Assembly: GCA_902500205.1 (NCBI GenBank)
Contig: GCA_902500205.1_4868.1
Source of the DNA: Escherichia coli
GTDB taxonomy: Bacteria > Pseudomonadota > Gammaproteobacteria > Enterobacterales > Enterobacteriaceae
Direction: 5' to 3' (one strand)
Length of the DNA: 64,000 nucleotides
In this document: piece after piece, positions 1 through 64,000 of the stretch
Layout of the letters: every line of letters starts with the position of its first letter
Numbering within the stretch: position 1 is the first letter of the stretch
Notes under the pieces: generated by a model
What the model saw: only the letters and a program-made list of their open reading frames with translations
Databases searched by the model: none
What the model was told of the DNA's origin: nothing
Position numbers and translations under genes: made by a program

Positions 1-42
1 GTCGGTGGGCTGTTCGACCAACCGCGACCATGGCATCTTTGG

Positions 43-498
43 GTGATGCACCTCACTGAACTCGACACCGGTGAAATTGTAACAGAAACCGCAGTTGCCA
101 CACTTGACGATTATACTTTGGCGGACTTCTGCGAACACGCTGAGGAGTTAGTTAAATCGTTACGCCCTGAACAGGAAGAGGGGAAGTATTTCGGTTATGC
201 ATTTGTGGCTGCACCGAACGAGCGGTACGACTTCAAAGCGGAAGAAGACCAGCTCATTGAAAACTTCATGCATTCTGGACTACTTGATACGTCGTTACAT
301 CTGTCGGAAGAGCAACAGTTCGTTAGTCGTGCAGAAATGGCAAAGTTACTTGTTGGTTATACTCGGAAGTTTGACGTGACCGTTGAACATGTCAAAGAAG
401 TACCAGAGATTGTGAGCAAGAAAGACGAGGTGGTACTTCCGGTTGACGAGGTCGTCGGTAAAGTAGCGACTGCGATAGGGGCAACAGGGGATTACTGA
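43..498 (+). CDS. hypothetical protein (acidic); 5' end may lie upstream of the window
   Basis: ORF from GTG 43/ATG 46; the frame is open back to position 1 so the true start may precede the window; stop overlaps next start (ATGA at 498). Confidence 0.45.
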   Translation: MMHLTELDTGEIVTETAVATLDDYTLADFCEHAEELVKSLRPEQEEGKYFGYAFVAAPNERYDFKAEEDQLIENFMHSGLLDTSLHLSEEQQFVSRAEMAKLLVGYTRKFDVTVEHVKEVPEIVSKKDEVVLPVDEVVGKVATAIGATGDY

Positions 499-707
499 TG
501 AATCTACGTTGGCCGATCGTGGCTGCTGTGTTGTTTTGTATCTATATCGCCATCAGCACCAGTACCCGCACTGCAGAACGTCGCGAGACCGCAACCAGTA
601 CGTTCAGAATGTGTATTGATCGAGTAGACCCGAACAATAGCACTTATCCTGACGCTGTGAACGCGTGTCGCAAAGCGGTTGCTGAGATATTGAAAGAGGA
701 AAAATAA
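498..707 (+). CDS. small protein with hydrophobic N-terminal segment (putative membrane protein)
   Basis: 69-aa ORF, start overlaps upstream stop; N-terminal stretch PIVAAVLFCIYIAIS is TM-like. Confidence 0.4.
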   Translation: MNLRWPIVAAVLFCIYIAISTSTRTAERRETATSTFRMCIDRVDPNNSTYPDAVNACRKAVAEILKEEK

Positions 708-792
708 TGGAAAACCTCACGCCGATTGAGATAGTGGTGCTATTAACCCTAGGTTACATGGATTTGATTTTAACCCCATTAATTATCGAGTG
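706..792 (+). CDS. possible 28-aa hydrophobic micro-protein
   Basis: ATG 706 overlapping the upstream stop, preceded by AGAGGA; peptide MENLTPIEIVVLLTLGYMDLILTPLIIE is almost entirely hydrophobic. Too short to be sure. Confidence 0.2.
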
Positions 793-797
793 AATAA

Positions 798-1283
798 ATG
801 AAACTACAAACCGAGGTTAAGGAAATACCCGCACAAACCGTGGCATCCGCGAGTGGACTGATACTGTCTATACCGTGCGACGAATTTAAAGACTCGGCCC
901 GTCCCGACGAAACGATATCGTTAGCATTACGTCGCGGACACGTTTTCTGTGAATTCGACGCGCCTGTGATTAAACCGTGTCAATCGTTCGGGGAAGTAAA
1001 GGCCGCCATTGATCGGATACGTTGTATTGAACTCGTACGCGTTTGCGGTTATGTATCGAACGTCTGCTATGGCGTTGTCGATGGTTACTTTCAACTCCGC
1101 GGTGAATTCACACCACACGGCCCACTCAAAGCGTTAGCGATTGAAGTGATGCGTGCAGGCACCATCACGATTTCTCCACGTATAGAACTCGATGGATATG
1201 GGAAGATTGTTTGCATCCCATCTTTCGATGTTGTGGCAGAAGAAACCCCACGTTATCAATTTCTACATACGGTGAAACAATGA
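798..1283 (+). CDS. hypothetical protein
   Basis: 161-aa ORF in the plus-strand gene series; stop overlaps the next start. Confidence 0.45.
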   Translation: MKLQTEVKEIPAQTVASASGLILSIPCDEFKDSARPDETISLALRRGHVFCEFDAPVIKPCQSFGEVKAAIDRIRCIELVRVCGYVSNVCYGVVDGYFQLRGEFTPHGPLKALAIEVMRAGTITISPRIELDGYGKIVCIPSFDVVAEETPRYQFLHTVKQ

Positions 1284-2287
1284 CAAAGCTTGTTTCGTTT
1301 TCAGCAGGGTTGGATTCCACCTGGATAATGTATCAGCTGTTGTGCAAAGCACCGGCCAATGAAGCGCGACATGTCCGTCCTGCATATTTCTCCATGTGGA
1401 ATGGAGGTAACGCGAACTTCATGGAAATTCTTTGTAGTGTGGCCATTGTTGAACGGCTAATGGACAGATACCACGCACAAACCGATCGTGTTACATGGGC
1501 GGTGCTCGGGGAAGAGAACTTTCCGCCTGTCGTTAGCGCCGGATACGCTAACGGCTGGTCGCCTCTGGTTCAGCAAGGCAATGTTGTTAACGGCCTCGCT
1601 AAACTGATGTGCGACATTACACGCAAACAGCACCACGCCTATGCAGTTATTGGCTGGAATAAGCTAGATGCGTTGGAGAATAGTCTAGAGCTGGGAGATT
1701 GGACATTAGACGAGTACGCACGCTTAAAGAACCTTTATAGCGAACTGATGTATTTCCAAGATCATGCCGGCCGCGTTCCACCGCTTCTAACACCTGCGTG
1801 GGATAAAGAGAAACTGGAAATGTGGCAGGAGTTGCCGGAAGACATTCGTAGATTGGTGCAGGTCAGTAACTACAACAACTACGAATTCGCGATAGACCGT
1901 GAGAATAACATGCTCATCGTTTATGCCCATCCGTCGGCAAAGTCGCAGAATTATCGTAGTCTTGGTATTACACCGTCTGTGGGATGGGAGATTAAAATTA
2001 ACGATGCTTACAGACGGGTATGGTGCTCTGCTCTCGGTAGTGCTATTTCTGCTATGGGTTTGGACGTACCGACTTTTGCTAACTTTAAGGACCCGAAAAG
2101 AAATCACACAACCTTTACGGTAACTGAAGATACTGAAAGACTATTTATCACGTCATTTACAGCAGAAGAGTGGTGCGAATATGCACCGCATTTTAAAGCG
2201 CTTCAGGAGAAAGAAAAAGAGAGAGCGAATAATGCCAAAGCAAGTAAAGCTGTGGACGCTCCAACTGGCGAAGTGGCGGATAGCTGA
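1280..2287 (+). CDS. PP-loop (adenine nucleotide alpha-hydrolase)-like protein
   Basis: Start moved to in-frame ATG 1280 (MTKLVSF..) overlapping the upstream stop; N-terminal SFSAGLDST resembles the SGGxDS PP-loop of PAPS-reductase/QueC-type ATP pyrophosphatases. Confidence 0.45.
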   Translation: MTKLVSFSAGLDSTWIMYQLLCKAPANEARHVRPAYFSMWNGGNANFMEILCSVAIVERLMDRYHAQTDRVTWAVLGEENFPPVVSAGYANGWSPLVQQGNVVNGLAKLMCDITRKQHHAYAVIGWNKLDALENSLELGDWTLDEYARLKNLYSELMYFQDHAGRVPPLLTPAWDKEKLEMWQELPEDIRRLVQVSNYNNYEFAIDRENNMLIVYAHPSAKSQNYRSLGITPSVGWEIKINDAYRRVWCSALGSAISAMGLDVPTFANFKDPKRNHTTFTVTEDTERLFITSFTAEEWCEYAPHFKALQEKEKERANNAKASKAVDAPTGEVADS

Positions 2288-2615
2288 AAAACGGAATTTG
2301 CCAAAGCTGGATATAACGGTTAAGTCGGGGCTGAAATATTTGGCACCCGACTGGGACTTTCTGATGGACTACAAGAAGTCTGACAAAGGCCCCGACGCAG
2401 AAGCTGCGTATACCAAACGCTACCTGCAGAAACTTAGTCGGTTGTTTGATGAAGACACTGATAAGTTGATAGAGATTCTCCGCCAGGGCGAGGTCGTACT
2501 AATGTGCTATTGCCCACCGGGGAAATTCTGTCATCGCCACTTGCTAGTTTCTTACCTTATTGAAATCGGTGAGTGGTTCGGTTATGAAGTAATTTACATG
2601 GGCGAGTTATCGTAA
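2232..2615 (+). CDS. hypothetical protein with CxC...CH motif (DUF4326-like?)
   Basis: In-frame ATG 2232 chosen to limit overlap; motif LMCYCPPGKFCHRHLL recalls the conserved Cys/His signature of a small phage/bacterial family, from memory only. Confidence 0.35.
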   Translation: MPKQVKLWTLQLAKWRIAEKRNLPKLDITVKSGLKYLAPDWDFLMDYKKSDKGPDAEAAYTKRYLQKLSRLFDEDTDKLIEILRQGEVVLMCYCPPGKFCHRHLLVSYLIEIGEWFGYEVIYMGELS

Positions 2616-2626
2616 GGAGAGTCATC

Positions 2627-3022
2627 GTGAAATTGATTATGCCTAAAACCGTTCCCAATCAGGATATGGTTACGACTACACTGTTTTCTGAATCATTACG
2701 CAACTCTGTACGTCAGACCGCTTCACGTCTAGACGTGGCAGTTGAAGAACTCGACCCTGAAGTCTTCATGAAGTATGCGTTTATTGCAGAAGGTTACGCG
2801 ATCGCCCTGAGTTATGCGCGGTATGTCGATGACGTGACAGAAGCTAAACGTTATTTAGAAGGCTGTTGTCAAGTTTTCCGTGAAGAAATCACCGAGATGG
2901 AGATGGTTGACCGTGGCTTACCTGAATTTGTAAAGGTGGGTTACGATAAGCTGTTGCAATCCATCGCGGATGAGATCAAACGTCGCGGGTTAACTGTGGT
3001 GCACAGCGCTACACTACACTAA
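2627..3022 (+). CDS. hypothetical protein
   Basis: GTG start 5 nt after AAGGAGAG; followed by a strong terminator. Confidence 0.55.
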   Translation: MKLIMPKTVPNQDMVTTTLFSESLRNSVRQTASRLDVAVEELDPEVFMKYAFIAEGYAIALSYARYVDDVTEAKRYLEGCCQVFREEITEMEMVDRGLPEFVKVGYDKLLQSIADEIKRRGLTVVHSATLH

Positions 3023-3036
3023 CGGCGTACGAGTAG

Positions 3037-3077
3037 GCTACCACACGATCATATGTGTGGTAGCTTATTTTTTTTTG
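3037..3077 (+). terminator. intrinsic terminator
   Basis: 10-bp stem GCTACCACAC / GTGTGGTAGC with 8-nt loop followed by TTATTTTTTTTTG. Confidence 0.7.
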
Positions 3078-3092
3078 TTTCTGGAGGCGTTA

Positions 3093-3626
3093 ATGGCAGA
3101 CCGCTATCAGCCCGACCTAACACTCTCGTCGAAAGCGCTTGTCGTGGCGTTGATTAATCACGATAACGGCTTGTCATTATCGCCTGACGAGATTGTGATA
3201 AGCGGAGTAGGGCCAATCGACTTAGGTGTTGAAAGTGCCCGTACCTCGCAAGCGTACATTGCGAAAGCACGTAAACCTAACGGCAAGAAGGTTACCGTCT
3301 ATTACGACCGTCTAGTCGCTAATAAGATTATCGACCCGCAAGGACCGATACTGGTTACTGTAGCTCCCGGCGACACCTATGCTGATTTAGCGACAGTTGT
3401 AAACCAGTTATGCGGTTTAAACTTGTCACGTGAAGACATCTCGACAGGGGTTATTACACCAACAAACGAGCCGTTGATTGCAGCGATGAGTGACGATTCA
3501 CCGGCTTGGACGGCTACCTTTACATTCACGGCGTTTAATGAAAAAGAAGCTGTGGCAAGTCTGGATGAAGAAACTGTTTTATGCATCGGTGATGATGCAG
3601 TGTTAACCTACGGAGACGATGCATAA
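3093..3626 (+). CDS. hypothetical protein
   Basis: ATG 3093 five nt after GGAGG; the longer ORF-track start (3057) lies inside the terminator hairpin. Confidence 0.55.
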   Translation: MADRYQPDLTLSSKALVVALINHDNGLSLSPDEIVISGVGPIDLGVESARTSQAYIAKARKPNGKKVTVYYDRLVANKIIDPQGPILVTVAPGDTYADLATVVNQLCGLNLSREDISTGVITPTNEPLIAAMSDDSPAWTATFTFTAFNEKEAVASLDEETVLCIGDDAVLTYGDDA

Positions 3627-4096
3627 TGGCAACTGTAGTCAAAAAGAAACGTTTGCATGAACTCGATTCTTACGACGGTGATAAGTCGAGCGCAGTAGCG
3701 CTTATTAGCGTTGATGAAAAGGAGTACAAACTTCCTCTCAGTGAAATCGGCGGCGGGGCAGATGCAAACCCTATCCAAAACTTATCCGGTGCTGACGGTA
3801 TCGTTGAAATAGATCCCAATATTGCGGACGACTTCATTATCCGTTTAGGTGACCCCACCACTGCGCTTTCTATCACACCTATTACCGACCCGGTTCCGGG
3901 TACGCGATATGAATTATTACTGACGCTACGTCAGGGTACCGGTGCAAACAAAATCACCTGGCCGGCTTCGGTTAAATGGCCTAACGGTGCAGAACCTCCG
4001 TTATCGTACACGCTAGACGCCGAGGATGTGTTGTCTTTGTCATCTACGGATGGCGGTACAACCTGGAAAGGGGCCATTTGCGGAACAGGATACTAA
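3626..4096 (+). CDS. hypothetical protein
   Basis: 156-aa ORF, start overlaps upstream stop. Confidence 0.5.
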   Translation: MATVVKKKRLHELDSYDGDKSSAVALISVDEKEYKLPLSEIGGGADANPIQNLSGADGIVEIDPNIADDFIIRLGDPTTALSITPITDPVPGTRYELLLTLRQGTGANKITWPASVKWPNGAEPPLSYTLDAEDVLSLSSTDGGTTWKGAICGTGY

Positions 4097-4099
4097 GCC

Positions 4100-7000
4100 A
4101 TGCGCAAATTTAAAATCTCTGCTAAACGACATGCGTTGAACTATGCGATGTCGCTGGCTTACGGACATCAGGACTTTGTTCGCCGCAATACCGGTCTCAC
4201 AAATGACGCCCACAAAGACCATTATCTGATTAACCCAGAAGGGGTGCTATCTAATAACCGGCATTTCATTGCTGACTCCATGGCAGTGTATCAACCTAAT
4301 GGTGACGCCACCACAGAAGGTCAATCGTTGCTGATTATTGGTTACTGTCACATGTACATTGCTACCAAAAACCGGATGTGGTTAGATGCGGCGATTCGTG
4401 CATGGGAAGCGTACGCTACCTACTATTACGCAGGTCAGGCCATTCCTGAGTCACCGCAACGTTGGATTTGTAACTGGCTAGTTAACGGTAAAGAACCGGT
4501 GCTGGCAGACTATCCGGTGCATCCGACCGAGCCAACCCACGGTGGTTACAAGTGTGTACCGGTAACGTTTACGAACGGGCGTTGTCAGATACCCCAAGGC
4601 GCACCGTTCTTTGGTGAGTATCTGAACAATTTCTTTTCTGCGCATCGTGGCCATCCTACCTGGGGCGCGGTTAATGCTGACGTACAGAAAATTAAGGAAT
4701 CGGAAGACGGGTTAATTGACTGGTCTAAAGTCCCTGATTACTTAATCACCAATCCAGAGAAACCTTACGATGTAAAAGCGTGGGTAGACTGGAACAGGAT
4801 GTTAAACGACCCAACCGGATATACCCCAATATGGGGTGGTTCTACCTCGAAAGGTCCGCGGTACGAACCCGACTGGTTTGTTGTGTGGACGGGTGAGAAG
4901 GTTCAAGACGGCGAAGTCATCGAATCTGGTTTACCTGATGCCCAGAAAGGAACCGTACAATTAAAGGACACCAGTATTAACGGTGTGTATTTGATTAACT
5001 ACGCATCCCAGGTACCTGTAGAACACGGCGGGTATTTGTTTGGCCGCAATGAGCCGTGGCACAACCGTCCAGTTCATACCCCGTTAAAAGGGTCTGTTAA
5101 CCAGATGGGTAACGCGGCAGATGCGGAAGTGTGGTTTATTGATGCCTGTTATCTGCTCTGGCGTATCACAGGTGAACCGCGCTATAAAGCCGCACTAGAC
5201 TCTGTGTTCTATACAGCGCATGAATACACGTATATCGATGCGAAGGACAAGTTTTTCCGACGTTCTAAGCTAGCCGAAACGCCATTTACAGATGGTATCT
5301 CGTACGACTATAAATACCCCAGCACCGTTGAGGTCGCTTACAGTCGTGATGAAAATGGTGATATTGTGTTCCGTTCTGAGAAAGCTGTGCAGAACTTTAT
5401 GGAACAGCAAGCCGTGCGTTTCAGGATAAACAGTCAATCGAAGTTACGTGTGACGTATGGCGGTGTTTGCGACAACGGTGATGCGCTTGCGTGTAAAGTG
5501 ATGGTGGATATCAACCCCGTTAAAGCGGATACTGAAGAAGTAAACTGGTACGGCTGTACGCTTCCAGGATCAACGTCGATGGAAGTAAAACAGCATGACA
5601 TCGGTTTAGGGCATCTGGCCAGAATGACTAATCCGGTCAACGGTGAAGATTACATCATTGCCGATGCGCGAGCATGTTCAGATTACGGTGGGTGTACGTG
5701 GCAGGAGAAGTTTGAGAGTAACATCTACGATGGTCGTTCAGGCACAATCGTAGAAGCGTTATTCCCGAACGACGATGCGGGCTTCATTATCGGTTTCTGG
5801 TTAACCGATGCTGGAGTTGCGCCCCCACAGTCAATTGTCTATCGTGCTGATGCCGATTTCAACTTCCGTTTCGAAGATACCAACAAGTGGCGTTGGTGGT
5901 GGATGTTGCCCGCGACTAACGGGGAATGGAAACAGGTTATTATTCGCCCTGAAGACGCAACACTCTCGGGCTATCAACCTGACCACGATACCGATGTCGA
6001 AACAAAACCGTCTGCGCCAAACTACACAACTATCGATCAGGTAACCATACTGCCCGATTCGGCTGTGGAGAATGCGCACTTTAGCTGGTATTGCGTAAAC
6101 GATGTTCCGCCACTGTTTAATGCAGATGATGGCTGGACATTAACGTTTCGCATCGCAATTCGGGGAGGTTCTGCATTTACGGGTAAAGTGGGCGATTGTA
6201 CGATAAAAGATTACCGTCTTGACTCGCTCGCGTATTGTCCAGGAACGATACCGTTCTCGAACATTTATTCGGAAGGAACGTATCAGCTAGGTGCATGGCA
6301 CGGGATGCCGTATCCTGGCTATCAGTATCCGTTTATGTACACCATACACACCGATGATCGCTACAAAGTCTGGCTCTTAAATCAGATTCGGTTTATGCAC
6401 GATTCACAAACCAACTACCAGGCGCAGTTAGGTGAGTTGGGTCCAGGTTGTGCGGCGTATATTTGGAACCGTTGGGATAACTACACTTACGGACCGGTAG
6501 ATACGTGGACAACGTTCCATTGGGGAGATGGACATCCGTGGGCAGGTTATCAGCCACGCGCGTATAACGCCGCTGCGCGTTGTTGGTACGAATTAGTTGT
6601 GCGTGGTAAAGAGGTTCCACCAGAGCTAGTAGAGTACGTTGAAAATTGGGCTAAGTGGCTCGTAGGGTTCTTAGACCGCTTTGACAACCACACTCCGAAT
6701 GAATTCCCTACGGCACCAAATAAACCGGTATGGGTAGAGAATGATTTCACAGCACATATGTGTGCGCTCTGGATAGCAGGCAGCGCTTATGCGGCAATGG
6801 CTGGCTGTACAGTGGAAGGGTTGAGCCGTATTATGGATATGGGGATGAAGGAGATGGGTGACAACTTCACCGTCACCGACATTCCAGGAAAAGCCATTAA
6901 CGGTGCCTGGTCTCCGTGGGCAAACCCTACTACGGATAACGGTCAGGCTTTTGGGTTTTATACTGGAGAAGCGATGCGTGCAATCGGGTTGTATCTCCTC

Positions 7001-7117
7001 TATAAAGAACACGGCCCAGGACATGATATTTATCGTGACTTGGCAATACCCGACCACACAACAGCTTCACTCGATATAACGTTTACTATCCCAGACGATC
7101 CGCTCGAAACTAATTAA
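4100..7117 (+). CDS. large hypothetical protein (1005 aa), Trp/Tyr/Gly-rich; possibly virion-associated or carbohydrate-active
   Basis: Uninterrupted 3-kb ORF tightly coupled to upstream gene; no motif I can name with confidence. Confidence 0.65.
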   Translation: MRKFKISAKRHALNYAMSLAYGHQDFVRRNTGLTNDAHKDHYLINPEGVLSNNRHFIADSMAVYQPNGDATTEGQSLLIIGYCHMYIATKNRMWLDAAIRAWEAYATYYYAGQAIPESPQRWICNWLVNGKEPVLADYPVHPTEPTHGGYKCVPVTFTNGRCQIPQGAPFFGEYLNNFFSAHRGHPTWGAVNADVQKIKESEDGLIDWSKVPDYLITNPEKPYDVKAWVDWNRMLNDPTGYTPIWGGSTSKGPRYEPDWFVVWTGEKVQDGEVIESGLPDAQKGTVQLKDTSINGVYLINYASQVPVEHGGYLFGRNEPWHNRPVHTPLKGSVNQMGNAADAEVWFIDACYLLWRITGEPRYKAALDSVFYTAHEYTYIDAKDKFFRRSKLAETPFTDGISYDYKYPSTVEVAYSRDENGDIVFRSEKAVQNFMEQQAVRFRINSQSKLRVTYGGVCDNGDALACKVMVDINPVKADTEEVNWYGCTLPGSTSMEVKQHDIGLGHLARMTNPVNGEDYIIADARACSDYGGCTWQEKFESNIYDGRSGTIVEALFPNDDAGFIIGFWLTDAGVAPPQSIVYRADADFNFRFEDTNKWRWWWMLPATNGEWKQVIIRPEDATLSGYQPDHDTDVETKPSAPNYTTIDQVTILPDSAVENAHFSWYCVNDVPPLFNADDGWTLTFRIAIRGGSAFTGKVGDCTIKDYRLDSLAYCPGTIPFSNIYSEGTYQLGAWHGMPYPGYQYPFMYTIHTDDRYKVWLLNQIRFMHDSQTNYQAQLGELGPGCAAYIWNRWDNYTYGPVDTWTTFHWGDGHPWAGYQPRAYNAAARCWYELVVRGKEVPPELVEYVENWAKWLVGFLDRFDNHTPNEFPTAPNKPVWVENDFTAHMCALWIAGSAYAAMAGCTVEGLSRIMDMGMKEMGDNFTVTDIPGKAINGAWSPWANPTTDNGQAFGFYTGEAMRAIGLYLLYKEHGPGHDIYRDLAIPDHTTASLDITFTIPDDPLETN

Positions 7118-7122
7118 GTGTA

Positions 7123-7160
7123 TACCAGCCACCCCGAAGGATGGCTGGTACGCTTTATTT
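7123..7160 (+). terminator. intrinsic terminator
   Basis: TACCAGCCACCC-CGAA-GGATGGCTGGTA hairpin followed by CGCTTTATTTTATTT. Confidence 0.6.
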
Positions 7161-7162
7161 TA

Positions 7163-7190
7163 TTTCAGATAGATGTTATCTCAGTGAACC
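7163..7190 (+). promoter_or_regulatory. conserved intergenic motif, copy C (TTTCAGATAGATGTTATCTCAGTGAACC)
   Basis: One of five related ~30-nt motifs, all on the plus strand just upstream of plus-strand genes; contains AGATA...TATCT dyad. Confidence 0.35.
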
Positions 7191-7244
7191 TCTGAAATTT
7201 ACGTTTCAATCAGAGCTTATGTCATGTATTAAGGAGCAATTAAA

Positions 7245-7577
7245 ATGTCCAAAGTCTATCACATTGCGGTATTGCGTCAGGCAACTGACCTTGAAGGCGA
7301 CGGTGAACTTCGAATGCAGGAAGCCATTCTGAGCACCGTTAAAGAACTTAACCAAGCAAACAATTTCGATGCACGCTTCGAGGCGCTGCCTGTAAGCCGT
7401 AACGCTTTCTACGGCAGTCAAATCCTGGCAACCCAGTTTGCGATGGCTTTAAGTGACTTGCGCAATAACCCTAGTCCTGAAACCGCGACGAAGATGAACA
7501 AACTGTCGTTATGGATGAATAACCTGGACGTCCCCGCAGCATCCACTGTAAGTGGTTTGGGGGTGGTTAATGGGTAG
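7245..7577 (+). CDS. hypothetical protein
   Basis: ATG preceded by TAAGGAGCAATTAAA; 110 aa. Confidence 0.6.
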   Translation: MSKVYHIAVLRQATDLEGDGELRMQEAILSTVKELNQANNFDARFEALPVSRNAFYGSQILATQFAMALSDLRNNPSPETATKMNKLSLWMNNLDVPAASTVSGLGVVNG

Positions 7578-7905
7578 AGTAATCCGTGTTGCCAGACCAA
7601 TGCGTCTCAATAGGACGCTGATGATAAATCGTGATATCAGTGAAGCTGTAAAACAGTTGTCGAATATCGACGGTTACACCTTTAAAGTGATAACACTGTA
7701 CGACTACCCAGAAGGCAAAGTTCCGCAAGAGGCGCTGGATAAATTCGTTAATGTATTAGACGATTGCCTTAAGAGCCCAACGGACGTAAATCTTATCAAA
7801 CTAAACACCATGTCCCTTGCGCTGTACCGGCTGCGTAAAATGGGCATTCATGCTCGCATCGGTAAAGGCGACCAAACGTTAGCCGAATACTGGGCTAAAC
7901 AGTAA
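7570..7905 (+). CDS. hypothetical protein
   Basis: In-frame ATG 7570 (MGRVIRV..) overlapping upstream stop by 8 nt. Confidence 0.5.
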   Translation: MGRVIRVARPMRLNRTLMINRDISEAVKQLSNIDGYTFKVITLYDYPEGKVPQEALDKFVNVLDDCLKSPTDVNLIKLNTMSLALYRLRKMGIHARIGKGDQTLAEYWAKQ

Positions 7906-7932
7906 GCTATTTTAAATCCTAAGGAGCATTAA

Positions 7933-8451
7933 GTGAATATTATCATGAACCTGTATACCAAACGGGAACGTAACGTTTTAGAATCTGGCGTTGCCCCGGA
8001 AGTATTGGCTGCGGGGGATATTAGTATCGACCCATTGAAAGTGAAAGTCGCAGAACTGTTCCCTCGCGACGAATGGGACATCTGGTATTTCCGTTGTTCG
8101 TCGGTATTAAATGCAATCAAGCAACTGTCTGATTATCAGCCTGGTCCGTATATCGGTACCTGGCACTGGTACGTTCCACGCACACCAAACTTCCTCTACT
8201 TACACGATGACGATAAACGTACCCATATTCGCACTGTAGCGACGCCTGCGCGTTTGGAGCGTTATCTGGAGCTAATCCACGACCGGCCTCGTAACGAGCT
8301 GCAGAGCATCGTAGAGGTGCTCAGACAGGTACCTTTAGACGGTATACTGGAACTGGACATGAAAATCGCCGATCGTCCGAGACATTACTGGGAATTTTCC
8401 TGGGTAGACGCGAAGTACGAAAACCATAACGTTATCTATCTGAAGCGTTAA
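7933..8451 (+). CDS. hypothetical protein
   Basis: GTG start 6 nt after AAGGAG. Confidence 0.55.
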   Translation: MNIIMNLYTKRERNVLESGVAPEVLAAGDISIDPLKVKVAELFPRDEWDIWYFRCSSVLNAIKQLSDYQPGPYIGTWHWYVPRTPNFLYLHDDDKRTHIRTVATPARLERYLELIHDRPRNELQSIVEVLRQVPLDGILELDMKIADRPRHYWEFSWVDAKYENHNVIYLKR

Positions 8452-8461
8452 GGGGGACAGG

Positions 8462-8782
8462 ATGTTGAACTGGTTACTGGCGCTGATTAACAAGCGACAA
8501 AAACAACTGTACGAAGAAAACCGAGAATTAGCTGCCGCTAACCGTCGTGTACAGGCCGATAACTTGCAGTTAAGACACGACCTCGCGGAACTGGGCGTTA
8601 ATGCGAGTAGGCTCTGCACGCACATAAGTCGCTGTCACGACATTATCGAACGTATTGGACACTACCATCTTACGTCTCCTGCGCGTCGCGTCTATGACGC
8701 GGCCGTCCAGGGATTGAAAGATACCAGGAATGTGTACGACGAGATGTTAGAAGAGTTTAGCAAACGTGAGGATAAATACTAA
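8462..8782 (+). CDS. hypothetical protein (predicted coiled coil)
   Basis: 106-aa ORF with heptad-like Leu/Ala/Arg repeats. Confidence 0.5.
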   Translation: MLNWLLALINKRQKQLYEENRELAAANRRVQADNLQLRHDLAELGVNASRLCTHISRCHDIIERIGHYHLTSPARRVYDAAVQGLKDTRNVYDEMLEEFSKREDKY

Positions 8783-9165
8783 TGGAAATGCCAACGAACA
8801 CCGACTTAGCACTGGCAATCGAACACATGAAAAACCATCAGCTGACGTTACTGAATGCAAGCACAGAAGGGCAACGTCAAGGGTATGCGCTCGTTGCAAA
8901 AGCAGCGTTAGAACTTAACAAGATTCTACTCGCTAAACTTTACGGGCTGGAAAACAGCGTGCTCCATGCGTCGCACCTGGGCGAAGCCAGCGAGTTAGTT
9001 ACGAATGTGCGGCTGTATGCAAGTCGTGAAATGGAACGTTTAACCAACGAATGGAATGTCCAGTGTAACGGCGAGCGTGCTGATAAAGATCCGCGTAAAG
9101 TCGCACTGACGCCGGGCGTGTACATCAAAGACGGCACCATTGACGAATACAGCGGATTTAACTGA
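8782..9165 (+). CDS. hypothetical protein
   Basis: Start overlaps upstream stop; 127 aa. Confidence 0.5.
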   Translation: MEMPTNTDLALAIEHMKNHQLTLLNASTEGQRQGYALVAKAALELNKILLAKLYGLENSVLHASHLGEASELVTNVRLYASREMERLTNEWNVQCNGERADKDPRKVALTPGVYIKDGTIDEYSGFN

Positions 9166-9188
9166 TCGGCGGATAAGGGTGATTGTGA

Positions 9189-9614
9189 ATGGTAACCATA
9201 GACGTAGCTATCTCTATCGAGCTTCAACGCATCGGTGTAGGTACACTAAAACTTCGTTATCGTGATTTACCGCATTACAACAAGATGTTTGATGTTGGGG
9301 TGATAAAGTTTTATAACCGGTACGGGCCAAGAGAACTATGTCTATGGTTTGTCGAGTTAGCGATAACTTATGGCGAGTTTTATCATCCTAATGTACCGCA
9401 TGTCGAACATGTGTCAAGAGGGCACCTGGAAACTTCCAGAGAGTTCTATCAGCGATTGTATGGCGCGATGGAGGAGTCCGCACCCATCGACTACGACGTA
9501 CCACCTGAACTGTTATTAATCGACCATGAAGGAGAAGCCGGTGTCTATTTCATTACAGGGACTGACTATTCACGAGATTCAGAAATATTTACTCGAGGGC
9601 GGGAAACTGACTGA
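9189..9614 (+). CDS. hypothetical protein
   Basis: 141-aa ORF. Confidence 0.5.
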   Translation: MVTIDVAISIELQRIGVGTLKLRYRDLPHYNKMFDVGVIKFYNRYGPRELCLWFVELAITYGEFYHPNVPHVEHVSRGHLETSREFYQRLYGAMEESAPIDYDVPPELLLIDHEGEAGVYFITGTDYSRDSEIFTRGRETD

Positions 9615-9846
9615 CGACTATCAAACCGCAGATATGTTGCTACAGTCATTTGTACCGTTACGTGCTGAGTATTACGAAATCGCGTTCCTGGGCGATGAAT
9701 ATTGTGTCCGCACGCAAGGGCGTGAATACGAAGCAGTTCGCGTACCACGAACACTCGGCGGGGTGATGATACTTATCGCTAATATCGAAGCACTCAATGC
9801 GAAATGTGCGTTATACATCGCACAAGGAGGTCGCAATGGATTTTAA
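9541..9846 (+). CDS. hypothetical protein
   Basis: GTG 9541 shortly after AAGGAGAA; a longer in-frame start (9526) would overlap the upstream gene more. Confidence 0.35.
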   Translation: MSISLQGLTIHEIQKYLLEGGKLTDDYQTADMLLQSFVPLRAEYYEIAFLGDEYCVRTQGREYEAVRVPRTLGGVMILIANIEALNAKCALYIAQGGRNGF

Positions 9847-9994
9847 GTGGGAACCGTTAACGTTAGCAGAAATTCGTAACAGAATCGATAGAGCTATTGC
9901 AAGGAGAAAACATGTTCGGCCTGTTTCAGGAGAAAAAACAGTTGCGTCGCCAATTAGAAATACTGGAATTGGAACTCAGCCTATCAAAGACTGA
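9836..9994 (+). CDS. possible small protein (52 aa)
   Basis: ATG 9836 five nt after AAGGAGG, but overlaps the next, better-supported gene in another frame. Confidence 0.25.
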   Translation: MDFKWEPLTLAEIRNRIDRAIARRKHVRPVSGEKTVASPIRNTGIGTQPIKD

Positions 9995-10313
9995 GTTGGA
10001 AATTTCGAAAGAAGCGTGGAAAAGAAATCTTGATGAATCTTTCGAAGAACGCCGTAAGCTTACGCGATTACTTTCTGAGGAACAGTCTAAGAACCGGAAA
10101 CTCGAAGATGAGCTACGGGATGCCCGACGAGATGCGGATCTGCGTGACAAGATGTTAGGATGGAACCTGGGTGCCCTAATCTATTTCATAGAGCAACGTT
10201 GGGAACCAAAAACACTCCTTGAGTTGCTCTATGAAAAACTCTCCTGTGTAGGTAAACGTTCTGCGGCCATCGAGTATTTCCGTAGTCACGGTTTCGAGGT
10301 AAAAGATGAGTAA
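9912..10313 (+). CDS. coiled-coil protein
   Basis: ATG 9912 five nt after AAGGAGAAAAC; strongly charged heptad sequence (LELELSLSKTELEISKEAWKRNLDESFEERRKL). Confidence 0.5.
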   Translation: MFGLFQEKKQLRRQLEILELELSLSKTELEISKEAWKRNLDESFEERRKLTRLLSEEQSKNRKLEDELRDARRDADLRDKMLGWNLGALIYFIEQRWEPKTLLELLYEKLSCVGKRSAAIEYFRSHGFEVKDE

Positions 10314-10391
10314 ATTAGAGGTTGGCAGGCTGTTCGTTAATCCTTAAAAAACAACAGTTTCAAATTAGTTACGACCATAAGGAGTATTAAA

Positions 10392-11195
10392 ATGTTAAAG
10401 CCACGCAAACAGAAAAGATTACAGTTTGTCAAAATAGTACATCCACAGTCCCATCGTGTTACAGGTGGACGTCTCTACGTGGGTAAACACCGTAGTCGTC
10501 TTATCACCTGGTCGGCAATGGCCAACGTAGCCACCCAACTCCAGGCAATGGTTGAAGACCGTTGCCAGTTAAAAGGGGATTTCTTTCAAGAGAAGAAACC
10601 CTATCGTGATATCTTCCGTACACTAAAGGCGTGCTGGGTACTCAGCTGGGTGCCTGGCCGCGAACAACTTTATTTTCTGCGTAAGTTCCCACGCCCTATG
10701 CCGAAGGAAAACATTAACGTTTTCTTAGACAAACTAAAACGCTTTAATGACATCGGCATAAACGCTAATAAAGAGCAAGTTTCTGCTACAGTAGCAGCCC
10801 GAAAACACTTACGCGATTATGTGGCCGATCGAGATGTTGAGTTCGCTTATATGACGCCGACTGTACCGCTGCTAAACGGTGATGCATTGAAAGCGAAGAT
10901 GGAAGAGATCGCGTTGAAGTTTCCTAACATCAGACACATCGCACCAGACGCGGTACTACAGCTGAACACTGAAGGCTGCACGCGTTTACCGACAGTCTCT
11001 GACACGGTGTTAGTATCAACACCTGATGTTCCTGATGGAAAGTCGTTCCTTGAAATGATAAAGAAACGTACAGAGGGTGGATATCAACCGATCTTTCTGG
11101 ATTCCCTTTCACAACATCCTGAAGTAGAACAAGAATTTAACATGAACACTAACAGCCCTTACGACTCCCTATACAAGGACGATAATGATGCTTAA
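10392..11195 (+). CDS. hypothetical protein
   Basis: ATG preceded by TAAGGAGTATTAAA; 267 aa. Confidence 0.6.
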   Translation: MLKPRKQKRLQFVKIVHPQSHRVTGGRLYVGKHRSRLITWSAMANVATQLQAMVEDRCQLKGDFFQEKKPYRDIFRTLKACWVLSWVPGREQLYFLRKFPRPMPKENINVFLDKLKRFNDIGINANKEQVSATVAARKHLRDYVADRDVEFAYMTPTVPLLNGDALKAKMEEIALKFPNIRHIAPDAVLQLNTEGCTRLPTVSDTVLVSTPDVPDGKSFLEMIKKRTEGGYQPIFLDSLSQHPEVEQEFNMNTNSPYDSLYKDDNDA

Positions 11196-11613
11196 GCCTA
11201 AGAAACGTAAAGATGGTGCGGTCATTTTCTCTCCGAGAATCGCTGTAGCAGTTGGTAAGAAATTACTGGTCCAGGACGGTAAGTGGGTCAGTGACGGATT
11301 CAGTCAGTACACCTCGCTATGCATGTCTTCCGAGATGAATCAGATGCACGGGAAGAAAGTACGTGACCGACGATCTCAGATGCCAAAAGTTATCCGTGTT
11401 GTGGCCGGCTGGTATAAGCGATACATGAAAAAGAACTTCCCACACGCAGCGCCGCCGTTTGAAGAAGGGTCTTTTGTTCGTACAGAACCCACCGAAGCGG
11501 GTGGCGAATTACCGGTGCGTACCGGCACGGCGTATTCGACGCTGACTTCCTTGTGTCGTCAGTCGTACGAAAAGCAGAAGGCGTTGAAGGACACTCTACT
11601 CCACATCAACTAG
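11185..11613 (+). CDS. hypothetical basic protein
   Basis: 142-aa ORF overlapping upstream stop; Lys/Arg-rich N-terminus. Confidence 0.5.
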   Translation: MMLKPKKRKDGAVIFSPRIAVAVGKKLLVQDGKWVSDGFSQYTSLCMSSEMNQMHGKKVRDRRSQMPKVIRVVAGWYKRYMKKNFPHAAPPFEEGSFVRTEPTEAGGELPVRTGTAYSTLTSLCRQSYEKQKALKDTLLHIN

Positions 11614-11650
11614 GATGACGCTTATCCCAAGGGTAGCGAATAAAGCAGTA

Positions 11651-11687
11651 CCCTACTCCTTCGGGAGTAGGGTTTCTTCTTTTTTTG
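11651..11687 (+). terminator. intrinsic terminator (UUCG tetraloop)
   Basis: CCCTACTCC-TTCG-GGAGTAGGG followed by TTTCTTCTTTTTTTG. Confidence 0.75.
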
Positions 11688-11706
11688 CCTAGTCCGATTA
11701 CAATTA

Positions 11707-11740
11707 TTTTCAGATATATATTACTTAGGTGAGAGTTAAC
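11707..11740 (+). promoter_or_regulatory. conserved intergenic motif, copy A (TTTTCAGATATATATTACTTAGGTGAGAGTTAAC)
   Basis: 32 of 34 nt identical to copy B at 59957; followed by palindrome AGAGTTAAcaaTTAACTCT and then a gene with AAGGAG RBS. Confidence 0.4.
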
Positions 11741-11784
11741 AATTAACTCTTATCTAATCGACCATTATCTTAAGGAGTTTTAAC

Positions 11785-12231
11785 ATGTACATTCTGAATA
11801 ACGAACTTACTAAATACGCTAGCAAAAACCCGATTATGATTTCTTTCCTAATCGTGATGGCGGCCAACAAACAAGACCCTAGCGAATTCACTACTGAGGA
11901 CTTCGAAGAGATTATCGCCAACGCCAAAGAAGCCACGTTCCAGACCACAGAACCTACTCGCGACGAGTTCCCTCTAGGTGAAGCCGGCGATGTAATGTTT
12001 AACGACATGATTGCTTCGTACTACATCAATAGACGTGGTATGGAAATCGAATACGACGAACTTCCTACTAGCAGCTTTGCTGAAATGATTCGTGATTATC
12101 GTCGTCAAGTTGTCTCTGACGACATCGTAAAGAAATACATGGCACAAATCAGCCCATTCAGTCTTGAATTCGAAAACCGTGCAATCGCCTTAGCGACGCA
12201 TCGCCTGCGTTTAGAAAAAGAAGTACACTAA
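11785..12231 (+). CDS. hypothetical acidic protein
   Basis: ATG preceded by TTAAGGAGTTTTAAC; 148 aa. Confidence 0.6.
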   Translation: MYILNNELTKYASKNPIMISFLIVMAANKQDPSEFTTEDFEEIIANAKEATFQTTEPTRDEFPLGEAGDVMFNDMIASYYINRRGMEIEYDELPTSSFAEMIRDYRRQVVSDDIVKKYMAQISPFSLEFENRAIALATHRLRLEKEVH

Positions 12232-12292
12232 CAATAACCCGGCGGGCAAAGTCCCGCCAATCAACCTGCAATCTACAAAAAAGGAATATCCC

Positions 12293-12511
12293 ATGCGCAA
12301 CCTCTTCTCCAAATCTGAAATCAAACCTGTTGTTGAAACCACCGCCAAACGTAAGCCTGACATGATTGACCTGCTGCTGAAAATGTCTGCAGCAGAAGCC
12401 AAAGCTTTCATGAAAACAATGAAAGACGGCGATAAAATGATTGACAACGTTGAAGTAACCTACGGTGTTAAAGACCGCCCAAAGAATAACGGCCTTGTGT
12501 GGGTCTGTTAA
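12293..12511 (+). CDS. hypothetical small protein (72 aa)
   Basis: ATG preceded by AAAAGGAATATCCC. Confidence 0.5.
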   Translation: MRNLFSKSEIKPVVETTAKRKPDMIDLLLKMSAAEAKAFMKTMKDGDKMIDNVEVTYGVKDRPKNNGLVWVC

Positions 12512-12532
12512 TCGACGATTGAGGATAAAGTC

Positions 12533-12964
12533 GTGAACGTAATCAAAAAGCTGAACGGCGATACTTTCCATGCTCTGATGCCGAAGGGTGCACGTATTCG
12601 GATAAACAACAAAAACAAACCCTATAAGACGGACTACACGTTCGACACCACTGACCACGCATTCGGTATCTGCGACGAAGGGACGAACGATGTCAAATGG
12701 ATTATCGTGGTATACGAAACGTCTAGTGGGTATAAGTTCTGGGATGCCTATGAACTGCAGAAGGGCTATTGGTGGTATGTCAGTTGGGAAGCTTTCAATG
12801 ACAAGGTATCTTATTCGTGGAACGACTTCCCGCACTTTTGCTGGGATAGTTGGTTTCATGATTGCGGGGATAAGATTTCTGATCTTGTCCAGGAACTCTA
12901 CAAACACTACAAAGAACACAATGGAAACTTCGTCTATCCTGAATGGGAGCAGTCGAAGTCGTGA
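12533..12964 (+). CDS. hypothetical protein (Trp-rich)
   Basis: GTG start after GAGGATAAAGTC. Confidence 0.5.
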   Translation: MNVIKKLNGDTFHALMPKGARIRINNKNKPYKTDYTFDTTDHAFGICDEGTNDVKWIIVVYETSSGYKFWDAYELQKGYWWYVSWEAFNDKVSYSWNDFPHFCWDSWFHDCGDKISDLVQELYKHYKEHNGNFVYPEWEQSKS

Positions 12965-12968
12965 AGAA

Positions 12969-13000
12969 AAGGGAGCTTCGGCTCCCCTTCTTTTTTTGTT
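12969..13000 (+). terminator. intrinsic terminator (UUCG tetraloop)
   Basis: GGGAGC-TTCG-GCTCCC followed by CTTCTTTTTTTG. Confidence 0.7.
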
Positions 13001-13117
13001 TCCTTTTCTTTTTTGTTTGCTCTTGTTCGGATTCTGGTACGCTCTACGCTTTTAATATGCTGGCAGGAGGTCTAAAAATCTTACGACCTCAATAATCCCT
13101 TAACTCGAGTTAACGCG

Positions 13118-13915
13118 ATGTCTTTTACTTCAAAACAGAATCTGCTAAAACTCATCAACGAAGAGAATAAGATAAGCCCACCGCTTACCTTTGACGATGT
13201 TGATATCGGACTGCCGGAGGTTGTGTCAGTAGACGGTCGTGATTCGGAGGTAGTCCTTACCTCGAAGATGCGCGGTGATGAAGGTACGCAAGTGATTGTG
13301 GACTACCATCGTCGTCCATTAGAGGACTACCTTAAAGGCGATGTTGCCTTTGGAGACGAGGACGTGCAAACCACGCACGACTTACTCGCGGCGATTAACG
13401 AGCGTTTTAATCTGTCTATCTTACCTGAGGATATCGAAGATAACCCCATTGATGGACAGACGCACACAGTCGTTGCTGTTGAAACTTCCCACGAGTGGCG
13501 AAGTCAAGCGGTCATCGAGCTGAAACCTGCTACACCTCTGGCAGAAGTAATAACCAATACAGAGTTGAGCGGTCTTCTGTACCCGGATCACCAGGACATC
13601 CAGTTGGGTCAGGCGTATATCTATTCGCGCGACATCGATTGTAGCCACATCTCTCGTTTCCTGAGCCTCTTAGCGGTCGGTATCGAAGTAGATGACACGG
13701 CGTTAGCAATCGAACTCAACAAATGTGTTCCTGAGATTTGGGTGGCTGAAGATACCCCATCCCCGTATAACTTGCGTGGTGCTACTGTCGTATTCGACGG
13801 CGTACCTGCAGACTTACCGGGAGCAAATACGGCGTTCGCGAAAGTCGTGTCAGTGCAACTGACCGATAAATGTACGAACTTCCAGGGCACCCTCAACTTA
13901 CACTTTAACAACTAG
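13118..13915 (+). CDS. family-A paralog 1 (265 aa)
   Basis: Shares the N-terminal family-A pattern (..L..IN..N....P.T.......G.P......GRD...V...) and the C-terminal LHFNN-type ending with its neighbours. Confidence 0.65.
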   Translation: MSFTSKQNLLKLINEENKISPPLTFDDVDIGLPEVVSVDGRDSEVVLTSKMRGDEGTQVIVDYHRRPLEDYLKGDVAFGDEDVQTTHDLLAAINERFNLSILPEDIEDNPIDGQTHTVVAVETSHEWRSQAVIELKPATPLAEVITNTELSGLLYPDHQDIQLGQAYIYSRDIDCSHISRFLSLLAVGIEVDDTALAIELNKCVPEIWVAEDTPSPYNLRGATVVFDGVPADLPGANTAFAKVVSVQLTDKCTNFQGTLNLHFNN

Positions 13916-13925
13916 GAGGGTATAG

Positions 13926-14768
13926 GTGTCTATTTACGATAAGCCCTCGAAAGAGATGTTGTTAGATGCTATTAACCGACAGAACGGATTAACGGCCAAT
14001 CCACTCACATGGGAGCAGGTTGCAACTGGCTTCCCTGAGTCTGTCCAAACGCCTGGCGCTGACCGGAATACGCGTGTGCTCTTATACGGGTTGAACGGCA
14101 AGGGCTACAAAGGCAACGTTACGCTCGAATACGACCGTATCGAAATGGAAATTCTGTTCAGGAACGTAATACCGGTAGTCGTTGCCGACCCGGTAAATAA
14201 ACTCTCTGAGTTGTTGCCGTTTCTGAATGCGAAATACGGCTTGTCTTTAGTTGCCGACGATATCGTTGACCAGTCAGTAAAAGATTTGGGAGAAAGCTGG
14301 TTAATCGATGTGACTATTAAGCCCGGTTGCTTGGCCTGGCAAGGTGGTTTCCGTTTACGCTTTGCGAAGTTCTTCCCGAACTTGGCGGATGTGGTGACGG
14401 ATGTTGACCTCAGCGCAATTATCGCGCCGTTCGTGGTTGCTAGTAAACCACAGGCCGAGTATGTGGCGTATGGTTACGATTGGACTGAACTGCAAAAACA
14501 GTTCACCACCGATTGGGTTTACAACCGTGCAATCACTGCAGCGGATGTTGAGTTGTTGAATGAAGTGGTGCCATTAAAGTTTGCATATGTGACGGGGGCG
14601 AATGCGCAACCTGAACAAATTGCACTCCAAGGTGCACGATTTATGGGGATAACTTCAGTCACACCGAACGATAGTTACAACCCCGATTATCAGCGTGTGG
14701 CGATTATCAAGCTAGCTGCGGACAGCAACTACGCCGGTAATCTCATCCTTCATTATCTCCCGATATAA
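13926..14768 (+). CDS. family-A paralog 2 (280 aa)
   Basis: GTG start after AGGAGG; N-terminus MSIYDKPSKEMLLDAINRQN...ADRNTRVLLYG...YKGNVTLEYDRIEMEILF fits the family pattern. Confidence 0.65.
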   Translation: MSIYDKPSKEMLLDAINRQNGLTANPLTWEQVATGFPESVQTPGADRNTRVLLYGLNGKGYKGNVTLEYDRIEMEILFRNVIPVVVADPVNKLSELLPFLNAKYGLSLVADDIVDQSVKDLGESWLIDVTIKPGCLAWQGGFRLRFAKFFPNLADVVTDVDLSAIIAPFVVASKPQAEYVAYGYDWTELQKQFTTDWVYNRAITAADVELLNEVVPLKFAYVTGANAQPEQIALQGARFMGITSVTPNDSYNPDYQRVAIIKLAADSNYAGNLILHYLPI

Positions 14769-14778
14769 GGATTTTGAC

Positions 14779-15624
14779 ATGCCACTTTTAGCCACAGCTG
14801 TAAAGATTATTATCGCGGAGGTTAACGTCGAAAACAATCTCGATTTAAAAGTCGAGGATGTTGTTTTTGGTGTCCCTGCGATTCCAACGTCTGACGAAGA
14901 CTTGGCAAAAGCTAACGGTCACAACGCGATGGTGCGCATTCAGGCATTGGCCACGGCTAATGCTATCGGTGCCACTACCGTCTATTACGATCGTGTTGAC
15001 TTCGCAGACATGTTTACCGATCCGGACGGGATTCAACCTTTACGTGTTCCTGCGCGTCTCGATGCTGTTTACCAGATGCATGACGTGGTCGGGTTAATTA
15101 ACCAGTATTACGGTCTCAGCCTTAAACCTGCAGATGTGGTGAATACCGAAATCGACAGGAAGACATGGCGTGTGGATCTGATTGCCACGCCCACTTCCTT
15201 AGGTTGGATAGGGCAACAACAGGTACAGCTGTTACCAGGCGATGCGTTGCTTCCTGCAAACTTCGAACCGTTAACAGTGATGCCTTACGAGTATCCGTAT
15301 TTCAACATCAAGGTCGGTCAAGGTGCAGTTTATTCGTATCCCTGGCGCTTTGATAATTTCGCGGAGGAATTTCAACGACTAGGTGCTGCGATAACCACAG
15401 AACGTCTGGCACAGATTCTCAAAACGGTCACCGGTGATAACTGGACAACATACCGTAACCCTATCGACTTTAACCTTCGTGAAGCCGTCGTCGTCTATAA
15501 CGGGCGTAACAAAGCGGAATTACCAACCAACCCAGCAGTCGACAACGTGCTGATTGTGGAGCTGTCGTTGTACTGTCTGAATTTTGGCGGGCGTTTGTAT
15601 TTGCATTACAACGACCCTGATTAA
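14779..15624 (+). CDS. family-A paralog 3 (281 aa)
   Basis: RBS AAGGA; conserved ..YYDRVDFADMF.. segment and C-terminal ..LYLHYND. Confidence 0.65.
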   Translation: MPLLATAVKIIIAEVNVENNLDLKVEDVVFGVPAIPTSDEDLAKANGHNAMVRIQALATANAIGATTVYYDRVDFADMFTDPDGIQPLRVPARLDAVYQMHDVVGLINQYYGLSLKPADVVNTEIDRKTWRVDLIATPTSLGWIGQQQVQLLPGDALLPANFEPLTVMPYEYPYFNIKVGQGAVYSYPWRFDNFAEEFQRLGAAITTERLAQILKTVTGDNWTTYRNPIDFNLREAVVVYNGRNKAELPTNPAVDNVLIVELSLYCLNFGGRLYLHYNDPD

Positions 15625-15645
15625 TCCTGAGTAAAGGAAGTAAGA

Positions 15646-16557
15646 ATGAAACCTTTAAACAAAACGTCCGATAAGCTGGTTCTGGATTTTATTAATGAGA
15701 AAAACCCAGACGCAGAACTGGAACTTTCTAAAATAACGCTCGGCACACCGACCCCTATTAGCGATGAAGGTGCTGATCGCAATACCAGCATGACCCTGAC
15801 TGCGAAAAAGAACTCCGGGTACATCGGTACTCAGGACGTGACTTATAATCGCCTGGAAGGCGGTGCGCTGTTCCGTAATGTAACAGCATACCTCGACGTT
15901 AAACTGCCGAAAACCACCACAGACCTGCTGACGACCCTGAACACCCAATACGGATTGAAGCTGACCGAAGACGATATCGTTCCGGCGGCTATTCCGGAAA
16001 ATACCAACCCGCCGCTGACTAACCCGAACGATCCGGACCCAGCACCGGTTGACCATGTCATTACCTTCAAAGAAGACTGCTACGCTTATCTGGGCAGCAT
16101 CCCGGTTAAAATCGGTGCTAAGCCTCAGGTTGGTGAACGTCTGAGTCTGGTGGTAACACAAACCAAGCTCGACGGCCTGGTTTACCCAGATGGTCCAAGC
16201 GAAGCGAAGGGTCAGGGCTACATCTACTCTTACGGTGTAGACTGCACAGCAATCGCAGCATTCCTGAAAGTACAGGCGAAAGGTGTTATCGCTGGCGACT
16301 CTGCATTCCCGGTTGAGCTGAATAAAGTTGTGCCGGAACTGTGGGTTGCATCTGATGAGCCTGCGGATTATAACCTGAAAGGCGCTAACGTGTTGTATGT
16401 TGGTTCTACTGCTGACGATGGCACTGCTTCAGGCGACGAACCTAAGAAACCGGTTGAAGGTGCAAACACTGCTTACAACCAGGTTCTGCTGCTGCAGCTG
16501 GATGACACTCTGTGCACCAACTTCCAGGGCATCATGTACCTGCACTTTAATGCCTAA
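15646..16557 (+). CDS. family-A paralog 4 (303 aa)
   Basis: RBS AAGGAAG; N-terminus ..KLVLDFINEKNPDA...ADRNTSMTL... and C-terminal CTNFQGIMYLHFNA almost identical to paralog 1 ending. Confidence 0.7.
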   Translation: MKPLNKTSDKLVLDFINEKNPDAELELSKITLGTPTPISDEGADRNTSMTLTAKKNSGYIGTQDVTYNRLEGGALFRNVTAYLDVKLPKTTTDLLTTLNTQYGLKLTEDDIVPAAIPENTNPPLTNPNDPDPAPVDHVITFKEDCYAYLGSIPVKIGAKPQVGERLSLVVTQTKLDGLVYPDGPSEAKGQGYIYSYGVDCTAIAAFLKVQAKGVIAGDSAFPVELNKVVPELWVASDEPADYNLKGANVLYVGSTADDGTASGDEPKKPVEGANTAYNQVLLLQLDDTLCTNFQGIMYLHFNA

Positions 16558-16568
16558 TTAGGCCTCGC

Positions 16569-16610
16569 TGGGAGGAGGAAATCCTCCTCCTGGCTACTCC
16601 TTTCTTTTTT
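16569..16610 (+). terminator. intrinsic terminator
   Basis: GGGAGGAGGA-AAT-CCTCCTCC hairpin followed by a T-run. Confidence 0.6.
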
Positions 16611-16626
16611 GGCCGAGGAGGCTATT

Positions 16627-17466
16627 ATGGCTTTATATAGTCTGTCTCAGCGACAATATCTGTACGATGCGATTAATGCCGAAAACCCGGATGCTGTTCT
16701 ACCGATGGGTTTAGACAATGCTATCATCGGTACGCCGAAAGCAATCACACCGACAGCAAGCGGTGCCAACACCGAGATTATCATTCGTGGTCGTCAAGGT
16801 CGTGGCTATATCGGTCCTCAGACGTTCCGTTATAAGCGCTTGTCGCTGAACGACTTATTTAAGAACATGACACCTCAGGTAACTGCACCGAATGCCTACG
16901 GTTGGTTGAACGTGGAGTCGAAACGTACTGCGTTTGCGCAGAACCTGAACGGTCGTTATGGATTAAACCTGGTTGCAGACGATATCCCAGAACAATACGT
17001 TTATCTGAACGTAAACAACACGATGCGTATTAACGCTAGCTGTATCCAATACACTGGCAGCATCACCTTTATGTCTATCCGGGGTAAGAATAGCCTCGAA
17101 GACCTCGTGGTAAACGACATCTTGTTGGCTTTGAACCACCCTGCAGCAGCAAGCACTGGTAAGAAATACATGGGCTTCTTGACGTACGGGGAAGACTTTA
17201 CCGATGAAGTGCAGGTTATGGCCTCGTTTAAGAACGGGCGAATGGATGTAGGAAGTAACTTTGATTTGGGTTACACGTCCAATCTGATGGCCACATTGGT
17301 CGCACGTGGGGTACCGTCGTTTGATCCGACGAACTGCACAATTACCCGCTACAAAACGAGTGAGTTGGCGACCGCCAATAAAGCGTACGATAACGTATTG
17401 CTGATTACCGGCATTCAGAACGACCCGAAAGTAATCGGCGAGTGTATGTTGCACTACAACAACTAG
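16627..17466 (+). CDS. family-A paralog 5 (279 aa)
   Basis: ATG 16627 after GAGGAGG; C-terminal ..MLHYNN. Confidence 0.65.
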   Translation: MALYSLSQRQYLYDAINAENPDAVLPMGLDNAIIGTPKAITPTASGANTEIIIRGRQGRGYIGPQTFRYKRLSLNDLFKNMTPQVTAPNAYGWLNVESKRTAFAQNLNGRYGLNLVADDIPEQYVYLNVNNTMRINASCIQYTGSITFMSIRGKNSLEDLVVNDILLALNHPAAASTGKKYMGFLTYGEDFTDEVQVMASFKNGRMDVGSNFDLGYTSNLMATLVARGVPSFDPTNCTITRYKTSELATANKAYDNVLLITGIQNDPKVIGECMLHYNN

Positions 17467-17476
17467 GAATTAGCGA

Positions 17477-18364
17477 ATGGCTATTTATCAACCTTCTAAA
17501 GACGTCCTGTTGGCAGCAGTGAACGCACAGAACTCGCTTGCTGTTAAGATGACTGACATCATCTGGTCCACGCCAAAGGACATCCGTGGTACGGAGAAGG
17601 AAACGCTGACTAACCGTAACACGCAAATTAAAATTACGGCAGATGGGGTAACGGGCTCTACCTGGTCGGGTAAGAAAAATGTCTTCTACAACCGCATGAA
17701 AGTCGAAGACTTGTTAGTGCTGATCGGTGACACGTTGGCGATCGGCCCATCCAACGAAACCTTGTATGCGGCCATTCCTGGACTGAACCAACGTTACGGT
17801 TTTGTTCTGGAAGAAGCTGACCTGCAGGACGCAGATATCGAGTGGAACGGTGATAAGACCGAAGGAACTGTGCGCGTTGTTGCACATCCAGAGTCTATCG
17901 GTTGGGTTGGACAGGCGACATTTAAAGTCGTGAAAGGTGATGAGTCGTTAGTCTCTGCAGTCACCACTAACGTCCTGACCGGTCTGAAATACCCGAACGG
18001 TCAGATGGGTTCCGAAACCGTTACTGCGGTCATTGCAGAGGTTTATTCCTACCCGTACAACTTCACTAAGTACCGAGATGCTCTGCTGGCATACAAGCCG
18101 GGTATTCTGTCTGGACAGCCGTTAACGGATATGGTTAACCTGCTGAAAGATATTACGGGTACTGCATGGGTAGCGACCACTTCCGCTTCCTACGGTTTGG
18201 CGGGCGCGGAGGTTATCAGCGTTGGTCTGAATGACCCTGTTGCAATGCCGACAAACGCGAAGTACAAGTATGCGCTGGTGTTGAAACTGCCTGTTACCTG
18301 TACCACCATCGTCGGAACGTTGTATCTCCAGTTCAACGATCTGGACGATCCAAGCGAGGTATAA
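17477..18364 (+). CDS. family-A paralog 6 (295 aa)
   Basis: N-terminus MAIYQPSKDVLLAAVNAQN...NRNTQIKIT...; C-terminal ..LYLQFNDLDD. Confidence 0.65.
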   Translation: MAIYQPSKDVLLAAVNAQNSLAVKMTDIIWSTPKDIRGTEKETLTNRNTQIKITADGVTGSTWSGKKNVFYNRMKVEDLLVLIGDTLAIGPSNETLYAAIPGLNQRYGFVLEEADLQDADIEWNGDKTEGTVRVVAHPESIGWVGQATFKVVKGDESLVSAVTTNVLTGLKYPNGQMGSETVTAVIAEVYSYPYNFTKYRDALLAYKPGILSGQPLTDMVNLLKDITGTAWVATTSASYGLAGAEVISVGLNDPVAMPTNAKYKYALVLKLPVTCTTIVGTLYLQFNDLDDPSEV

Positions 18365-18367
18365 TTG

Positions 18368-19195
18368 ATGATCAACTATGCTAAGCCGTCAAACGAGTTG
18401 GTCTTTGACCTCATTAACCGGGATAACCCAAACCTACCTATTAAAGCGTCGCCGGCAAACTGCTACGTGGAGAAAGTGACACAGGTTCCCGTTAATGCAG
18501 CTTCCAACAACCGCAATACGTCGGCACGCTTGCGCGGTATTCAGGGTTCCGGATTTCGAGACGCAATCACCGTTTATTACGACCGTGTGAACTTAGCGCG
18601 GTTATTGCCGTGGGGTCCTTCTGTCCAGGCGCAGTTCGTCACGTTTGACGCTCCCAACCTCCACTCAGCCTTTTCGGTGCTCTTGGATACTTACGGAGTA
18701 AACTTCTCTGCAATCGATATCTATAACCTCCCACTGGCGGGCCCCAATACCCCAAATTACACCAATACACAGAACATCGTAGCGCTATCGACATCTCCGG
18801 CTTATATCGGTTCTGCGACGTTGCGTTATAACCGTGGTTTACCGGTACTAGACACTTCGGTGAAATCGGATGTCTTGAATGCGATTCAAGAGCCTATCTC
18901 GCCGTCTCTCGGTAAGAAGTGTATTGATTTGTTGACGTACGGTATTGACTTTACCGCGTATAAAAACCTACTGACAGTAGATGCTTCTGGCCTACCGCAG
19001 TGGGCTGGTTTGCGTAAGGTGTTGGATGACCTGGGTATTCCGAACTACGCGGGGCCACTGAACAGTAACACCGTTCAGGATGTGCCGACTTCCACCGCTC
19101 AGTTCGCTAACAAATCGTACGACCGCGTGGTTATCCAAACGGGCATCGATGAGGAAGGCGTGAAAGGCGTGGCGTACTACCACTATAACAGCTAA
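18368..19195 (+). CDS. family-A paralog 7 (275 aa)
   Basis: MINYAKPSNELVFDLINRDNPNL...NNRNTSARL...VYYDRVNLARLL; C-terminal ..YYHYNS. Confidence 0.65.
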   Translation: MINYAKPSNELVFDLINRDNPNLPIKASPANCYVEKVTQVPVNAASNNRNTSARLRGIQGSGFRDAITVYYDRVNLARLLPWGPSVQAQFVTFDAPNLHSAFSVLLDTYGVNFSAIDIYNLPLAGPNTPNYTNTQNIVALSTSPAYIGSATLRYNRGLPVLDTSVKSDVLNAIQEPISPSLGKKCIDLLTYGIDFTAYKNLLTVDASGLPQWAGLRKVLDDLGIPNYAGPLNSNTVQDVPTSTAQFANKSYDRVVIQTGIDEEGVKGVAYYHYNS

Positions 19196-19200
19196 GTGTA

Positions 19201-19226
19201 GGGGCTCTTCGGAGCCCCCTCTTTTG
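19201..19226 (+). terminator. intrinsic terminator (UUCG tetraloop, short T-run)
   Basis: GGGGCTC-TTCG-GAGCCCC followed by CTCTTTTGG. Confidence 0.5.
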
Positions 19227-19242
19227 GCGATGCGGAGTCCCT

Positions 19243-20655
19243 ATGCTATTTTACTCGAAGGAGTCGGCACTGCTTGTATACGACCAAGTCAATCGGGATA
19301 ACCCTGATTTAGTTGTTAAGCTGACGCCGGCTATCGCTGCTTTAACCGGCGGCCCAACTTCAGTTACGTTAAACCAACGTAACACCAAAGCTGTTTTCAC
19401 CGGGTATCCAGGGACAGGTGTACAAGGTAATGTTACCGTGTACTACGACCGGATTAACCTGGCCACTTTATTTAATTTTGTGCCGACTGTGGCTATCAAA
19501 GATACAGTCTTAACGGTACGAGACGCGCTACCTGCAATAAACGACGCATTGGGGCTTACATTAGTTGCTTCTGATTTGCAGTCACCTGACGCAAGTTTAC
19601 CTAAACCGAGCGCTTCGCCGCAGACGTTGAAATTAAATATCTCAGGTAATTGCCCTGCGTTTACAGGCAGCTTAACGATACGTTATACCGTCCCGAGCGG
19701 TGCAATTTACCCCGATTCTGGACCTGGCCCTAAAACGTTGCTGCAAGGTAACACTATCGCGGGTTATTTCGGAACAACCACAATTGCAGAGTTGTTTACA
19801 CACTCTCAACTTCTTAATGCCACTATATCGGCCGGTGCGTTACCACCGGTACATTCTGGTGCCGAAGGTTGGTACAAGTTCTTTTACCAGGGTAGGGTTA
19901 TTTACCTCCCGATCAGTCCTGTCGCTAGCTCCATCTCCTGGAATACGTTATATACAAACGGACTCGTTTACGGAACAGATGATAATGGTAAATACCCTGC
20001 GGCGACGCCCGTTAACCAGGGACGCATCATTAGCTTTACAGGCGCAGACAACAAAAGGTTTTACTTCCGCGTTCGTCTACCTAGTGCTGGGAAGGACCCA
20101 TACGTCAGCGGCACCCCAACTGCCGCTGAGTTAGCAGGTAGTGAGTTTGAGATGTTCAACTTTCTGTATAATGGAACGTGGGACAAACCGATTAACAGTT
20201 ACTGGACGCTGTTCTGTTTATTGAAAGATACACTGAAGACCAACGTCGCCTATCATCGCATGGCGACGTTGTCTGGAGCCAGTTGGACAAACTTAGGAAA
20301 ATCATCGAGCGCAGGCAACTACTACTGGTTCCCGGTGCTGGAGTTGGTGGATAAATCCACAGTTACCTTGGGTTTAGAAGATATCCATGGTGCGGTAGAT
20401 TACAGTCTCCAACCGTGCAGCGTGTCCGCAGAAAACACGTTTAGTCTCAAGCCGTTGGTGCTCGGTAATCCAGATACTACCGATTTCGAACCGGTAGTTG
20501 TTACTTCAGAAAACAGTTTCGCACTGCATCCGCCTGCTTTAATGCTGCCGAAGACAGTCGATTTCCAACCTATTGCGGCTACCGCTGAAATGTATACGCC
20601 CCCTGACAAGACAACGTTAACGTCTCTTAACGGTGAACTGGACGGCTTTAAGTAG
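19243..20655 (+). CDS. family-A N-terminal domain protein with extended C-terminal region, ends NGELDGFK (470 aa); cassette copy 1, gene a
   Basis: N-terminus MLFYSKESALLVYDQVNRDNPDL...NQRNTKAVF...VYYDRINLATLF; contains SGPGPKTLLQGN..GYFG; C-terminal SLNGELDGFK. Confidence 0.7.
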   Translation: MLFYSKESALLVYDQVNRDNPDLVVKLTPAIAALTGGPTSVTLNQRNTKAVFTGYPGTGVQGNVTVYYDRINLATLFNFVPTVAIKDTVLTVRDALPAINDALGLTLVASDLQSPDASLPKPSASPQTLKLNISGNCPAFTGSLTIRYTVPSGAIYPDSGPGPKTLLQGNTIAGYFGTTTIAELFTHSQLLNATISAGALPPVHSGAEGWYKFFYQGRVIYLPISPVASSISWNTLYTNGLVYGTDDNGKYPAATPVNQGRIISFTGADNKRFYFRVRLPSAGKDPYVSGTPTAAELAGSEFEMFNFLYNGTWDKPINSYWTLFCLLKDTLKTNVAYHRMATLSGASWTNLGKSSSAGNYYWFPVLELVDKSTVTLGLEDIHGAVDYSLQPCSVSAENTFSLKPLVLGNPDTTDFEPVVVTSENSFALHPPALMLPKTVDFQPIAATAEMYTPPDKTTLTSLNGELDGFK

Positions 20656-20666
20656 AGGTATCATCT

Positions 20667-21665
20667 ATGTCTTTTACTTTGCGTTGGAAAAATCCAAACG
20701 TAATCCCTACGGTAGTAAAAATCTACCGTGACGTTAAAGATATCACACCAAGCGCTTTGCCTGAACCGATTGCAACGCTCTCAAATGGCGAGACAGAATG
20801 GCGTGATGCCACCGCCAAACCAGGCGCAATCTATTATTACCTTCTAACGGTAACCGCCAACGGTAAAACAGTGGCATCGTCTAGCCAGAAATACACCATT
20901 GAGATAAAGCGTGGGATTGGCCCAATGACTATTCTAAACGGTAACGACCGTTTAGGGTTTATGGGTGCGGTTCCTTACGACGAACAATGGCTTCCGTCGC
21001 AAATGCCACCTGCATTTTTGGCGATGTTCCCTAATCTATTAACCGATCGTGTGGCGTTGTATAAATTTACCCGAAACGGGAAAATCTATTACATGCTATC
21101 TAATACGTCGCAGTTCCCGAATACGCCTGTGGACTGGGCTTCCCTCTATCAAGCCGGTTTAGTCTATGGTACAGGCGATGCTGGCCCAGAGAACGGCCAT
21201 GGAACGCTACCAGACACTCCACAAGACGCTAAGATAGTCCACAAAGGGGATACGTACATTATGCGGCTTCCTCGCGGCCTGACGATGTCTAGCGAGCCTC
21301 CTGCGTATCCTTTCGTAGCTGACTATAATGGGAAAACCCATGATGAAATCGCTTCTCTAACCAACCCGTGTGAGTATAACGATTTACTTTACACGATGGT
21401 TAACGAGGTGCCGTGGAAACAGCGTTGGGCTAACTGGGCAACGAACAGTTATACTTTTCTGGGGCAGGGTACTTTGGGAACCTTGGCAGCGTATTTCGGC
21501 GGTGGTGTTCTCTGTATGGAACACGACACCGCGGAAGACCGTGTGCTCCATCGTGGTATCTTTAACAATGCCGGTGGAACACCCGTATCAGCGATTCAGC
21601 GTATAAACTATTTATCACCCACCACGAAAGGGCGTTACTACCCTATCTTTGAACTGGTCGAGTAA
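20667..21665 (+). CDS. cassette copy 1, gene b (332 aa), structural-type protein
   Basis: Paralogous to 24121-25107 (shared IYRD..ITPSALPEP.ATL.NGETEW.D, GL.YG..GPGPE.GHG.LPD). Confidence 0.65.
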   Translation: MSFTLRWKNPNVIPTVVKIYRDVKDITPSALPEPIATLSNGETEWRDATAKPGAIYYYLLTVTANGKTVASSSQKYTIEIKRGIGPMTILNGNDRLGFMGAVPYDEQWLPSQMPPAFLAMFPNLLTDRVALYKFTRNGKIYYMLSNTSQFPNTPVDWASLYQAGLVYGTGDAGPENGHGTLPDTPQDAKIVHKGDTYIMRLPRGLTMSSEPPAYPFVADYNGKTHDEIASLTNPCEYNDLLYTMVNEVPWKQRWANWATNSYTFLGQGTLGTLAAYFGGGVLCMEHDTAEDRVLHRGIFNNAGGTPVSAIQRINYLSPTTKGRYYPIFELVE

Positions 21666-21674
21666 GGGGCAGTC

Positions 21675-22598
21675 ATGACTATACGGTTAAGCTGGCCGTC
21701 CCAAGCCAGCAAAGGTCTTACCGCGATTGAAATCTACCGCAAGGAAGGTTGGAACGCAACAATCGACGTTTACAATCCAGGCACACCCCACGCAACTTTA
21801 TCAGGCAACGCGGTAGAGTTCGTAGATAATATCGATACCCTGACGAAGAATACAACCTATCGTTATTGGGTAGCTGCTGTGAAGGACAGTGAACGACTTA
21901 TCGGCAATCCGATTACGCAAGGATTCTATCCGGACACCGGGCCGGGTCCGCAAACAATCCTGCGCGGTGACTGGGCTTCAGGTTATTTCGGTACAGTACC
22001 GAATACAGAGTTCTTTAATACTGCCGAGTTAAAACTCATGTTAACTGCGCAGCAGGGAAACATGTTTGTCTACGACCCTCAGGAATGGCACAAGTTTATT
22101 TTCCGTGGGAGAATTGTCTTCTTCCCAGCGACGATGCATTCGAAAACCAACTCGGTACAAATGGCGTATCAGTACGGTATGATGTACGGGACCGATGATG
22201 TCGGAAGTATTGTTCCGCAGGGAGCCACGGCGACTAAACAAGATTGTAAGGTCACGAAGGATGGTCGTACGTACCGTATCCGATTACCTTACGCAGTCCC
22301 GTACGACGCTGTTCTCTCAGGACAGGATTACAACAACGGTGAATGGCGAAACACAATGGGCCGTTTGTATCCTGTCGGTGCAGAGTTCGCAGCCCTCGGT
22401 CTTGGTGCGATTGACTCACTTGCAAGACAAGGCGCGACTGCGCAGCCGAATGAGTCAGGTGCCGCTGTATTAGCTCCTTTGTGGAGCAACAACATATTCG
22501 CTTATGCGTATGGCACCGTGCCTATGGGGATTAGTAACACCGCAGGTGTCGGGAACTCGGCCACGATATTCTTTGCTTTCGAATTAGTCTTACCGTAA
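21675..22598 (+). CDS. cassette copy 1, gene c (307 aa), structural-type protein
   Basis: Paralogous to 25110-26009 (IEIYRK.GWNATIDV..PGTP.ATL.G, TTYRYW.AAVKD.ER, TGPGPQ..L.GDW..GYFGTV, C-terminal ELVLP). Confidence 0.65.
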   Translation: MTIRLSWPSQASKGLTAIEIYRKEGWNATIDVYNPGTPHATLSGNAVEFVDNIDTLTKNTTYRYWVAAVKDSERLIGNPITQGFYPDTGPGPQTILRGDWASGYFGTVPNTEFFNTAELKLMLTAQQGNMFVYDPQEWHKFIFRGRIVFFPATMHSKTNSVQMAYQYGMMYGTDDVGSIVPQGATATKQDCKVTKDGRTYRIRLPYAVPYDAVLSGQDYNNGEWRNTMGRLYPVGAEFAALGLGAIDSLARQGATAQPNESGAAVLAPLWSNNIFAYAYGTVPMGISNTAGVGNSATIFFAFELVLP

Positions 22599-22611
22599 CG
22601 GAGTAAAAGCC

Positions 22612-24108
22612 ATGGGGTTGTATACAGAACCTTCAATGGAACTGCTCTGCCAACAAATTGTGCGTGACAATCCCGGTTTAGCAGGAAAAATCACCGCTGA
22701 CTCCGTTGGGGTCAGGGGTGTTCCTGTTGCGAGAAACGTTAACGGACGAAACACACAGATTACGTTGGTAGGAAAACCTGGTAAAGGATTTGCTGGGGAA
22801 ATAACGGTATATTACGACCGGTTGAATCTGGCCAGTCTGTTCAAGTCTGGCCCGAATATGGTGAGTATTCCACGTAGCGCACAAACCCATGCGGAAGCGT
22901 TACCGGCGTTCAATGAATTGAACGGGTTGAACTTAACCGCGAGTGACATCACCAGTCCAAACGTTGCATTAATGAAATACGCTACGCCGGAAACTATAAC
23001 TCTGACGGCGCACGCTAACTCCTTGTGCTATACCGGGTCATGCAAGATGACCTATGTTTACGAACCGATTGCGATGTATCCGAAGTCGGGCCCTGGGCCA
23101 AAAGGATTAATGGCCGGTAATGAGTTATACGGATTCTTTGGGCTGGTAAGCGCGGAAGAGTTATTCACATCTGATGAAATGGTGTATGCCCTCTATAACG
23201 GCACCAACTGGCCTAACCGCTACGCTATCAAGTGGCTCAAATTCTTTCTGAATGGGGCGGTAGTGTTTGTTCCGACCCGTGCGATTTGCAACGTTACCTG
23301 GGCAGACCTGTACAACAAGGGTGCAATATTTGATTCCGGAGACGCAGGACCTCGCCCGAAGTCGACTTACACACCTGTCGATGTTGAACAGTTGAAATAC
23401 ATGGTAAAACGGGATGATGAAGGAACGCATTATTTCAGAATGTCTATCCCGTATTACACCGAGAACGCCGCCGCGCCTGATTGGAGTAAACCGCCGTCAA
23501 TCACCTCTATCCTGTCACTGACCAGCAAATTGGGGTCGGTGAACGTATATGGGGAATGGGGAACTCTTAGCACGACTGATGCTAACTTCCTGGATTCCGT
23601 GTGGTTACGACACCAGTTCGGTGCCGACCAAGCGTATTACCAGTCTATCAGTGGGAGCTATCGTTCATACACCTACATCTACACCTCTTCTGGCTTTTGG
23701 CCAATCCTGGAGATGTTTGATGTTGCCAATGAACCTGTGCCGTTGATTGACGAAGGTGCAGAACTAACATGGGCACCGTCCGTGGTTACTCTGACGGACA
23801 TCGACCAAAATGAATCGCTTCGTGTGGTGCCTATTACGGAAACCTCCGCTGCAGCGAATCCACGTCCGTTAGTTTTCAACACCGACAACACCGAAACTGC
23901 CACCCCTGCCTGGGTGCGGGAAGCGTCATCAGACTCACCACGTCCTCTGCTTGCCACGACGGACAATGATGAACGTGCATATTCCGTCGCGGTAACAGGC
24001 ATGGCTAGCGTTAAGATTAGACCGATTATTCTCACGACTGACCAAATCGCCCAACCTTCAAAAATTACTCTGGGCGATACTAACGGTGAGTTGGATGGAT
24101 TCCAATAA
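22612..24108 (+). CDS. family-A N-terminal domain protein with extended C-terminal region, ends NGELDGFQ (498 aa); cassette copy 2, gene a
   Basis: N-terminus MGLYTEPSMELLCQQIVRDNPGL...NGRNTQITL...VYYDRLNLASLF; contains SGPGPKGLMAGNELYGFFG; C-terminal TNGELDGFQ. Confidence 0.7.
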   Translation: MGLYTEPSMELLCQQIVRDNPGLAGKITADSVGVRGVPVARNVNGRNTQITLVGKPGKGFAGEITVYYDRLNLASLFKSGPNMVSIPRSAQTHAEALPAFNELNGLNLTASDITSPNVALMKYATPETITLTAHANSLCYTGSCKMTYVYEPIAMYPKSGPGPKGLMAGNELYGFFGLVSAEELFTSDEMVYALYNGTNWPNRYAIKWLKFFLNGAVVFVPTRAICNVTWADLYNKGAIFDSGDAGPRPKSTYTPVDVEQLKYMVKRDDEGTHYFRMSIPYYTENAAAPDWSKPPSITSILSLTSKLGSVNVYGEWGTLSTTDANFLDSVWLRHQFGADQAYYQSISGSYRSYTYIYTSSGFWPILEMFDVANEPVPLIDEGAELTWAPSVVTLTDIDQNESLRVVPITETSAAANPRPLVFNTDNTETATPAWVREASSDSPRPLLATTDNDERAYSVAVTGMASVKIRPIILTTDQIAQPSKITLGDTNGELDGFQ

Positions 24109-24120
24109 GAGGTAACGACA

Positions 24121-25107
24121 ATGGCTTTTACAATTCGTTGGACGAACAATAACCCTGGGGCTTCGACCGTGAAGCTGTACCGCGACACCAAACCTCTGGT
24201 GCGTACGGCATTACCTGAACCTCTGGCAACGTTCACTAACGGGGAAACTGAGTATACTGACCGAACAGCGATACTGGGGACAACGTATTACTACATGACC
24301 ACTGTGACAGTGGGAAGCCGAACACTGTTCAGTCCGCAGAAATCAATTCTGATTCAGAACCGTCGCGGTATCGGCATCGTGACTCCACAGTACGGTGATG
24401 ACCGCTTTGCGTATTACGGGTATGTGGCGTACGGTGAATTGCCTAGCGCGGCTGATTATCCGCCAGGGTTTGTGGCCATTTCTGGATATGACCCAACTGT
24501 TAAGCCGGGCTTGATTAAGTTCCAGCTAGACGGTAAAATTCTGTATCTGTTTAGTGGTCTTCGTGTGAACGGCAACACGCTGTATAGCCGTGATGCGATT
24601 TATAACGCGGGTTTGCTGTACGGTGTGGAGGGACCTGGTCCGGAAGGCGGTCATGGTGATTTACCTGACGTTGACCAGGCTGGGGAGTTTACGTGGTTGG
24701 GTGACCGCTATCGGATGCGCCTGCTGCGCGGGTTAACGCTCGACAGTGAAAGCCCGGTCATGACACTCGACGCACAGTGGAACGGTAAACTCCATGACGC
24801 GTCACCGTATACTGCCGATAGCGAATACAACCGACTCATCTATGGGATAAGTAGCTGGTTCCCAGAAAAGAAAAAAGTGATGTCCCTGATAAAGTGGTCG
24901 AACACCAGCATATTCGGAAGTGGATCGCTGGTGGCAGGCCGTGGGGCGCATTGTCAGGAGTTTGACCCAGACAGTAAGTTGGGGCTGACGCGCGGATGGG
25001 CGGCGGCGGATTCCACTGATACCGTGGATAACCTCCAGCGTATACAACATGTCCCTGCGACCGTGGGCGGTATTTGGATTCCAGTAATCGAGCTTATCGA
25101 GGATTAA
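24121..25107 (+). CDS. cassette copy 2, gene b (328 aa)
   Basis: Paralog of 20667-21665. Confidence 0.65.
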   Translation: MAFTIRWTNNNPGASTVKLYRDTKPLVRTALPEPLATFTNGETEYTDRTAILGTTYYYMTTVTVGSRTLFSPQKSILIQNRRGIGIVTPQYGDDRFAYYGYVAYGELPSAADYPPGFVAISGYDPTVKPGLIKFQLDGKILYLFSGLRVNGNTLYSRDAIYNAGLLYGVEGPGPEGGHGDLPDVDQAGEFTWLGDRYRMRLLRGLTLDSESPVMTLDAQWNGKLHDASPYTADSEYNRLIYGISSWFPEKKKVMSLIKWSNTSIFGSGSLVAGRGAHCQEFDPDSKLGLTRGWAAADSTDTVDNLQRIQHVPATVGGIWIPVIELIED

Positions 25108-25109
25108 TC

Positions 25110-26009
25110 ATGCCTATTACATTAAACTTTGCACAACGGAAGCCACAGGCGCTCGATAACATTGAAATCTATCGCAAGACGCCGGGCAACGCCACCATTG
25201 ATGTTAATGCACCGGGAACGCCTCTGGCAACCCTTCCGGGTGACGCTACATCGTACGAAGACAACGCTGTGGAAAACAACACCACTTACCGTTATTGGAT
25301 AGCTGCGGTTAAAGACGGTGAGCGTGTCTTCAACACCCCTACCGCCCAAGGGTTCTTTTTAGACACCGGGCCTGGCCCCCAGAAACTGTTATACGGCGAC
25401 TGGCACGCCGGATACTTTGGAACAGTAACGCCAGCAGAGTTATTCACTAACGCGGAACTGAACAGCCTCGTGGTGAATATGTTCAGTTCCGCCGTTGGTG
25501 CCTGGCATAAGTTCATTTACAAAAACCGTATTCTGTTTATGTCCGATAACTCGATAATATACGCTAGCCCGCAGTTCATTTATAACCAGGGGCTGATGTA
25601 CGGCCAGGATGGCAACGGATATGTGCCGAGCTGGGCTAGTGCACGTAACCAACGCCGCACGGTGACGAAAAACGGTTACGAATACGTGGTGCGCTTGCCG
25701 TATTTGTTCGACTACAAATACTGGACGTCTTTCGTTGGAAGCGGTAACACCGAGTTGTATCTCGACGGTGAGTGGTTTAACACCTTCGCGCGCCTGTACA
25801 ACTACAGTGGGCAGTTTCCGCGCTTTGACGACATTCCGGTCGGTCCAATCGATTCGGTTACTGCCCAACAATCTGCATTCTTTGCGGCTATGAATAACTT
25901 GTCCGCTCAGTGGTACAACCGTCCACCCTACCCAGAGTCGCCGTCATGGGGTAACTACGGTACCGATACAATACGCTCTATTGCGGTACTTGAACTCGTT
26001 CTGCCTTAA
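25110..26009 (+). CDS. cassette copy 2, gene c (299 aa)
   Basis: ATG 25110 (MPITLNF..) chosen over the upstream in-frame start; paralog of 21675-22598. Confidence 0.6.
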   Translation: MPITLNFAQRKPQALDNIEIYRKTPGNATIDVNAPGTPLATLPGDATSYEDNAVENNTTYRYWIAAVKDGERVFNTPTAQGFFLDTGPGPQKLLYGDWHAGYFGTVTPAELFTNAELNSLVVNMFSSAVGAWHKFIYKNRILFMSDNSIIYASPQFIYNQGLMYGQDGNGYVPSWASARNQRRTVTKNGYEYVVRLPYLFDYKYWTSFVGSGNTELYLDGEWFNTFARLYNYSGQFPRFDDIPVGPIDSVTAQQSAFFAAMNNLSAQWYNRPPYPESPSWGNYGTDTIRSIAVLELVLP

Positions 26010-26029
26010 CAGGAGACTTCATGGGATTG

Positions 26030-26065
26030 TATAGCGCACTTTACCATAACAGCTAAAAATAGGCC
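26030..26065 (+). pseudogene. 11-codon remnant resembling a collapsed family-A gene (MGLYSALYHNS)
   Basis: AGGAG RBS plus ATGGGATTGTAT.. similar to the start of gene 22612 (ATGGGGTTGTATAC..); ending ..LYHNS resembles family C-termini (..YHYNS, ..LHYNN). Confidence 0.3.
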
Positions 26066-26088
26066 CTTCGGGGCCTATTTTCTTTTTT
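26056..26088 (+). terminator. intrinsic terminator (UUCG tetraloop)
   Basis: AATAGGCCC-TTCG-GGGCCTATT followed by TTCTTTTTT. Confidence 0.75.
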
Positions 26089-26099
26089 AGGACGTTGCA

Positions 26100-27419
26100 A
26101 TGATCAACTATAACAAACCTGTCATGCAACTGGTTTGGGATCAGATTAATCGTGATAACCCGCAGCTCAAGAAACCGCTCAACGCAACCAACGTGGCGTT
26201 ATTACAAGGTCCTTTAACCAATGCCTTGCGCGATGGTCGCAACAGCCGTATCGTGGTAAACGGATTACAGGGTGGTGGTTACAGCGGTAAGATGGACATC
26301 TACTACGACCGCTTAAACCTTTCGCAGTATTTTAAAGGCGTCAGCGTACCGGTTAAAGTACCTTATCGGGCGACGGTCTACCGCGACATCATCGATCGGA
26401 TTTCCGCAGCTTGTGGGTTGGTGCTTACTGCTGACGATTTAACGTATCCTGACAGCCAGTTTGCAATGATCACTGTGGCAACGGGCGATCGGACGGTGGC
26501 GATTAAATCGGATAACCCCGCATTCACGGGTTATATTCCTATTAGCTTTATTCGTGAAGAGCCCAGCTTTGCCGACTTGTACCACACCACCGAAACCGGA
26601 GCTTGGGAACCCATGGATGTTTACAGCACGGTCTATCGACTCGACTGGAGCATGTACACTCAACAGATAATCAATATCCCAATGGGTACCCCGCTGCGAC
26701 TAAACAGTAACTCGTACATGACCCAGTTCATCGCGGCGCTGTCGGCATGGTCGGGCATCCCGTTCACTATCGGTAATGCTGCTACTGATAACCCGTATGA
26801 CCTCTATGGGTATGTCGCTACACGCAATAACAACCCAGGCTTAGACCCTGATATGCGTGGGGAGTACAAATACTGCGTGAAGTTGACGCCACCTGAGGAT
26901 ATGGGTAATCTCCGCCGTCCGTTCTTCTTGCACTTTGGTCCGAAAAATAACGTGGCCTATTTGGCGCAGGAAGAGGACGTCGAGCGTTATGCGCGTTACA
27001 TGAGTTTCCGGGAAACCAGCCCAAATTCGATGAGCGTCACGTTGTATCAAAACGAGTACGTGTTGACTCGGGCAGAATCGCCTGAAACAGCGGATGATTT
27101 AACGGGTTCCCCGTATGGCACTCGATACTGTACCGGGAGTATTCGACGGCTGATGCAACACGCGTTTCCGACCGAAGAGATGTTCCAAGAAAGTATTGCT
27201 AACCGACGTCGGGTACTGTACCACACTGCTTACACCACCACGACATCAGCTATTACTTACCAGGGATTATACCGTAACGGATACCAATCCAAACAAATGA
27301 CGAGCCTCTACTCGAATTACTGTAACTATTTCATCTATTACGACCCAAGCAAAGGCGGCTATATGGTCTACAGTCCATATAGCAAAACCGCCCCGGTCCC
27401 TTGGTATCCACCGCTATAG
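26100..27419 (+). CDS. family-A N-terminal domain protein, 439 aa, C-terminal SKTAPVPW motif
   Basis: N-terminus MINYNKPVMQLVWDQINRDNPQL...DGRNSRIVV...IYYDRLNLSQYF; C-terminus YSPYSKTAPVPWYPPL related to next gene. Confidence 0.65.
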   Translation: MINYNKPVMQLVWDQINRDNPQLKKPLNATNVALLQGPLTNALRDGRNSRIVVNGLQGGGYSGKMDIYYDRLNLSQYFKGVSVPVKVPYRATVYRDIIDRISAACGLVLTADDLTYPDSQFAMITVATGDRTVAIKSDNPAFTGYIPISFIREEPSFADLYHTTETGAWEPMDVYSTVYRLDWSMYTQQIINIPMGTPLRLNSNSYMTQFIAALSAWSGIPFTIGNAATDNPYDLYGYVATRNNNPGLDPDMRGEYKYCVKLTPPEDMGNLRRPFFLHFGPKNNVAYLAQEEDVERYARYMSFRETSPNSMSVTLYQNEYVLTRAESPETADDLTGSPYGTRYCTGSIRRLMQHAFPTEEMFQESIANRRRVLYHTAYTTTTSAITYQGLYRNGYQSKQMTSLYSNYCNYFIYYDPSKGGYMVYSPYSKTAPVPWYPPL

Positions 27420-27433
27420 ACTAAGGTGCCACC

Positions 27434-29611
27434 ATGTCCTACACTCCTGATTTAGTGGCGACCGTGATTCGGTCGCTCAACCGTAAAAACGCGGTCGCCA
27501 GAGCAGTAGACCCCGCTAACGTACGCCTGGTGTCCGTGGCGCATCGTGACGAAAAAACCCTAGACGTCACACTGACAGGGGGTCCGGGGTATTCTAGTTA
27601 CGGTCAAATTACGGCCCAGGTCACGAAGCAAAATATTGCTGATTATTTCGCTAAGGTTAAGTTGGATGCCATTCCCACTTGTGCGTCCATCCACGAACTG
27701 TTGCCACATTTAGACACTCTACTAGGGATTACCTTTTTAACCGACGACTTTGAAGACCTGCCCATCACTTGGACAAACAATGCTGCGCGCATCACGTTCC
27801 AGGCGAAACAGACAAGTCTTATCTGGTACGGCAGCCAAACGCTAGATGTGATAAACGGTGACGTGGATATCAACACTGTCTACACTGTTACCAATATCAT
27901 TTTCACGCTAAAGGCTGCGAATAAACAGCAGTGGATTAACTTCTACTCTAATGCAGCCAAACGGATCGTGGATCTTGATAAAGTCGATGTCAGCGCCCCG
28001 ATGTCCCCGGAGGATATAGGCCAAACCTCTGCGTATAACAGCGTCGTAGCTTTGACCGCTAGACCGGGGAGCGGGATGTTTGGAACGAAGTATGTGTTCT
28101 TCTCACGTAACAAACTCGAGACATATGCAGGCAAAACCACATACGTCCCGGACGATTTCACCGGTAGCCTGCATGATGCTCTGGCCATCGAGACACTCGG
28201 CATTCGGAGTGTTTTTGATGTAAACGAAATTGCTCCTGTAGAGAACCTGACAGGCGAGTGGCCGAGACAAGTGCAATTGGCACCCGTAGAGGGTTCGTAC
28301 AAAGTCATGGGCAGCGCCACGTTGAATGTGGCACGCTATCAAGATAACGAGCAAACCCTTAACCTGAACTACACAACTACGTCGCAACTTTCGGACAGCT
28401 ACTGGGCCACAACGTTGATCAACCATGCGGCCTGCGGGCGTTTGTTTGTTAACGTGACCGTAGATGCGGGGGCTTTCGTTTATCGCGACAGCAACCTGAA
28501 ACCGACGTTCGTTATCGACGAATTGCCGCAAATTGGCGAGGTGGTTTGGAACTTCGTTAACCGGGGAACCATTCTTGGTCGTGGTGGTTCGGGTGTGGTC
28601 TACTCTATGCCTGCGAACACATCAGCGGACGGAGCTGACGCAATCCACATTAGCGATACCTTCCGTGGCAAAGTCACCATCGAAAACTACGGCACCATCG
28701 CCGGTGGTGGGGGTGGGGGCGACTACTATGCGTTTAGCACCACCAAGATCGGTGGAGCTGGTGGTGCGCCTCTCGGGCCAGGCGCGGCGGTGCCCAGCGA
28801 CACCAATAACCGTAACGGCTTAGCTGGGTCCCGTGACAAAGGCGGTGCTACCCAGTTAGTCGTCGCGCAATTTACCGGCTACCAGAGTCGCTACTATGGC
28901 GGTCCGGGTGGGGATTGGGGCCAGCCGGGACGTTATACAGCGTTCGAGCAATGGAACACCCCGGCTACCGGCTCGCCGGTCTATGTCTACGGTCGTGAAG
29001 ACGGGATGTCATGGACTCGCCCTGGGATGGCAGGCGAAGCCGTCGGTGGGAATAAAAGTATCGTCAACTGGGTATCCGTCGGAACGGTGAAACCGAATGT
29101 CACCGACGAGTACCAAGAGTTCCTCGACTACCTCGCAGATTTAGATGCCAACCGACTGGCTAGTGCGGATGGGATAGATAAAGTCACCGACCCAACCAAA
29201 CCTGTAGTTGTGGAGTTCTTAGGTACGATTATTTCAGGTACGCTGTTCAAAAAGCAAAACATACCCGGCGGTTTGGTGGGAACACCATACGGCGATGCTG
29301 TAGCCAACTTACCAGCCACCACATTGTTTGGTATCATGGCACACTGTGTATCGGAGTTTGATATTGTGCACGACACTTGGCGTTACAACCGCGCGGTAAT
29401 GTTCACGCTAAAACCCGCACCTACCGGGGCGATTAGCCTCGCTGTGGAACGCAACCGGGTGAAATCGGCTACCAGTAGTGCACCGGTGGAGAAGTTCTAC
29501 GTCGATCGCTTCGTGTATTACGATGCGTATCTCGGTAAAATGATGGAATGTAATCCGTATACCAAATCTGCCCCTAAACCGTGGGTGCGGCCAACGATAC
29601 CGTTATCGTAA
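27434..29611 (+). CDS. family-A-related large protein, 725 aa, Gly-rich internal segment, C-terminal TKSAPKPW motif
   Basis: Weaker N-terminal family resemblance; internal GGGGGGDYYAFSTTKIGGAGGAPLGPGAAVP; C-terminus NPYTKSAPKPWVRP parallels the preceding gene. Confidence 0.65.
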   Translation: MSYTPDLVATVIRSLNRKNAVARAVDPANVRLVSVAHRDEKTLDVTLTGGPGYSSYGQITAQVTKQNIADYFAKVKLDAIPTCASIHELLPHLDTLLGITFLTDDFEDLPITWTNNAARITFQAKQTSLIWYGSQTLDVINGDVDINTVYTVTNIIFTLKAANKQQWINFYSNAAKRIVDLDKVDVSAPMSPEDIGQTSAYNSVVALTARPGSGMFGTKYVFFSRNKLETYAGKTTYVPDDFTGSLHDALAIETLGIRSVFDVNEIAPVENLTGEWPRQVQLAPVEGSYKVMGSATLNVARYQDNEQTLNLNYTTTSQLSDSYWATTLINHAACGRLFVNVTVDAGAFVYRDSNLKPTFVIDELPQIGEVVWNFVNRGTILGRGGSGVVYSMPANTSADGADAIHISDTFRGKVTIENYGTIAGGGGGGDYYAFSTTKIGGAGGAPLGPGAAVPSDTNNRNGLAGSRDKGGATQLVVAQFTGYQSRYYGGPGGDWGQPGRYTAFEQWNTPATGSPVYVYGREDGMSWTRPGMAGEAVGGNKSIVNWVSVGTVKPNVTDEYQEFLDYLADLDANRLASADGIDKVTDPTKPVVVEFLGTIISGTLFKKQNIPGGLVGTPYGDAVANLPATTLFGIMAHCVSEFDIVHDTWRYNRAVMFTLKPAPTGAISLAVERNRVKSATSSAPVEKFYVDRFVYYDAYLGKMMECNPYTKSAPKPWVRPTIPLS

Positions 29612-29654
29612 TTTAACGAGGAACTTGACGGGTTTAAAGCCTGAAGATAAACCA

Positions 29655-29690
29655 TGCCCTCTTCCCCACGGGGAAGAGGCTTTCTTTTTA
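29655..29690 (+). terminator. intrinsic terminator
   Basis: CCTCTTCCCC..GGGGAAGAGG hairpin followed by CTTTCTTTTT. Confidence 0.7.
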
Positions 29691-29716
29691 TGACCCTATC
29701 AACTCAGGAGGTTATC

Positions 29717-30307
29717 GTGGTCGATCGTTGGAGTAAAGAGGGCATTATTCGTGCCAAAGTAAACATCGAAGCCGGTTACGTTAATAACCCGAAAGATTTG
29801 GGTAAAGCAACGAACCGTGGTGTCACCGAACTCACGGCGCGTGAATATGGCTATAAAGGGGATATGCGTGACCTGAGCTTAGAAATCGCGTTAGACATTT
29901 ACAACAAGCTCTGGTGGCAGCGAATGCGTTTAGACCAGATTATGAAAATGAATGTCCTGCTAGCTGACCGGATGTTTGACTTCGGCATTAACGCAGGACG
30001 CGGTAACTGTATCAAGTCCCTGCAACGTATTCTGAACGTATTAAACCGTCAGGGTAAACTATACGATGATATCGATGCCGATGGTGGTATCGGGCCACGT
30101 ACGTTAACAGCGTTAGAAGGCTTCATCAAAGCCCGTGGGGAAGAGGGCCTGAATCGACTGATGTTCGCTTTAACCTGTCATCAGGTTGCGTATTACACGG
30201 AAATCAGTGAAGGGCGTGAGGATAACGAAGAGTTTACTTACGGCTGGTATGGCCGCGTCTATCAGGAAATGCCAGACTACGTGGCTAAGTTGGGGATGTG
30301 CAAATGA
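29717..30307 (+). CDS. putative endolysin, glycoside hydrolase family 108-like N-terminus
   Basis: GTG 29717 five nt after AGGAGG; N-terminal EAGYVNNPKDLGKATNRGVTE resembles the GH108 signature (EGGYVNDP.D.GG.T..GIT) as I recall it; position at head of a lysis-type cassette. Confidence 0.55.
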   Translation: MVDRWSKEGIIRAKVNIEAGYVNNPKDLGKATNRGVTELTAREYGYKGDMRDLSLEIALDIYNKLWWQRMRLDQIMKMNVLLADRMFDFGINAGRGNCIKSLQRILNVLNRQGKLYDDIDADGGIGPRTLTALEGFIKARGEEGLNRLMFALTCHQVAYYTEISEGREDNEEFTYGWYGRVYQEMPDYVAKLGMCK

Positions 30308-30379
30308 AACAGAATTGGTTTGCTGCCTTAATGAAAGCTATCTGGCGCGCCCTTGTTTTTGCCGCAAGGAGAAAACGTA

Positions 30380-30532
30380 ATGACCCACCGTCCAACTCCG
30401 CCTAAGTTCCCCGAAGTACAAACCGTTCCGGAAACGTATTACGATTCTGGGTTCTTCAAACTATTACGCGCGATCTTCTGTCGGAGGGTAAAACCATGCA
30501 ATACGACAACGACGACTGGCCGAAAGGCTTAA
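30380..30532 (+). CDS. possible small lysis-associated protein (50 aa)
   Basis: ATG 7 nt after AAGGAGAAAAC; Pro-rich N-terminus, poly-Thr tail. Below ORF-track size cutoff. Confidence 0.25.
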   Translation: MTHRPTPPKFPEVQTVPETYYDSGFFKLLRAIFCRRVKPCNTTTTTGRKA

Positions 30533-30588
30533 TGCCCATTTTACTGGGATTAATGGTCCTCACGATGCTCGTGCGTTATATGACGTGA
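30496..30588 (+). CDS. possible small membrane protein (30 aa; holin/spanin-like candidate)
   Basis: ATG 7 nt after GGAGGG; single TM-like segment GLMPILLGLMVLTMLV; overlaps previous small ORF in another frame. Confidence 0.25.
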   Translation: MQYDNDDWPKGLMPILLGLMVLTMLVRYMT

Positions 30589-30595
30589 GGTCAGT

Positions 30596-31237
30596 ATGGA
30601 AGCACTTAAGTATAAGTTGTTAGAGAAGCCGTGGTTTATCCTCACGGATGATTTCCATTTCGAGTTTACGTTGCGCAGCCTCTATCGTGAACAGACCGGA
30701 ATGGATGCGATGGTAGCATTAGCAGGTGTGCATCCGGATACCCCGTTATGGGTAACGGTACCGAGAGGATTTGTGACGGACCTGGCAAGCATTCCAGAAG
30801 CGTTACGTCCTATCCTGCATCCGGATGGGCCTTGGGCTGCTGCCGCTTGTGTGCATGATTTGTTTTACCAGAAACGTTCATCGGTAGGCTTTTACCCTGA
30901 CACCGTTGAAGGTAATCTATCTCGTGCTTGCGACAAAACATTCGCTGACCTGATGTTCTTACGCATCATGGAGGCATTAGGCGTTGACACCTTTATTCGT
31001 AAGTCCTTCTACCGTGCCGTTCACGAGTTTGGTTGGCCGTCCTATGTAGACGATAACTCTAAGGTGGTTTATAGCCGGCCGGTAGAAAAGACGTTGTCCT
31101 ATAATCGCAACTACCTGTTCTTTAGAACGTCGCGTACGTTAGCGATTCCTGAACACGAACGTGTTGACATTACTAATGGGCAACCGGTAAACGTGCAGTA
31201 TTTGAATATCAAACGTGCGTTCCTGACTACCCCTTAA
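30596..31237 (+). CDS. DUF1353-like protein
   Basis: Motif VPRGFVTDLASIP matches the G.(V)TDGASIP signature of DUF1353 as I remember it. Confidence 0.45.
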   Translation: MEALKYKLLEKPWFILTDDFHFEFTLRSLYREQTGMDAMVALAGVHPDTPLWVTVPRGFVTDLASIPEALRPILHPDGPWAAAACVHDLFYQKRSSVGFYPDTVEGNLSRACDKTFADLMFLRIMEALGVDTFIRKSFYRAVHEFGWPSYVDDNSKVVYSRPVEKTLSYNRNYLFFRTSRTLAIPEHERVDITNGQPVNVQYLNIKRAFLTTP

Positions 31238-31246
31238 GGAGAGAAA

Positions 31247-31762
31247 ATGTTTCATCCGAATCCTGCCAACTTCGCGTTAAAAGAGTTGATGCCGCAGGAG
31301 TACATCGCGAAATACGGTGAAGGTGCTATTCGTTTCCTTAATCCGTTACTGTTAATCTCGCTCCAACAGATTCGTAATCGTTTTGGGCGGATGGTGATTT
31401 TAACCAGTTCCCAGCAACAGCGTAGTCTGCGTACCCTGCAGTTCTTTATTAATCAAGAGAAACCAAAGGGTGGAGATTGGCAAACTCGTGCAAACAAACT
31501 GTACGCCGAATCAGGCAGTATGCATAAATTCGGTAATGCGTTTGATGCAACAATGCTTGATACTCCGTTGCAGAAAGTACACGACTATATTGCCGCGAAC
31601 CCTAACGAGTTTCCGTTTATTCACTTTATCGAGTGCGATATTACCTGGCTACATGTTGACGTACGCAACCAGCCTGATATCACCTTCTGGTCACCGACAC
31701 GTGGTACCGTTAAAGTGGTTAAGCAACAACCCATCGATTGGAGCAAGCTAGTTAAAATCTAA
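31247..31762 (+). CDS. putative M15-family peptidoglycan peptidase-like protein
   Basis: SMHKFGNAFD fits the SxHxxGxAxD zinc-site motif of peptidase M15 (VanY / L-Ala-D-Glu peptidase type); RBS AAGGAGAGAAA. Confidence 0.4.
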   Translation: MFHPNPANFALKELMPQEYIAKYGEGAIRFLNPLLLISLQQIRNRFGRMVILTSSQQQRSLRTLQFFINQEKPKGGDWQTRANKLYAESGSMHKFGNAFDATMLDTPLQKVHDYIAANPNEFPFIHFIECDITWLHVDVRNQPDITFWSPTRGTVKVVKQQPIDWSKLVKI

Positions 31763-31842
31763 GCCACTTTAATCAAAAGTAATATCATTTATCATTTGAT
31801 ACGTTTAATGCGCTTAGAGAGCGTTTTAGAGGGTAAATAAAG

Positions 31843-31888
31843 CCCTTACCCACTCCCGTAAGGGGAGTGGGTAAGCATTATTTATTTT
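31843..31888. terminator. bidirectional intrinsic terminator
   Basis: CTTACCCACTCCC-GTAA-GGGGAGTGGGTAAG flanked by A-run upstream and T-run downstream; sits between converging plus and minus genes. Confidence 0.7.
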
Positions 31889-32369
31889 CTTCTAACGGAA
31901 CAATCGTAATCGGAGTAGGAACTTCACCGATAAACCCGCTGCTGCAGCGAAAGAATGTCATCCCTTTACCTTCGCCGGTATACGGGTTCACATCCGAAAA
32001 AGAGTAAGTGGGGCTATCGTTTACGGTTTTATTAATACGGTAATAACGCTCACCTGTGGTGGTGTTAACATTCCCGTCGATTTTGCCAATTGTATCTTTA
32101 AACATCATCGGTGACTCTAGTTTGCCACCGTCCCACGTTGCTACCCAGTTTGCACCCACATCCATTACTGTTACTGACCGCGGCATCATCTGTAGATTGT
32201 CCAGAACCGGACGGTAGTCTACAAACTTCTCCTGTGTCCCTGTGCATGTATAAATCACCAAGTCGTGATTCTTTACCGGTGTGCTGCTAAATTGTCCGAT
32301 GTTGCTTGGTGACTGGACGCAACCGGTCAACAGGCTTATAAACGCGAATACGATAAATAGACGTTTCAT
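31878..32369 (-). CDS. predicted lipoprotein (163 aa)
   Basis: N-terminus MKRLFIVFAFISLLTGCVQ: positively charged start, hydrophobic core and L-T-G-C lipobox; isolated minus-strand gene between plus-strand units. Confidence 0.6.
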   Translation of the reverse strand: MKRLFIVFAFISLLTGCVQSPSNIGQFSSTPVKNHDLVIYTCTGTQEKFVDYRPVLDNLQMMPRSVTVMDVGANWVATWDGGKLESPMMFKDTIGKIDGNVNTTTGERYYRINKTVNDSPTYSFSDVNPYTGEGKGMTFFRCSSGFIGEVPTPITIVPLEENK

Positions 32370-32492
32370 AAGGTACCTTTCAGTGTTAAAAAAATTTCTC
32401 GTTTAACGGCCAACTTTACTGTCATATTAAGCCCGCTATGTGGTTTTTGGAATGTTTAGTATGCACCGTTCGCCTACTACGAGGAAACAACC

Positions 32493-33041
32493 ATGGCAGT
32501 TATCTCTGCAAAAGACCAACTCGTCGCGCTGTTTAATGCTGCAAACAGCGGGCTGTCCAGTCCGTTAACTTCTGCTGACGTTACATTCGGCGCTGTTGCT
32601 GACTATTCACCAGCTGATTCTGGAGACACTCGCAACTCCAAACTTACCATCACCGCCACTGCGGAATCCGCTAACTTTACTGGCGAGAAAGAGCTGCATT
32701 ATACCCGTCTCAATTCATTGAACATCATCGGTGCGAAAGCAGTGACCGCTGACCAGGCAGAATGGGATACCGATGATGAAGTGCTTGCTTTTGTCAACGC
32801 AGATCTAATTGCCGCCGGTAAAACGGAAGATGCGTTTGCATTGTCTGAACTCACCATTACACGCGAGGACGGCAGCAGTGGTGAGAAAATCATCACTGTT
32901 AAGGTGAAAGAAGGCCACATTAAATACCAACCTGCCAGCCTTGCTGTTTATACAGTAACGCAGCCAATCGTTAAAACCGACCTGAGCACCACCAATGGTG
33001 AACTGGACGGATTCGACGGCAAAGGTCACGCTGTCATGTAA
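32493..33041 (+). CDS. short family-A-like protein ending TTNGELDGFDGKGHAVM (182 aa)
   Basis: N-terminal pattern (..DQLVALFNAAN...GDTRNSKLTI...HYTRLNSLNII) and C-terminal NGELDGF motif link it to the 13-29 kb array. Confidence 0.6.
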   Translation: MAVISAKDQLVALFNAANSGLSSPLTSADVTFGAVADYSPADSGDTRNSKLTITATAESANFTGEKELHYTRLNSLNIIGAKAVTADQAEWDTDDEVLAFVNADLIAAGKTEDAFALSELTITREDGSSGEKIITVKVKEGHIKYQPASLAVYTVTQPIVKTDLSTTNGELDGFDGKGHAVM

Positions 33042-33077
33042 CAGAGCAATTAGTAGTTTCTAAGAAATAAATAAAAG

Positions 33078-33118
33078 GTACCTACCTCCCTTCGGGGAGG
33101 TAGGGCCTTTATTTTCTT
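33078..33118. terminator. bidirectional intrinsic terminator (UUCG tetraloop)
   Basis: CCTACCTCCC-TTCG-GGGAGGTAGG with A-run upstream and T-run downstream; ends both the plus gene and the minus-strand operon. Confidence 0.75.
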
Positions 33119-33121
33119 TGC

Positions 33122-33793
33122 TTACATGCCGAGTGATTCGGACAATGTTTTTAAACCGGTGTAATCGCGCTTTTCAGCTAACTCACGGATTTGGCGTTTG
33201 TTATCTGCCATTGCTGAGTGCAACACCTGGTCGCGTGCAACAATAGCGCCCAACAACGCTTTACATTGGTCTACTGTAAACGGACTGTGCTTAGTATTCA
33301 GCGTATCGAGCCAGTATTCTGGTGCGGTATCTGCCTGAATGTATTGACCGAGGATGGTACGCGACGATTCATCGGCTTGAAAGTGACTACCTTCAAACTC
33401 GATATAACCATGACGCACATCTTCGTAGCGATGGTCAAGTTCCAACAGCATCTTCTGCACGTCTTCGTAAATGTAACGTGCGGTAGATTTCAGATTCCCG
33501 CGAATTTCGTCGAGGTCAATCTCCAGCACATTAGCAATAAACTCTTTCGTGCGTTTCAATGTGAAGTTAGCTTCAATCTCCGACATCTCATACAGCTTCA
33601 TGCGTGCCAGGGCTTCTTTATCAGACATCCCTTCGATGAGATGGTAATGGAGTAATGCACAAAATCCGGTACGACCCTGATCCTGCGCACCGATTCGTTC
33701 CATGAAATTGCCGTGACGATCAATCGGCAAATCACGCTGGAAATAACGGGCGCGGATCTCTTCGTTCGTTAAGCTTTTGTCAGTAACAGACAT
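33122..33793 (-). CDS. hypothetical protein, last gene of the rSAM/fibre operon
   Basis: ATG 5 nt after GAGGAGG; 223 aa; no assignable motif. Confidence 0.55.
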   Translation of the reverse strand: MSVTDKSLTNEEIRARYFQRDLPIDRHGNFMERIGAQDQGRTGFCALLHYHLIEGMSDKEALARMKLYEMSEIEANFTLKRTKEFIANVLEIDLDEIRGNLKSTARYIYEDVQKMLLELDHRYEDVRHGYIEFEGSHFQADESSRTILGQYIQADTAPEYWLDTLNTKHSPFTVDQCKALLGAIVARDQVLHSAMADNKRQIRELAEKRDYTGLKTLSESLGM

Positions 33794-34335
33794 TCGTCCT
33801 CCTCAATCAGGCCAAGTTCTAACAACAAACCGAAGTCCAGCATCTGGAAGTCCTGATCGAGGTTACCGGCCCACAACAGAGAAATGTTGTGTTGCTCTTC
33901 TTCTTCCAACTGCGGGAGCAGGTGTTCTTCGAAGATTTGACGTTCTGTGTAATAAGCGTCAACCGGGTTATTGGAGCGTAAGTTACGAATACGCATCCGC
34001 GGGAATGACAAGCCCAATGCCACTAAACTTTCAGGACTGGCTTCATCAATAGAGTGACGTAGCAGTTCGATTTTGTGGCGTGGGTATGCAAGCAGTCGCT
34101 TCTCAAAGCCAGGGTTGCGCTTTTCGATTTCCGCGACAGACTCGTGTCCTTTCTCAACGCAGTAGACCGGGATCATCACATTCAGCCCGTATTTAATCAA
34201 CAGGCTTTGGATTTCATCAGTGAAGTCTTCCCCTGCCACAATTGCGTGCACATTGTACAGCTTGCTTTTGCGCAGGAAGCGATCGACCAAGTGCAGTTTA
34301 CGCTTCGTAAAATTGTGAATCAGTATTGACTTCAT
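33769..34335 (-). CDS. hypothetical protein (188 aa) in rSAM cluster
   Basis: Start set at internal ATG (MKSILIHNF..) to limit overlap with upstream rSAM gene; acidic C-terminus. Confidence 0.45.
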   Translation of the reverse strand: MKSILIHNFTKRKLHLVDRFLRKSKLYNVHAIVAGEDFTDEIQSLLIKYGLNVMIPVYCVEKGHESVAEIEKRNPGFEKRLLAYPRHKIELLRHSIDEASPESLVALGLSFPRMRIRNLRSNNPVDAYYTERQIFEEHLLPQLEEEEQHNISLLWAGNLDQDFQMLDFGLLLELGLIEEDECLLLTKA

Positions 34336-35626
34336 TCTGGGCTCCGTTTTGTAATTTTTCTGCTTCAGCACGTTGGCGTACACAACGTGAACAATAGCAC
34401 ATGGATTTATCATGCAAATCTGATGCGCGGGTCGTACCAGTTTTCTGATACCAATATTCCGCCGCCATCAGCTTCGCAGTAGTCCAACCACACTGACGAC
34501 GTTCGGCGTGATACGCTTTACGGTCTTCCAGTGTACCTTCACCGTTTTCGTACGATGCTGCTGCGCAGCTACCGCAACTGTGTTTCATCGGACACCCTAA
34601 ACAGGTTTCTGGGTAGTTGGTGTACTGCGTTTGAATCTCTTCTAACAGCTTACCACCGTCCAGGCTCACAAACTCACGACCGACCAGTTCTGCTACAGCA
34701 GAACGGGAAGTTACCGTGGACATGAAACGGTTACAACCGTAAATCTTGCGATCAAAGCCGAGACAGGTCATGTGCGTCAACGTACCGCAGTACGGTTTCA
34801 GGCGTTCTGGGTCGAGACGAACAGAGTCGTCATGTAAGAGTTTGTCACGCCAATCCGGGTCCCAAGTTGCCATAAAGTTCAGGCCATCCGGGATGATGTG
34901 TGTAATCGTGTTACGCGGGTTGGTGTGCAGACCCTTCTCAATCCAGTAGTCCATCACGTCCATCATCTGGTTCGCGATATCCAACGCCATATGGCGCGGC
35001 AGGATATCTTCGTACGTTACGTTACCAGAGATGGTACCACCGCCGGACATGTCAATTAACGATTTCATGCTGGCGGCATAGTGCGGCAATGTATCGATCG
35101 TAAACGTCGCCTTTACGCCCAGCTCAGCGATGCCAACGCTCTTCAGGTAATTGTAACCGCGTACCGCAGCTTCGTACGACCCTTCACGCGTCGTGGTAAA
35201 GATACGATATTTGTCATGGACTTCAGGTAAACCATCGATGGAGACCCCAATAGACAGTTTGTCTTTCCAGCGCTCGATAATTTCTTTGTTCAGCGGTCGG
35301 TCCAGAAGTGTACCGTTCGTGGAGATACTGAACATATACGGGCGATTGTGTTCTGCGCATAACTTCTCTGCGGTTTCAAAGGCCGCCAAAAGAAGTTTAG
35401 GCTGCATGAACGGCTCACCACCGATGATATCGATGATGACTTCAACGTTCGGGATATCTTTATCGCGCTCGAAACAAGCGTGGATAAAATCAATCACGTC
35501 TGCTACTTTGTTGTTACGCGGATATTTACGCTCGTAGCAGTATTCGCAGTCCAGGTTACATGACAAGTTAGTCACAACCTGATACGTGCGTGGTGTGTAC
35601 TGGATTTGCTGTTCGCTATTACTCAT
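34298..35626 (-). CDS. radical SAM enzyme with SPASM-like C-terminal Cys cluster (putative peptide-modifying maturase)
   Basis: CNLDCEYC (CX3CX2C) near N-terminus, GGEP motif, and C-terminal CLGCPMKHSCGSC (Cx2Cx5Cx2C) plus further Cys, as in SPASM/twitch auxiliary cluster domains. Confidence 0.75.
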   Translation of the reverse strand: MSNSEQQIQYTPRTYQVVTNLSCNLDCEYCYERKYPRNNKVADVIDFIHACFERDKDIPNVEVIIDIIGGEPFMQPKLLLAAFETAEKLCAEHNRPYMFSISTNGTLLDRPLNKEIIERWKDKLSIGVSIDGLPEVHDKYRIFTTTREGSYEAAVRGYNYLKSVGIAELGVKATFTIDTLPHYAASMKSLIDMSGGGTISGNVTYEDILPRHMALDIANQMMDVMDYWIEKGLHTNPRNTITHIIPDGLNFMATWDPDWRDKLLHDDSVRLDPERLKPYCGTLTHMTCLGFDRKIYGCNRFMSTVTSRSAVAELVGREFVSLDGGKLLEEIQTQYTNYPETCLGCPMKHSCGSCAAASYENGEGTLEDRKAYHAERRQCGWTTAKLMAAEYWYQKTGTTRASDLHDKSMCYCSRCVRQRAEAEKLQNGAQNEVNTDSQFYEA

Positions 35627-36533
35627 TGTTCGCCGCCCGTTTACGCTTAGCAGAAATTACACGGTTGATGTAGTTATACGCATCAACGCCGATAGAACGC
35701 GCCAGGCGATTACAGCCGACTTCCAATATCTCTGGCGCGTTCTGAATTTGCTCCTGCGTACCGTCGGCGTTAAGCCACAGCACTTCACTGCACGTGTTGC
35801 ACTCGGTATCGAACATTTTACTGATCGCAAGCCCACATTCAGAATCGTTCTGCATGTTAAGGCGTTCGATATTGTCGAGTATTTTCCAATACCCGTACAT
35901 GAAGTTCATGACGTGGTCTGGCGATAACGGTTTCGGCATCATCGCATCAAACAGCAACGACATACCACCTGGACGGTAATGATAGATTGCTCGGTGCAGC
36001 TCGATGAAATCTTCGTACCAGCGTTTATCGCCTAACTGGTCACGCGTCATCACACCCCAGGTGTAATAGTTGTCCAGCTCGTACAGCACTTCCAGCGCTT
36101 CGTGATTACCACCGTTTACAAAGTTCATAAACGGACGTTCCGACTTCTTGTAGCCGTCAATGGACACAAAGATAAGGTCGAACTGTTTCAGCAACGGCAG
36201 ATGTGATTTACGCATCTTTAAACCGTTGGTGTACATGTGATGACGGAGGTTCGGATGAGACTCCTTCAACTCATTCACGAAGTCTTCAATCTTGCGCTGC
36301 GCTAACAGCGGCTCACCGCCCGTCCAATGAATCTCACCGATATCCGGATTCTTCTCTAAAATCGAGAGAATCTCTTCACGTTGAAACTCACGAGAAGTAT
36401 CTTCTCTATCCATGTAATAAGCCCCTCCACAGAAGCTACAGTCTAAGTTACACTTAGAAGTTGCGACAACCGACAGAATTGACGGTTTGTCGTACAGTTC
36501 AGACGAGATCCTGGATTCTACTTGATCTGTCAT
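35619..36533 (-). CDS. radical SAM enzyme (second, 304 aa)
   Basis: CNLDCSFC (CX3CX2C) and WTGGEPLL motifs; ATG 36533 (MTDQ..) after GGAG; C-terminal region has additional Cys (ECNTCSE). Confidence 0.7.
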   Translation of the reverse strand: MTDQVESRISSELYDKPSILSVVATSKCNLDCSFCGGAYYMDREDTSREFQREEILSILEKNPDIGEIHWTGGEPLLAQRKIEDFVNELKESHPNLRHHMYTNGLKMRKSHLPLLKQFDLIFVSIDGYKKSERPFMNFVNGGNHEALEVLYELDNYYTWGVMTRDQLGDKRWYEDFIELHRAIYHYRPGGMSLLFDAMMPKPLSPDHVMNFMYGYWKILDNIERLNMQNDSECGLAISKMFDTECNTCSEVLWLNADGTQEQIQNAPEILEVGCNRLARSIGVDAYNYINRVISAKRKRAANNE

Positions 36534-36555
36534 TGCAGGTTGCTCCAGTATATTT

Positions 36556-37443
36556 TTAAATATAATCAATGGCGAATAAAGGATCTTCGTCTACATTAGC
36601 GCCAGGCACCAGTAACATCGGGTCGTGATAGGCAGCTAAAATTTTGTTCAGGTCGGCATGTCTTTCGTTCAAGCGTTTCAAATCGGCCAACGTAACCGAA
36701 CGACTACGAATCTCAGAAACAGCTTCTGCTTCTTCTTTCGTTAAATCCACCTTCGTTAAGAGGAAGCTTACCAGCTTACTCAAATCCGCTTCTGTCGCCG
36801 GGTAATCCCCATATCGGGTTTGAACCAGGTGTTGCATCCACGGCTTACGAATACGTTTGGTGATTTCGAAATCGTCAGTCAGCGCATACCAGACAGAACG
36901 CTTTTTATCCCACACGAACTTATAGCTATACGCCATCATGTCCGCTAAACGGGTGATGCCGAGTTCTTTATATCCCTCGATATCGATGTACGGTTCGGTG
37001 TCGAAATACGTTTCCGTATCGGCAGGTACCAGTACAAAGTAGTAAGGGAATGAGCCCAGATAGTCCGGACTCCACCAACGGCGCGCCATCGGTTTTGCTT
37101 CGAGTTCGTCAAACGGTGTAAACATCAGTTCTAAATCGACACTGTTGTTCAAAATCCCTTCACTGAAGAAATACTTACCGTCGACTAACACGCCACGAGA
37201 GTTACCATCGCCGTTAAAGATAACGATGGCCTCTGCAACCATATCACGGATCTTAAACGTATTTTCTACGGTGTAGTTCTTCTTGTCGGTCAAGAAGCGA
37301 CCACGAACCTTTGGCCACTCACCAGGAATCTGTGCAATCAGTCTGACTTTGTCAGCGAGGTGTGCACGCACCGAATCTGGGGAAGATAGATGCAGCGGGT
37401 GGTTGAATGTGGTTTTATACGCAAGATGCAAATCGTTTTTCAT
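36556..37443 (-). CDS. hypothetical protein (295 aa) between precursors and rSAM genes
   Basis: ATG after GGAG; no recognisable motif; position suggests accessory or partner role. Confidence 0.5.
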   Translation of the reverse strand: MKNDLHLAYKTTFNHPLHLSSPDSVRAHLADKVRLIAQIPGEWPKVRGRFLTDKKNYTVENTFKIRDMVAEAIVIFNGDGNSRGVLVDGKYFFSEGILNNSVDLELMFTPFDELEAKPMARRWWSPDYLGSFPYYFVLVPADTETYFDTEPYIDIEGYKELGITRLADMMAYSYKFVWDKKRSVWYALTDDFEITKRIRKPWMQHLVQTRYGDYPATEADLSKLVSFLLTKVDLTKEEAEAVSEIRSRSVTLADLKRLNERHADLNKILAAYHDPMLLVPGANVDEDPLFAIDYI

Positions 37444-37465
37444 TTAATACTCCGAACGTTTTCTG

Positions 37466-37672
37466 TTATCGATTCCCCGCTCCACGGCTACAGCTTCCGC
37501 TGCAGGACCAGCTACACCCACCATTACAGTTATAGTGAGAAAGCGGTAAGCCAGCCAGGTTATTTGTGGTCGACACGGTGCCCTGGTTAGCGATATAGTT
37601 GTTTGCCTGTGCGGTTGTAATGTAACCTTCTGCCGTAACGAGACGGTTTCGAATAGTCTTGAGACTGATCAC
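37466..37672 (-). CDS. leader + Cys-rich core small protein 3 (68 aa)
   Basis: GTG start 5 nt after GGAGG; N-terminus MISLKTIRNRL.. parallels the two larger paralogs; core HYNCNGGCSWSCSGSCS. Confidence 0.55.
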   Translation of the reverse strand: MISLKTIRNRLVTAEGYITTAQANNYIANQGTVSTTNNLAGLPLSHYNCNGGCSWSCSGSCSRGAGNR

Positions 37673-37687
37673 ATAAGCCTCCGTCGG

Positions 37688-38092
37688 TTAGGAGTTAGGA
37701 CCTGAACAACCACCAGAGCACGCACCTGAGCAGTTTGCGGAGCAGGATTTACCACAACCCCCAGAACAGCTGCCTGTGCACGTGCCGCTACAACCACCAG
37801 AGCACGAAGAGCTACAGCCCGTGCAGCTGCTGCTACAGCCTGATACACAGTTTGCCGAACAAGTCGACCCACAACCGCCCGTAGCAGACCCAGTACATCC
37901 GCCAGAACAACTCGAGCAACTAAAAGAGCATGTGCCACCACAGTCATAGTGCGAACGGCCTTGACCTGCGAACAAGTCGGCGTTATTCGTAGCTTTATTG
38001 CGAATGTAGTTTTGCACATTCGTGGTGTTCTTTAAAGCGTTTGCATCGATCGCGTTTAATCGGTTATTCAGTTCTTTTAATCCAATTGCCAT
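37688..38092 (-). CDS. leader + Cys/Gly/Ser-rich core protein 2 (134 aa)
   Basis: N-terminal ~48 aa conserved with neighbours (MAIGLKELNNRLNAIDAN..); C-terminal ~85 aa is C-(S/T)-G-x-C repeats with about 20 Cys. Confidence 0.65.
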   Translation of the reverse strand: MAIGLKELNNRLNAIDANALKNTTNVQNYIRNKATNNADLFAGQGRSHYDCGGTCSFSCSSCSGGCTGSATGGCGSTCSANCVSGCSSSCTGCSSSCSGGCSGTCTGSCSGGCGKSCSANCSGACSGGCSGPNS

Positions 38093-38102
38093 TTAATCCC
38101 CC

Positions 38103-38495
38103 TTAGCGACCTGAACAGCCACCGGAGCAGGCTCCGGAACAACTGGAAGAACATGAGCCACCGCAACCACCTGTGCAGTTACCGGTACAGCTACTACTGC
38201 AACCACCAGAACAACCAGAGCAACCAGAACAGTTACCGCCACACGTCGAAGAACAGCTACCGATACAAGAAGCAGAACAGCTTCCTGAACAGCTCGAACA
38301 GCCATGCGAGCAACCGTTAGAGCACGTCCAAGAACATGTCCCGCCGCAATCTAGCTGTGTTTTCGTCCAACCCCCAAATCGGTCTGCCGCGTTATGGGCT
38401 TTAGAGGCCACTTGCGCGTCGATACGGGGGCCTGTCGCCATGTTAGCTTCGACTATCTGGACGCGGTTTCTGACGTCTTTAATAGATATCGCCAT
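38103..38495 (-). CDS. leader + Cys/Gly/Ser-rich core protein 1 (130 aa)
   Basis: ATG after AAGGAAG; MAISIKDVRNRVQIVEAN.. leader-like region, then DCGGTCSWTCSNGCSHGCSSCSGSC.. core. Confidence 0.65.
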   Translation of the reverse strand: MAISIKDVRNRVQIVEANMATGPRIDAQVASKAHNAADRFGGWTKTQLDCGGTCSWTCSNGCSHGCSSCSGSCSASCIGSCSSTCGGNCSGCSGCSGGCSSSCTGNCTGGCGGSCSSSCSGACSGGCSGR

Positions 38496-38496
38496 T

Positions 38497-38541
38497 ACGC
38501 TTCCTTAAAAAGTAGAACGAGCGGACTATGTCCATAAACAT
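38497..38541 (-). terminator. hairpin with partial T-run between fibre gene and Cys-rich genes (attenuator or partial terminator)
   Basis: On the minus strand GAGCCGGACTATG-tttatgga-CATAGTCCGCTC followed by GTTCTACTTTTT, immediately upstream of the first Cys-rich gene RBS. Confidence 0.4.
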
Positions 38542-38560
38542 AGTCCGGCTCGTAAACAAG

Positions 38561-39763
38561 TTACTTAGTACCCGCTTCAGCTTGAACATCGTCGCGCGAG
38601 GTGAGGTTGTTGTTAACGTGAACAGCAGCCTGCACAACACCGCCATACTGTTTATGGAGGTAATTCGGGTGTGGGTTATCCGCAGCCGCATGGTTCGCCA
38701 GATTCTGGTTTGCCTGCGAAATTGCGTTGGTGTTGTTTACAACCTGAGTTTTAAGACTGTTGATTTGTCCTTGCAGGTTATCAATTTGCTGTTGGAAGTC
38801 TTTGCCCTGATTCTCAAGATCCGTGACACGCTGATTTGTTTCATTCAGCGCAGACTGAAGATCGTTAACCTTCTTCTGTAATTGCAACACCAGAGAATTA
38901 AGGTTAGCTAATGCTAACGACATTTTCTGGTAATTTTGAGCAACCACGTTAAGCTGGTCGTTCCACGCGGCTAACGAAGCCACAATTGCATCGATGCGTT
39001 GCCCCAACGCTGTGTCTGCTGCTCTTAAGTCGCCGATATCTTTGATAGTGGCGTCAATGGCAGTCTGTACACTTTGAATCAGAGCACGAATCTCCGTCTC
39101 CGTCAGGCCATTAACCTGATGAATGTCGAGATTGTGTACGTTACCTTCGGCGTTGATGTGGGTATTTAAGGCGTCGAGGAAGTCGTTTTTCAGACCACCC
39201 AGAATACCTTTAATTTCTTCCAGCTGTACTGCAGAGCCGGAGTTAATCGCATCTTTAATCCCCGCGAGTACGGTAATGATATACTCAAAACCGTAGATAT
39301 CGCCAAGGTCTTTATACGTCGGTGCGGACGGGAACGTATCGGGTACGTTCCGAAGATCCTTGAAGTCCACCACGCGGTCTTCAATTTTCAACGACGCAAT
39401 CGCTTGTCGGATGCCTTCGACGTTCGCGGACTGAAAACCACCGACAACTTGCGCAGAGACTTCGATATCAGTAGGAATGGCCGTGTTAGTTACCACCACA
39501 CCCATGACCACTTCGCGGTTCTTGGTCATTTTCTGATATGCAGTATGTGCAAAAATCAGCTCGTAGTCTGTACCGCGTTTGTACGGGTAGACACCTGGTT
39601 TATTCGCAGCCGCCAAGCGGAAGGTATCCGCGTAGAAAGCTCCGTCAGGAAATGCAAAAGCCCGGTTAACTTTACCAGAACCTAACGTAATACGCCGCGT
39701 AACGGCGTTCGACGTTAATGTCCCGGTAAGGTCGAGCGGGTACTGATAAATGATTTCGGCCAT
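38561..39763 (-). CDS. tail-fibre-like coiled-coil protein (400 aa)
   Basis: ATG 39763 (MAEIIYQ..) 7 nt after AAAGGAG; N-terminal module shared with the three giant proteins (..AFYADTFRL....G.DYELIFAH); Gln/Asn/Leu heptad coiled coil in C-terminal third. Confidence 0.65.
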   Translation of the reverse strand: MAEIIYQYPLDLTGTLTSNAVTRRITLGSGKVNRAFAFPDGAFYADTFRLAAANKPGVYPYKRGTDYELIFAHTAYQKMTKNREVVMGVVVTNTAIPTDIEVSAQVVGGFQSANVEGIRQAIASLKIEDRVVDFKDLRNVPDTFPSAPTYKDLGDIYGFEYIITVLAGIKDAINSGSAVQLEEIKGILGGLKNDFLDALNTHINAEGNVHNLDIHQVNGLTETEIRALIQSVQTAIDATIKDIGDLRAADTALGQRIDAIVASLAAWNDQLNVVAQNYQKMSLALANLNSLVLQLQKKVNDLQSALNETNQRVTDLENQGKDFQQQIDNLQGQINSLKTQVVNNTNAISQANQNLANHAAADNPHPNYLHKQYGGVVQAAVHVNNNLTSRDDVQAEAGTK

Positions 39764-39810
39764 TGCCAAACTCCTTTGATTGGGGCTTCCTTGCCCCATA
39801 GCGCTAACTG

Positions 39811-42800
39811 TTAGGTACGGAACATAAGATTGACCTGGATAATATCAGGCTGTTGCCATCCTCTCTCGTTCACCCAATCGTGCGCAATCGTTAACGTAAG
39901 ATCATCGCCATCCCACGCCACGATCGGCGGTGGGAATAAACCCTGAGCGCCCGTGGTAACAACCGGAATTGCACCCGCCACATCCACAAACGTGTAGCTA
40001 CGGCTGTTCAAAACAACTGGTGTGCCGTAGGTCTCTCCCCCCAATGGTAAGATTTGAATCTTACTATCCGAAAGATCGGTGGTGATTGGTAGTCCCCCCG
40101 CGTCCGTGAAAAGCCAAGAGCAAATATGCTGGTTGGCCATCTCAAGCGCTGGGGAACTCAACACAGCAGAGAAAGTAAACGTACATGGCACGCCTGCGGG
40201 CAGAGAGTGCTGTTTGTGATACACGGTATGTGGTGTTGGCATTAGCACTTCTGGATTTTCTTCAATGTTAACATCCTTACCTTCCGCCTCGACGTTGTAT
40301 AAAAATCTATCTACCGTATCCCATGGGGCGATGTTGACATTAAAGGTCGTTTCTACTCCCGGTGTACCTGGGACGACGAATTTACTTTGTATCACCACTA
40401 TCATCATTCCTGAGGTCGGAGAGAAAGCAGGCGTAGGGATACCCACCCACTCCATTCCCAACGATGCCGCTTCACCGTTCTCATCGGCCGTTACCGTCGC
40501 AATTGTTGTAGGATGTTTCCAAAACGCCCCCGACTTGTTTGCCTGAGTAAACGCCGGCAAAGTTTTCAAGCCTTCGAAACGTTTGGAGACCATCGGTTTA
40601 CCGCGACGCTGTGCGTCAGATACGGTATAAAGCAACTGACTATCCAGATAGCCTTTCGTAGCATCGATAGACAAAGGACCCATCGCTTCTTTACGCAATG
40701 GTGCCAGTCTGCCCGTTGCCGCATCCCTTCCCACTTCCACATCATGCTTATTCTCAACCGCCGCATGTTCCAACAGTTGTTTCACCGCCCCCAATCGCTT
40801 AGCATGTTCGACGTTAGTCTCGACGACTCGCGACGAGCCCGTTTTAACATACCCGATATAGAGTTCCGTTTCAGTGTCTGGATGTTGAATCACGTCCATT
40901 ACGTACTTCGGTGTACCATTTTCTACCTTGGCGTGCAGGTAGAATGTCCGGTTCTGATGGTTTGTTGGAAATGCTGCGCTGAGGTCAATATACCACGTAG
41001 GCAGCTTATAAGTGCTCGAGCCGAAACGCAGGTCAACTTCCTCAGTCACATATACCAGCCAACCTTCAGCTGTTTCCACACCAGCAATGACAACCGATTC
41101 AGTCGGGCCACTAAAATTAGGAGCCGCGACAAAATCTCTCGACGACGTTGCGATACCACCACAATAGACGTAGTCGAGAGATGAGTTGTGTAGCATCACC
41201 TGATCACGATGAGCCAGATAAGCTGGGCTGACTGGAGTGTGTGACGGTGCCATACGTCCAACGCCGTGTGGAGCAGAAGAACGCGTCCAGGTACCATTAG
41301 ACAGCGTAAGACCAACAGCGTAGTTAAGCGCACCCAAGTCGCCAATCAGGCGCAAGGTTAACGTGTGTGGAAGATACAACCCGAACTGCGTACCATCTAC
41401 CGACACCAGTGTAGGTTGTCCCGGCCGGCGTGTTTTTCCTCCCGTTATCTCACCCAACGTAGCATAGTTCAAGTCATAGTCGAGGTTGTTATAGAAGTCA
41501 AACAAAGCCAATATCGCTGCGGGGAATGTTACCTGCCCGTTGCTGATTGTTGGTTTCAGTGTAAAGTAGTAGATATCCAACACGTTAACGTTGTTCACAG
41601 TACGCGTACATGCTACTTGTGCTAACGTGAGCGGTGTGGCCGTACCAATGCCGATGAACCAAACGGAGAACAATGCCTTTCCTGCGTTATTTGCGGCAAG
41701 GATAAATTCCGAAGCATAACCATTCGCAGCGCCTGCCGGTGCACCGTCGATGATCATCTGCTTCATCTTATTCCATTCGGCTTGTGACAGCGTCAACCGA
41801 TCGGCATGAATCGTGAAAGTGCCAGAAACGTTGTGGTAAGGGAATGTTTCTGGCCCTGTGCAATACCAGCCGTTTAACTCTGTACCAGGCGACGCCGGTG
41901 TAACAATGTGGCACATCTGCGACAGATTCTCGTACGTGGTAGAATCCACTACACGACGATTGTTAGTTGGTCCATACCCCGCTTTACCTGAGTAAGTGGT
42001 GTTCGGATCAAACTCAACTTCAATTGCCAAACGGGAACGTGGCTGTGACAACCAGATAAGTCTGGAATTCGCTCCCAGAGTCAGCGGATACGCCATACCC
42101 AGCTCGTAGATAGAACCACGACCTTGGTTTAACGTTACCGCACTAAACCTTCTGGCAGTGAAGTTGTAGTCGCACGACAGGTACTCGTACCAACTCACAC
42201 CGTCGTCTAACGTGGTAATCGTGACAATTGGCATTAGGTCACGATCGCCGGCATGTCCTTGCGAAACGATATATTTGTCTTGCGATGTTGCAAAGGTTTG
42301 GTTATTAGCTTGACCTTCGCCCCACTTCCGGCTCGGAATCCCAATCTCAGCACCACCGTTATAACGAACCGCGGTAAGATCAGCCACAATAGGGAATCGA
42401 TCAGCCCCTTCCAGCGTTACCGTCATTGAACTGCAATCAACAACAAAGCTTGACACCCATTGTTTAAAGCTAATCGTCTGCCCTGTGCTGGAGGCAAACC
42501 AGACTGTTGGCGTTAAACCAACACGAAATTTCAGCCCATCAACACCAATCGCGTGATTACACTCAGGACCATGTACAAAGTTGATTGCATTGTTCCACTT
42601 CGCTAACGCGTCTGCGTAGATCTGTGTAACTGGTGCTGGGAGCGCATCGGAAGGTGCACGTTTCTGTCCCTGTCGCAGATAAACGTTTTCACCCGACGTT
42701 AATATCCCGCCTGTTAACGCATCCGCCACAAACGTGTTGCTACCACCCGGATTAAGTTCGTTGAGTGCGATGCTACGCATACTCACGAAATAGTTACCGG

Positions 42801-44994
42801 AGGTAAGCACCGTACGCAACAGGTAGACACGTTCATTACAAACAATCAAATCGTCTGTAGAAGCGTTTGGAGCCCACGGTGCTGTCGTTACTGTGCCCGC
42901 ACCATTACCGTTCTTGTAATCACCCAACACCACTTTAACAACACGATGATGTTTTGCATGGTCAATCGTCCCATCGAAGATGACCAAGTAGTACGCACCG
43001 TCACTGCCTAAGCAGATCATTGCATCTGTACCGGTAATCACAATAGCAACCAGATTCACCCCAGGATACGCCGACATTCCAGCGGGTCGATAACGTACGG
43101 ACGTCTGCTGCATATTTTCCAGCGTATTGCTTGGCGACACATCGGCATAGGCGTAATAGATAGTCCAGTCACCTGGTGGATTCCCGTTAGAACCGTTACG
43201 GAGCGAGTAAACCTTACCAGACTCGTAACGCGCCAAACCTTTCTGCCAGGTTTGGTTTTTGGTATACCCTTCGTAGTTCCCCTGGACTGGTATAGGCAAG
43301 AAGTTATTGTTGCCGTACGATGATCCGCCGACAGTCCATGCGGGCAACAGCGTAGCAATCTTGTCATTCAGTGTGTCAATCTTTTGTTCAAGCAAGAAGC
43401 CCTGACGCGAAGTGACCATCTTATCCGAGGTAGTGTCGATTGCATCCCACAGTTTAGCCAAACCTGTAACAGACGTGGATGCGTACGGCACGTTATCGAG
43501 ATCTGCAATGGTGTGGGTGTGCGTTGTAAGCGCTTTGCCTGATAGCACGGTACGCAATGCGTTAGTAACTGGCTTTTCTAACGGTCCGGTATTGTTCATC
43601 TTCTCAATACCGAAATCTGCCGCGGTTAAGGTCAGATGCATCTGCCCGTTTGAATCTAATACAAACCCTTTACCGTTGACTGTATACGTGTCGTCCACAT
43701 ATCCGTCGAGTTTGTTCTTCAAGTCAGTAACAGCTTTTTGGGAAATCGCTGTGGACGCTGCAGCGGACGCCGAAAGGTTAGTAATCGCAAACAAACCCTG
43801 CACAGTTGTGGTTGCTGCAGGCAGCTCCGCATTCATGTAAAGTTTGTTTGTTTCTTTACCAGAGCCGTAAATCTTCAACGTGTCGCTGGACTTGAAGTAG
43901 GCGTTTGCTGGAAGTATCTTCACCGAGGTCAAGTACATCTTAACCATATCCGGTGTAACAAGATACACGCTATTATACACAGGTGCAAGCACACCCGCAT
44001 CATAATCGCCCCACTTGTCACCTGCTTTACCCGAGTGAACCCAAAGCGTGTTCAGACCAGCACTGAACTCCGTAGCGATGCCCGGTTCGTTGTTATCCTG
44101 GTCAGCTTTTAATACCAGCGGTTTTGTCGAGGTGATGATGAACTTCTCACCCTTCATGCTGATAACGTGACCAGACGTTGTTTGGAACGTAATCGCGTCG
44201 TTATTCAGAACACGCATACGGCCCAGTAAATCACCCAGGGTATTATCCAGAAGCATGTCAACGTGTTTCTGTTGGATGCCACTGGTAGACATTAACGTCA
44301 CTAGCTCTGCCAGGGTACGTCCGAATGCCTTAGTCGCATCTACGGCTTTGCCGAGTACCGGGAGAGCGCCAATGTCACCGCAGGTGTAACCATGTGCATT
44401 TTTAATCAGGTGGTGTTGATACATTTCGTCATCAAACACCTGCTTACCGTTCTGATAAATCAAATCGGTAACTTCGGCAAAAGCCTCATCCAGCTCGTGG
44501 GCGCGCTCTAAAATACCCAGACGGATATCTTCCAACGCCTTTACGATTTCATCGCGAAGAATCGCTTCTTCGAGGTCTTTTGGCGGGTCGATTGGCGAGA
44601 TAATCGGCGGATATTTCATCAGCTCAGACCAATCGCAGTTACGCGGGTCTTTCATATCTGTCTTAACCAGATACTTGCCGATTTCAGAAGCAGGGATGCG
44701 ATACTGTCGACCAACCGACAACAACTCGTATTCTACCTCTGTGGCGTTCAGCAGCATTATGCTGCCGTATATTGCATCGTTCTCAGCCTCGGCTAATTCC
44801 TGGAAGTAATGTCCTAGGAAATAATCGAGACCTTCTATTAACTTGCGTTTGGTTCCGGTTGTTTTATCGGTAACGGTTAACGTTAACCCGATGCGATAGA
44901 ACGGTGCTTCGACGGGAATGACCGCCGAATAACGGTTCGGGTAAGTAGCGGTACTGAGCGTACCGTTAAACTGCGCCGCATCTTCTCTCGGCAT
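39811..44994 (-). CDS. giant tail-fibre / receptor-binding-like protein (1727 aa)
   Basis: ATG 44994 (MPREDAAQF..) after AGGAG; shared N-terminal module (APFYRIGLTL...GLDYFL); fibre-type motifs (TTTVQGLFAIT, ISQKAVTDL, HTHTIADL). Confidence 0.75.
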   Translation of the reverse strand: MPREDAAQFNGTLSTATYPNRYSAVIPVEAPFYRIGLTLTVTDKTTGTKRKLIEGLDYFLGHYFQELAEAENDAIYGSIMLLNATEVEYELLSVGRQYRIPASEIGKYLVKTDMKDPRNCDWSELMKYPPIISPIDPPKDLEEAILRDEIVKALEDIRLGILERAHELDEAFAEVTDLIYQNGKQVFDDEMYQHHLIKNAHGYTCGDIGALPVLGKAVDATKAFGRTLAELVTLMSTSGIQQKHVDMLLDNTLGDLLGRMRVLNNDAITFQTTSGHVISMKGEKFIITSTKPLVLKADQDNNEPGIATEFSAGLNTLWVHSGKAGDKWGDYDAGVLAPVYNSVYLVTPDMVKMYLTSVKILPANAYFKSSDTLKIYGSGKETNKLYMNAELPAATTTVQGLFAITNLSASAAASTAISQKAVTDLKNKLDGYVDDTYTVNGKGFVLDSNGQMHLTLTAADFGIEKMNNTGPLEKPVTNALRTVLSGKALTTHTHTIADLDNVPYASTSVTGLAKLWDAIDTTSDKMVTSRQGFLLEQKIDTLNDKIATLLPAWTVGGSSYGNNNFLPIPVQGNYEGYTKNQTWQKGLARYESGKVYSLRNGSNGNPPGDWTIYYAYADVSPSNTLENMQQTSVRYRPAGMSAYPGVNLVAIVITGTDAMICLGSDGAYYLVIFDGTIDHAKHHRVVKVVLGDYKNGNGAGTVTTAPWAPNASTDDLIVCNERVYLLRTVLTSGNYFVSMRSIALNELNPGGSNTFVADALTGGILTSGENVYLRQGQKRAPSDALPAPVTQIYADALAKWNNAINFVHGPECNHAIGVDGLKFRVGLTPTVWFASSTGQTISFKQWVSSFVVDCSSMTVTLEGADRFPIVADLTAVRYNGGAEIGIPSRKWGEGQANNQTFATSQDKYIVSQGHAGDRDLMPIVTITTLDDGVSWYEYLSCDYNFTARRFSAVTLNQGRGSIYELGMAYPLTLGANSRLIWLSQPRSRLAIEVEFDPNTTYSGKAGYGPTNNRRVVDSTTYENLSQMCHIVTPASPGTELNGWYCTGPETFPYHNVSGTFTIHADRLTLSQAEWNKMKQMIIDGAPAGAANGYASEFILAANNAGKALFSVWFIGIGTATPLTLAQVACTRTVNNVNVLDIYYFTLKPTISNGQVTFPAAILALFDFYNNLDYDLNYATLGEITGGKTRRPGQPTLVSVDGTQFGLYLPHTLTLRLIGDLGALNYAVGLTLSNGTWTRSSAPHGVGRMAPSHTPVSPAYLAHRDQVMLHNSSLDYVYCGGIATSSRDFVAAPNFSGPTESVVIAGVETAEGWLVYVTEEVDLRFGSSTYKLPTWYIDLSAAFPTNHQNRTFYLHAKVENGTPKYVMDVIQHPDTETELYIGYVKTGSSRVVETNVEHAKRLGAVKQLLEHAAVENKHDVEVGRDAATGRLAPLRKEAMGPLSIDATKGYLDSQLLYTVSDAQRRGKPMVSKRFEGLKTLPAFTQANKSGAFWKHPTTIATVTADENGEAASLGMEWVGIPTPAFSPTSGMMIVVIQSKFVVPGTPGVETTFNVNIAPWDTVDRFLYNVEAEGKDVNIEENPEVLMPTPHTVYHKQHSLPAGVPCTFTFSAVLSSPALEMANQHICSWLFTDAGGLPITTDLSDSKIQILPLGGETYGTPVVLNSRSYTFVDVAGAIPVVTTGAQGLFPPPIVAWDGDDLTLTIAHDWVNERGWQQPDIIQVNLMFRT

Positions 44995-45026
44995 TGCAAA
45001 CACTCCTAATCTGTAATAAAACGGAG

Positions 45027-45056
45027 ACCGCCCTCCCAATAACGGAAGGGCGGTTT
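45027..45056 (-). terminator. weak intrinsic terminator between giant fibre genes
   Basis: ACCGCCCT..AGGGCGGT hairpin followed on the minus strand by CTCCGTTTTATT; likely partial read-through. Confidence 0.4.
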
Positions 45057-45089
45057 ACCTACGGACTACCCGCCCGTAGGCAGTCCGTC

Positions 45090-48000
45090 CTAAGAGGCCC
45101 ACTCACCCGAGTTGTTGCCTTCGTTTCTACGTTCAGTATCCAACGTTTGTAAAATCCAATCCCATGTCCTGGTGGGGATGTGGAATGGATTACGCTTCTC
45201 AATGAGAATCGTTTCGCCACCAGTGCGAAGTTCCACCGGTGTCGTTTCAGTAATCACGAACATCGGATTACCACTACTACCTACGCCATTAATAGTGAAC
45301 TTCGCTTGCAACGGCGGCACAGAACCTTCCGGAGGCACGAACACGATGTGAATTGGCTGCATCGGTTTCGTGCGGGCAAGAGTCCTGGATATCTGAACAG
45401 CTGTTGTCGATGCACTGAAAGGTATAACATTACCCGGAATTTTCTCACTACCCACGATGATATATCCAGGGTAGTTAGAGAGCATTGTCCCATTTACCGA
45501 CACAAAACGCTCAGTTTGAGTTGGGCGATAAGCCCGCATAAAGCCGTACTTCCATTCACCACCGTTAGACGTATAGTCTGCAGGAGCCGACTCAAGTAGC
45601 GGAGCACCACGTTTCTGCAGCCCTTTATAAAACGGCGCTGGGAGTTTACCGTTCGGTGCAAGTTCCGGATAACCCTCACTTGCAGCAGACATCGTGATGT
45701 ATTCCGTAACCGGGTGATCAACGTTATCTCCAAATGACGCAAAAGGTACCGTTGTTACTGTCATCTCCTCGTGGTCGGAAGACTGTCTATCTGGCGTCCT
45801 TTCAATATACGACTCAAACAGTGAACGTAAATAATGGAAACGATTTATATCCACATCTGAGATGATCGGCTGCATCAAACCGTGGTTAATAGTCACGTTG
45901 TCTCGAGTTTCAATACCGGAAACGTGGATGGCTAGCGCCCCACCTTTAAAGTAATCGATCGCATCAAACGGAATGTCGTATTCCATTTCGTAAACCTGCA
46001 CCAGCGGATTGGCTATCAACTTAGAAACCATTGAGATGCGCAGTACCTGCGTATCAACAATGTATCGATAACGTACAAGCCAACGATCTCCAAGCGGCGC
46101 AAGCTCACTATCGGTATGAACCGAAAGAAAATCTAAACACTCGGTAGATTGGCTCGTCAGGTTTTTAATTACCCTCGGATTTTCAAGCACCTTATTTGTA
46201 ACACTGCCCTGCGTGGTCGAGATGATGCCTCCAGTTGCTTGGTTATAAGGAGACCTGATGAAGCCACAATTCAATTCTGGACGATTGCCACTCCATCTCA
46301 GTACCCTAGTCATGCTTTTATCATCTGCAGACGGGGCCATGAAGTTTAATGTGATATCGCGAACGCGAACTGTTTGTGCTTCCGACAAATCAACATCGAC
46401 CACCACAGAACCTTCAAACGTCGCCATCCCTTTTTCTTTCGGGTTGCTTGGTGTAAACCAGCAGTACGGTGATGCGCTTTCTGTGGAGACAACCGCTCCA
46501 ACAAACACTAGGCTTGAAATGGTACTATCAAATTTATAATCGAATAACCCTCGGTCTAATCGAATATAGTGGTTACCAGAAACTGGACTATTAGGGTACG
46601 CATAAAGCCACTGTTTAGGCAACGGATCGACTTTGTTTAGCGGTAACATTTTTGGGTTATCCGTCAACGACCAGTCGGCATTACTCACTCCGTGCGCCAG
46701 ACGTGTTTCGAAGTGCCGTTTAAGTTCGGACGCCATGCCAAAATCAAACGTCGTTTCAAACTCGTAAGTCGTACCTGCAACCAATCCCGTCTCGGGTACA
46801 TCAATATGTCCGATATAGCCGCGTTCCAAGTTAATACCTTCCGTGTCCACAATAGGTTCGGCGCGCGAATATAACGCATCGGTTATCATGTTCACATAGA
46901 GGTAATGCCTTAAACCATTCGGCGTCTTAACAAACTCCTGCAGGCGGGCAACTTTGGTGTTTTTATCCGAGGCCCCAACCGCAAAGTCACCGTCGTAAAT
47001 TGTGAAACGAATTGCGGCTGCTTTAGCGCTATCGTTACACTCGGCACGGAATGCTAAGCAGTGTTGCTTCCACCCCTCCTTGACAGTCGCCTCCAGATAC
47101 CCCGCTTCTGTAATACCCGCACCGATAATTTCACCGTCCAGATAAACAGAAACAGCACCACCGCCACGAACCCAAATCCGTAGTTTACCAGAGTCGCAAC
47201 GAACCCACGTTTTCGCCAAGAGGTTAACGACTGACAAATCACCCATTCCGGTTGTCGTTAAACCAATCTGCGCACCGTAGTTCGTTTCCGGGACGGCAAC
47301 CTCAAACCCACTAAAATCAATACCGTCACCGATATTAATTACCGCGTTCTGCCACGTTCTTTCCATACGGTTATCTGGAGAGAACCACTGGAACATCGGG
47401 GTGGTTTGCAGGTCTATCGAACCAGATACCGTCCCCTCTTTACGTGCACCATTTAACAGATAGAAATAATTCAAATCCGTTACGGCGAGGGTGGTACGTG
47501 TAGATCCCACAGTCCAAGTCTTACCACGCACAGCGGCAAAATCGGTCACGGAATCCTCTTTCGCGTTTGCTAGCGCAGCTGCAACTACGTCTAAACGTTT
47601 TGACAAATCGTTCAGAACGTTCGGGGTAACGCCGCGATTACCCGACAAGCCGTTTAGGTTGGTAGAATATCGAGCGATACCGGGAACTGTTTGAGAAGCC
47701 GTTGGGATCTGTAAATCGGCGAAGTTGTGATGGTGACCTTTATCACTAAGACCGGTAACTGCTTCTGCCAACGCATCAGAAAGTGGTTTATCGACGTCAG
47801 CTGTGTTATCAGCCAAGTCTAAACCTAAATCCTTTTTCGTCAGCGTTCGACTACCAGTGTTCATCGGCTGGTTATTCAGCAGCGTTGTCTTCCTGACGTA
47901 CGAAGACAGGTCGCCCTCATACGGCAAAAGCGCCGACGGGGTGACTGCTTGTCCCTTGACTACATCGCTCGGCTTATCAGTCAGCGTCACAACGCCTGGT

Positions 48001-49220
48001 TCAGAGGTCGTCGCGGGTTTGGCTGTGACCTTCCCGGTGACGGGATCGGCTTTTGACCCTTTACCCGTGAAAGTGATGCCGTTCACCCCGCTAATGTACA
48101 GTTTGTTGTCATCCGGGTCAACGGTACCACCGCCGGTACCAGGGTCTTGTTGATAGCCCATGAGAGCAGTTGTGGTCAGTAACGTCGTGCCATTAAGCGT
48201 CAGCTTATCCATCCCCAAGGCACTGCCAGTCGACTCAATACGTAATGTATTGATGCCTGCTTTCCACTCCATAAACCGGACGGTTCCAGTAGTGTCGGCA
48301 TACCCACACGCCAACACAACAGAGCCATTAGATTTAAGAGTGAATGCCTCAGCAGAGAACACAATTTCGGATTCACCAGCAGGAGAACGGAACAGGGCAC
48401 GAGTACCAGATATCGTCGCGTTAAACACCCCTTTGGATTCTTTCGATACCCATTTAGAAATGTACTTGTCGATATCCGATTGTTGCAGACCCAGTGCACG
48501 GACCTCGCTGGTTAACTGACGCAACGTCTTTCCATACGCCAGGAAAGTATCTGGCGTTTTCAGGTTGACAGGATGCGCACCGGCCTGCGCCGCGGTAGTC
48601 CCATGAGGGTTAGTCGACGCAATGTGTCCGGGGTAGTTAAATGTGGCGATTTCAGTTCCTAAGCCCAAAACCGCATCTTTCAGCTCAGTAAGCTTTTCAC
48701 GAATCTGCTCGTTGGCCGCCCCGGCATCTAACTCCACATCATGCACTGCAGAGGCAACATACTTTTTATTCAGCATGTCTGACCAAGCTACCGCTGCAGG
48801 GGTGGCTGGGTACAGGGAAGGTCGATTACCTAAAAGCAGCCAATCTGCAGCCGTTGGATTGTTGAGTGCCTTAATTAGCTCATCTAACATCTCAATCAAA
48901 CCACTGTAAAACGTACCCCCGAGCATCTGGCCTTCAAAGACCACCGCACCACGCAGTTTAGGGTTAATAAGATGCACCCCGCAAAACACCGGGGTCGTCA
49001 CCGAGTCGTCCAACGGTGTTAAAGCATACTCCAGCTCATAGTCCGTCCCGCGGGTAAGCGGTATGGACGAGCCGGCGAGCCTTACCACCAATCCTTCGAA
49101 AAACGGGCGATGATCTAGCATCACCACCCGATCGTTAGGATTGTCGGAGTCGATGATACGTTCCTCGATGAAGTGACACTCAGGATTTACACCCCGAGGA
49201 TCGTAAGGATACGTTTTCAT
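45090..49220 (-). CDS. giant tail-fibre-like protein (1376 aa)
   Basis: ATG after AAGGAG; shared N-terminal module (..PFFEGLVVRL......GTDYELEYAL); classic fibre motif EPGVVTLTDKPSDVVKGQAVTPSAL. Confidence 0.75.
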   Translation of the reverse strand: MKTYPYDPRGVNPECHFIEERIIDSDNPNDRVVMLDHRPFFEGLVVRLAGSSIPLTRGTDYELEYALTPLDDSVTTPVFCGVHLINPKLRGAVVFEGQMLGGTFYSGLIEMLDELIKALNNPTAADWLLLGNRPSLYPATPAAVAWSDMLNKKYVASAVHDVELDAGAANEQIREKLTELKDAVLGLGTEIATFNYPGHIASTNPHGTTAAQAGAHPVNLKTPDTFLAYGKTLRQLTSEVRALGLQQSDIDKYISKWVSKESKGVFNATISGTRALFRSPAGESEIVFSAEAFTLKSNGSVVLACGYADTTGTVRFMEWKAGINTLRIESTGSALGMDKLTLNGTTLLTTTALMGYQQDPGTGGGTVDPDDNKLYISGVNGITFTGKGSKADPVTGKVTAKPATTSEPGVVTLTDKPSDVVKGQAVTPSALLPYEGDLSSYVRKTTLLNNQPMNTGSRTLTKKDLGLDLADNTADVDKPLSDALAEAVTGLSDKGHHHNFADLQIPTASQTVPGIARYSTNLNGLSGNRGVTPNVLNDLSKRLDVVAAALANAKEDSVTDFAAVRGKTWTVGSTRTTLAVTDLNYFYLLNGARKEGTVSGSIDLQTTPMFQWFSPDNRMERTWQNAVINIGDGIDFSGFEVAVPETNYGAQIGLTTTGMGDLSVVNLLAKTWVRCDSGKLRIWVRGGGAVSVYLDGEIIGAGITEAGYLEATVKEGWKQHCLAFRAECNDSAKAAAIRFTIYDGDFAVGASDKNTKVARLQEFVKTPNGLRHYLYVNMITDALYSRAEPIVDTEGINLERGYIGHIDVPETGLVAGTTYEFETTFDFGMASELKRHFETRLAHGVSNADWSLTDNPKMLPLNKVDPLPKQWLYAYPNSPVSGNHYIRLDRGLFDYKFDSTISSLVFVGAVVSTESASPYCWFTPSNPKEKGMATFEGSVVVDVDLSEAQTVRVRDITLNFMAPSADDKSMTRVLRWSGNRPELNCGFIRSPYNQATGGIISTTQGSVTNKVLENPRVIKNLTSQSTECLDFLSVHTDSELAPLGDRWLVRYRYIVDTQVLRISMVSKLIANPLVQVYEMEYDIPFDAIDYFKGGALAIHVSGIETRDNVTINHGLMQPIISDVDINRFHYLRSLFESYIERTPDRQSSDHEEMTVTTVPFASFGDNVDHPVTEYITMSAASEGYPELAPNGKLPAPFYKGLQKRGAPLLESAPADYTSNGGEWKYGFMRAYRPTQTERFVSVNGTMLSNYPGYIIVGSEKIPGNVIPFSASTTAVQISRTLARTKPMQPIHIVFVPPEGSVPPLQAKFTINGVGSSGNPMFVITETTPVELRTGGETILIEKRNPFHIPTRTWDWILQTLDTERRNEGNNSGEWAS

Positions 49221-49232
49221 TCAAAAATCTCC

Positions 49233-52200
49233 TTAATCACGAATAATAAGTGTTCGACCTGACGTGTTTTTCGGATTGAACGTCATCATCTTGGACGGGT
49301 GTGCCACCAGTGGAATTTTACCTGTATCCACTGGTCGGAACGAACTGTATGAATAGTTGCACATCGCGCTGTTCATCTCATTGATCGTTGAACCTGCATC
49401 CACCACGCCAGTAAAGAATCTTGCGCGGTTTAAGCCGGAATAGTTAATCGCATAGTCAAGGAACGTGGCGTAATAACGATTCTTTGTCGGCATCGTGTTC
49501 AGGTTAGCGTAAGTCAAACGCGCTTCTGTGTCGGAACTAAACAAACCACCCACGCCGTGATAAATCGGCGTACTCGGATCGGTAATCAGTTTCGTCAAGT
49601 CGATATAGTCAGGACGGAGACGGGTAGACAAATCCTCAGTCCACGACTCGCCGGTCGACTGCAAGGTGTATTTCAGCGTCTTTGTTGTCGCGGTTAGCGT
49701 CAGCTCAAAGTTAATCGTTTTGGAATCGATGTTAATCGTTCCCACGAACGAAATACCGTCCGCTGTTCGCGCGTGGCTGAAACGCACCGATGGATTAAGT
49801 GCCGTCCAGTCATGGCCGGCACCAGTAACGCCATTCAGACCAATAACAACCTGTGCAGCACGTCCGTAGTTAACCGCGATTCCCGCATACGTGCTCACGC
49901 CGCCTGGAGTGGTAATACGTCCTGCGGTGCGTGCGACGAGTACAGAAATACGGTGCATGAACGTGGCCGAGTGATGGCAACACCCAATTACCGTTTCTAG
50001 CACACTGTCCGCTGTTGCGGTTAAAGGTGTCCACGTTGCGGTAATGCCGTTATTCTGGAACATCGGGAATGTGTTGTGGACAAAACGATAATCGGTTACA
50101 GATAAACTGGTTGTTTTAAACGTCCATTTATCAGCAGCCGGATCGTAGTCCGCTTTCAACATAGGTGTATAGCTGCTAGCCTGCGCGTAACGCCAATCGG
50201 CATCTATACGTTTTGTACCCGGTGCGCCCGTGGACCACACAGGCCCGCCAGTACCGTAAGTAAATCCGAATTCAGCTTGCGTCATGCCCCGACGAATATG
50301 GGCGTTATCATCCTCGATATGCTCGCCTAATTCACGGAACTCACCTAAACGCGTCACGTTGCGGATTTCTACAAAAACCACACCGGTTTCACTGGTGATG
50401 ATGGAACCTATTTTGGTCATCGTCTCAGTTTCTGCCGTGTTTGGATTTTCGTAGATAATGTACTTGCCGTCATCGCCCGCCGCGTCAACATACACGCCAA
50501 ACTCAGCATCTTCGTGCGTCGCTGGGAATAGCTCCGCCAAGTTAAATGTGGAGAGAGGTACTTTGTACTCGCGACCAACGAAATAATCGTTCGCTTTAAT
50601 AGTAACCATCCAGTCGGTGTAAGTGATGCCGTTTTCAATGATGTCCGTGCCGGGTAAACCGTAACGAATAATGTTGATTGAAGCACCAGAGTCGACTGTC
50701 TTCGCAACCTTCTCTATCTCTGTGATGGCGTCCGCCTGTCGGATGACCTCACCGCCGTCTAATGCCAGCGTGGCATCGTCAACCGCGGTGCCGAACTGTA
50801 CTAAACCGAACTCCGTCGTTGTTGCACGCTTAATCCCGAGCGCAGCAGGAGTGTGTGTGTGACCGACGACTGCGTACTTGTCCAGCTCAGCTCGTTGGAG
50901 CGGGGAAATCGGCAATTGCACATCTGGGATGTTCTGTACGTTCGATAAGCCGAAGTTAGTTTTATCGATGTAAATAGAACTCGTCAGTGGCATGTCGTTG
51001 ATGTACGATTTAACAGCAACCAACTTGCCCGTAAACTGCTGATCCAATTTCTTGATGAGTGCCGGCGTTGCGGCCAAGTCCTCACGATCACCGAATTCAG
51101 TAGCCAACAAACGGACAGCCATCAGGCCAAGGTCGTCGGACTCCGGTGGAACAAAAGTACAAATGAACGGAACAGACTGAATACCGTTGCCGTTAATGGT
51201 TACAGTAGCTGTGGATGTTCCGTAAAACAGTCCATCACCACCTGACTCGTTACCCGGCAGGTACGGCCCGACCGTAGTAGGGTCCAATAGTTTCTTACCG
51301 TTGAACTCCAATCCACGGGAATCCGGATAAAGGATGAGTTGGTTAGCCCCACCTTGCCATGTAATCGGATTGTTCCCGGCGTTAACGGTTTGCGAATCGC
51401 GTCCAATAAAACGGATAACCTTCGGGTCAACCGTGAATTGTGCACCCACTCCTTCAGACTCATCGGTACCCACTGCTGACGTTATCGAAGTCAGGCCAGG
51501 CTTCATACCGAAAGTGCCGTTGATAGACTGTGCAGCCGCCGGTAAACGTAAAAGCTTATTCGCCAGCGTTGACAGTTTCGGCAACAGATTGTTAACGTAA
51601 TCTGTCAGCTGCGGTTGCGTTTTTCCGTATACCAGTGTCGCGTCCGAAGCAATACCGTTATTCTCCAAAGCACGGATTGCGCCCCACGAATCGCGATGTG
51701 GGTTATCCTTGCGCGGCACGTGCGTATGTGCCGGTGCATCACGGTACAGCTTATCGACAATCTGGTGATATTTTACCAGCAGCTGGTACACGTCGTTGTT
51801 AACGTCAGGTGCCGGTGCGCCTGGTAATGAACGAATCTGGACGTAATCGTTCTCACCTGCCCACCAGTTTAGGTTGACGCCCGATTTAAACTTCAACCAT
51901 TTTGCGACATCAGTTTTCTGATACCCTGGTGCAAATTCGCTCGGTGGGTTGTCAACGTTAAAGCTGTAGTTAACGGTTTGCTTGCTTGTTTTAACGGTAA
52001 TGTCGTAAACGCCGTTACCTTCGCGTCTGACCACGCTAAGCTCAATATCACCCGCCAACTCGGTATCGGTCAGGCCAGTCGTCAACGTATAGCTGTAATT
52101 AGACGAACCAGAACCAATCGCCGTCGTTAAGGTAAGATAAATCGCGCGTTGCTTCAACTGAAGACGCAGGATACTTGTCCCACCGTTTGCGTAACAGAGC

Positions 52201-52946
52201 ATCCAATCGATCAACTCGCCTGGGTTTAACGTTGTTTCCGGTGGAATGCTCGGTAAACGGTGTTTTACCGCTAACGAATACGCATTGAACGTCGTGTTCT
52301 GGTAAGATAACGAATAACGACGACGAGACGCGTTATACGTGTAGCCGCCAGTACCGTCGTACGTCGCATACTGCTCGGATGTGATAAGCGTGACACCGGC
52401 GCGATATTGAAGGTCTAACGTGTTACGAGCAATCGGGTCAACGCGACTGATCGCTTCACCGAGCTTAGCGCCAACCGCAACAATGGCTTCCATCAACTCG
52501 GATTCGCCACGCCAGTTTTCCCAGTCGAACTTAATATCGACCGGTGGGAAATATAAATCCCCAATGACGTTATCCCATTGGCAGTCCACGGGATAGCGAT
52601 CTTTATTCGCTTCTCGTTCTGCGGCGATCATTTCTGCAGTGGCTTCACCGATGCCAATTGCGTGGTAATCGAGTGTAAAGCCACTCTGATATTTCGGGTT
52701 GGTAATCCACACACCACCATGACAAACATGGCCAGTGCGTGCCATGCCCGTAACGTACGCATGGGTGATGACGTAATCATCACCTAATGTTAATTTCTTG
52801 CCGCCACTCTTGACCACCAGGGATGTGGTATAAAAGGGGGCGTGTGCGGGGAACAACATCCGGTACTTAGTACCGATCGGCGTTACCGCTTCACCGGTCT
52901 GCATATTCCCCGGTTCTTGATAGTGCGGGTCAGGGACGACAGCCAT
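49233..52946 (-). CDS. giant tail-fibre-like protein (1237 aa), first gene of minus-strand operon
   Basis: ATG 7 nt after AAGGAG; N-terminal module (..APFYTTSLVV.....LGDDYVITHA); VGHTHT and TTEFGLVQFGTAVDDATLALDGGEV fibre-like segments. Confidence 0.75.
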   Translation of the reverse strand: MAVVPDPHYQEPGNMQTGEAVTPIGTKYRMLFPAHAPFYTTSLVVKSGGKKLTLGDDYVITHAYVTGMARTGHVCHGGVWITNPKYQSGFTLDYHAIGIGEATAEMIAAEREANKDRYPVDCQWDNVIGDLYFPPVDIKFDWENWRGESELMEAIVAVGAKLGEAISRVDPIARNTLDLQYRAGVTLITSEQYATYDGTGGYTYNASRRRYSLSYQNTTFNAYSLAVKHRLPSIPPETTLNPGELIDWMLCYANGGTSILRLQLKQRAIYLTLTTAIGSGSSNYSYTLTTGLTDTELAGDIELSVVRREGNGVYDITVKTSKQTVNYSFNVDNPPSEFAPGYQKTDVAKWLKFKSGVNLNWWAGENDYVQIRSLPGAPAPDVNNDVYQLLVKYHQIVDKLYRDAPAHTHVPRKDNPHRDSWGAIRALENNGIASDATLVYGKTQPQLTDYVNNLLPKLSTLANKLLRLPAAAQSINGTFGMKPGLTSITSAVGTDESEGVGAQFTVDPKVIRFIGRDSQTVNAGNNPITWQGGANQLILYPDSRGLEFNGKKLLDPTTVGPYLPGNESGGDGLFYGTSTATVTINGNGIQSVPFICTFVPPESDDLGLMAVRLLATEFGDREDLAATPALIKKLDQQFTGKLVAVKSYINDMPLTSSIYIDKTNFGLSNVQNIPDVQLPISPLQRAELDKYAVVGHTHTPAALGIKRATTTEFGLVQFGTAVDDATLALDGGEVIRQADAITEIEKVAKTVDSGASINIIRYGLPGTDIIENGITYTDWMVTIKANDYFVGREYKVPLSTFNLAELFPATHEDAEFGVYVDAAGDDGKYIIYENPNTAETETMTKIGSIITSETGVVFVEIRNVTRLGEFRELGEHIEDDNAHIRRGMTQAEFGFTYGTGGPVWSTGAPGTKRIDADWRYAQASSYTPMLKADYDPAADKWTFKTTSLSVTDYRFVHNTFPMFQNNGITATWTPLTATADSVLETVIGCCHHSATFMHRISVLVARTAGRITTPGGVSTYAGIAVNYGRAAQVVIGLNGVTGAGHDWTALNPSVRFSHARTADGISFVGTINIDSKTINFELTLTATTKTLKYTLQSTGESWTEDLSTRLRPDYIDLTKLITDPSTPIYHGVGGLFSSDTEARLTYANLNTMPTKNRYYATFLDYAINYSGLNRARFFTGVVDAGSTINEMNSAMCNYSYSSFRPVDTGKIPLVAHPSKMMTFNPKNTSGRTLIIRD

Positions 52947-53013
52947 TTTACACTCCTTTTCTCTGAGGGCGTCGAGTTCATACTATGACCCGAATCCTTA
53001 GAGGAAACAGCCA

Positions 53014-54276
53014 GTGACTACTGCTTATCAAGTGCGGGCCGACAGCGCTTTTGGCTTCTCTCGAGACACCCGAACTTGGGGAACCATCGATGTCACGCAG
53101 CCCTTAAATACCCTTTGTGCTAACTACCACTTTTTCGAAGTAGGACTAGAAGCACTAGGTGCTGAATATACCTTCTATAGCCAGTATCACCTGGCTGATT
53201 TACAAAACCGTACGGACACGTTGCAAGATTGGTTAAACACCAAGTCAGGAATCGCGATTCCAACGCTTGGGAAGGGCCTACCGAAGCTCGAATTCGTTGA
53301 GGCACATTACCAGTCTATTAATGCAGATGTGCCCGTAGAAACGCACCTGTGCCCTCCTGGGTACCATTACACTCAGGACTTCAATCCCGATGATGCACAC
53401 GACGTTGTTGTAGTCTGCGACGATGAGTGGAAAGAGAAATACCGTACTGGGGTGCTGTACAACATCAACGGCCAGTGGGTACCTCACCAATCTGACCCAG
53501 TGGGCGTTCGCTTAACCGGCGCTGGTAATATCGTGCGGCGTGCCAATACACCTGACATCGGCTGTCTGGTGATGGCAAACATCGGTAAAGTAAAGACCTA
53601 CCCCATATCCGGTTTAACGATGAACAAACTCGATACTACGCGAGATTACTATTCTTCGTTAATGTTGACCTTACCCGATTCCATTACAGGGAAAACCGTT
53701 GGGTTCGTCATCGGAGGTATTCTGCATTGGTTGCCGCCGCAGGGCTATTTCAGCGACCGTGCGATTATGCTGAGTCTGCCAAACCTTAGCGTGGCGAAGA
53801 TTGTATTGGAAACCCGTCGCTATTACGATTGGGACGCCATCGGTGTAGGTGATTTAAGTACGCCTACGTCCGTTCAACGTATTCGTAACTCAGAAACGTT
53901 AAAAGCGTTGCTGACGCACGAATCCTCGTTTATCTTTACGATAGACAACCCGTATCTCGAAAAAGAGATTCACGGAATAAGCCACAACGCTATCTGGGGC
54001 CGGTTCTATTTAAAAGACCCAACTGACCCAGATGGGAAGAAAACGCTAGGTCCTATCTTTAACCGTATTGGTAAATGTGTAGGGTACTGGCCGACCTGGG
54101 AAGAAGGGGAGTGGGTCTTTAATACCACATTCTTCGACCGGGAAAACTTTTTGTTGGGGAACGCGCGTTGGTATAACCAGAATTTGGTAAACGACGCGCA
54201 GGCAATCGTCGGGCCTTTCGGGGCTTGGGGTAAGCCATTTGTTGAAATGCATCGCTACAAAGCACGAAAAAAATAA
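53014..54276 (+). CDS. hypothetical protein (420 aa)
   Basis: GTG start after AGAGGAAACAGCCA; divergent from the minus-strand fibre operon. Confidence 0.55.
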   Translation: MTTAYQVRADSAFGFSRDTRTWGTIDVTQPLNTLCANYHFFEVGLEALGAEYTFYSQYHLADLQNRTDTLQDWLNTKSGIAIPTLGKGLPKLEFVEAHYQSINADVPVETHLCPPGYHYTQDFNPDDAHDVVVVCDDEWKEKYRTGVLYNINGQWVPHQSDPVGVRLTGAGNIVRRANTPDIGCLVMANIGKVKTYPISGLTMNKLDTTRDYYSSLMLTLPDSITGKTVGFVIGGILHWLPPQGYFSDRAIMLSLPNLSVAKIVLETRRYYDWDAIGVGDLSTPTSVQRIRNSETLKALLTHESSFIFTIDNPYLEKEIHGISHNAIWGRFYLKDPTDPDGKKTLGPIFNRIGKCVGYWPTWEEGEWVFNTTFFDRENFLLGNARWYNQNLVNDAQAIVGPFGAWGKPFVEMHRYKARKK

Positions 54277-54282
54277 AAGGTA

Positions 54283-54326
54283 AACCCTACTCCCAACGGG
54301 AGTAGGGTACCTATATCTTTTTTTGC
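54283..54326. terminator. bidirectional intrinsic terminator
   Basis: CCCTACTCCC-AAC-GGGAGTAGGG with A-run upstream and T-run (TCTTTTTTTG) downstream. Confidence 0.7.
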
Positions 54327-54337
54327 CTGCAGGCCGA

Positions 54338-54547
54338 TTACGCGTTTACGTAATAGATGGCGTTGCCGAACATTTTGTTGTTGCCGCCACAAGCGGTAAC
54401 TTTAAATGCTACGCCGCCTTCAGCTTCGGCTTTCTTAGCCAGCGCTTCGGTAACTTCGGTAACGGTGCTCAGTCCAGAAACCTGAACGGTGCCTGCTTCT
54501 ACCAGACCAGAAACGTCGCTGCCTGCGGTGATTTCACGAATGCTCAT
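54338..54547 (-). CDS. DUF1471 (YhcN/BhsA family)-like small protein lacking a signal peptide
   Basis: C-terminal SGLSTVTEVTEALAKKAEAEGGVAFKVTACGGNNKMFGNAIYYV matches the DUF1471 domain pattern of enterobacterial stress proteins; RBS GGAGA. Confidence 0.5.
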   Translation of the reverse strand: MSIREITAGSDVSGLVEAGTVQVSGLSTVTEVTEALAKKAEAEGGVAFKVTACGGNNKMFGNAIYYVNA

Positions 54548-54641
54548 TTACTTATCTCCATTAACAAATGATAGCAGAAGAACCCTATGTTCAACTACTT
54601 GTACTTCGAGGCATATTAACTGCCCCGACTCGTAAATTAGT

Positions 54642-54728
54642 TGACAATAAACCGGCTTTTGTGCGAAAAAAGTGGCTAACTGTGCACAAGCGATTCGGGT
54701 TATCGTTACAGTTAGGGGTTTATTGTCA
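54642..54728. repeat. 12-bp perfect inverted repeat pair TGACAATAAACC / GGTTTATTGTCA separated by 63 bp
   Basis: Read directly from sequence at 54642-54653 and 54717-54728, in the leader region upstream of the minus-strand DUF1471-like gene; minus-strand TATAAT-like hexamer overlaps at 54731-54736. Confidence 0.5.
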
Positions 54729-54754
54729 CATTATACCCCACACACGTAAATAAC

Positions 54755-55687
54755 TTAGTGCGGTGTACTGGTGTCGTTGCCCGGACCATGGCCAGTATGT
54801 ACGTGAAGAGTAAAGGTGATGCCGCCGATAACCGATTCGGTAACTGTGAATGTGCCCTTACCTTCACCCTTGCCGTTATAGAGGAAATCTTTACCTACTT
54901 CCAGGTTACCGGTAAATAGATTCGTTGGACAATCGGTCTTCCAGTCTTCAGTCGTCCATGCCATGTTTTTCGACGCTGTAGAGTTGCGAGTTTCGCACTT
55001 CTCGTTAATCGTCTTTGTCTCGAGATTAATAGAACGTTTAGCATAAATGAAAGCGTCCTCTTTATTGATATTAATCTTCGACCGGCAGGCGTTTTCAAAC
55101 CCTAAATCATCCTCTGGAGAGTTGAGGTAGAACTTACGCCCTTCGTCATCCACCAACTGGCAAAACCCGTCACGGGTATTCAGCTGGAGCAGATACGCGT
55201 TTTTCTCACCGTTAGTCATACTGGTACGTAAAGTAACGTGACCATCCATCGGGGAGATATTCAGTACGTAGGCGTTAGAGAGGTCATCGGCCATCTGGTT
55301 TACTGGGTCAGCAGACCAGGCGTATACCCCATCTTCCAGTCGCTTAACGTTACTATTGTTTAAATCTTCCCAGAAGTACATATCGGTTTCACCGATACGC
55401 CAGATTCTTACGTAGTCTTCTTTTTTCACATCCGGAGGGTTAACCCGGTTGCTGTTGGACTTCATCCATTTTGCAGTGATGGCATTACCTTGCTTTACAG
55501 TAAGGTTGTCAGTACCACTTAAACTGTTGTGTTGCTTCTCTACAGGTGTCTCTGTTGCATCGACAGCTGTTGGATTAATAAAGTTAACTTCGATAGGGAT
55601 GACTTTAACTCGAGTGGCACCACGAGGTTTATCTTCCGCGACGATACCTATCGAGAAGATGTGCAACCCTGACTTAGATTTATTCAT
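54755..55687 (-). CDS. hypothetical protein (310 aa)
   Basis: ATG 6 nt after GGAGG on minus strand. Confidence 0.55.
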   Translation of the reverse strand: MNKSKSGLHIFSIGIVAEDKPRGATRVKVIPIEVNFINPTAVDATETPVEKQHNSLSGTDNLTVKQGNAITAKWMKSNSNRVNPPDVKKEDYVRIWRIGETDMYFWEDLNNSNVKRLEDGVYAWSADPVNQMADDLSNAYVLNISPMDGHVTLRTSMTNGEKNAYLLQLNTRDGFCQLVDDEGRKFYLNSPEDDLGFENACRSKININKEDAFIYAKRSINLETKTINEKCETRNSTASKNMAWTTEDWKTDCPTNLFTGNLEVGKDFLYNGKGEGKGTFTVTESVIGGITFTLHVHTGHGPGNDTSTPH

Positions 55688-55867
55688 ACCACCCTCCTCT
55701 CATACTACACTTTTTTACGTTTCGATCTCATCGTTTGACAATCGAGGAAAGTACGGGGGTAAGGGGGTTTATGTATTGGATGCGAACATAAACGGAGGTA
55801 TCCGTAGGATACCGACATCCTTTTTGTAGTTGACCTTGACTTCTAACCTAACGAGGAGTGCAGTACC

Positions 55868-56185
55868 ATGTCTTTATTTCAAACCATTAAAAGTGCATTA
55901 GAGCGTAATGATGCAGACAGTGCCTTTACTGCGTTACAGAAAGCCAGTAACGGGAAGCTAGACAGCGTCTTTGCTAACAATCAAAGAATGCGCTTTTACA
56001 AAGTCGGGGAAGTAGACCAGTTCTACGACGAACTGTTTACGGGAGTAGTGCAAAGCGCGGTATACGCCATACCGACTGAACAATTAAGTCAGTTTGAAAA
56101 AGGGATGCGTTACCAGCGGTTAAGTAACGACTACTCATTACTGAATCTGGCTATCGATGACTGCATCGTACTGGTTGTATACTAA
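55868..56185 (+). CDS. hypothetical protein (105 aa)
   Basis: ATG after GAGGAG. Confidence 0.5.
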   Translation: MSLFQTIKSALERNDADSAFTALQKASNGKLDSVFANNQRMRFYKVGEVDQFYDELFTGVVQSAVYAIPTEQLSQFEKGMRYQRLSNDYSLLNLAIDDCIVLVVY

Positions 56186-56187
56186 GT

Positions 56188-56217
56188 TTTTACAGATAGA
56201 TGTCATCTTAGTGAGCA
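56188..56217 (+). promoter_or_regulatory. conserved intergenic motif, copy D (TTTACAGATAGATGTCATCTTAGTGAGC)
   Basis: Related to copies C and E; followed by TGTGTATAAAC (extended -10-like) and a small hairpin before gene 56306. Confidence 0.35.
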
Positions 56218-56305
56218 TTGTGTATAAACCCACAGTCGCTTAAACACCAACTGTTCTTTAGTAACAGTTTTTGGTCACTTTAGTGTACTTTAAAGGAAAT
56301 ACCAA

Positions 56306-57544
56306 ATGTATAACGAATACGAATTAGTTTACCAGACACCGAAAGAAGCATTCTTTAATGCAGTAATTACTAACTCAATTGTACTGTTGGGAATGCAGTT
56401 CAATATTCGGAGTATGGCTTACAGCGACGTAACGTGGCAGGATTGTGCGTGCCTGCCACAAAAGCTCTCAACCGTTGTCGAAAAGCGGCTGCTTGACAAA
56501 GGGGAAGTAAAGTGCCGTTTAGGCCACCACGTCTCTGACTTAGCGCCGTGGGTTGAATTAACCATGACATTCGAAGGGGATACGCGGGTAGCTTACCTAT
56601 CGGGTAATCAAAACATCGGACGCGCCATTGCTGAGGGTAACACAATGTGGGTGCACTACATTCTTACTCTGCTGATCGATAAACCGGTGTTCGAGTTAAC
56701 ACCAGACATGCCTACACTAAGCGATAGCAACTGGTGGACTGGCGGAGAGCTGAATACAGGGTTTAATGAGAAATTACAAAACTTTAATTCAGAGCGGCTT
56801 GATGTTGATGCGGAAGTGTTGGTGCAGCAGTTCCCCGAATTCACTGCGTACCAAATTACTACCGTATGGAATAGAGCGGTAAGCAAGCGCAGATTCTACA
56901 CGAAAAACGCACCGCGTGAAGCAGCCAAACCTGTGGAAATTGACGAAGAGACCAAGGAAGCACTGCGTGATCTAGTCACCATAGCCAATGATAGCAATAT
57001 GATGTTCTGGACATCTGATGAAAACGCTAACCATTATTTCGGTGAGATGTTAGACGCCGATGTTTGGTCAGTAATGCCGATAACAGAGCCAGGAAACCTT
57101 AAAGATTACTATAAGGTCGAAAAGGATGAGGTGGTTAATGAGAAAGTCCTCACTCTTCTTGCTGTTTTCCGCGAAGTTATCCAGTCAGAAATACTGTTAA
57201 GCATCTATAAACGCAAGACCCCGGCCAGTGAAAATGACACGGCGTGGGTATTTGACTGCCGACCGACAAATACAATATCGCCTGCGTTCTGGATACAGGT
57301 GACAGGAAAGCTGCAGCGTGTGAACAGTTATGTTGTTTCTCGCCTGCCAGATTCTGAAATGCGCTCCGTTGCCGAACCTGCTTATTTGATGTCGGCGAAG
57401 GCGGTACGGGATGCGTGGGGTACCAACGAACTGAAACAATGGCATTACGACGCTATCATCAAATGGGGTGTTAACAATGGCTGGAAAGAAGTGACTAAGT
57501 ACGGCCGTCAACTGTTGTTTGTCGCTGATTTGCGTTTACTGTAA
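56306..57544 (+). CDS. hypothetical protein (412 aa)
   Basis: ATG after AAAGGAAATACCAA. Confidence 0.6.
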   Translation: MYNEYELVYQTPKEAFFNAVITNSIVLLGMQFNIRSMAYSDVTWQDCACLPQKLSTVVEKRLLDKGEVKCRLGHHVSDLAPWVELTMTFEGDTRVAYLSGNQNIGRAIAEGNTMWVHYILTLLIDKPVFELTPDMPTLSDSNWWTGGELNTGFNEKLQNFNSERLDVDAEVLVQQFPEFTAYQITTVWNRAVSKRRFYTKNAPREAAKPVEIDEETKEALRDLVTIANDSNMMFWTSDENANHYFGEMLDADVWSVMPITEPGNLKDYYKVEKDEVVNEKVLTLLAVFREVIQSEILLSIYKRKTPASENDTAWVFDCRPTNTISPAFWIQVTGKLQRVNSYVVSRLPDSEMRSVAEPAYLMSAKAVRDAWGTNELKQWHYDAIIKWGVNNGWKEVTKYGRQLLFVADLRLL

Positions 57545-57552
57545 TCTCGTCA

Positions 57553-57585
57553 TCGGGGGTCTTGTACCCCCTTCTTATTTTTTAA
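57553..57585 (+). terminator. intrinsic terminator
   Basis: GGGGGT-CTTGT-ACCCCC followed by TTCTTATTTTTT. Confidence 0.65.
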
Positions 57586-57604
57586 CCGTAAAGAGTATTT
57601 AACC

Positions 57605-58186
57605 ATGCCACAACCAATTATTGAACAACATGAAATGAACTACGAAGAACTGACCCGCCGCTATCGCGTGAAAGCCCCACGGGTAGTAGAAGGTTGCGAG
57701 AAATACAAAGAAGCAGACTTCGTGGTATTCCAACGCGAAGGTGTTCCGATGTTGGTGTTCGTAAAACACGTCACCACCGATAACGACGACCGTCTAGTGA
57801 TGCTGTATAACGTGATGGCTACCGTACTAGATACTGATATTGGGTTGTTACGTCGTTATAAATCATCCTACGAACAAAAAGCGAAGGTGGTTGCTTTTGA
57901 CTTACCACGCACGGTACTAGTAGATGGTTCCCGTCCGGCTATTCTTCGTTTTACGAAAAGCGAAGACGACAGTAACCCAGCGCATACTGTTCAGCCACTA
58001 ACGCTGTCGCAAGATACGTTACAGCAGAACGGCGGGATGGATTGGCTAAACGTCATGTTACCGGGCCTAGCTGAAGGTCAGGAACTGCATCTGGTTTGCT
58101 ACACCCCATCCGTTGAGCACACCTATGCGCGTTACCTTACCGAAGAACACGGTTTCCGTAACCACCGTGGTATTTACATTGCGTAA
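57605..58186 (+). CDS. hypothetical protein (193 aa)
   Basis: Complete ORF after the terminator. Confidence 0.5.
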   Translation: MPQPIIEQHEMNYEELTRRYRVKAPRVVEGCEKYKEADFVVFQREGVPMLVFVKHVTTDNDDRLVMLYNVMATVLDTDIGLLRRYKSSYEQKAKVVAFDLPRTVLVDGSRPAILRFTKSEDDSNPAHTVQPLTLSQDTLQQNGGMDWLNVMLPGLAEGQELHLVCYTPSVEHTYARYLTEEHGFRNHRGIYIA

Positions 58187-58195
58187 GGTGAGTGT

Positions 58196-58759
58196 ATGTC
58201 CCGTTTACTAGAAATTCGAAACGATATCTGGCAAGAGCACATCCGCAACGATCCGGAGTGGGAAGGAGTTGAAAGTGATTTACCGGATAACCCCGACCAG
58301 CTGTTGGTGTTCCTTTATAGCGATAAAGCCAAACAGATCAAGGGGATATTTGAACGCAAAACGACAAGCTTGTCGACCTTACTGAGCTGCATTTGCTGTG
58401 GCGTCAGTGAGCTTGATCCCAATCTATTCACCAACTATCTTGCGCGTAAAGTCCGTACACCGCTACTGGAGGTTACACTCCCGCCAGATATTCGTATCAG
58501 TAAAACCGTACCGACCGTTTTGCGTTTACAGGATGTGTCTGGTAGTAGCGACGACGGGGAAACAACGATTACCCTTTCCTCGTCAGAGGGTGAACTCGCA
58601 ACCGAATCGTTTCTTAGCGAAGTCGAGGCCGGATTAAAGCAGGACGTAATCGTCTATAATCTCGGCGGTGTGCCCATTGAACCCATTTTACACTTCTTTG
58701 AAAGCCAAACCTGCCATCTTGTAGAAAGCTTAACATACCACTTTAAAGGAGCTTTATGA
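58196..58759 (+). CDS. hypothetical protein (187 aa)
   Basis: ATG after AAGGTGAG. Confidence 0.5.
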   Translation: MSRLLEIRNDIWQEHIRNDPEWEGVESDLPDNPDQLLVFLYSDKAKQIKGIFERKTTSLSTLLSCICCGVSELDPNLFTNYLARKVRTPLLEVTLPPDIRISKTVPTVLRLQDVSGSSDDGETTITLSSSEGELATESFLSEVEAGLKQDVIVYNLGGVPIEPILHFFESQTCHLVESLTYHFKGAL

Positions 58760-59286
58760 TGAAACTCGAAGGCTACGTTGTTACTGATAAACCTTTTGCT
58801 GAAGCCAACCTGTCGCGTTCACAGGTTGTTTATAAAGACATCGATGTGCCTGCCGAAATCGTTAAAGCGAATCCCAGCTGGCTAATCAACCACGTTTCTT
58901 TGGAAATCACCAATCCGTTTATCAACGATCCAACCGACCCATTTGTCGACATGGGTAATTTCCGCGATATTCTTTCCCCGCATCAATACCAGACAGTGGC
59001 ACAGAAGAAAGGGAACTTGCTCACCGAAACGAATGAGTGGGAGCGTATCCAAGAGCGTCATCCTGAAAAGGGTTTAATGGAAATTTATCACCAACACCCT
59101 AAAGAGTTTGACAAATTACCCCTGTGGGCATCGGTGGCGTATAACTGCAGTGGGATATATGACCATCTGTTGCTGAGCGGATACGATGGCGCAATACACG
59201 CAGCCGAAGGCCCGCACACGCCGGTGACTGCTTATCACACATTTCACCCAGCGCGCATCACTTTCATCGAAACGTTGAGTGTGTAG
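58756..59286 (+). CDS. hypothetical protein (176 aa)
   Basis: ATG after AAAGGAG, overlaps upstream stop. Confidence 0.55.
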   Translation: MMKLEGYVVTDKPFAEANLSRSQVVYKDIDVPAEIVKANPSWLINHVSLEITNPFINDPTDPFVDMGNFRDILSPHQYQTVAQKKGNLLTETNEWERIQERHPEKGLMEIYHQHPKEFDKLPLWASVAYNCSGIYDHLLLSGYDGAIHAAEGPHTPVTAYHTFHPARITFIETLSV

Positions 59287-59291
59287 TTTAT

Positions 59292-59334
59292 CTCCAGTAA
59301 CCACGAGGGTTACTGGAGTCCTCTTATTTTTTAC
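59292..59334 (+). terminator. intrinsic terminator
   Basis: 11-bp stem CTCCAGTAACC / GGTTACTGGAG with loop ACGAG followed by TCCTCTTATTTTTT. Confidence 0.75.
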
Positions 59335-59365
59335 ACTTAACTCAAATTAATTTGAGGTGTGGTAT

Positions 59366-59953
59366 ATGACAGAACGTATTTTACGACTGCAAGAGAACAG
59401 GTTAGAAGACCTGCACGTAATGCGTAGTCGTGGCTTGTTTCCGGTGGGGCTTGATGTGAGTGGATTATTAACTGCCGCAGAGCACGGGGACAAGGTCATT
59501 ACAATGCATTCACGTGGGAACGAAGTGGTCTCTGCGATTTTCATCGATAAGGTTATTCCGGACTCGGAAAGTGGTAAGGTGGCGGGACACATCATTTACG
59601 AATACTTTCGCAGCATTCTATACGAGGAAAAGATAAATGTCAAAACTTTTATGGAGTACGCTAAGCGAAATAACTACATCGATGCGCGACTGATGGTCAC
59701 GGAAGGCACCCCAACTATAAACGGTAAAGTCCACCATCGTTTACTTGGAGCACAGTTGCCGAGACTAGGCGAGATACCAACGACGATAGAGCTGCACCAA
59801 AAAACAGATTGGCGACACAAAATCGAAGTGCTTCACAAGCTTTACGATTTATCGATCGTTCAAATCAAACTGGTGGACTTTACGCCTGCAAATATGCAAA
59901 TCGCTAAGCGCGCGTTGGGTTTTCGTATTCTTAACACAACCTTCACATTGTAA
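59366..59953 (+). CDS. hypothetical protein (195 aa)
   Basis: ATG 59366 after GAGGTG that lies inside a conserved CTCAAA..TTTGAG hairpin. Confidence 0.5.
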   Translation: MTERILRLQENRLEDLHVMRSRGLFPVGLDVSGLLTAAEHGDKVITMHSRGNEVVSAIFIDKVIPDSESGKVAGHIIYEYFRSILYEEKINVKTFMEYAKRNNYIDARLMVTEGTPTINGKVHHRLLGAQLPRLGEIPTTIELHQKTDWRHKIEVLHKLYDLSIVQIKLVDFTPANMQIAKRALGFRILNTTFTL

Positions 59954-59956
59954 AAT

Positions 59957-59990
59957 ATCTCAGATATATATTACCTAGGTGAGAGTTAAG
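59957..59990 (+). promoter_or_regulatory. conserved intergenic motif, copy B (ATCTCAGATATATATTACCTAGGTGAGAGTTAAG)
   Basis: Near-identical to copy A; followed by GAGTTAAgagaTTAACTC palindrome and then a terminator-like hairpin. Confidence 0.4.
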
Positions 59991-60002
59991 AGATTAACTC
60001 AA

Positions 60003-60033
60003 TGGCTACCTTCGGGTAGCCTATTCTTTTTTA
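60003..60033 (+). terminator. intrinsic terminator-like hairpin (UUCG tetraloop) downstream of motif B
   Basis: GGCTACC-TTCG-GGTAGCC followed by TATTCTTTTTT. Confidence 0.65.
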
Positions 60034-60057
60034 AACCAATCGACTATAGAGTAAAAC

Positions 60058-60459
60058 ATGACTATCAAGAAGTTCTTACAAACAGTAGTAGTTCTGGCCG
60101 CATGTGGCATCGCAGCAACTTATGCTTTCGATAAGCCAGACGTGACTGAATACGTATCTGCGGATTCCGATTACGGTATTGCACCGAATGAAAAACCGGA
60201 ACTGATGCGTGAGGTCGAACAGTTACAAATCTACAAACTGACGGATGGTAAGAACTGCACAGGGCTGGTTATCGCTGATAAGAAACTGAAAATGTATCAG
60301 CGATTAACCGACATATCGTGCGATCAACCAAAAGTCACTTCGGTCAGCGTATCGCCGTTGGAATTACCAGATCTGGTTGCTGTGAGTTTTTATCACAACG
60401 ATGTGCTCGTTGGTCGCATCACCCTCATTCGTGGAGATATCAAAAATGAAATGCAATAA
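60058..60459 (+). CDS. secreted protein, probable lipoprotein (133 aa)
   Basis: N-terminus MTIKKFLQTVVVLAACGIAATYA: hydrophobic core with L-A-A-C lipobox-like sequence. Confidence 0.55.
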   Translation: MTIKKFLQTVVVLAACGIAATYAFDKPDVTEYVSADSDYGIAPNEKPELMREVEQLQIYKLTDGKNCTGLVIADKKLKMYQRLTDISCDQPKVTSVSVSPLELPDLVAVSFYHNDVLVGRITLIRGDIKNEMQ

Positions 60460-60937
60460 CGTTAATCACCACTTGGCCAAAGTGGTGCTTTTTACTGTGC
60501 TGTTGATGGCACTTGTTGTTGGGCTACGGATTTCTAAGGCGCACGCTGACGAATTCAGCGGGTTCCAGGGCAGTATTAACGGCAGCATTCCAGCATATAC
60601 CCGCACCATCAATCTTAATGATAAGCCGTTCTGGTGCAATGCGCGTAAGCTGCTTAAGAAACAGTGTCGTGTAGTTGACATATCCTTCAACGGACGTGTC
60701 GCTATCGTACACCGTCCGGGCGATAAAGATTGCCCAGGTGGTTGGTGGGGTGCAGTCGACCGTCACAACGGTGACGCGTTATGGCTTATCCCTAATCGTG
60801 ATGAACTATCAGTGGAGAAAATTTGCAGCAAAGATTTCAGGGCCGGTTTTGTACAGCGACCTGATACCAAAACTCTGGCCTCCATCGCTATGTACTACGG
60901 TATGGAAACCATCAAAACAATCGACTATTCAGAATAA
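60446..60937 (+). CDS. secreted Cys-containing protein (163 aa)
   Basis: ATG 60446 after GGAGA; signal-peptide-like MKCNNVNHHLAKVVLFTVLLMALVVGLRISKAHA; six Cys in mature part. Confidence 0.5.
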   Translation: MKCNNVNHHLAKVVLFTVLLMALVVGLRISKAHADEFSGFQGSINGSIPAYTRTINLNDKPFWCNARKLLKKQCRVVDISFNGRVAIVHRPGDKDCPGGWWGAVDRHNGDALWLIPNRDELSVEKICSKDFRAGFVQRPDTKTLASIAMYYGMETIKTIDYSE

Positions 60938-60959
60938 CTCAAAAAATTGAGGTGCTATT

Positions 60960-61370
60960 ATGAAACATTTTTTATTACCAGTTTTACTTGCTACTCTGGC
61001 CATTAGCTTCTTCGCTCGTGCTGGAAGTATCGAGTTACCAAAAGTTGTTAACGATCACGAATACGGCGGAGAGTTCTGGTGCCAGAACTCTGACGTACAA
61101 GGCGGTAGCTGCCAGATCGTTGCGATGTCCGATAACAACCGTTACCTGTTAGTGAAAACGATGGGCGGTGTCGCATGTGGCGACCCTGAATACGGGGTTA
61201 TTAACATGGCAACCGGGCAAGCCGAATCCATGAACTATAATGATAACCAAGCCTGCAGTGGTGAAGCCGTTGCTGAGTTTACACGCGACCCAGGCGACAA
61301 TGCCCTGACGGTTATCATGTACGACCCTACGATTAAGAAAAACGTAGGCATCAATAAACTCGACTTTTAA
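60960..61370 (+). CDS. secreted small protein (136 aa)
   Basis: Signal-peptide-like MKHFLLPVLLATLAISFFARA; RBS GAGGTG within conserved hairpin; Cys-containing mature region. Confidence 0.55.
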   Translation: MKHFLLPVLLATLAISFFARAGSIELPKVVNDHEYGGEFWCQNSDVQGGSCQIVAMSDNNRYLLVKTMGGVACGDPEYGVINMATGQAESMNYNDNQACSGEAVAEFTRDPGDNALTVIMYDPTIKKNVGINKLDF

Positions 61371-61383
61371 GTAAGGAAACAAC

Positions 61384-61767
61384 ATGCGTGGATTTATGGG
61401 TATTATCGCGGCGGTGTTCTTGACCGCTTCCGCTTCAGCTACAACCAGCGTAGAAGATTTACTGCCGGGCACACCGTATCAGTACAACCCGCCTTCATTC
61501 GAAGTCTGTACTGGCGACGATGGCAGATGTGAAGAAGTCAGCCGTCACGACGAGTATATCCTGGTCCACGCAAAGGGCGAGGAAACTTGTCCGGCTGGTT
61601 ACTACTTCTTGTTGAACTCAAAGGCACAAGAGATTGTGCCGGTAGAGACAATAACGTGCGACCCGACGCTTCGCGCGTCGCTCGCTTACAATACGAAAAC
61701 CAAACAGCGCCTCCTGGTTATTGAACAACAAGGCGAAGTGCGTGGTTCAATAGCGCTCGACCAGTAA
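61384..61767 (+). CDS. secreted small protein (127 aa)
   Basis: Signal-peptide-like MRGFMGIIAAVFLTASASA; Cys spacing loosely parallel to the preceding gene. Confidence 0.55.
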   Translation: MRGFMGIIAAVFLTASASATTSVEDLLPGTPYQYNPPSFEVCTGDDGRCEEVSRHDEYILVHAKGEETCPAGYYFLLNSKAQEIVPVETITCDPTLRASLAYNTKTKQRLLVIEQQGEVRGSIALDQ

Positions 61768-61775
61768 CCGAAAAG

Positions 61776-61804
61776 TTTTCAGACAGATGTTATAACGTGA
61801 GATG
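61776..61804 (+). promoter_or_regulatory. conserved intergenic motif, copy E (TTTTCAGACAGATGTTATAACGTGAGATG)
   Basis: Related to copies C and D; followed by hairpin GTGAGATG-ACGACC-CATCTCAC. Confidence 0.35.
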
Positions 61805-61813
61805 ACGACCCAT

Positions 61814-61867
61814 CTCACTTTGGCCCTGCGGTGATTTCCCCAACACTTAGCCGCAGGGTCCTTTTTA
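61814..61867 (+). terminator. intrinsic terminator-like hairpin with long loop
   Basis: CCCTGCGG ... CCGCAGGG followed by TCCTTTTT. Confidence 0.5.
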
Positions 61868-61896
61868 ATCGACTATTACCCGTAAGGATTAAGCAA

Positions 61897-62397
61897 ATGA
61901 ACATGAACATTCTCGACGATACCCGTTCTTCTTTCTTTACTCAGATGAACGTTAACCCTGAACGTACCCGTGCTATTCTTTCTACTGGTTGGAAGTTGAA
62001 GTTGTTAGGCGAGTTAACCCTCAATCGCACCGACTGGCCAGCAGAAGCAACCGTACTGATTAACAGCATTCACAGCGAGTGGCTAGATGCTGCGTTGAAT
62101 GCCCCACAACTACGTCCGTACTATCGGATGCTTCACGCGGGATATGAAGTATACCGCAAAGGTTGGTACGATGCAGCCACATATTGCAACATCCCTGGAG
62201 GTCGTGAAGACAACACCGTCGACCACGTATTAGTGAATAACTTCTGGGGCGACCAAATTGAGGTCTTACAACTCTCTACCGGTGACCGTATTCCGGCCTG
62301 TGAGTTATTCGAAACTAACGCACAAATGTACGAACCGTATGCAATGATTCGTGGCCATAAGGTCCCAATCATTTCCCTTATGCATATGGGGCTGTAA
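61897..62397 (+). CDS. hypothetical protein (166 aa)
   Basis: ATG 61897 (MNMNILDD..) 8 nt after AAGGA; the longer ORF-track start lies inside the terminator region. Confidence 0.5.
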   Translation: MNMNILDDTRSSFFTQMNVNPERTRAILSTGWKLKLLGELTLNRTDWPAEATVLINSIHSEWLDAALNAPQLRPYYRMLHAGYEVYRKGWYDAATYCNIPGGREDNTVDHVLVNNFWGDQIEVLQLSTGDRIPACELFETNAQMYEPYAMIRGHKVPIISLMHMGL

Positions 62398-62404
62398 ATA
62401 CGAG

Positions 62405-62434
62405 AGGTAGCCTACGGGCTACCTTCTTTTTTTG
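62405..62434 (+). terminator. intrinsic terminator
   Basis: GGTAGCC-TACG-GGCTACC followed by TTCTTTTTTTG. Confidence 0.75.
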
Positions 62435-62451
62435 TTGAAGAAGGATTAAAC

Positions 62452-63078
62452 ATGAACGAGATTACCCTGATTCGTTTCATCGACGACATGGTGACGTGTC
62501 AGAAAGCGAATCGTCGGGATACCAAACTGCGTATCAATCTGATGGAAGAAGAGGTAGAAGGGTTTCTGGAATACCCGCGATTGGTGAAGTGGTTTAAAGA
62601 AGCACTGCCGCGTAGCTGGGAACAGCTAGAAGCGTGGTTTGCTCTACCTATTGCAGAACGTAACCCTAACAATACGATCTTTACCGGAACCACTGCATTA
62701 GATTTGGCTGGTTCGGTGGAGCAACCTAAACGTTTGGTTTTCTTCTACGTCAATGGCGATTCAATAATGGCTGATACAGTTAACTGGATTTCTGATGAGT
62801 TGACTGTAAACACCACTTTGGTCGGTAGCGCTGCTGATGCCTGGGTTGTTGGTCAGCACCAATCGCAACCGTACGAAGAAATCAAAACCGGTTATTTAAT
62901 CCCGATATATCTCGACGGCGTGGCACCCGGTCGTAGTGCCGAACTGTTCAAATTCCTGCTTACTGAAACGTTAAAGGTTGTCGATTCTGATGCCGGGCGG
63001 GCGTGGTATGAATTAACCAAAGAGCGCACCGATAGTTTTTGGGAATCACTCGGACACCGTAAGTTTATTCCGCAATAA
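62452..63078 (+). CDS. hypothetical protein (208 aa)
   Basis: ATG after GAAGGATTAAAC. Confidence 0.55.
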   Translation: MNEITLIRFIDDMVTCQKANRRDTKLRINLMEEEVEGFLEYPRLVKWFKEALPRSWEQLEAWFALPIAERNPNNTIFTGTTALDLAGSVEQPKRLVFFYVNGDSIMADTVNWISDELTVNTTLVGSAADAWVVGQHQSQPYEEIKTGYLIPIYLDGVAPGRSAELFKFLLTETLKVVDSDAGRAWYELTKERTDSFWESLGHRKFIPQ

Positions 63079-63088
63079 CTCTCCTCTC

Positions 63089-63123
63089 TGGAACCCTTCG
63101 GGGTTCCATTTCTTCTTTTTTAC
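63089..63123 (+). terminator. intrinsic terminator (UUCG tetraloop)
   Basis: GGAACCC-TTCG-GGGTTCC followed by ATTTCTTCTTTTTT. Confidence 0.75.
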
Positions 63124-63174
63124 GCATGACCTTTTGGATATGAACGACTAATACTTTCTCATTAGAAGGCAAAC

Positions 63175-64000
63175 ATGCTCAAGGTCGAACGTATCATTTT
63201 GAAAGGATTTACCGGCATGGGGTTACATGAAATCGAAACGTTTGATTTCACCCTTAAGTCAACCGTTACCATCATCCTCGGTGGCAACGGCTGCGGTAAA
63301 ACAAGCCTCCTATCTGTTTTTCTCCCCTTAGCTCCAGCAAAATCAGAATTCCGTGAAGGTGGTTCCTACACTAACTACGCGTTAGTTGGGGACGACCGTC
63401 TTAAGTTTGAAGTCCTGCGTCGTGGCTCTTCTCTGTCTTGTAGTATCTTCAACATCACTAAAGGTGTCTCCGTCGTAGACTCGGTAAACGCCAAAGTTTA
63501 CAACTCCATGGTGGAACAGTTAACCGGGATCACCAAAGAAATCAAAGAGTTAATTAACGGTGAAACCTTATTAACAGACGCCACCACTGAAGTTCGTCGT
63601 AAATGGTTTACGTTAATGTCAGAATCTGATCTGACGTACGTTGTTGGTTGTTATCGTCGTCTGCGTAAACTCGCTTCCAGTTTAAGTGGGGCCATTGAGC
63701 ACACCGGCCGTAAAATCGGTGAGGCAAAAATGCGCGTGGTGGACGATGAAGAAGATCGTGCACGTTTGGAAGTTCGTTTGAAAGAACTGGACGTTGAGCT
63801 TCAGGAACTAAACCGCACCATTGAAGCGAGACCCGGTTTAGATAACGCCGTTTCGGTTGATAGTATCCGGAAACGCATTGCTTCGTTGCAACCGGCCGTA
63901 AAACTCATTATAGAGCGTTATGGTGTTCTGCCTTCTGACGAACTGATTAACGAGTTTCAAAGTCGTGTAGTTGCCTGGCGTGAGCAAGCTGCCTCTGCTG
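63175..64000 (+). CDS. SbcC/Rad50-like ATPase (recombination/repair nuclease subunit), N-terminal part; 3' end beyond window
   Basis: Own translation of a frame absent from the ORF track: MLKVERIILKGFTGMGLHEIETFDFTLKSTVTIILGGNGCGKTSLL.. with Walker A GGNGCGKTS followed by a long charged coiled-coil-like region; open to the window end. Confidence 0.5.
   Translation, partial: MLKVERIILKGFTGMGLHEIETFDFTLKSTVTIILGGNGCGKTSLLSVFLPLAPAKSEFREGGSYTNYALVGDDRLKFEVLRRGSSLSCSIFNITKGVSVVDSVNAKVYNSMVEQLTGITKEIKELINGETLLTDATTEVRRKWFTLMSESDLTYVVGCYRRLRKLASSLSGAIEHTGRKIGEAKMRVVDDEEDRARLEVRLKELDVELQELNRTIEARPGLDNAVSVDSIRKRIASLQPAVKLIIERYGVLPSDELINEFQSRVVAWREQAASA

Follow-up and report, generated by a model that had tools for sequence, protein, structure and literature searches.

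Results

Probable early promoters of an SPN3US-like jumbo phage

Five repeats in the DNA analysed here (the window, a stretch of 64,000 nt from an Escherichia coli assembly) are very probably early promoters of an SPN3US-like jumbo phage that are read by the phage's own virion RNA polymerase. On sequence identity, the window is phage DNA of this kind (Seoulvirus, Chimalliviridae), with megablast matches of 98% to Escherichia phage EC001 and 95–97% to SPN3US-type Salmonella phages. No transcript data for the SPN3US-like phage group turned up in the literature searched. The sequences themselves show what the motif is, how many copies it has, its bias in strand and position, its conservation and its association with the non-virion polymerase genes; homology with phiKZ and AR9 is the basis on which we infer where transcription starts, that it is early and which polymerase reads the motif.

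The repeated motif spans ~33 bp, t..AAaa.aTtTcAGATAgATATTAtcTa.gtGAg, and occurs in exactly five intergenic copies on the + strand, as the initial annotation had reported (copies 1 to 5, at 7163, 11707, 56188, 59957 and 61776; Table 1). Its placement in plus-strand gaps before plus-strand genes is likewise borne out, every copy being flanked by the stop codon of one + strand gene and the start codon of the next. CAGA follows the stop codon after 48, 97, 7, 7 and 12 nt in copies 1 to 5; the gene before copy 4 ends at 59953, and the upstream part of this copy overlaps its final codons and stop. Copies 2 and 4, first given as identical at 32 of 34 positions, agree at 30 of 34. The pattern CAGAYAKATRTYAY has five exact matches in the window, which are these five copies; dinucleotide-preserving shuffles contain a mean of 0.03 matches and reach five in 0 of 100, so that the copy number exceeds chance. 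Scored with a 42-column weight matrix derived from EC001, a close relative, the window copies reach 22–47 bits (36.9, 45.7, 33.8, 46.9 and 22.0 for copies 1 to 5), and no score above 5 bits is seen in the rest of the window on either strand. The peak score stays below 7 bits in 19 of 20 shuffles and reaches 15.6 bits in one.

EC001 has 24 copies of the motif genome-wide, every one on the + strand, and the reversed control of this search returns no copy. In Erwinia phage phiEaH2, which belongs to a different genus, it is present 22 times, again all on the + strand and many at orthologous sites, including 32857 for copy 1 and 84334 for copy 3. The predicted start position, 6 nt after TTAY, is a G in 45 of 46 copies.

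Table 1 Predicted promoters, hairpins and leader elements in the window.
Feature	Position	Strand	Details
Predicted early promoter, copy 1	7154..7186	+	class B core CAGATAGATGTTAT 7166-7179; predicted +1 G 7186
Predicted early promoter, copy 2	11699..11731	+	class A core CAGATATATATTAC 11711-11724; predicted +1 G 11731
Predicted early promoter, copy 3	56181..56213	+	core CAGATAGATGTCAT 56193-56206; predicted +1 G 56213
Predicted early promoter, copy 4	59949..59981	+	class A core CAGATATATATTAC 59961-59974; predicted +1 G 59981
Predicted early promoter, copy 5, weak/deviant	61768..61800	+	core CAGACAGATGTTAT 61780-61793; +1 would be G 61799 or A 61800
GC-rich hairpin upstream of copy 1	7125..7165	+	CCAGCCA...TGGCTGG, then T-rich tract; read from sequence
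Intrinsic terminator upstream of copy 2	11650..11683	+	10 bp, GC-rich, T-run
Weak AT-rich hairpin	56249..56274	+	ACTGTTC...AACAGT + T5; hairpin 56249-56269
Intrinsic-terminator-like hairpin	60004..60031	+	GGCTACC-TTCG-GGTAGCC + T-run; hairpin 60004-60021; terminator scan
Terminator-like hairpin	61822..61866	+	11 bp, 17-nt loop with CCCCAACACTT, T5; hairpin 61822-61860
Weak stem-loop in leader, doubtful	7190..7215	+	CTCTGA...TCAGAG, 14-nt loop
5′-terminal stem-loop	11731..11751	+	GAGAGTTAA-CAA-TTAACTCTT; 9 bp, from +1
5′-terminal stem-loop	56213..56241	+	from +1
5′-proximal stem-loop	59983..60000	+	GAGTTAA-GAGA-TTAACTC; 7 bp, from +3
Stem-loop	61797..61818	+	GTGAGATG-ACGACC-CATCTCAC; 8 bp, overlaps predicted start
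Second conserved leader element	11755..11766	+	TAATCGACCATT; 18 nt before ribosome-binding site
Second conserved element	60037..60048	+	CAATCGACTATA; directly 3′ of terminator T-run
Second conserved element	61866..61877	+	TAATCGACTATT; directly 3′ of terminator T-run

Likeness to virion-polymerase promoters

Bioinformatic searches can find a motif of this kind in every jumbo phage with RNA polymerase genes of its own (PMC7598289). In phiKZ-related phages (Chimalliviridae; phiKZ, 201phi2-1, OBP and N1M2) the early promoters serve the multisubunit RNA polymerase of the virion, and the window motif contains the phiKZ core TATATTAC, which is found within copy 2. The predicted OBP consensus TTTYARRYAKATATTATYWWADTG, given with the N1M2, 201phi2-1 and phiKZ early promoters in Table 2 of PMC7058600, matches four of the five window copies at three or fewer mismatches against 0.02 expected, with 2 of 24 positions deviating in copy 1, two in copy 2 and three each in copies 3 and 4; copy 5 gives no match at this threshold. 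Copy 2 also lies two mismatches from the 201phi2-1 consensus, and the N1M2/OBP sequence TTTCARRYAKATATTATYWAAGTG (PMC7058600) is nearly the same as that of the four copies, at 2–3 mismatches. Of the options offered in the initial annotation, this published consensus supports the one in which the motif is a promoter specific to the phage and the leader behind it is structured. Shared with the phiKZ-related phages are the A/T-rich upstream tract, the ~20–30 copies per genome, all co-oriented with the genes, the location ahead of non-virion polymerase genes and small genes of unknown function, and the conserved G 6 nt past the core. A start 6 nt after the consensus is the rule in phiKZ and phiR1-37 (PMC5312081). 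The early promoter of the Bacillus jumbo phage AR9, AAATATATATTAT-(6N)-G+1 (PMC5312081), has an identical architecture, an extended AT-rich element ending in TATATTAY, then a spacer of 6 nt and a G as the start, and the enzyme that reads it is an injected virion polymerase, as proposed here; AR9 differs in its uracil-containing DNA, in not being a chimallivirus and in the flanks beyond the core.

The genes for the phage RNA polymerases fall beyond the window and were studied in EC001, which is 98% identical. There the motif heads the operons of all five homologues of phiKZ non-virion polymerase subunits (gp55, gp68, gp71-73, gp74 and gp123), and no motif copy lies upstream of the EC001 virion RNA polymerase genes. 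This distribution fits phiKZ, whose non-virion polymerase genes belong to the early class (PMC4848604, PMC13282480).

Copy 5 is the weakest of the five and has a spacer before GTG that is 1 nt shorter. The orthologous phiEaH2 spacer has no motif and keeps the hairpins. Because of the aberrant spacer and this motif-free counterpart, copy 5 may be weak or inactive as a promoter.

Stem-loops at the start of the leaders

Class A comprises the promoters that end in ...TATATTAC, among them copies 2 and 4. Across EC001 and phiEaH2 a stem-loop at +1 to +3 follows 14 of 14 class A promoters versus 8 of 32 in class B (Fisher p = 1e-6), and among distinct IMG/VR leaders one is found in 31 of 43 versus 6.5 in shuffles (maximum 14 of 200). 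The stems vary among paralogues and orthologues with pairing kept, as in GATAGA/TCTATC versus GAGAGA/TCTCTC; in the phiEaH2 counterpart of the copy 3 leader (84354 onward) the +1 hairpin is kept in a different sequence. The initial annotation of a hairpin after each copy holds unevenly. Whole-leader folding compared with shuffles is strong for copies 4 (z −4.1) and 5 (z −5.3) and moderate for copy 3 (z −1.8); after copy 2 the clear signal is confined to the local +1 hairpin (z −3.3 over 40 nt). The stem-loop after copy 1 is no more stable than shuffles (z +0.5) and is therefore counted as doubtful. Individual hairpins are weak, at −5 to −9 kcal/mol. At the position of the 61797..61818 stem-loop, phiEaH2 has a different hairpin without a promoter motif, so that this stem-loop may be part of the 3′ end of the upstream operon.

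The E. coli ompA and T7 phi10 leaders are 5′-terminal stem-loops that stabilise mRNAs, and a helix starting 0–2 nt from the 5′ end is the geometry known to block 5′-end-dependent decay. The predicted helices here also start 0–2 nt from the 5′ end, but unlike those of ompA and T7 phi10 they are short and AT-rich, with predicted energies of −3 to −10 kcal/mol. Shielding of the early mRNA from such decay is the role that we tentatively favour for the 5′-terminal stem-loop. Since many stems open with a shared GAGAGTT, part of their similarity could reflect constraint on the initially transcribed sequence or cassette duplication.

Terminators around the promoters

A terminator precedes the promoter at 6 of 24 EC001 and 7 of 22 phiEaH2 promoters. 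The hairpin upstream of copy 1 is called by neither terminator scan owing to its 10-nt loop and interrupted T-run. The reverse order, in which a terminator-like hairpin with a T-run follows the motif, was correctly noted in two cases and judged odd; it is indeed unusual, copies 4 and 5 being the only such cases among the 24 promoters of the genome. The two terminators stand between copy 4 and the gene start at 60058 and between copy 5 and the gene start at 61897. A strong terminator between promoter and gene is hard to square with simple promoter function at these two copies. The copy 5 terminator has a phiEaH2 counterpart with a conserved loop and a different stem, and the TAATCGACTATT element is conserved at the orthologous phiEaH2 site 91035. 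The gene at 56306 has a 93-nt leader, which contains the weak hairpin that follows copy 3; this hairpin is kept in phiEaH2 with compensatory changes (ACTGTG/CACAG).

At copies 4 and 5, and weakly at copy 3, the promoter sits immediately behind the preceding stop codon, so that the terminator of the upstream operon comes to lie downstream of the promoter. The two post-promoter terminators thus probably end upstream operons, and they may also yield short early RNAs. Most early transcripts would stop there, as RNAs of ~50 and 65–70 nt with two hairpins each, and the gene beyond would rely on read-through or on the AATCGACYATTA element. We are more confident of the identity of the promoters than of what the hairpins do or what becomes of the terminated transcripts.

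Alternative explanations

The initial annotation saw in part of the motif a loose resemblance to promoters of single-subunit T7/SP6-type phage RNA polymerases. The SP6 promoter is ATTTAGGTGACACTATAG, and copies 2 and 4 have the 8-nt TTAGGTGA in common with it as well as a purine-rich GAGAG start like that of T7-type transcripts. However, no CACTATA core follows, what is conserved is the AT-rich ATATTAY region further upstream, and the large ORFs of the window contain no RNA_pol-type domain. The search for a phage-encoded polymerase found in the EC001 and phiEaH2 annotations only split beta/beta′-like genes of multisubunit type and no single-subunit enzyme, and the polymerases described for SPN3US, as for the phage group, are two multisubunit enzymes (PMC5105663, PMC7598289); this kinship is effectively refuted. 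A strong host sigma-70 promoter of the extended −10 type (TATATT/TATTAT), used by the bacterial polymerase early in infection, would account for the AT-rich −10-like core, with the upstream A/T-rich tract as a possible UP element. It is highly improbable, as a scan finds no + strand −35/−10 pair at any of the five sites, promoter-like matches in the motif regions do not exceed shuffles, and the conserved CAGATA and start GTG are not sigma-70 determinants. Moreover, the same motif is a virion-polymerase promoter in relatives, by prediction and, in phiKZ, by mapping, and infection by these relatives is rifampicin-resistant (PMC7598289, PMC8244752, PMC13282480). The annotation further suggested RNA processing at the motif or binding by a regulator. 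In favour of such a processing site or phage operator are the inverted repeat of 5 bp seen in class B cores (AGATA-N5-TATCT) and the adjoining hairpins, yet this reading gained no positive support and is very unlikely. Copies 1 and 2 lie downstream of a terminator-like hairpin (weak at copy 1), where little RNA is expected; all copies have one orientation and a fixed distance to the conserved G; class A cores are not palindromic; and the hairpin sequences vary among copies, so that they do not form a common operator.

Two further readings concern the units around the promoters. The copy 4 and 5 units could be dedicated small early RNA genes or attenuators, not mRNA promoters, with the promoter-proximal RNA of ~50–70 nt as the functional product, a possibility we consider real but unlikely. 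In phiKZ, 5′UTR terminators abort >90% of transcripts and generate abundant ~71-nt RNAs (PMC10914365), and both window units share this order of promoter, short structured RNA, intrinsic terminator and gene start, the phiKZ RNAs being observed experimentally and those of the window predicted. Two stable stem-loops and a U-run directly follow the predicted start (z −4.1 and −5.3), in the only such arrangements among 24 promoters, and the two genera share the loop CCCCAACACTT but differ in its stem. Against this, hairpins of the copy 5 type occur in phiEaH2 without a promoter motif, unlike the phiKZ arrangement, and can simply terminate the upstream operon; phiEaH2 lacks an equivalent of the copy 4 terminator at its promoter 87449, and there is no Rfam match. 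Less probable still are mobile or recombinogenic terminator-promoter-leader cassettes, like T4-type promoter-early stem-loops, in which the similarity would stem from duplication and shuffling as much as from selection. The whole unit does recur (terminator, motif, GAGAGTT-type hairpin, AATCGACYATTA and ribosome-binding site), and the intergenic cassette of copy 2 is the sole DNA-conserved part of an 800-nt query in Erwinia phages, with several matches per genome. Such mobility is compatible with promoter function, and the copies kept at orthologous positions across genera argue for conservation in place.

Proposed early transcription

For early promoters read by the virion enzyme, a five-subunit RNA polymerase would be ejected from the phage together with the DNA and would recognise the ~33-bp AT-rich element t..AAaa.aTtTcAGATAgATATTAtcTa.gtG from about −32 to +1, with its ATATTAY core near −10. 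Transcription would start at the conserved G 6 nt past TTAY (Table 1), and the resulting transcripts would span the clusters of small + strand genes of unknown function that lie downstream of the window copies. Class A transcripts would carry a leader of ~53 nt whose first 18–25 nt fold as a stem-loop from +1 to +3, followed by the conserved AATCGACYATTA element and then the ribosome-binding site. Such a leader opening in a stem-loop, belonging to about one third of the copies here, sets this group apart from phiKZ and 201phi2-1, as phiKZ/201phi2-1-type promoters in IMG/VR have a stem-loop in 4 of 33 cases, the shuffle expectation. The promoter element itself is of a known kind, and the hairpin at the start of some transcripts is specific to the phage lineage.

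Five intergenic repeats of the phiKZ-related early-promoter type

The overall arrangement of the intergenic repeats in the window is that of the initial annotation: all five copies lie at the positions it had reported, on the plus strand (5/5), each between a plus-strand stop codon and the next plus-strand start codon. The core pattern CAGAYAKATRTYAY matches five times in the 64-kb window, at these same five copies, where dinucleotide-preserving shuffles give a mean of 0.03, so that the copy number exceeds chance; the motif is real and lies far beyond it. With a 42-column weight matrix the five copies score 22-47 bits, and the rest of the window, on both strands, scores at most 5 bits. The element [AG]T[AG]T[TC]A[TC] is present in 5/5 copies within a conserved block of ~33 bp, and the exact phiKZ core TATATTAC is found in two of the five, 11707 and 59957 (copies are named by their starts). 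These two, previously given as 32/34 identical, agree at 30/34 positions. Copy 61776 is the weakest by far and has a spacer 1 nt shorter. When the five raw regions are aligned with MAFFT, the core alone aligns and the leaders (+1 to start codon) fail to align. A loose 11-mer with one mismatch is uninformative (11 matches against 5.3 expected), and the search had to rely on the longer core and the weight matrix.

Early-promoter consensuses predicted for related phages are tabulated in the Klebsiella phage N1M2 paper (PMC7058600, Table 2): TBYAWWWWWTTTCARRYAKATATTATYWAAGTGWA for N1M2, BSHAWWWWWTTTYARRYAKATATTATYWWADTG for OBP, ...TATATTACDWHDGTG for 201phi2-1 and TATATTAC for phiKZ. Promoters of the phiKZ type have an extended conserved AT-rich element (TATATTAC or an ATATTAT core) near -10, which all five window copies share. 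The OBP consensus matches four of them with 2-3 mismatches in 24 (0.02 expected), copy 61776 being missed because of its shorter spacer, and the 201phi2-1 consensus matches copy 11707. The experimentally mapped early promoter of AR9, AAATATATATTAT-(6N)-G+1, has the same architecture as the window motif (PMC5312081). Transcription in phiKZ and phiR1-37 starts 6 nt past the consensus (PMC5312081), and a G stands six nt past it in 45/46 copies from Escherichia phage vB_EcoM_EC001 (EC001), a near-identical relative, and Erwinia phage phiEaH2, of a different genus. Judged by sequence, the five repeats are very probably virion-RNA-polymerase early promoters of the phiKZ-related type, a well-known family; their start sites and timing are predictions for the SPN3US-like lineage, and a literature search for transcriptomes or mapped start sites of SPN3US-like or Erskinevirus phages returned nothing. 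Elements like these are by now established in phiKZ, AR9, OBP and relatives, with consensuses published for close relatives. Such motifs are stated to exist in all RNA-polymerase-encoding jumbo phages (PMC7598289), and whether the SPN3US motif itself counts as published rests on the wording of that review.

Positions of features in the window and of polymerase genes in EC001
Feature	Location	Strand	Details
Motif copy	7163-7190	+	predicted +1 at 7186
Motif copy	11707-11740	+	predicted +1 at 11731; class A
Motif copy	56188-56217	+	predicted +1 at 56213
Motif copy	59957-59990	+	predicted +1 at 59981; class A
Motif copy	61776-61804	+	predicted +1 at 61799/61800
Intrinsic terminator-like hairpin	60004-60021	+	7 bp (5 GC), tail TATTCTTTTT
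Terminator-like hairpin	61822-61860, T-run to 61866	+	11 bp (8 GC), then T5
AATCGACYATTA element	11755-11766	+	intergenic
AATCGACYATTA element	60037-60048	+	intergenic
AATCGACYATTA element	61866-61877	+	intergenic
AATCGACYATTA element	60918-60929	+	intragenic
TAGTATG	32457-32463	+	
TAGTATG	52985-52979	-	
TAGTATG	55707-55701	-	
Paralogous gene array	13118-26009	+	thirteen consecutive genes, 22-43% pairwise identity
Two adjacent radical-SAM genes	34298-36569	-	within structural-gene region
phiKZ gp55 homologue (E 1.5e-32)	EC001 MGA_25		operon headed by motif copies 16651 and 16744
phiKZ gp68 (sigma-like) homologue (E 3e-6)	EC001 MGA_33		operon headed by copy 25201
phiKZ gp71-73 homologue (E 1.8e-29)	EC001 MGA_37		operon headed by copy 30360
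phiKZ gp74 homologue (E 8.9e-39)	EC001 MGA_38		operon headed by copy 30360
phiKZ gp123 homologue (E 3e-20)	EC001 MGA_79		operon headed by copies 74670 and 74868

Other readings of the motif were weighed against this assignment. The initial annotation had seen a loose likeness to promoters of single-subunit phage polymerases, and TTAGGTGA is indeed shared with the T7/SP6 type; this kinship ends there, as the 23-bp -17..+6 element with its CACTATA(G) core is absent and TTAGGTGA is followed by GAGTTAA or by nothing. No RNA polymerase domain is found in the nine largest ORFs of the window, and the EC001 and phiEaH2 annotations list beta/beta′-like subunits only, with no single-subunit polymerase. 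A host sigma-70 promoter is rejected as well, since none of the five copies has a plus-strand -35/-10 pair at 16-18 nt spacing, and sigma-70-like sites in the scanned regions are no more numerous in total than in shuffles. A common operator, in which the hairpins would carry a shared binding sequence, is rejected because the stem sequences differ between copies. Rfam covariance models at gathering score give no match in the whole window.

Genome-wide distribution and the polymerase genes

The window belongs to the SPN3US group (Seoulvirus) by megablast, with 98% identity to EC001 and 95-97% to SPN3US-type Salmonella phages. Phages of this type form part of the phiKZ-related, nucleus-forming lineage and carry a pair of multisubunit RNA polymerases: the first travels in the virion and is ejected along with the DNA, and the second is made after infection (PMC5105663, PMC7598289, PMC13282480). 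The genome-wide search proposed with the initial annotation was made by scanning the whole EC001 genome with a matrix seeded from strict motif matches. It yields 24 copies, 24/24 on the plus strand and none in a reversed-sequence control, with the consensus t..AAaa.aTtTcAGATAgATATTAtcTa.gtGAg. The same matrix finds 22 copies in phiEaH2 (22/22 on the plus strand, controls 0), many at orthologous places. Over 800 nt around copy 11707, DNA conservation with Erwinia phages is confined to the intergenic cassette, which matches several places in each Erwinia phage genome.

In a phage that makes no use of the host enzyme, the injected virion polymerase would have to transcribe the genes of the non-virion polymerase. 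The latter are thus expected behind early promoters, and the virion polymerase genes are not. As the polymerase genes lie outside the window, homologues were sought in the 98%-identical EC001, where the motif precedes 5/5 non-virion polymerase homologues, as expected for early promoters, and the virion polymerase genes MGA_45 and MGA_238/239 have no copy ahead of them. The virion subunits are annotated in EC001 and proven by proteomics in SPN3US (PMC5105663); the phage-encoded polymerase that the initial annotation had suggested looking for is accordingly present in EC001, as multisubunit virion and non-virion genes. PDB sequence searches with EC001 MGA_24 and MGA_78 came back empty. All genes that follow the five window copies are small and of unassigned function, as is typical of jumbo-phage early genes; Pfam and PHROGs return a function for none of them.

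Tandem early-promoter copies ~93 nt apart occur in EC001 (16651 and 16744) and in phiEaH2 (182312 and 182403). The EC001 pair precedes the gene for a 617-aa protein, itself immediately ahead of the gp55 homologue, in a position that corresponds to that of the nuclear shell protein gp54 in phiKZ; a PDB sequence search with the 617-aa protein gave no match. Dual start sites are reported for phiKZ gp54 (PMC8244752).

A 5′-terminal stem-loop in one promoter subclass

The promoters fall into two subclasses by the end of the core. Class A ends in ...TATATTAC, with a median leader of 53 nt, and class B in ...ATATTAT or a variant, with a median leader of 35 nt. A leader was scored as having a helix if 4 or more base pairs form, the first of them at +1 to +3, with a free energy no higher than -3 kcal/mol; the loop lengths of these hairpins differ, and they were judged against shuffle and genomic controls.

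Helices at the predicted 5′ end of leaders and in controls
Set	Helix	Comparison
Class A, EC001 and phiEaH2	14/14	
Class B, EC001 and phiEaH2	8/32	Fisher p = 1e-6 vs class A
Distinct leaders after exact class A motif matches, IMG/VR (50 stretches)	31/43	
Composition-matched shuffles of those 43 leaders	mean 6.5/43	maximum 14 in 200
Genomic 32-mers starting with GAG	25%	
phiKZ/201phi2-1-type early promoters, IMG/VR	4/33	shuffle expectation 3.1

From copy to copy, and from one orthologue to another, the stem changes in sequence and still pairs, as in GATAGA/TCTATC of EC001 and GAGAGA/TCTCTC at the matching phiEaH2 site, which favours a structure in the transcript over a shared protein-binding sequence. 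The claim that a hairpin follows each copy is doubtful at 7163, where the structure is no more stable than that of shuffled sequence (z +0.5). In contrast to class A, promoters of the phiKZ/201phi2-1 type have short leaders without a hairpin, and the structured leader therefore characterises the enterobacterial lineage rather than the whole promoter family. This tie of a 5′-terminal stem-loop to one promoter subclass and one lineage is a modest new point. A helix at the extreme 5′ end protects bacterial mRNAs from 5′-end-dependent decay, as in the ompA and T7 phi10 leaders; the class A helix would shield early mRNA in the same manner, and mRNA protection is our preferred reading of it.

Terminators upstream of and inside leaders

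A terminator lies just upstream of the promoter in 6/24 EC001 and 7/22 phiEaH2 copies, and in the window this order is seen at copy 11707 and, in a weaker version, at 7163. The initial annotation had also placed terminator-like hairpins after two copies, and a GC-rich stem-loop with a T-run does follow both 59957 and 61776. Across EC001 and phiEaH2, terminators inside leaders are limited to these two (EC001 164259 and 166079) and the phiEaH2 ortholog of 56188. The promoter begins 7-12 nt past the preceding stop codon in 56188, 59957 and 61776 only. On the simplest account, close packing has left the terminator of the upstream operon on the downstream side of the promoter; this is supported by the phiEaH2 spacer orthologous to 61776, which keeps both hairpins and the T-run and has no promoter motif. 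The confinement of the terminator-in-leader arrangement to one gene cluster is likewise a modest new point.

If the phage polymerases obey the predicted terminators, transcripts from 59957 and 61776 would mostly stop after ~50 and 65-70 nt, respectively, as two-hairpin RNAs. Termination at some 5′UTRs of phiKZ yields abundant RNAs of ~71 nt (PMC10914365), whereas here such products are predicted only. In the second hairpin of the table, the 17-nt loop CCCCAACACTT is conserved between genera (window against phiEaH2 at about 40975-41020, L007 numbering) and other bases make up the stem, a hint from sequence comparison that the loop may be recognised by something.

The 93-nt leader of gene 56306 (56213-56305) has two hairpins that are kept in both genera. 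Its phiEaH2 counterpart (34354-34438, L007 numbering) shows a compensatory change, ACTGTT/AACAGT against ACTGTG/CACAG, the loop CTTTAGT is conserved, a T-run follows the second hairpin, and there is no Rfam match. This leader may be attenuator-like.

Two further intergenic elements

A second conserved intergenic element, AATCGACYATTA (consensus [T/C]AATCGACYATT(A)), occurs on the plus strand only in EC001 and phiEaH2 and is kept at orthologous sites in both genera. Its distance is 17-19 nt to the ribosome-binding site and 30-32 nt to the start codon in 35/59 distinct occurrences; an early promoter precedes fifteen, while some eight have no early motif and stand immediately behind a terminator hairpin. 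The element could act as a further class of promoter or as an operator in translation. Reviews hold that the non-early promoters of phiKZ-related phages cannot be predicted from sequence.

A more far-reaching and rather improbable reading is that class A units are composite control regions undescribed in chimalliviruses, joining an early promoter, the lineage-specific 5′ stem-loop and AATCGACYATTA at its fixed distance of 30-32 nt from the start codon, with early small RNAs. Here AATCGACYATTA, which also stands alone behind terminators, could be a promoter class of its own, recognisable from sequence, through which the non-virion polymerase drives middle or continuous expression or, alternatively, AATCGACYATTA could be an operator that shuts off translation of early mRNA, and the two promoter-proximal terminators may yield dedicated early small RNAs.

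EC001 has only 9 copies of the heptamer TAGTATG on both strands, where about 32 are expected; seven of these stand 14-45 nt ahead of genes on either strand, several of which are virion or structural genes. The heptamer ends in TATG, the core of the phiKZ late promoter (PMC7598289), and may therefore be a late promoter of this phage.

Other features of the window

By sequence comparison the thirteen consecutive genes on the plus strand form a large tandem array of tail-fibre-related paralogues. DUF7941 is found in three of them, and an adjoining 725-aa protein has DUF7941 together with a Gp38 tail-fibre adhesin domain. In the radical-SAM pair, the gene at 34298-35626 matches Pfam Radical_SAM at 9.6e-15 and the second is radical SAM by EC001 annotation.

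Implications for SPN3US-like giant phages

Beyond prior descriptions, the analysis finds the lineage-specific 5′ stem-loop, three leader-terminator units and two extra motifs; the latter, AATCGACYATTA and TAGTATG, are candidates for the non-early promoters that have been missing. The repeats provide a promoter map for the SPN3US-like giant phages, a model group, in which five early transcription units are predicted for the window and 24 genome-wide, each start site being predicted to the nucleotide. The map flags genes of unassigned function that are likely made in the first minutes of infection, and as such is of use in the search for host-takeover and anti-defence genes and in phage engineering.

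Follow-up and report, generated by a model that had tools for sequence, protein, structure and literature searches.

Why a giant phage should carry a tandem array of paralogous genes, and where on the virion their products might act, are the questions raised by positions 13118-29611 of the 64-kb stretch of DNA analysed here (hereafter the window). The window belongs to a Seoulvirus jumbo phage and is 98.2-98.4% identical in DNA to SPN3US and EC001. Its array genes are one-to-one counterparts of SPN3US gp138-150, 154, 155 and 160, with gene order and domain content kept at ~98% DNA identity. The array is the already known "paralog family B", or Pfam DUF7941, virion protein set of SPN3US-like giant phages, for which the Goslar preprint uses the family name Chimalliviridae (Basu et al., bioRxiv 2026). 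As published for SPN3US (Thomas et al. 2016; Ali et al. 2017; Scheuch et al. 2023), family B comprises gp83, gp138-154, gp160/161 and gp237. It lumps the proteins bearing the DUF7941 N-terminal domain (NTD) together with FN3 and domain X proteins, which we separate, and leaves out gp155, which nevertheless clearly carries the domain.

The NTD was detected in 11 of the 15 genes of the array, seven short (265-303 aa) and four long (439, 470, 498 and 725 aa), with further copies outside it at 32493 and 3093-3626 (Table 1). Paralogy is far beyond chance: the members match one another at E 1e-8 to 1e-62 in all-vs-all BLASTP, the NTD HMM recovers all of them at E 1e-36 to 1e-56 together with one protein outside its training set, and their Pfam PF25613 (DUF7941) scores range from 42 to 292 bits for a cut-off of 27 bits. 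The significant N-terminal similarity, the extra member at 32493 and the LH(F/Y)N ending of the short members, all announced in a preliminary description of this DNA, were borne out. Its count of twelve N-terminal paralogs is reduced to 11, since the seven short genes stand but only four of the five long ones; the fifth exists in SPN3US and is deleted here. The shared domain, first put at ~80 aa, spans ~150 aa according to the HMM envelopes, an AF2 model and the 150-residue phiKZ gp127 chain. The genes at 20667, 21675, 24121 and 25110 lack the NTD; domain X, which has no assignment, links them to the 470- and 498-aa proteins, and these four intervening genes are a linked second family with an FN3 plus domain X architecture.

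Table 1. Features of the array and its surroundings (positions in the window)
Feature	Position	Strand	Support or remark
gp122 homolog, 177 aa, DUF7941 NTD only	3093..3626	+	NTD HMM E 9.5e-18 (not in training set); Pfam PF25613 E 7e-18
Terminator-like hairpin	12971..12986	+	just upstream of array
Short member 1, gp138 homolog, 265 aa, NTD + linker + CTD	13118..13915	+	Pfam DUF7941 E 3e-68; domain map
Short member 2, gp139, 280 aa, GTG start	13926..14768	+	Pfam E 1e-70
Short member 3, gp140, 281 aa	14779..15624	+	BLASTP, NTD HMM, domain map
Short member 4, gp141, 303 aa	15646..16557	+	AF2 model, Foldseek, BLASTP, mass spectrometry
Short member 5, gp142, 279 aa	16627..17466	+	NTD HMM, domain map
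Short member 6, gp143, 295 aa	17477..18364	+	BLASTP, NTD HMM, domain map
Short member 7, gp144, 275 aa	18368..19195	+	Pfam E 6e-87, full model covered
Terminator-like hairpin between short-member and cassette units	19201..19218	+	
Cassette 1 gene A, gp145, 470 aa, NTD + domain X + repeat spacer + ...NGELDGF tail	19243..20655	+	
Cassette 1 gene B, gp146, 332 aa, FN3 + domain X, no NTD	20667..21665	+	
Cassette 1 gene C, gp147, 307 aa, FN3 (1-85) + domain X (90-307)	21675..22598	+	
Cassette 2 gene A, gp148, 498 aa, NTD + domain X + spacer + ...NGELDGF tail	22612..24108	+	
Cassette 2 gene B, gp149, 328 aa, FN3 + domain X	24121..25107	+	
Cassette 2 gene C, gp150, 299 aa, FN3 + domain X	25110..26009	+	start ATG 25110
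Gene fossil, 11-codon ORF MGLYSALYHNS*	26021..26056	+	
Strong intrinsic-terminator hairpin, end of cassette unit	26056..26090	+	
gp154 homolog, 439 aa, NTD + linker + CTD (1-287) + domain Z (~310-439)	26100..27419	+	
gp155 homolog, 725 aa, NTD + degenerate NTD + gp38-type adhesin (~346-553) + domain Z (557-725)	27434..29611	+	
Terminator-like hairpin after third unit	29658..29679	+	upstream of endolysin (29690-30307)
gp160 homolog, 182 aa, NTD + short tail ending ...NGELDGF..., no CTD	32493..33041	+	Pfam E 1.3e-10; phrog_4862

The seven short members, 7 of the 11, are full-length paralogs made of NTD, linker and conserved CTD, so that the proposed constant anchor with diversified C-termini describes the long members (the gp38-type adhesin, for instance) and not these. 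The N-terminal motif diverges most in the gp140 homolog, which is also the best match of the window to phiKZ gp127. By mass spectrometry, gp141 ranks first in abundance among the full-length members in SPN3US virions; its AF2 model has a pLDDT of 87 and consists of two globular domains separated by a lower-confidence linker (pLDDT 62-70). An N-terminal peptide from SPN3US (Table S6) verifies the start of gp139. The gp142 homolog starts at ATG 16627 and not at TTG 16609; in SPN3US its N-terminus is processed by methionine aminopeptidase, with Ala at position 2. The LH(F/Y)N-type ending also occurs in phiKZ gp127, in a looser form in Goslar gp33 and gp34, and internally (residues 277-281) in the 439-aa protein.

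The second unit is built of three-gene cassettes, and comparison with related genomes revealed the variation in copy number that had been looked for: one cassette in CR5, two in the window, three in SPN3US and in phiEaH2. The third SPN3US cassette (gp151-153) is absent from the window and from the E. coli phages EC001 and Lh1B. Its loss from the window was recent and clean and left gene fossils behind; the ORF at 26021..26056, in which the first codons of a gp151-type gene are fused to the last codons of a short-type gene, marks the deletion. Domain X diverges in its C-terminal half. The gp160 homolog shares its tail with the gp145 type; an origin of the ...ELDGF tails as relocated donor peptides found no statistical support.

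In the third unit, the 439-aa protein matches phrog_1037 over residues 1-287 and phrog_6409 over 312-436. The 725-aa protein contains a second, degenerate NTD at residues 173-301 (HMM, iE 2.8e-5), followed at 346-553 by a glycine-rich adhesin domain detected with Pfam GP38 (PF05268; 67.9 bits, E 1.5e-18, cut-off 25 bits). It also matches PDB 6F45 chain D ('Receptor recognition protein') at E 0.0025 and displays several GGxGG-type motifs. T-even gp38 adhesins possess the same kind of glycine-rich domain and bind the long tail fibre tip through their own N-terminal domain, which is replaced here by two DUF7941 NTDs, with domain Z added after the adhesin. The adhesin pair is absent from phiEaH2. 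Outside the array, the 3093..3626 member, overlooked in the preliminary description, lies directly upstream of the tail genes gp123 and gp124 (3626-7117); its SPN3US counterpart gp122 yielded 22 PSM in wild-type virions and 0 in tailless heads (PMC10052503). The gp160 homolog has the architecture of the high-copy Goslar gp23, and by mass spectrometry gp160 ranks second in abundance among the members in SPN3US virions. Giant baseplate/fibre paralogs (39811-52946) lie ~10 kb from the array.

Two other phages inform on what the NTD might do. The window NTD profile matches PDB 9xqd_0 (PHIKZ127) at E 9.5e-8, and the same chain is the sole significant PDB match of the gp141 AF2 model (Foldseek E 7e-6, TM 0.67). 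In phiKZ, gp127 is modelled on the outer baseplate, where it caps the gp139 band in each star lobe, one per lobe, the model being an AF3 prediction docked in a 4.4-4.7 A map (PDB 9XQD; Nat Commun 2026). It has the NTD-linker-CTD layout of the short members and a C-terminus reading ...LIHYN. phiKZ has ~3 family members, with gp127 on the baseplate, whereas the SPN3US orthologs of the window array are tail-independent. In Goslar, purified gp22, whose best window match is gp141 (BLASTP E 5e-11, full length), forms filaments in negative stain and is the sole protein whose polymerisation has been demonstrated; AF3 predicts head-to-tail docking for Goslar gp22/gp23 and phiKZ gp126-gp127 (Basu et al., bioRxiv 2026). 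Judged by the Goslar work, the shared domain is probably a self-association or polymerisation module and not merely a passive anchor. Goslar gp22 and gp23 belong to the same Pfam family as the window proteins, and NTD-linker-CTD and NTD-plus-tail architectures occur in both phages, as do two very abundant members, an NTD-only gene near the endolysin and some host-binding cargo. The proteins are only 25-32% identical, however, and the 10 Goslar members are scattered over several loci whereas 11 form one block in the window. The cargo also differs, being glycoside-hydrolase or LRR domains in Goslar, a gp38 adhesin and domain X in the window. Separately, phiKZ gp143, a weak family member adjoining the endolysin, alters holin timing in plasmid assays; not every family member may be a fibre subunit.

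The virion proteomics called for at the outset is available for SPN3US, whose ~98% identical orthologs were all detected in CsCl-purified virions with 40-97% sequence coverage (Table S2, PMC10052503). A rough spectral-count estimate gives 850-1,840 copies, or 26-57 MDa, per virion, with very unequal abundance among paralogs. The set foreseen as receptor-binding, depolymerase or decoration proteins is therefore structural, but no depolymerase or tailspike fold (trimeric beta-helix) was found in the array proteins. Tailless, DNA-filled heads hold every array protein at a capsid-protein-like normalised level (PMC10052503), with a head/wild-type ratio of 1.31 +/- 0.19 for 19 proteins; the major capsid protein stands at 1.39, and tail and baseplate proteins do not exceed 0.06. 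Earlier tailless preparations led to the same head assignment. Attachment in this lineage would therefore have to be tail-independent (head or neck). A receptor-binding role agrees with the gp38 adhesin, but members sit on tailless heads and not on the tail, the usual receptor-binding site. The position on the virion is still disputed: the head data fit an internal location as well as external head attachment, and a baseplate-only anchor cannot explain the undiminished levels.

On balance we consider it probable, with considerable reserve, that the array encodes DUF7941 virion proteins forming externally sited flexible filaments for early host capture, attached independently of the tail. The NTD would be a protein-protein docking module and, as suggested by Goslar gp22, the linker and CTD of one subunit would dock on the NTD of the next, yielding head-to-tail, probably mixed filaments. 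The abundant gp141 and gp160 would make up the bulk of the subunits, with host-binding cargo placed in or on the chain by the long members, which occur at low copy. Each cassette would supply one NTD-bearing domain X protein and two FN3 plus domain X partners, possibly hetero-oligomerising through domain X, and the last unit the gp38-type adhesin. Most likely, a cloud of such filaments outside the virion, attached to head or neck, would ensure early, low-affinity capture of the host surface or flagellum; SPN3US infection is flagellum-dependent. No filaments have been imaged directly on SPN3US or Goslar virions, the 'fibre cloud' for host recognition being a proposal (Basu et al., bioRxiv 2026).

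A less likely but serious reading, the original one for SPN3US ('head ejection?'), makes these proteins internal to the head, packaged with the DNA and possibly ejected into the cell to polymerise or act on the envelope. It would account for their undiminished presence in tailless DNA-filled heads across independent tail mutants and two CsCl gradients, for their large mass, and for the unexplained extra mass and internal 'amorphous zone' of the SPN3US head; on the capsid exterior, no ordered DUF7941 density appears in the high-resolution maps of Goslar and phiKZ. However, no SPN3US array ortholog is cut by the prohead protease and none has a propeptide or protease site, unlike the cleaved internal/ejection proteins gp53, gp54, gp47 and gp50. 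Moreover, the cargo (gp38 adhesin, FN3, lectins, sialidase-like domains) consists of surface-binding modules, the model of the phiKZ homolog gp127 places it externally, on the rim of the baseplate, and the domain occurs in Spiroplasma proteins with signal peptides. The internal vertex 'antlers', for which gp160 and gp141 were once tentative candidates, consist of different proteins in Goslar and phiKZ.

It is rather improbable that the filaments form a baseplate-anchored cloud of the kind suggested for Goslar, at six outer peripheral baseplate sites, and reached tailless heads as a co-purification artefact. The homology of the window NTDs to phiKZ gp127 in its star lobes, the tail and baseplate genes adjoining the array and the tail-like behaviour of SPN3US gp122 and gp237 would agree with it, and since Goslar gp22 needs no other phage protein to self-assemble, lysates could contain free filaments. 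Yet the ratio of the 19 proteins tracks that of the capsid protein through step and buoyant-density gradients, where free protein filaments are expected to band well away from DNA-filled heads, and baseplate proteins are at least 15-fold reduced in the same samples. The Goslar preprint does not mention the SPN3US data. Ordered decoration or cement proteins at fixed shell sites, in the manner of Hoc/Soc, are very improbable: head association by mass spectrometry, FN3 domains in four proteins and a central protrusion with no assigned protein on SPN3US hexamers speak for them, but in capsid maps of Goslar and phiKZ at ~3.5 A the products of other genes are assigned as decorator, latch and vertex proteins, and the very unequal abundance of the nineteen paralogs does not match a set of fixed icosahedral positions. 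A diversifying non-structural family, the earlier alternative, finds no support in the array itself (the sole hint being phiKZ gp143 and holin timing) and is refuted, to the point of deserving almost no credence, by the published SPN3US virion proteomics, in which all orthologs appear at high coverage and known non-virion proteins are absent.

External flexible filaments, which remain our preferred reading, have partial parallels. The CBA120 tailspikes and G7C gp63.1/gp66 are multi-valent receptor-binding sets with a conserved N-terminal anchor; they share with the array constant N-terminal docking, exchangeable distal modules and a copy number differing between relatives. In contrast, most array members carry no cargo, their docking is proposed to run from paralog to paralog in a chain and not to one adaptor, and the array proteins are not tail-dependent in SPN3US. 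The head filaments or capsid fibres of the flagellotropic phages phiCbK and 7-7-1, tail-independent flexible first-contact appendages without sequence relationship to the array, may offer a functional analogy only; on the subject of collar filaments, the Goslar authors refer to the capsid fibres of 7-7-1 (spelled '7-1-1'), which infects Agrobacterium.

Beyond the known protein set, the analysis adds a domain grammar and a division into three units by terminators, the gp38-type adhesin domain of the 725-aa member, three-gene cassettes varying in number between 1 and 3, whose junction retains gene fossils, and a family of ~3,400 clusters (3,441), often with tandem NTDs and lectin, adhesin or glycosidase cargo. 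Among the best 148 clusters, which were examined for architecture, ~60 have two to four tandem NTDs per polypeptide, which fits a beads-on-a-string design. The cargo of these relatives, comprising GP38, ConA-like lectin (up to six copies), BNR/sialidase-like, arabinofuranosidase, SPRY, Ig and propeller domains, is all typical of extracellular binding. With its varying cassette number, diverging domain X, an adhesin pair absent from a relative and a cassette lost, the array evolves like host-range modules.

The 16.5-kb stretch carrying the array of DUF7941 genes aligns over its full length, at 98.2-98.4% identity, with the Escherichia phage vB_EcoM_EC001, the Enterobacteria phage SEGD1 and the Salmonella phage SPN3US, all relatives from the genus Seoulvirus. 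SPN3US is a jumbo phage related to phiKZ, and the gene numbers of the window were set from its mutation and proteome tables. The array genes have been described in SPN3US as 'paralog family B' (Thomas et al. 2016; Ali et al. 2017), and in a 2026 preprint on phage Goslar the family takes its name from the DUF7941 domain; the array is a rediscovery of this published family and not a new system. It occupies ~7% of the 240-kb genome and, by a rough spectral-count estimate, its proteins amount to tens of megadaltons per virion. The starts of gp142, gp144 and gp150 were placed using N-terminal peptides published for SPN3US, and that of the endolysin gp156 using the RefSeq annotation and a terminator hairpin.

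Features of the window in and around the array. NTD, common N-terminal domain (PF25613/DUF7941); CTD, conserved C-terminal domain of the short members; domains X and Z, recurrent segments named in this work
Feature	Position	Strand	Description
gp122 homolog	3093-3626 (also given as 2994-3623)	+	NTD only; adjoins gp123 and gp124
gp123, gp124	3626-7117		tail genes
Terminator-like hairpins	12971, 19201, 26056, 29658		split the array into three units
Unit 1	13118-19195		seven short genes: NTD + linker + CTD
gp138	starts 13118		numbering runs through gp150
gp139	starts 13926		GTG start, confirmed by peptide data
gp142	starts 16627		ATG, not longest-ORF 16609
gp144	starts 18368		ATG, not longest-ORF 18365
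Unit 2	19243-26009		three-gene cassette, twice
Cassette gene A			NTD + domain X + repeat-rich spacer + ...NGELDGF tail
Cassette genes B, C			FN3 domain + domain X
gp150	starts 25110		ATG, not longest-ORF 25074
Deletion junction	26021-26090		11-codon ORF, then strong terminator hairpin
Unit 3	26100-29611		gp154, then gp155
gp154	26100		full short-type unit + C-terminal domain Z
gp155	27434		NTD + degenerate NTD + glycine-rich gp38-type adhesin domain + domain Z
Terminator hairpin	29658-29679		precedes gp156
gp156	starts 29690, not 29654		endolysin: GH108 + peptidoglycan-binding domain
DUF1353 protein	30596-31237	+	PHROG 'tail assembly chaperone'
M15-like protein	31247-31762	+	weakly peptidase-M15-like
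gp160	32493		NTD + short tail
gp161 homolog	33122-33793	-	DUF4376
Radical SAM pair	34298-36569	-	two adjoining genes
gp168-170	39811-52946	-	giant baseplate/fibre paralogs

The paralogy proposed in the preliminary description is robust: in all-vs-all BLASTP the seven short proteins align with one another from end to end (E 1e-8 to 1e-41), and residues 1-150 of the long proteins align with them. The HMM built on the N-terminal region found every member (E 1e-36 to 1e-56), a second, degenerate NTD within the 725-aa protein and, outside its training set, the gp122 homolog (E 9.5e-18). The short proteins cover the entire 276-position model of Pfam PF25613 and the long ones its positions 1-150/170 only. 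The ten proteins directly scanned scored 41.7-292 bits, for a curated cut-off of 27 bits, the gp141 orthologs have a precomputed PF25613 match, and the other four members were assigned through phrog_1037 or the NTD HMM (E below 1e-41) rather than by a direct Pfam scan. The shared domain, initially put at ~80 aa, actually spans ~150 residues. Twelve paralogs had been counted in the array; the array of paralogs stands, with the domain in 11 of its 15 genes (seven short, four long), the supposed fifth long gene being SPN3US gp151, which is missing from the window phage. The LH(F/Y)N ending noticed at the C-terminus of the short members was recovered; such an ending is also found in phiKZ gp127 and, less strictly kept, in Goslar gp33 and gp34.

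One HMM was built per recurring segment and mapped on the array. In unit 2, positional counterparts of the two cassettes are 39-43% alike, against ~30% for genes within one cassette, and therefore the three genes were duplicated as a block. The short tail of gp160 is shared with gp145 and gp148, the three tails being significantly similar to each other. An equivalence of this ...NGELDGF tail with the linker motif of the short members (..LDGL.YP) was not supported by the linker HMM, which scored these tails no higher than shuffles (32-68 of 200 reached the observed score). The two are equivalent in position through phrog_2935, and the tails might, on a weak inference, be regarded as a 'relocated donor peptide'. 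The linker is not more conserved than the domains either, with a paralog column identity of 0.21-0.27 versus ~0.25 overall. The gp161 homolog, counted in paralog family B in 2017, is probably not a member: the array HMMs found neither a DUF7941 NTD nor other array domains in it, and gp161 falls in the 'non-virion' class of the 2023 SPN3US data. The DUF1353 and M15-like proteins, encoded between the endolysin and gp160, are non-virion or close to the detection limit in SPN3US. Directly downstream of the gp160/gp161 region lie the counterparts of the SPN3US RefSeq radical SAM domain proteins, a pair kept in phiEaH2 and CR5.

The AlphaFold2 model of gp141 (pLDDT 87, pTM 0.52, 26 aligned sequences) consists of two confident globular domains separated by a linker at pLDDT 62-70. 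Its NTD has a fold equivalent to that of the solved or docked NTD of phiKZ gp127 (Foldseek E 7.1e-6, probability 1.00, target TM 0.67 over 163 columns), and the sequence profile of the window NTDs names the matching PDB chain as PHIKZ127 (E 9.5e-8). The model of gp147 (pLDDT 91.5, pTM 0.88) shows an FN3 domain followed by a domain X of 220 residues; the FN3 fold occurs in four array proteins. Spectral counts per kDa were 3.6, 3.6 and 4.8 for gp145-147 and 10.3, 13.3 and 5.1 for gp148-150. Counts thus agree to ~2.6-fold inside a cassette, which is compatible with a stoichiometric domain-X complex but no proof of it.

The cargo of gp155 is a GP38 adhesin domain. Its residues 362-553 match PF05268 at 67.9 bits (cut-off 25) over profile positions 51-214 of 218; further matches of gp155 behind this assignment are phrog_2056, 'tail fiber protein; host specificity' (E 7e-20), and the PDB chain 6f45_D, named 'Receptor recognition protein'. 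Profile positions 1-50, corresponding to the gp37-type fibre-tip attachment domain, are unmatched: whereas T-even GP38 begins with a domain that attaches it to a gp37-type long tail fibre at the tip, gp155 has two DUF7941 NTDs in its place. When the glycine-rich and Z region served as query, low-complexity word matches dominated and only close orthologs came back. No trimeric fibre, beta-helix or depolymerase fold was found in the array proteins.

Related phages differ in the number of these modules. The window has seven short genes, two cassettes and the gp154/155 pair; SPN3US has seven, three and the pair, the Erwinia phage phiEaH2 seven and three but not the pair, and CR5 nine short genes, one cassette and the pair. 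EC001 and Lh1B have two cassettes, as the window does. The segment missing from the window relative to SPN3US is exactly gp151-153 (3,447 bp). The 11-codon ORF at the deletion junction, MGLYSALYHNS*, is a gene fossil that opens with the 5' part of a gp151-type gene and closes with the 3' part of a short-type gene, with TAGCG(C/T)AC as junction microhomology. At the same spot SPN3US (locus L001, ~22275-22400) has a longer fossil, MGFYSSTALELLCRLIQRDNPQHAGRISWS*, followed by ...GIAYFHHNS*. From the copy-number differences and the junction fossils we deduce a birth-and-death evolution of the array through recombination between paralogs. An apparent divergence of SPAsTU after the first cassette was discarded as an artefact of the linear start of its record. 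In phiEaH2 an annotated EPS depolymerase gene (L008, 7942-9759) lies immediately upstream of the array; a search of its product for a DUF7941 anchor gave no NTD match.

Among 1.84 billion representatives, the NTD profile found 3,441 clusters at 50% identity. Within the best 148 of these, about 60 carry tandem NTDs, two to four per chain. The cargo found in long members consists of GP38 adhesin, ConA-like lectin, BNR/sialidase-like, arabinofuranosidase, SPRY, Ig or propeller domains, and the NTD-NTD-GP38 layout of gp155 was seen again in other family members. Tandem NTD strings and uniformly extracellular-type cargo fit a filament displaying binding modules, and the common tandem NTD fusions lend indirect support to a head-to-tail self-association into filaments. 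The domain is also present in Spiroplasma proteins with signal peptides. A 1,496-aa protein of the representative library (P0140) has 11 partial NTD-profile matches and a DUF285 (Mycoplasma-type) C-terminal domain, with no DUF7941 call by Pfam; a surface protein of a mollicute is a possible identity, which would agree with the finding of DUF7941, reported in 2026, in Spaid-like proteins of Spiroplasma.

Proteins of the window match Goslar gp22, gp23, gp31, gp33 and gp34 and phiKZ gp126, gp127 and gp143. An NTD-only gene near the endolysin is common to the window phage, Goslar and phiKZ: phiKZ gp143 (L005, 5694-6227), a weak match of the NTD profile (E 1.6e-5), adjoins the endolysin gene, and gp160 and Goslar gp23 are likewise close to an endolysin gene. 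In the literature phiKZ gp143 figures as a structural protein of the virion and also as a holin-timing 'lysis regulator'; it shifts holin timing in plasmid assays and is non-essential by transposon sequencing, which is a caveat for a single member type of the family.

In SPN3US the orthologs (~98% identical) of all array members were detected in purified virions, gp141 and gp160 being highly abundant. In heads of a tail-tube mutant purified on two CsCl gradients, the head/wild-type ratio of the 19 array proteins after normalisation was 1.31 +/- 0.19, compared with 1.39 for the major capsid protein and at most 0.06 for tail and baseplate proteins. Only the family members gp122 and gp237 are tail-dependent. 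SPN3US gp122 is present in wild-type virions and never in tailless heads, and therefore behaves unlike the array members. Its homolog, the thirteenth DUF7941 protein of the window, may be a tail-side counterpart of phiKZ gp126 and gp127. It is not the unique counterpart of gp127, whose best matches in the window are gp140, gp143 and gp141.

These ratios would be accounted for if the array proteins were located inside the head or ejected from it, as would the missing ordered external density. Such a location, which we judge unlikely while giving it real weight, is hard to square with the types of cargo, with the absence of propeptides and with where gp127 sits. The Pfam scan found no PF12699 (paralog family A, the phiKZ-like internal/ejection proteins) in the array proteins, and Table S6 of the SPN3US data rates cleavage by the prohead protease gp245 as unlikely for every one of them. 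Removal of a propeptide by this protease, the other mark of internal proteins, is thus not seen. A note in the SPN3US supplement that connects gp160 and gp141 with the internal vertex 'antlers' was not confirmed, other proteins building this complex in Goslar and phiKZ.

The Goslar and phiKZ structures point to a different location. In Goslar, gp22 and gp23 reach ~580 and ~2,140 copies; in the AlphaFold3 prediction each subunit docks with its linker and CTD on the NTD of its neighbour, and purified gp22, the sole DUF7941 protein for which filaments have been shown, forms them in negative-stain EM. In the structural atlas of phiKZ, the gp139 band of every baseplate star lobe ends in one gp127. 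BLASTP and phmmer found no homolog of phiKZ gp139 or Goslar gp32 in the window. The Goslar authors propose a baseplate-anchored 'DUF7941 fibre cloud' serving host recognition; the preliminary description, with its anchor plus varied cargo, was right in part and anticipated this proposal. Their preprint does not mention SPN3US, whose genetics and proteomics disagree with it by placing the family in or on the head. Taken at face value for the array, the proposal is improbable: it requires head association to be a purification artefact, against which the tight head/wild-type ratios speak, and an anchor on the baseplate only cannot explain the ratios of tailless heads. As to Hoc-like binding at fixed capsomer sites, four array proteins have an FN3 fold, and capsid maps of related phages have their decorators assigned to other proteins; ordered capsid decoration is very improbable. 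A non-structural role has next to no likelihood for proteins whose orthologs are found in purified virions.

We hold instead, with moderate confidence, that external, tail-independent DUF7941 filaments carry cargo for the first contact with the host. The NTD would act as a docking module. Head-to-tail polymerisation of the short members and gp160, chiefly of gp141 and gp160, would yield flexible mixed filaments. Long members present in few copies would supply these with cargo: the NTD of gene A would bring in the cassette complexes, and gp155 the adhesin. Most plausibly the filaments would be external to the particle and be first to touch the cell surface or the flagellum, and attachment in the SPN3US lineage would be tail-independent; infection by SPN3US is flagellum-dependent. 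A more specific version is tentative and, in our estimate, rather doubtful: the mixed filaments would be anchored at the head or neck as the first organelle capturing the host or its flagellum, each cassette would form a 1:1:1 domain-X tip hung through the NTD of its largest subunit, and host range would be tuned by gain and loss of cassettes.

The remaining interest lies in the location and function of the array proteins, whose role is still debated ten years after they were first noticed. If true, head- or neck-anchored filaments would reconcile the tailless-head proteomics of SPN3US with the filament data of Goslar, and would represent a new kind of phage head appendage made by polymerisation of paralogs. 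Settling their location and function would tell by what means chimalliviruses, a group of interest for phage therapy, initially locate a host, and whether host range could be re-engineered by swapping cargo cassettes.

Follow-up and report, generated by a model that had tools for sequence, protein, structure and literature searches.

Positions 19243-26009 of the window, the 64,000-nt stretch of DNA analyzed here, hold two diverged tandem copies of a three-gene module whose members are termed A, B and C. The source phage is a Seoulvirus, an SPN3US-like, nucleus-forming jumbo phage of the Salmonella-phage SPN3US type. The window shares 98.4% identity with Salmonella jumbo phage SPN3US, and the cassette region aligns in a single piece with SPN3US 121518-128287 (98.4% DNA identity over 6,767 nt), with the six genes representing orthologs of gp145-150. 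BLASTP among the window's proteins reveals that the six ORFs are paralogous in order, as the earlier note had proposed in describing a tandem duplication of a three-gene cassette. A1 and A2 share 29.5% amino acid identity (512 columns, E 3e-62), B1 and B2 share 39.1% over 335 (E 4e-56), and C1 and C2 share 43.4% over 318 (E 9e-65), where all matches between cassettes are full length, collinear and far beyond chance. Comparison of 19243-22598 with 22612-26009 shows collinearity that is clear at the protein level and residual at the DNA level, the latter consisting only of short collinear patches (67% over 170 nt, 74% over 62 nt and 72% over 58 nt) plus motif-coding patches. A large tandem paralog family of virion proteins has already been published for SPN3US; the basic fact of duplication is no discovery, and the finding is largely ordinary, with modest refinements.

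Table 1 Features of the paralog array, with positions in the window.
Feature	Coordinates	Strand	Basis or remark
Seven tandem full-length DUF7941 genes, 265-303 aa	13118..19195	+	Orthologs of SPN3US gp138-144
Terminator-like hairpin, GC-rich, UUCG tetraloop, then T-run	19201..19218	+	Pattern match only
A1, 470 aa	19243..20655	+	Ortholog of SPN3US gp145
B1, 332 aa	20667..21665	+	Ortholog of SPN3US gp146; phrog_1062
C1, 307 aa	21675..22598	+	Ortholog of SPN3US gp147
A2, 498 aa	22612..24108	+	Ortholog of SPN3US gp148
B2, 328 aa	24121..25107	+	Ortholog of SPN3US gp149
C2, 299 aa	25110..26009	+	Ortholog of SPN3US gp150
Relic of third cassette, 11-codon ORF MGLYSALYHNS*	26021..26056	+	Alignment to SPN3US
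Terminator-like UUCG-tetraloop hairpin with T-run	26056..26090	+	Conserved in SPN3US and SPLA3
Two more DUF7941 genes, 439 aa (gp154-like) and 725 aa (gp155-like)	26100..29611	+	

The gene-by-gene layout agrees with SPN3US gp138-155 in gene content, order and near-identical sequence, and the sole structural difference is that SPN3US 128288-131764 is missing from the window. The six cassette ORFs were confirmed at the coordinates and lengths given in Table 1; for C2, the ORF listing gives a longer TTG-started form from 25074, while the ATG at 25110 is the annotation in every relative. The seven upstream DUF7941 genes are a portion of the same paralog array as the cassettes, such that the array runs from seven full-length DUF7941 genes into one to three A-B-C units. 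The first hairpin divides these seven singleton genes from the cassettes, and the second forms, as a terminator-like pattern, the end of the cassette transcription unit; the total count of terminator-like sites in the region is not above shuffled expectation. Beyond the cassettes, the gp154-like product combines a complete DUF7941 with a C-terminal extension, and the gp155-like product comprises two DUF7941 N-terminal domains, a GP38-adhesin-like domain and a C-terminal extension as in the gp154-like protein. Both this larger published array and the presence of three cassettes in the reference phage SPN3US had been overlooked in the earlier note. tRNA and Rfam scans of the window were empty, and a sigma-70 promoter scan gave matches below shuffled expectation, which is uninformative for a phage using its own RNA polymerases.

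The duplication is old, one of the two options that had been offered from amino acid divergence, because cassette-1 proteins are closer to their orthologs in other phage genera (45-67% identity with those of Erwinia phages Huxley, Kwan and phiEaH2) than they are to the cassette-2 proteins encoded by their own genome (31-42%). Neighbor-joining trees of A, B and C have the same topology, and the cassette has therefore been duplicated and lost whole. That is to say, the module was duplicated or deleted as an entire unit several times, via unequal or illegitimate recombination, and related phages therefore carry one to three copies, a range counted across five genera (nine genomes) and in one additional uncultivated relative. 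Cassette 1 is kept across four genera. SPN3US has three cassettes and a 5' stub of a fourth A gene, whereas the window has two and a fused stub (26021-56). Its genome has lost the third copy, gp151-153, which Paralog family B of SPN3US includes, and a 36-nt relic remains in which the first ~19 nt of A3 are fused with the tail end of the stub of the fourth A gene that lies after C3 in SPN3US. At this deletion junction, two SPN3US alignments overlap at 26031-26039, with ATAGCGCAC meeting ATAGCGTAC (microhomology). SPLA3, SPLA5c and STsAS have each had the locus altered independently and in their own way, as illustrated by a homologous crossover between A3 and the A4 stub in SPLA3 and by a B2/B3 hybrid in SPLA5c. 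Cassette losses in viable isolates comprise those of the window, EC001, Lh1B, SPLA3 and STsAS, and CR5 has a single copy.

Inspection of the domain architecture reveals that A1 consists of a DUF7941 N-terminal domain (aa 1-150), a domain termed X (aa ~151-372) and a disordered tail (aa ~373-470) ending in NGELDGFK. A2 shares this architecture, with a longer tail that contains three RP(L/I)xxxTD-like repeats and ends in NGELDGFQ. The last residues of the A tail, K-x-x-L-x-x-x-N-G-E-L-D-G-F, are conserved across all cassette types, and the NGELDGF end resembles the DUF7941 linker motif T-x-(K/E)-L-D-G-L-x-Y-P, although this is a short motif that hhalign does not report. Pfam DUF7941 (PF25613) matches A1 and A2 at 109.5 and 104.4 bits (cut-off 27) over profile positions 1-153 of 276 only, namely the N-terminal domain (hhalign 99.9%). 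B1, B2, C1 and C2 gave no match to this profile, leaving the A genes as its only members within the cassettes, and B1 matched nothing in Pfam. B1 instead has an FN3-like N-terminal domain (aa ~1-78) followed by X, and C1 has an FN3 domain (aa ~1-85) followed by X (aa ~86-307). The FN3 assignment rests on a seven-strand beta-sandwich that superposes on solved FN3 domains; Pfam fn3 (PF00041) gave no sequence match, with a best E of 0.059 in 3 of 21 C-family members. The ~220-aa X domain is shared by A and C (hhalign probability 99.8%, E 4e-28), B and C align over columns 1-206 (probability 100%, E 5e-41), and X was also seen in a six-sequence alignment. It opens in all three proteins with the (S/T)GPGP...G....GYFG segment that had been described as common to them, and the other quoted motifs (IEIYRK..NATIDV, TTYRYW.AAVKD.ER, the ELVLP end and the NGELDGF(K/Q) end) are likewise present. 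A, B and C within one cassette are also mutual paralogs, a relationship that had gone unremarked.

The X domain probably adopts a C-type-lectin-like fold, given the moderate structural resemblance of a predicted model to CTLD/FGE/Mtd-type domains. Pfam searches of 21 C-family members at E up to 10 found no family matching X. Each A-B-C unit contributes X three times, a probably lectin-like domain with neither annotation nor Pfam family. GenBank labels the B/C orthologs of Proteus phage 7 and MET_P1_082_240 as glycosyl hydrolase, but no glycoside hydrolase family matched. Sequence searches of PDB chains with A1, B1, C1 and one DUF7941 singleton returned nothing significant, and the A-family profile likewise found nothing in the PDB; phiKZ gp127 was reached there by the DUF7941 profile alone. 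A BFVD fold search returned only uncharacterized chimallivirus 'virion structural proteins'. A search with an X profile yields 1,740 clusters (at 50% identity), and the domain is abundant in jumbo-phage metagenomes. Among the clusters are giant proteins, encoded on ~250-275 kb contigs, in which as many as 10 copies of X are fused to BspA-type LRR (DUF285), Kelch propeller or ConA-like lectin modules. C-type-lectin-fold receptor-binding domains (Bordetella phage Mtd, Treponema TvpA, the Legionella Lcl C-terminal domain and the Bdellovibrio Bd2740 fiber tip) share no sequence similarity with X, and the resemblance to them is moderate and drawn from the predicted model. In contrast to these domains, the cassettes lack a diversity-generating retroelement signature: a retroelement target was rejected for want of a template/variable repeat pair in 12900-29700, where no direct repeat exceeds 46 nt and all that occur are patches encoding motifs, at 60-79% identity.

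On balance, we lean toward a role in which the cassettes encode ligand-binding modules on DUF7941 filaments for host recognition. DUF7941 proteins of chimalliviruses, namely Goslar gp22/gp23 and phiKZ gp126/gp127, are filament proteins (PDB 9XQD), and a purified DUF7941 protein forms extended filaments (bioRxiv 10.64898/2026.04.21.720040). A would join such head-to-tail filaments via its N-terminal domain, its C-terminal ELDGF peptide may, from its likeness to the linker motif, be the donor side of the filament contact, and A would thus display its X domain, lectin-like in appearance, on the filament. B and C would be cognate partners of A that add two further X domains per unit, which would account for the constant co-occurrence of the three genes. 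With several diverged cassettes, a virion could have more than one binding specificity for a first, reversible attachment to polymers on the host surface. The GP38 adhesin domain (Pfam) in the gene neighboring the cassettes fits a binding context, as do the fusions of X to LRR, Kelch or ConA-like lectin modules and an EPS depolymerase gene that lies directly upstream of the array in the Erwinia relatives. In contrast to the published filament proteins, A is without the DUF7941 C-terminal domain, no part of DUF7941 occurs in B or C, and the distal position is taken by X, where the published proteins have a glycoside hydrolase, an LRR or an annotated carbohydrate-binding module. We counted the missing DUF7941 element of B and C, the missing Pfam family of X, the shortness of the ELDGF-linker similarity and the lack of a clean host link for cassette-3 loss against this model.

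Virion location bears directly on this model. The cassettes are the same genes as part of SPN3US Paralog family B, a PSI-BLAST-defined tandem family of virion proteins in the head fraction that comprises 17 genes, gp138-154, whose products were all identified in tailless heads by mass spectrometry, and also counts gp83, gp161 and gp237; the available part of its description does not include the A-B-C periodicity or the domain make-up (Thomas et al. 2016, PMC5105663; Ali et al. 2017, PMC5694885). In SPN3US virions, the nine cassette proteins are all of low-to-middle abundance, and they stay with tailless heads, where gp145-153 reach 1.06-1.67x the normalized wild-type level and true proteins of the tail and baseplate drop to at most 4% (PMC10052503, Table S2). 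In contrast, the DUF7941 filament model anchors its proteins at the baseplate periphery (bioRxiv 10.64898/2026.04.21.720040). Head and baseplate locations cannot both be the whole story, and the locus is well suited to resolving this contradiction, which touches a current question in jumbo-phage biology, the role and position of the many DUF7941 proteins.

The head data lend weight to a serious, though unlikely, alternative in which the cassette proteins would decorate the capsid or form whiskers at the neck or collar, attached to the head itself in the manner of T4 Hoc or fibritin, instead of serving as baseplate-anchored filament subunits; such proteins might still bind ligands. The retention of gp145-153 in tailless heads fits this arrangement, as do their spectral counts per kDa, which are near those of the 12-copy portal (a rough estimate from PMC10052503, Table S2), and exposed decoration proteins typically have FN3 or Ig-like modules. 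Against it, the available part of the phiKZ cryo-EM description names gp35 and gp244 for the outer capsid and gp34 and gp144 for the whisker collar, and places the DUF7941 protein gp127 in the outer baseplate; self-assembling DUF7941 filaments could, moreover, co-purify with heads. Like Hoc and other Ig/FN3 capsid decoration proteins, the cassette proteins pair an FN3-type module with a dispensable, head-associated place in the virion and possible weak adhesion. T4 Hoc contains Ig-like domains alone and occupies every hexamer. The cassette proteins have no sequence relationship to it, and are apparently low-copy with a large extra domain.

A combination of the head data with the filament model is rather doubtful: A-B-C would be a cognate lectin-like adhesin unit plugged by the A N-terminal domain and ELDGF into head-anchored DUF7941 filaments, forming a head-borne, modular host-capture 'cloud' with a repertoire tuned by whole-cassette gain, loss and hybridization. 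We consider it improbable that the cassette proteins are internal head proteins, scaffolding-like or ejected with the DNA and devoid of a host-recognition role. Jumbo-phage heads do contain many internal proteins and the SPN3US authors, in the available part of their reports, class Paralog family B as head proteins (PMC5694885, PMC5105663), but FN3 and lectin-like folds, as well as X fusions to LRR, Kelch and ConA-like lectin domains, typify surface proteins, and a purified DUF7941 protein forms extended filaments.

All cassette copies are under purifying selection. Orthologs were compared, for which dN/dS against SPN3US is 0.15-0.37 in five of the six cassette genes, C1 giving 0.90 from only 4 substitutions and hence with little meaning, and A1 and B1 give 0.06-0.23 overall against three further strains. 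Values between orthologs are therefore mostly 0.06-0.37, which indicates purifying selection and speaks against the earlier suggestion that the copies might be diversifying under selection. dN/dS between the cassette copies themselves is uninformative, as synonymous sites are saturated at 30-43% protein identity, a state reached even between orthologs of the window and STsAS. It is very unlikely that the copies are redundant ballast of which one cassette would be enough and the extras tolerated by a large capsid, for although whole cassettes have been lost repeatedly in viable isolates, the reading frame of each retained copy is intact, dN/dS lies far under 1 where substitutions suffice to judge, SPN3US produces all nine of its cassette proteins and builds them into the virion, and cassette 1 persists across four genera.

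Cassette loss did not track host cleanly, as cassette 3 is absent from E. coli phages EC001 and Lh1B and equally from Salmonella phage SPLA3. Natural two-, three- and hybrid-cassette isolates exist as ready material on cassette proteins and host range.

The six open reading frames that an earlier note had described as two collinear three-gene cassettes are all found where it placed them. BLASTP among the window proteins matches each gene of cassette 1 (A1, B1 and C1) to its counterpart in cassette 2 (A2, B2 and C2) over the full length and in conserved order, with identities of 29.5% (E 3e-62), 39.1% (E 4e-56) and 43.4% (E 9e-65) for A, B and C, respectively, which confirms the observation. 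At the DNA level, collinear similarity between the cassettes is limited to short stretches at 67-74% identity, and a repeat search returns motif-coding patches and nothing else. The cassette region is 98.4% identical to Salmonella phage SPN3US over its entire 6,767 nt and 95-98% identical to ~20 other Seoulvirus genomes, and its six genes are SPN3US gp145-150 as judged by position and protein mass. The name Paralog family B and the head assignment of these SPN3US paralogues appear in two papers (PMC5105663; PMC5694885). Replicate mass spectrometry finds gp138-155 in tailless 255(am107) heads at 0.89-1.67x the normalised wild-type level, with tail proteins down to 4% or less in the same data (PMC10052503, Table S2). 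Since the family is published, assigned to the head and detected by mass spectrometry, the paralogy itself was already known, and the feature is an established paralogue family of a well-studied phage. What is new here is the A-B-C periodicity with its domain map and an unannotated domain, X, together with variation in cassette number, several independent deletion junctions and stub relics.

Profile comparisons reveal a core common to A and C (99.8% probability, A 146-288) and to B and C (100% probability, columns 1-206), and a six-way alignment extends this common domain as far as a shared P-V/I-x-E-L-V end. The resulting domain X is about 220 aa long and matches no Pfam family. The N-termini of A1 and A2 correspond to the N-terminal half of DUF7941 (Pfam, scoring 109 and 104 bits over positions 1-153 of the 276-position profile; 99.9% by hhalign). 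A is composed of a DUF7941 N-terminal domain, X and a tail, and B and C are each composed of FN3 and X; in PHROGs, A is phrog_3589 and both B and C are phrog_1062. Because X is common to A, B and C, the three genes within one cassette are older paralogues of one another. The remaining matches of A1, obtained with a predicted model, are consistently to binding domains of the C-type-lectin fold, namely the Legionella Lcl C-terminal domain (6.8), the Bdellovibrio fibre tip Bd2740 (6.2), Treponema TvpA (6.1), FGE/EgtB/PvdO, Bordetella phage Mtd (4.6) and many animal CTLDs (4.2-5.1). The GenBank name "glycosyl hydrolase", carried by some B and C orthologues, is unsupported by Pfam, PHROGs or fold searches.

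Within the window, X is confined to the six cassette genes, and DUF7941 occurs in 13 ORFs. Two of these are small, encode the N-terminal domain only and lie scattered away from the others, adding two members to the paralogue family. In the gp155-like protein, two DUF7941 N-terminal domains in tandem (aa 12-157 and aa 171-305) precede a GP38 tail-fibre-adhesin-like domain (aa 362-553; Pfam PF05268, E 1.5e-18), and its C-terminal ~105 aa recur in the preceding 439-aa gene (BLASTP E 1.6e-7). Its presence in tailless SPN3US heads is odd for an adhesin-like protein. Four strong, GC-rich hairpins occupy exactly the gaps between the array blocks (singletons, cassettes and gp154/155-like genes) and are likely transcription terminators bracketing three units. 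Two adjoining radical-SAM genes are conserved beside the array in all relatives examined. The gp154/155-like genes precede the cassettes instead of following them in CR5 and an uncultivated relative (L013), and are missing from the loci of Erwinia phages Huxley, phiEaH2 and Kwan, where an EPS depolymerase gene lies directly upstream of the DUF7941 array.

Coordinates of array features in the window and, where named, in the loci of relatives (own coordinates)
Feature	Position	Strand	Remarks
A1	19243-20655		DUF7941
B1	20667-21665
C1	21675-22598
A2	22612-24108		DUF7941
B2	24121-25107
C2	25110-26009
X domains, cassette 1	19693-20358, 20892-21662, 21912-22595		three cassette-2 equivalents also
Seven singletons	13118-19195		full-length DUF7941
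gp154-like gene	26100-27419		DUF7941
gp155-like gene	27434-29611	+	DUF7941; 725 aa
189-aa ORF	3057-3626	+	DUF7941 N-terminal domain only, E 2e-17
182-aa ORF	32493-33041	+	DUF7941 N-terminal domain only, E 6e-13
Hairpin and T-run	12971-12986	+	TTCG tetraloop; pattern match
Hairpin and T-run	19201-19218	+	TTCG tetraloop; pattern match
Hairpin and T-run	26056-26081	+	TTCG tetraloop; pattern match
Hairpin and T-run	29658-29679	+	ACGG loop; pattern match
Radical-SAM genes	34298-36569	-	two, adjoining
Third-cassette relic	26021-26056		11-codon fusion
Fourth-A stub, SPN3US (L001)	19150-19242		30 codons
"Glycosyl hydrolase" B, C orthologues, Proteus phage 7 (L002)	7425-16136		name also in MET_P1_082_240
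EPS depolymerase loci, Huxley, phiEaH2, Kwan (L004, L005, L006)	~4500-6350 each
Hybrid cassette, SPLA5c (L012)	7370-11068		A2, a B2/B3 chimera (two ORFs in the annotation) and C3

In a 1.84-billion-protein library, an X profile has hits in 1,740 clusters defined at 50% identity (1,069 at E<=1e-10), some of whose proteins are 1,000-2,200 aa long and contain as many as ten copies of X. These giant proteins fuse X to BspA-type LRR (DUF285), Kelch propeller or ConA-like lectin (Laminin_G_3) domains, and their contigs, at ~250-275 kb, are of jumbo-phage size. Structural relatives in BFVD are all chimallivirus "virion structural proteins". A 2026 preprint on phage Goslar describes DUF7941 as N-terminal and C-terminal domains joined by a linker, predicts that the linker of one protomer docks onto the N-terminal domain of the next, reports filaments of purified gp22, and notes carbohydrate-binding, hydrolase or LRR domains on some DUF7941 proteins (bioRxiv 10.64898/2026.04.21.720040). 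A proteins end in a conserved sequence, K-x-x-L-x-x-x-N-G-E-L-D-G-F, that is similar to a motif in the linker of the DUF7941 singletons, T-x-(K/E)-L-D-G-L-x-Y-P; by this short-motif argument, A may retain both sides of the filament contact, acceptor and donor. On balance, we lean towards a reading in which the cassettes would supply lectin-like binding units to the DUF7941 filament system, with several diverged cassettes providing several binding specificities. Redundancy of the cassettes would be a rival reading.

Published data disagree on where DUF7941 proteins sit. The Goslar preprint puts forward a "fiber cloud" for host recognition; its proposed anchoring on the peripheral baseplate is based on phiKZ gp127, whose docking in the outer baseplate periphery is generalised to all chimalliviruses (PMC13250141; bioRxiv 10.64898/2026.04.21.720040). 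This conflicts with the location measured for SPN3US, where DUF7941 is in the head fraction of tailless particles (PMC10052503, Table S2). Two further rivals to the filament reading would be direct decoration of the head or neck and a role as internal head proteins.

Cassette copy number ranges from 1 to 3 in the relatives compared. Three cassettes are present in SPN3US, Proteus phage 7, SPFM4, Huxley (Machinavirus) and phiEaH2 (Erskinevirus); two in the window, EC001, Lh1B, SPLA3, STsAS, Kwan (Wellingtonvirus), EarlPhillipIV (Derbicusvirus) and the uncultivated relative; and one in CR5. A more distant 268-kb contig carries four tandem FN3-X genes, with no A gene, adjoining fibre-like genes. 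The A, B and C genes give congruent neighbour-joining trees; being distance-based and midpoint-rooted, they are trusted only for well-separated groupings. Orthologues of cassette 1, at 45-76% identity, occur throughout Seoulvirus, Machinavirus, Erskinevirus and Wellingtonvirus; within Seoulvirus, cassettes 2 and 3 pair as sisters at 39-46% identity, and the Erwinia phages hold two more cassette lineages. These comparisons indicate that the unit is duplicated and lost whole and that the split between cassettes 1 and 2 predates these genera, which supports the old tandem duplication proposed in the earlier note.

The locus is a hot spot of recombination, where close relatives have undergone several independent events. 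In SPN3US, a fourth A gene follows C3 as a 5' stub, MGFYSSTALELLCRLIQRDNPQHAGRISWS*. The window lacks the third cassette and retains a relic in which ~19 nt from the start of A3 run into the tail of the fourth-A stub across a 9-nt microhomology; EC001 and Lh1B align across this junction as a single unbroken alignment. SPLA3 lost its third cassette by another route, a homologous crossover between the A3 5' end and the stub. SPLA5c has a B2/B3 hybrid, no C2 or A3, and an A2 tail shortened by a deletion of ~70 nt, and STsAS and SPAsTU keep cassette 1 and a cassette 3-like unit with cassette 2 absent. Beyond its hybrid cassette, SPLA5c has a longer stub ORF, part of which shares 79% identity with the gp144-like gene at its 3' end.

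The copies are constrained, with neither decay nor pervasive positive selection. Relative to SPN3US, dN/dS is 0.15-0.37 in five of the six cassette genes; the ratio of 0.90 for C1 is uninformative because it rests on only 4 substitutions. Against three more strains, A1 and B1 give 0.06-0.23 overall, and the small FN3 segment of B1 gives 0.79 on only 7 substitutions. Comparison with SPFM4 reveals 4-15 differences only in A1, B1, A2, B2 and C2, and 35 differing residues in C1, 23 of which fall within residues 213-298, the C-terminal third. This clustering points either to allele exchange (a local mosaic) or to a local hot spot of variation within the distal X half.
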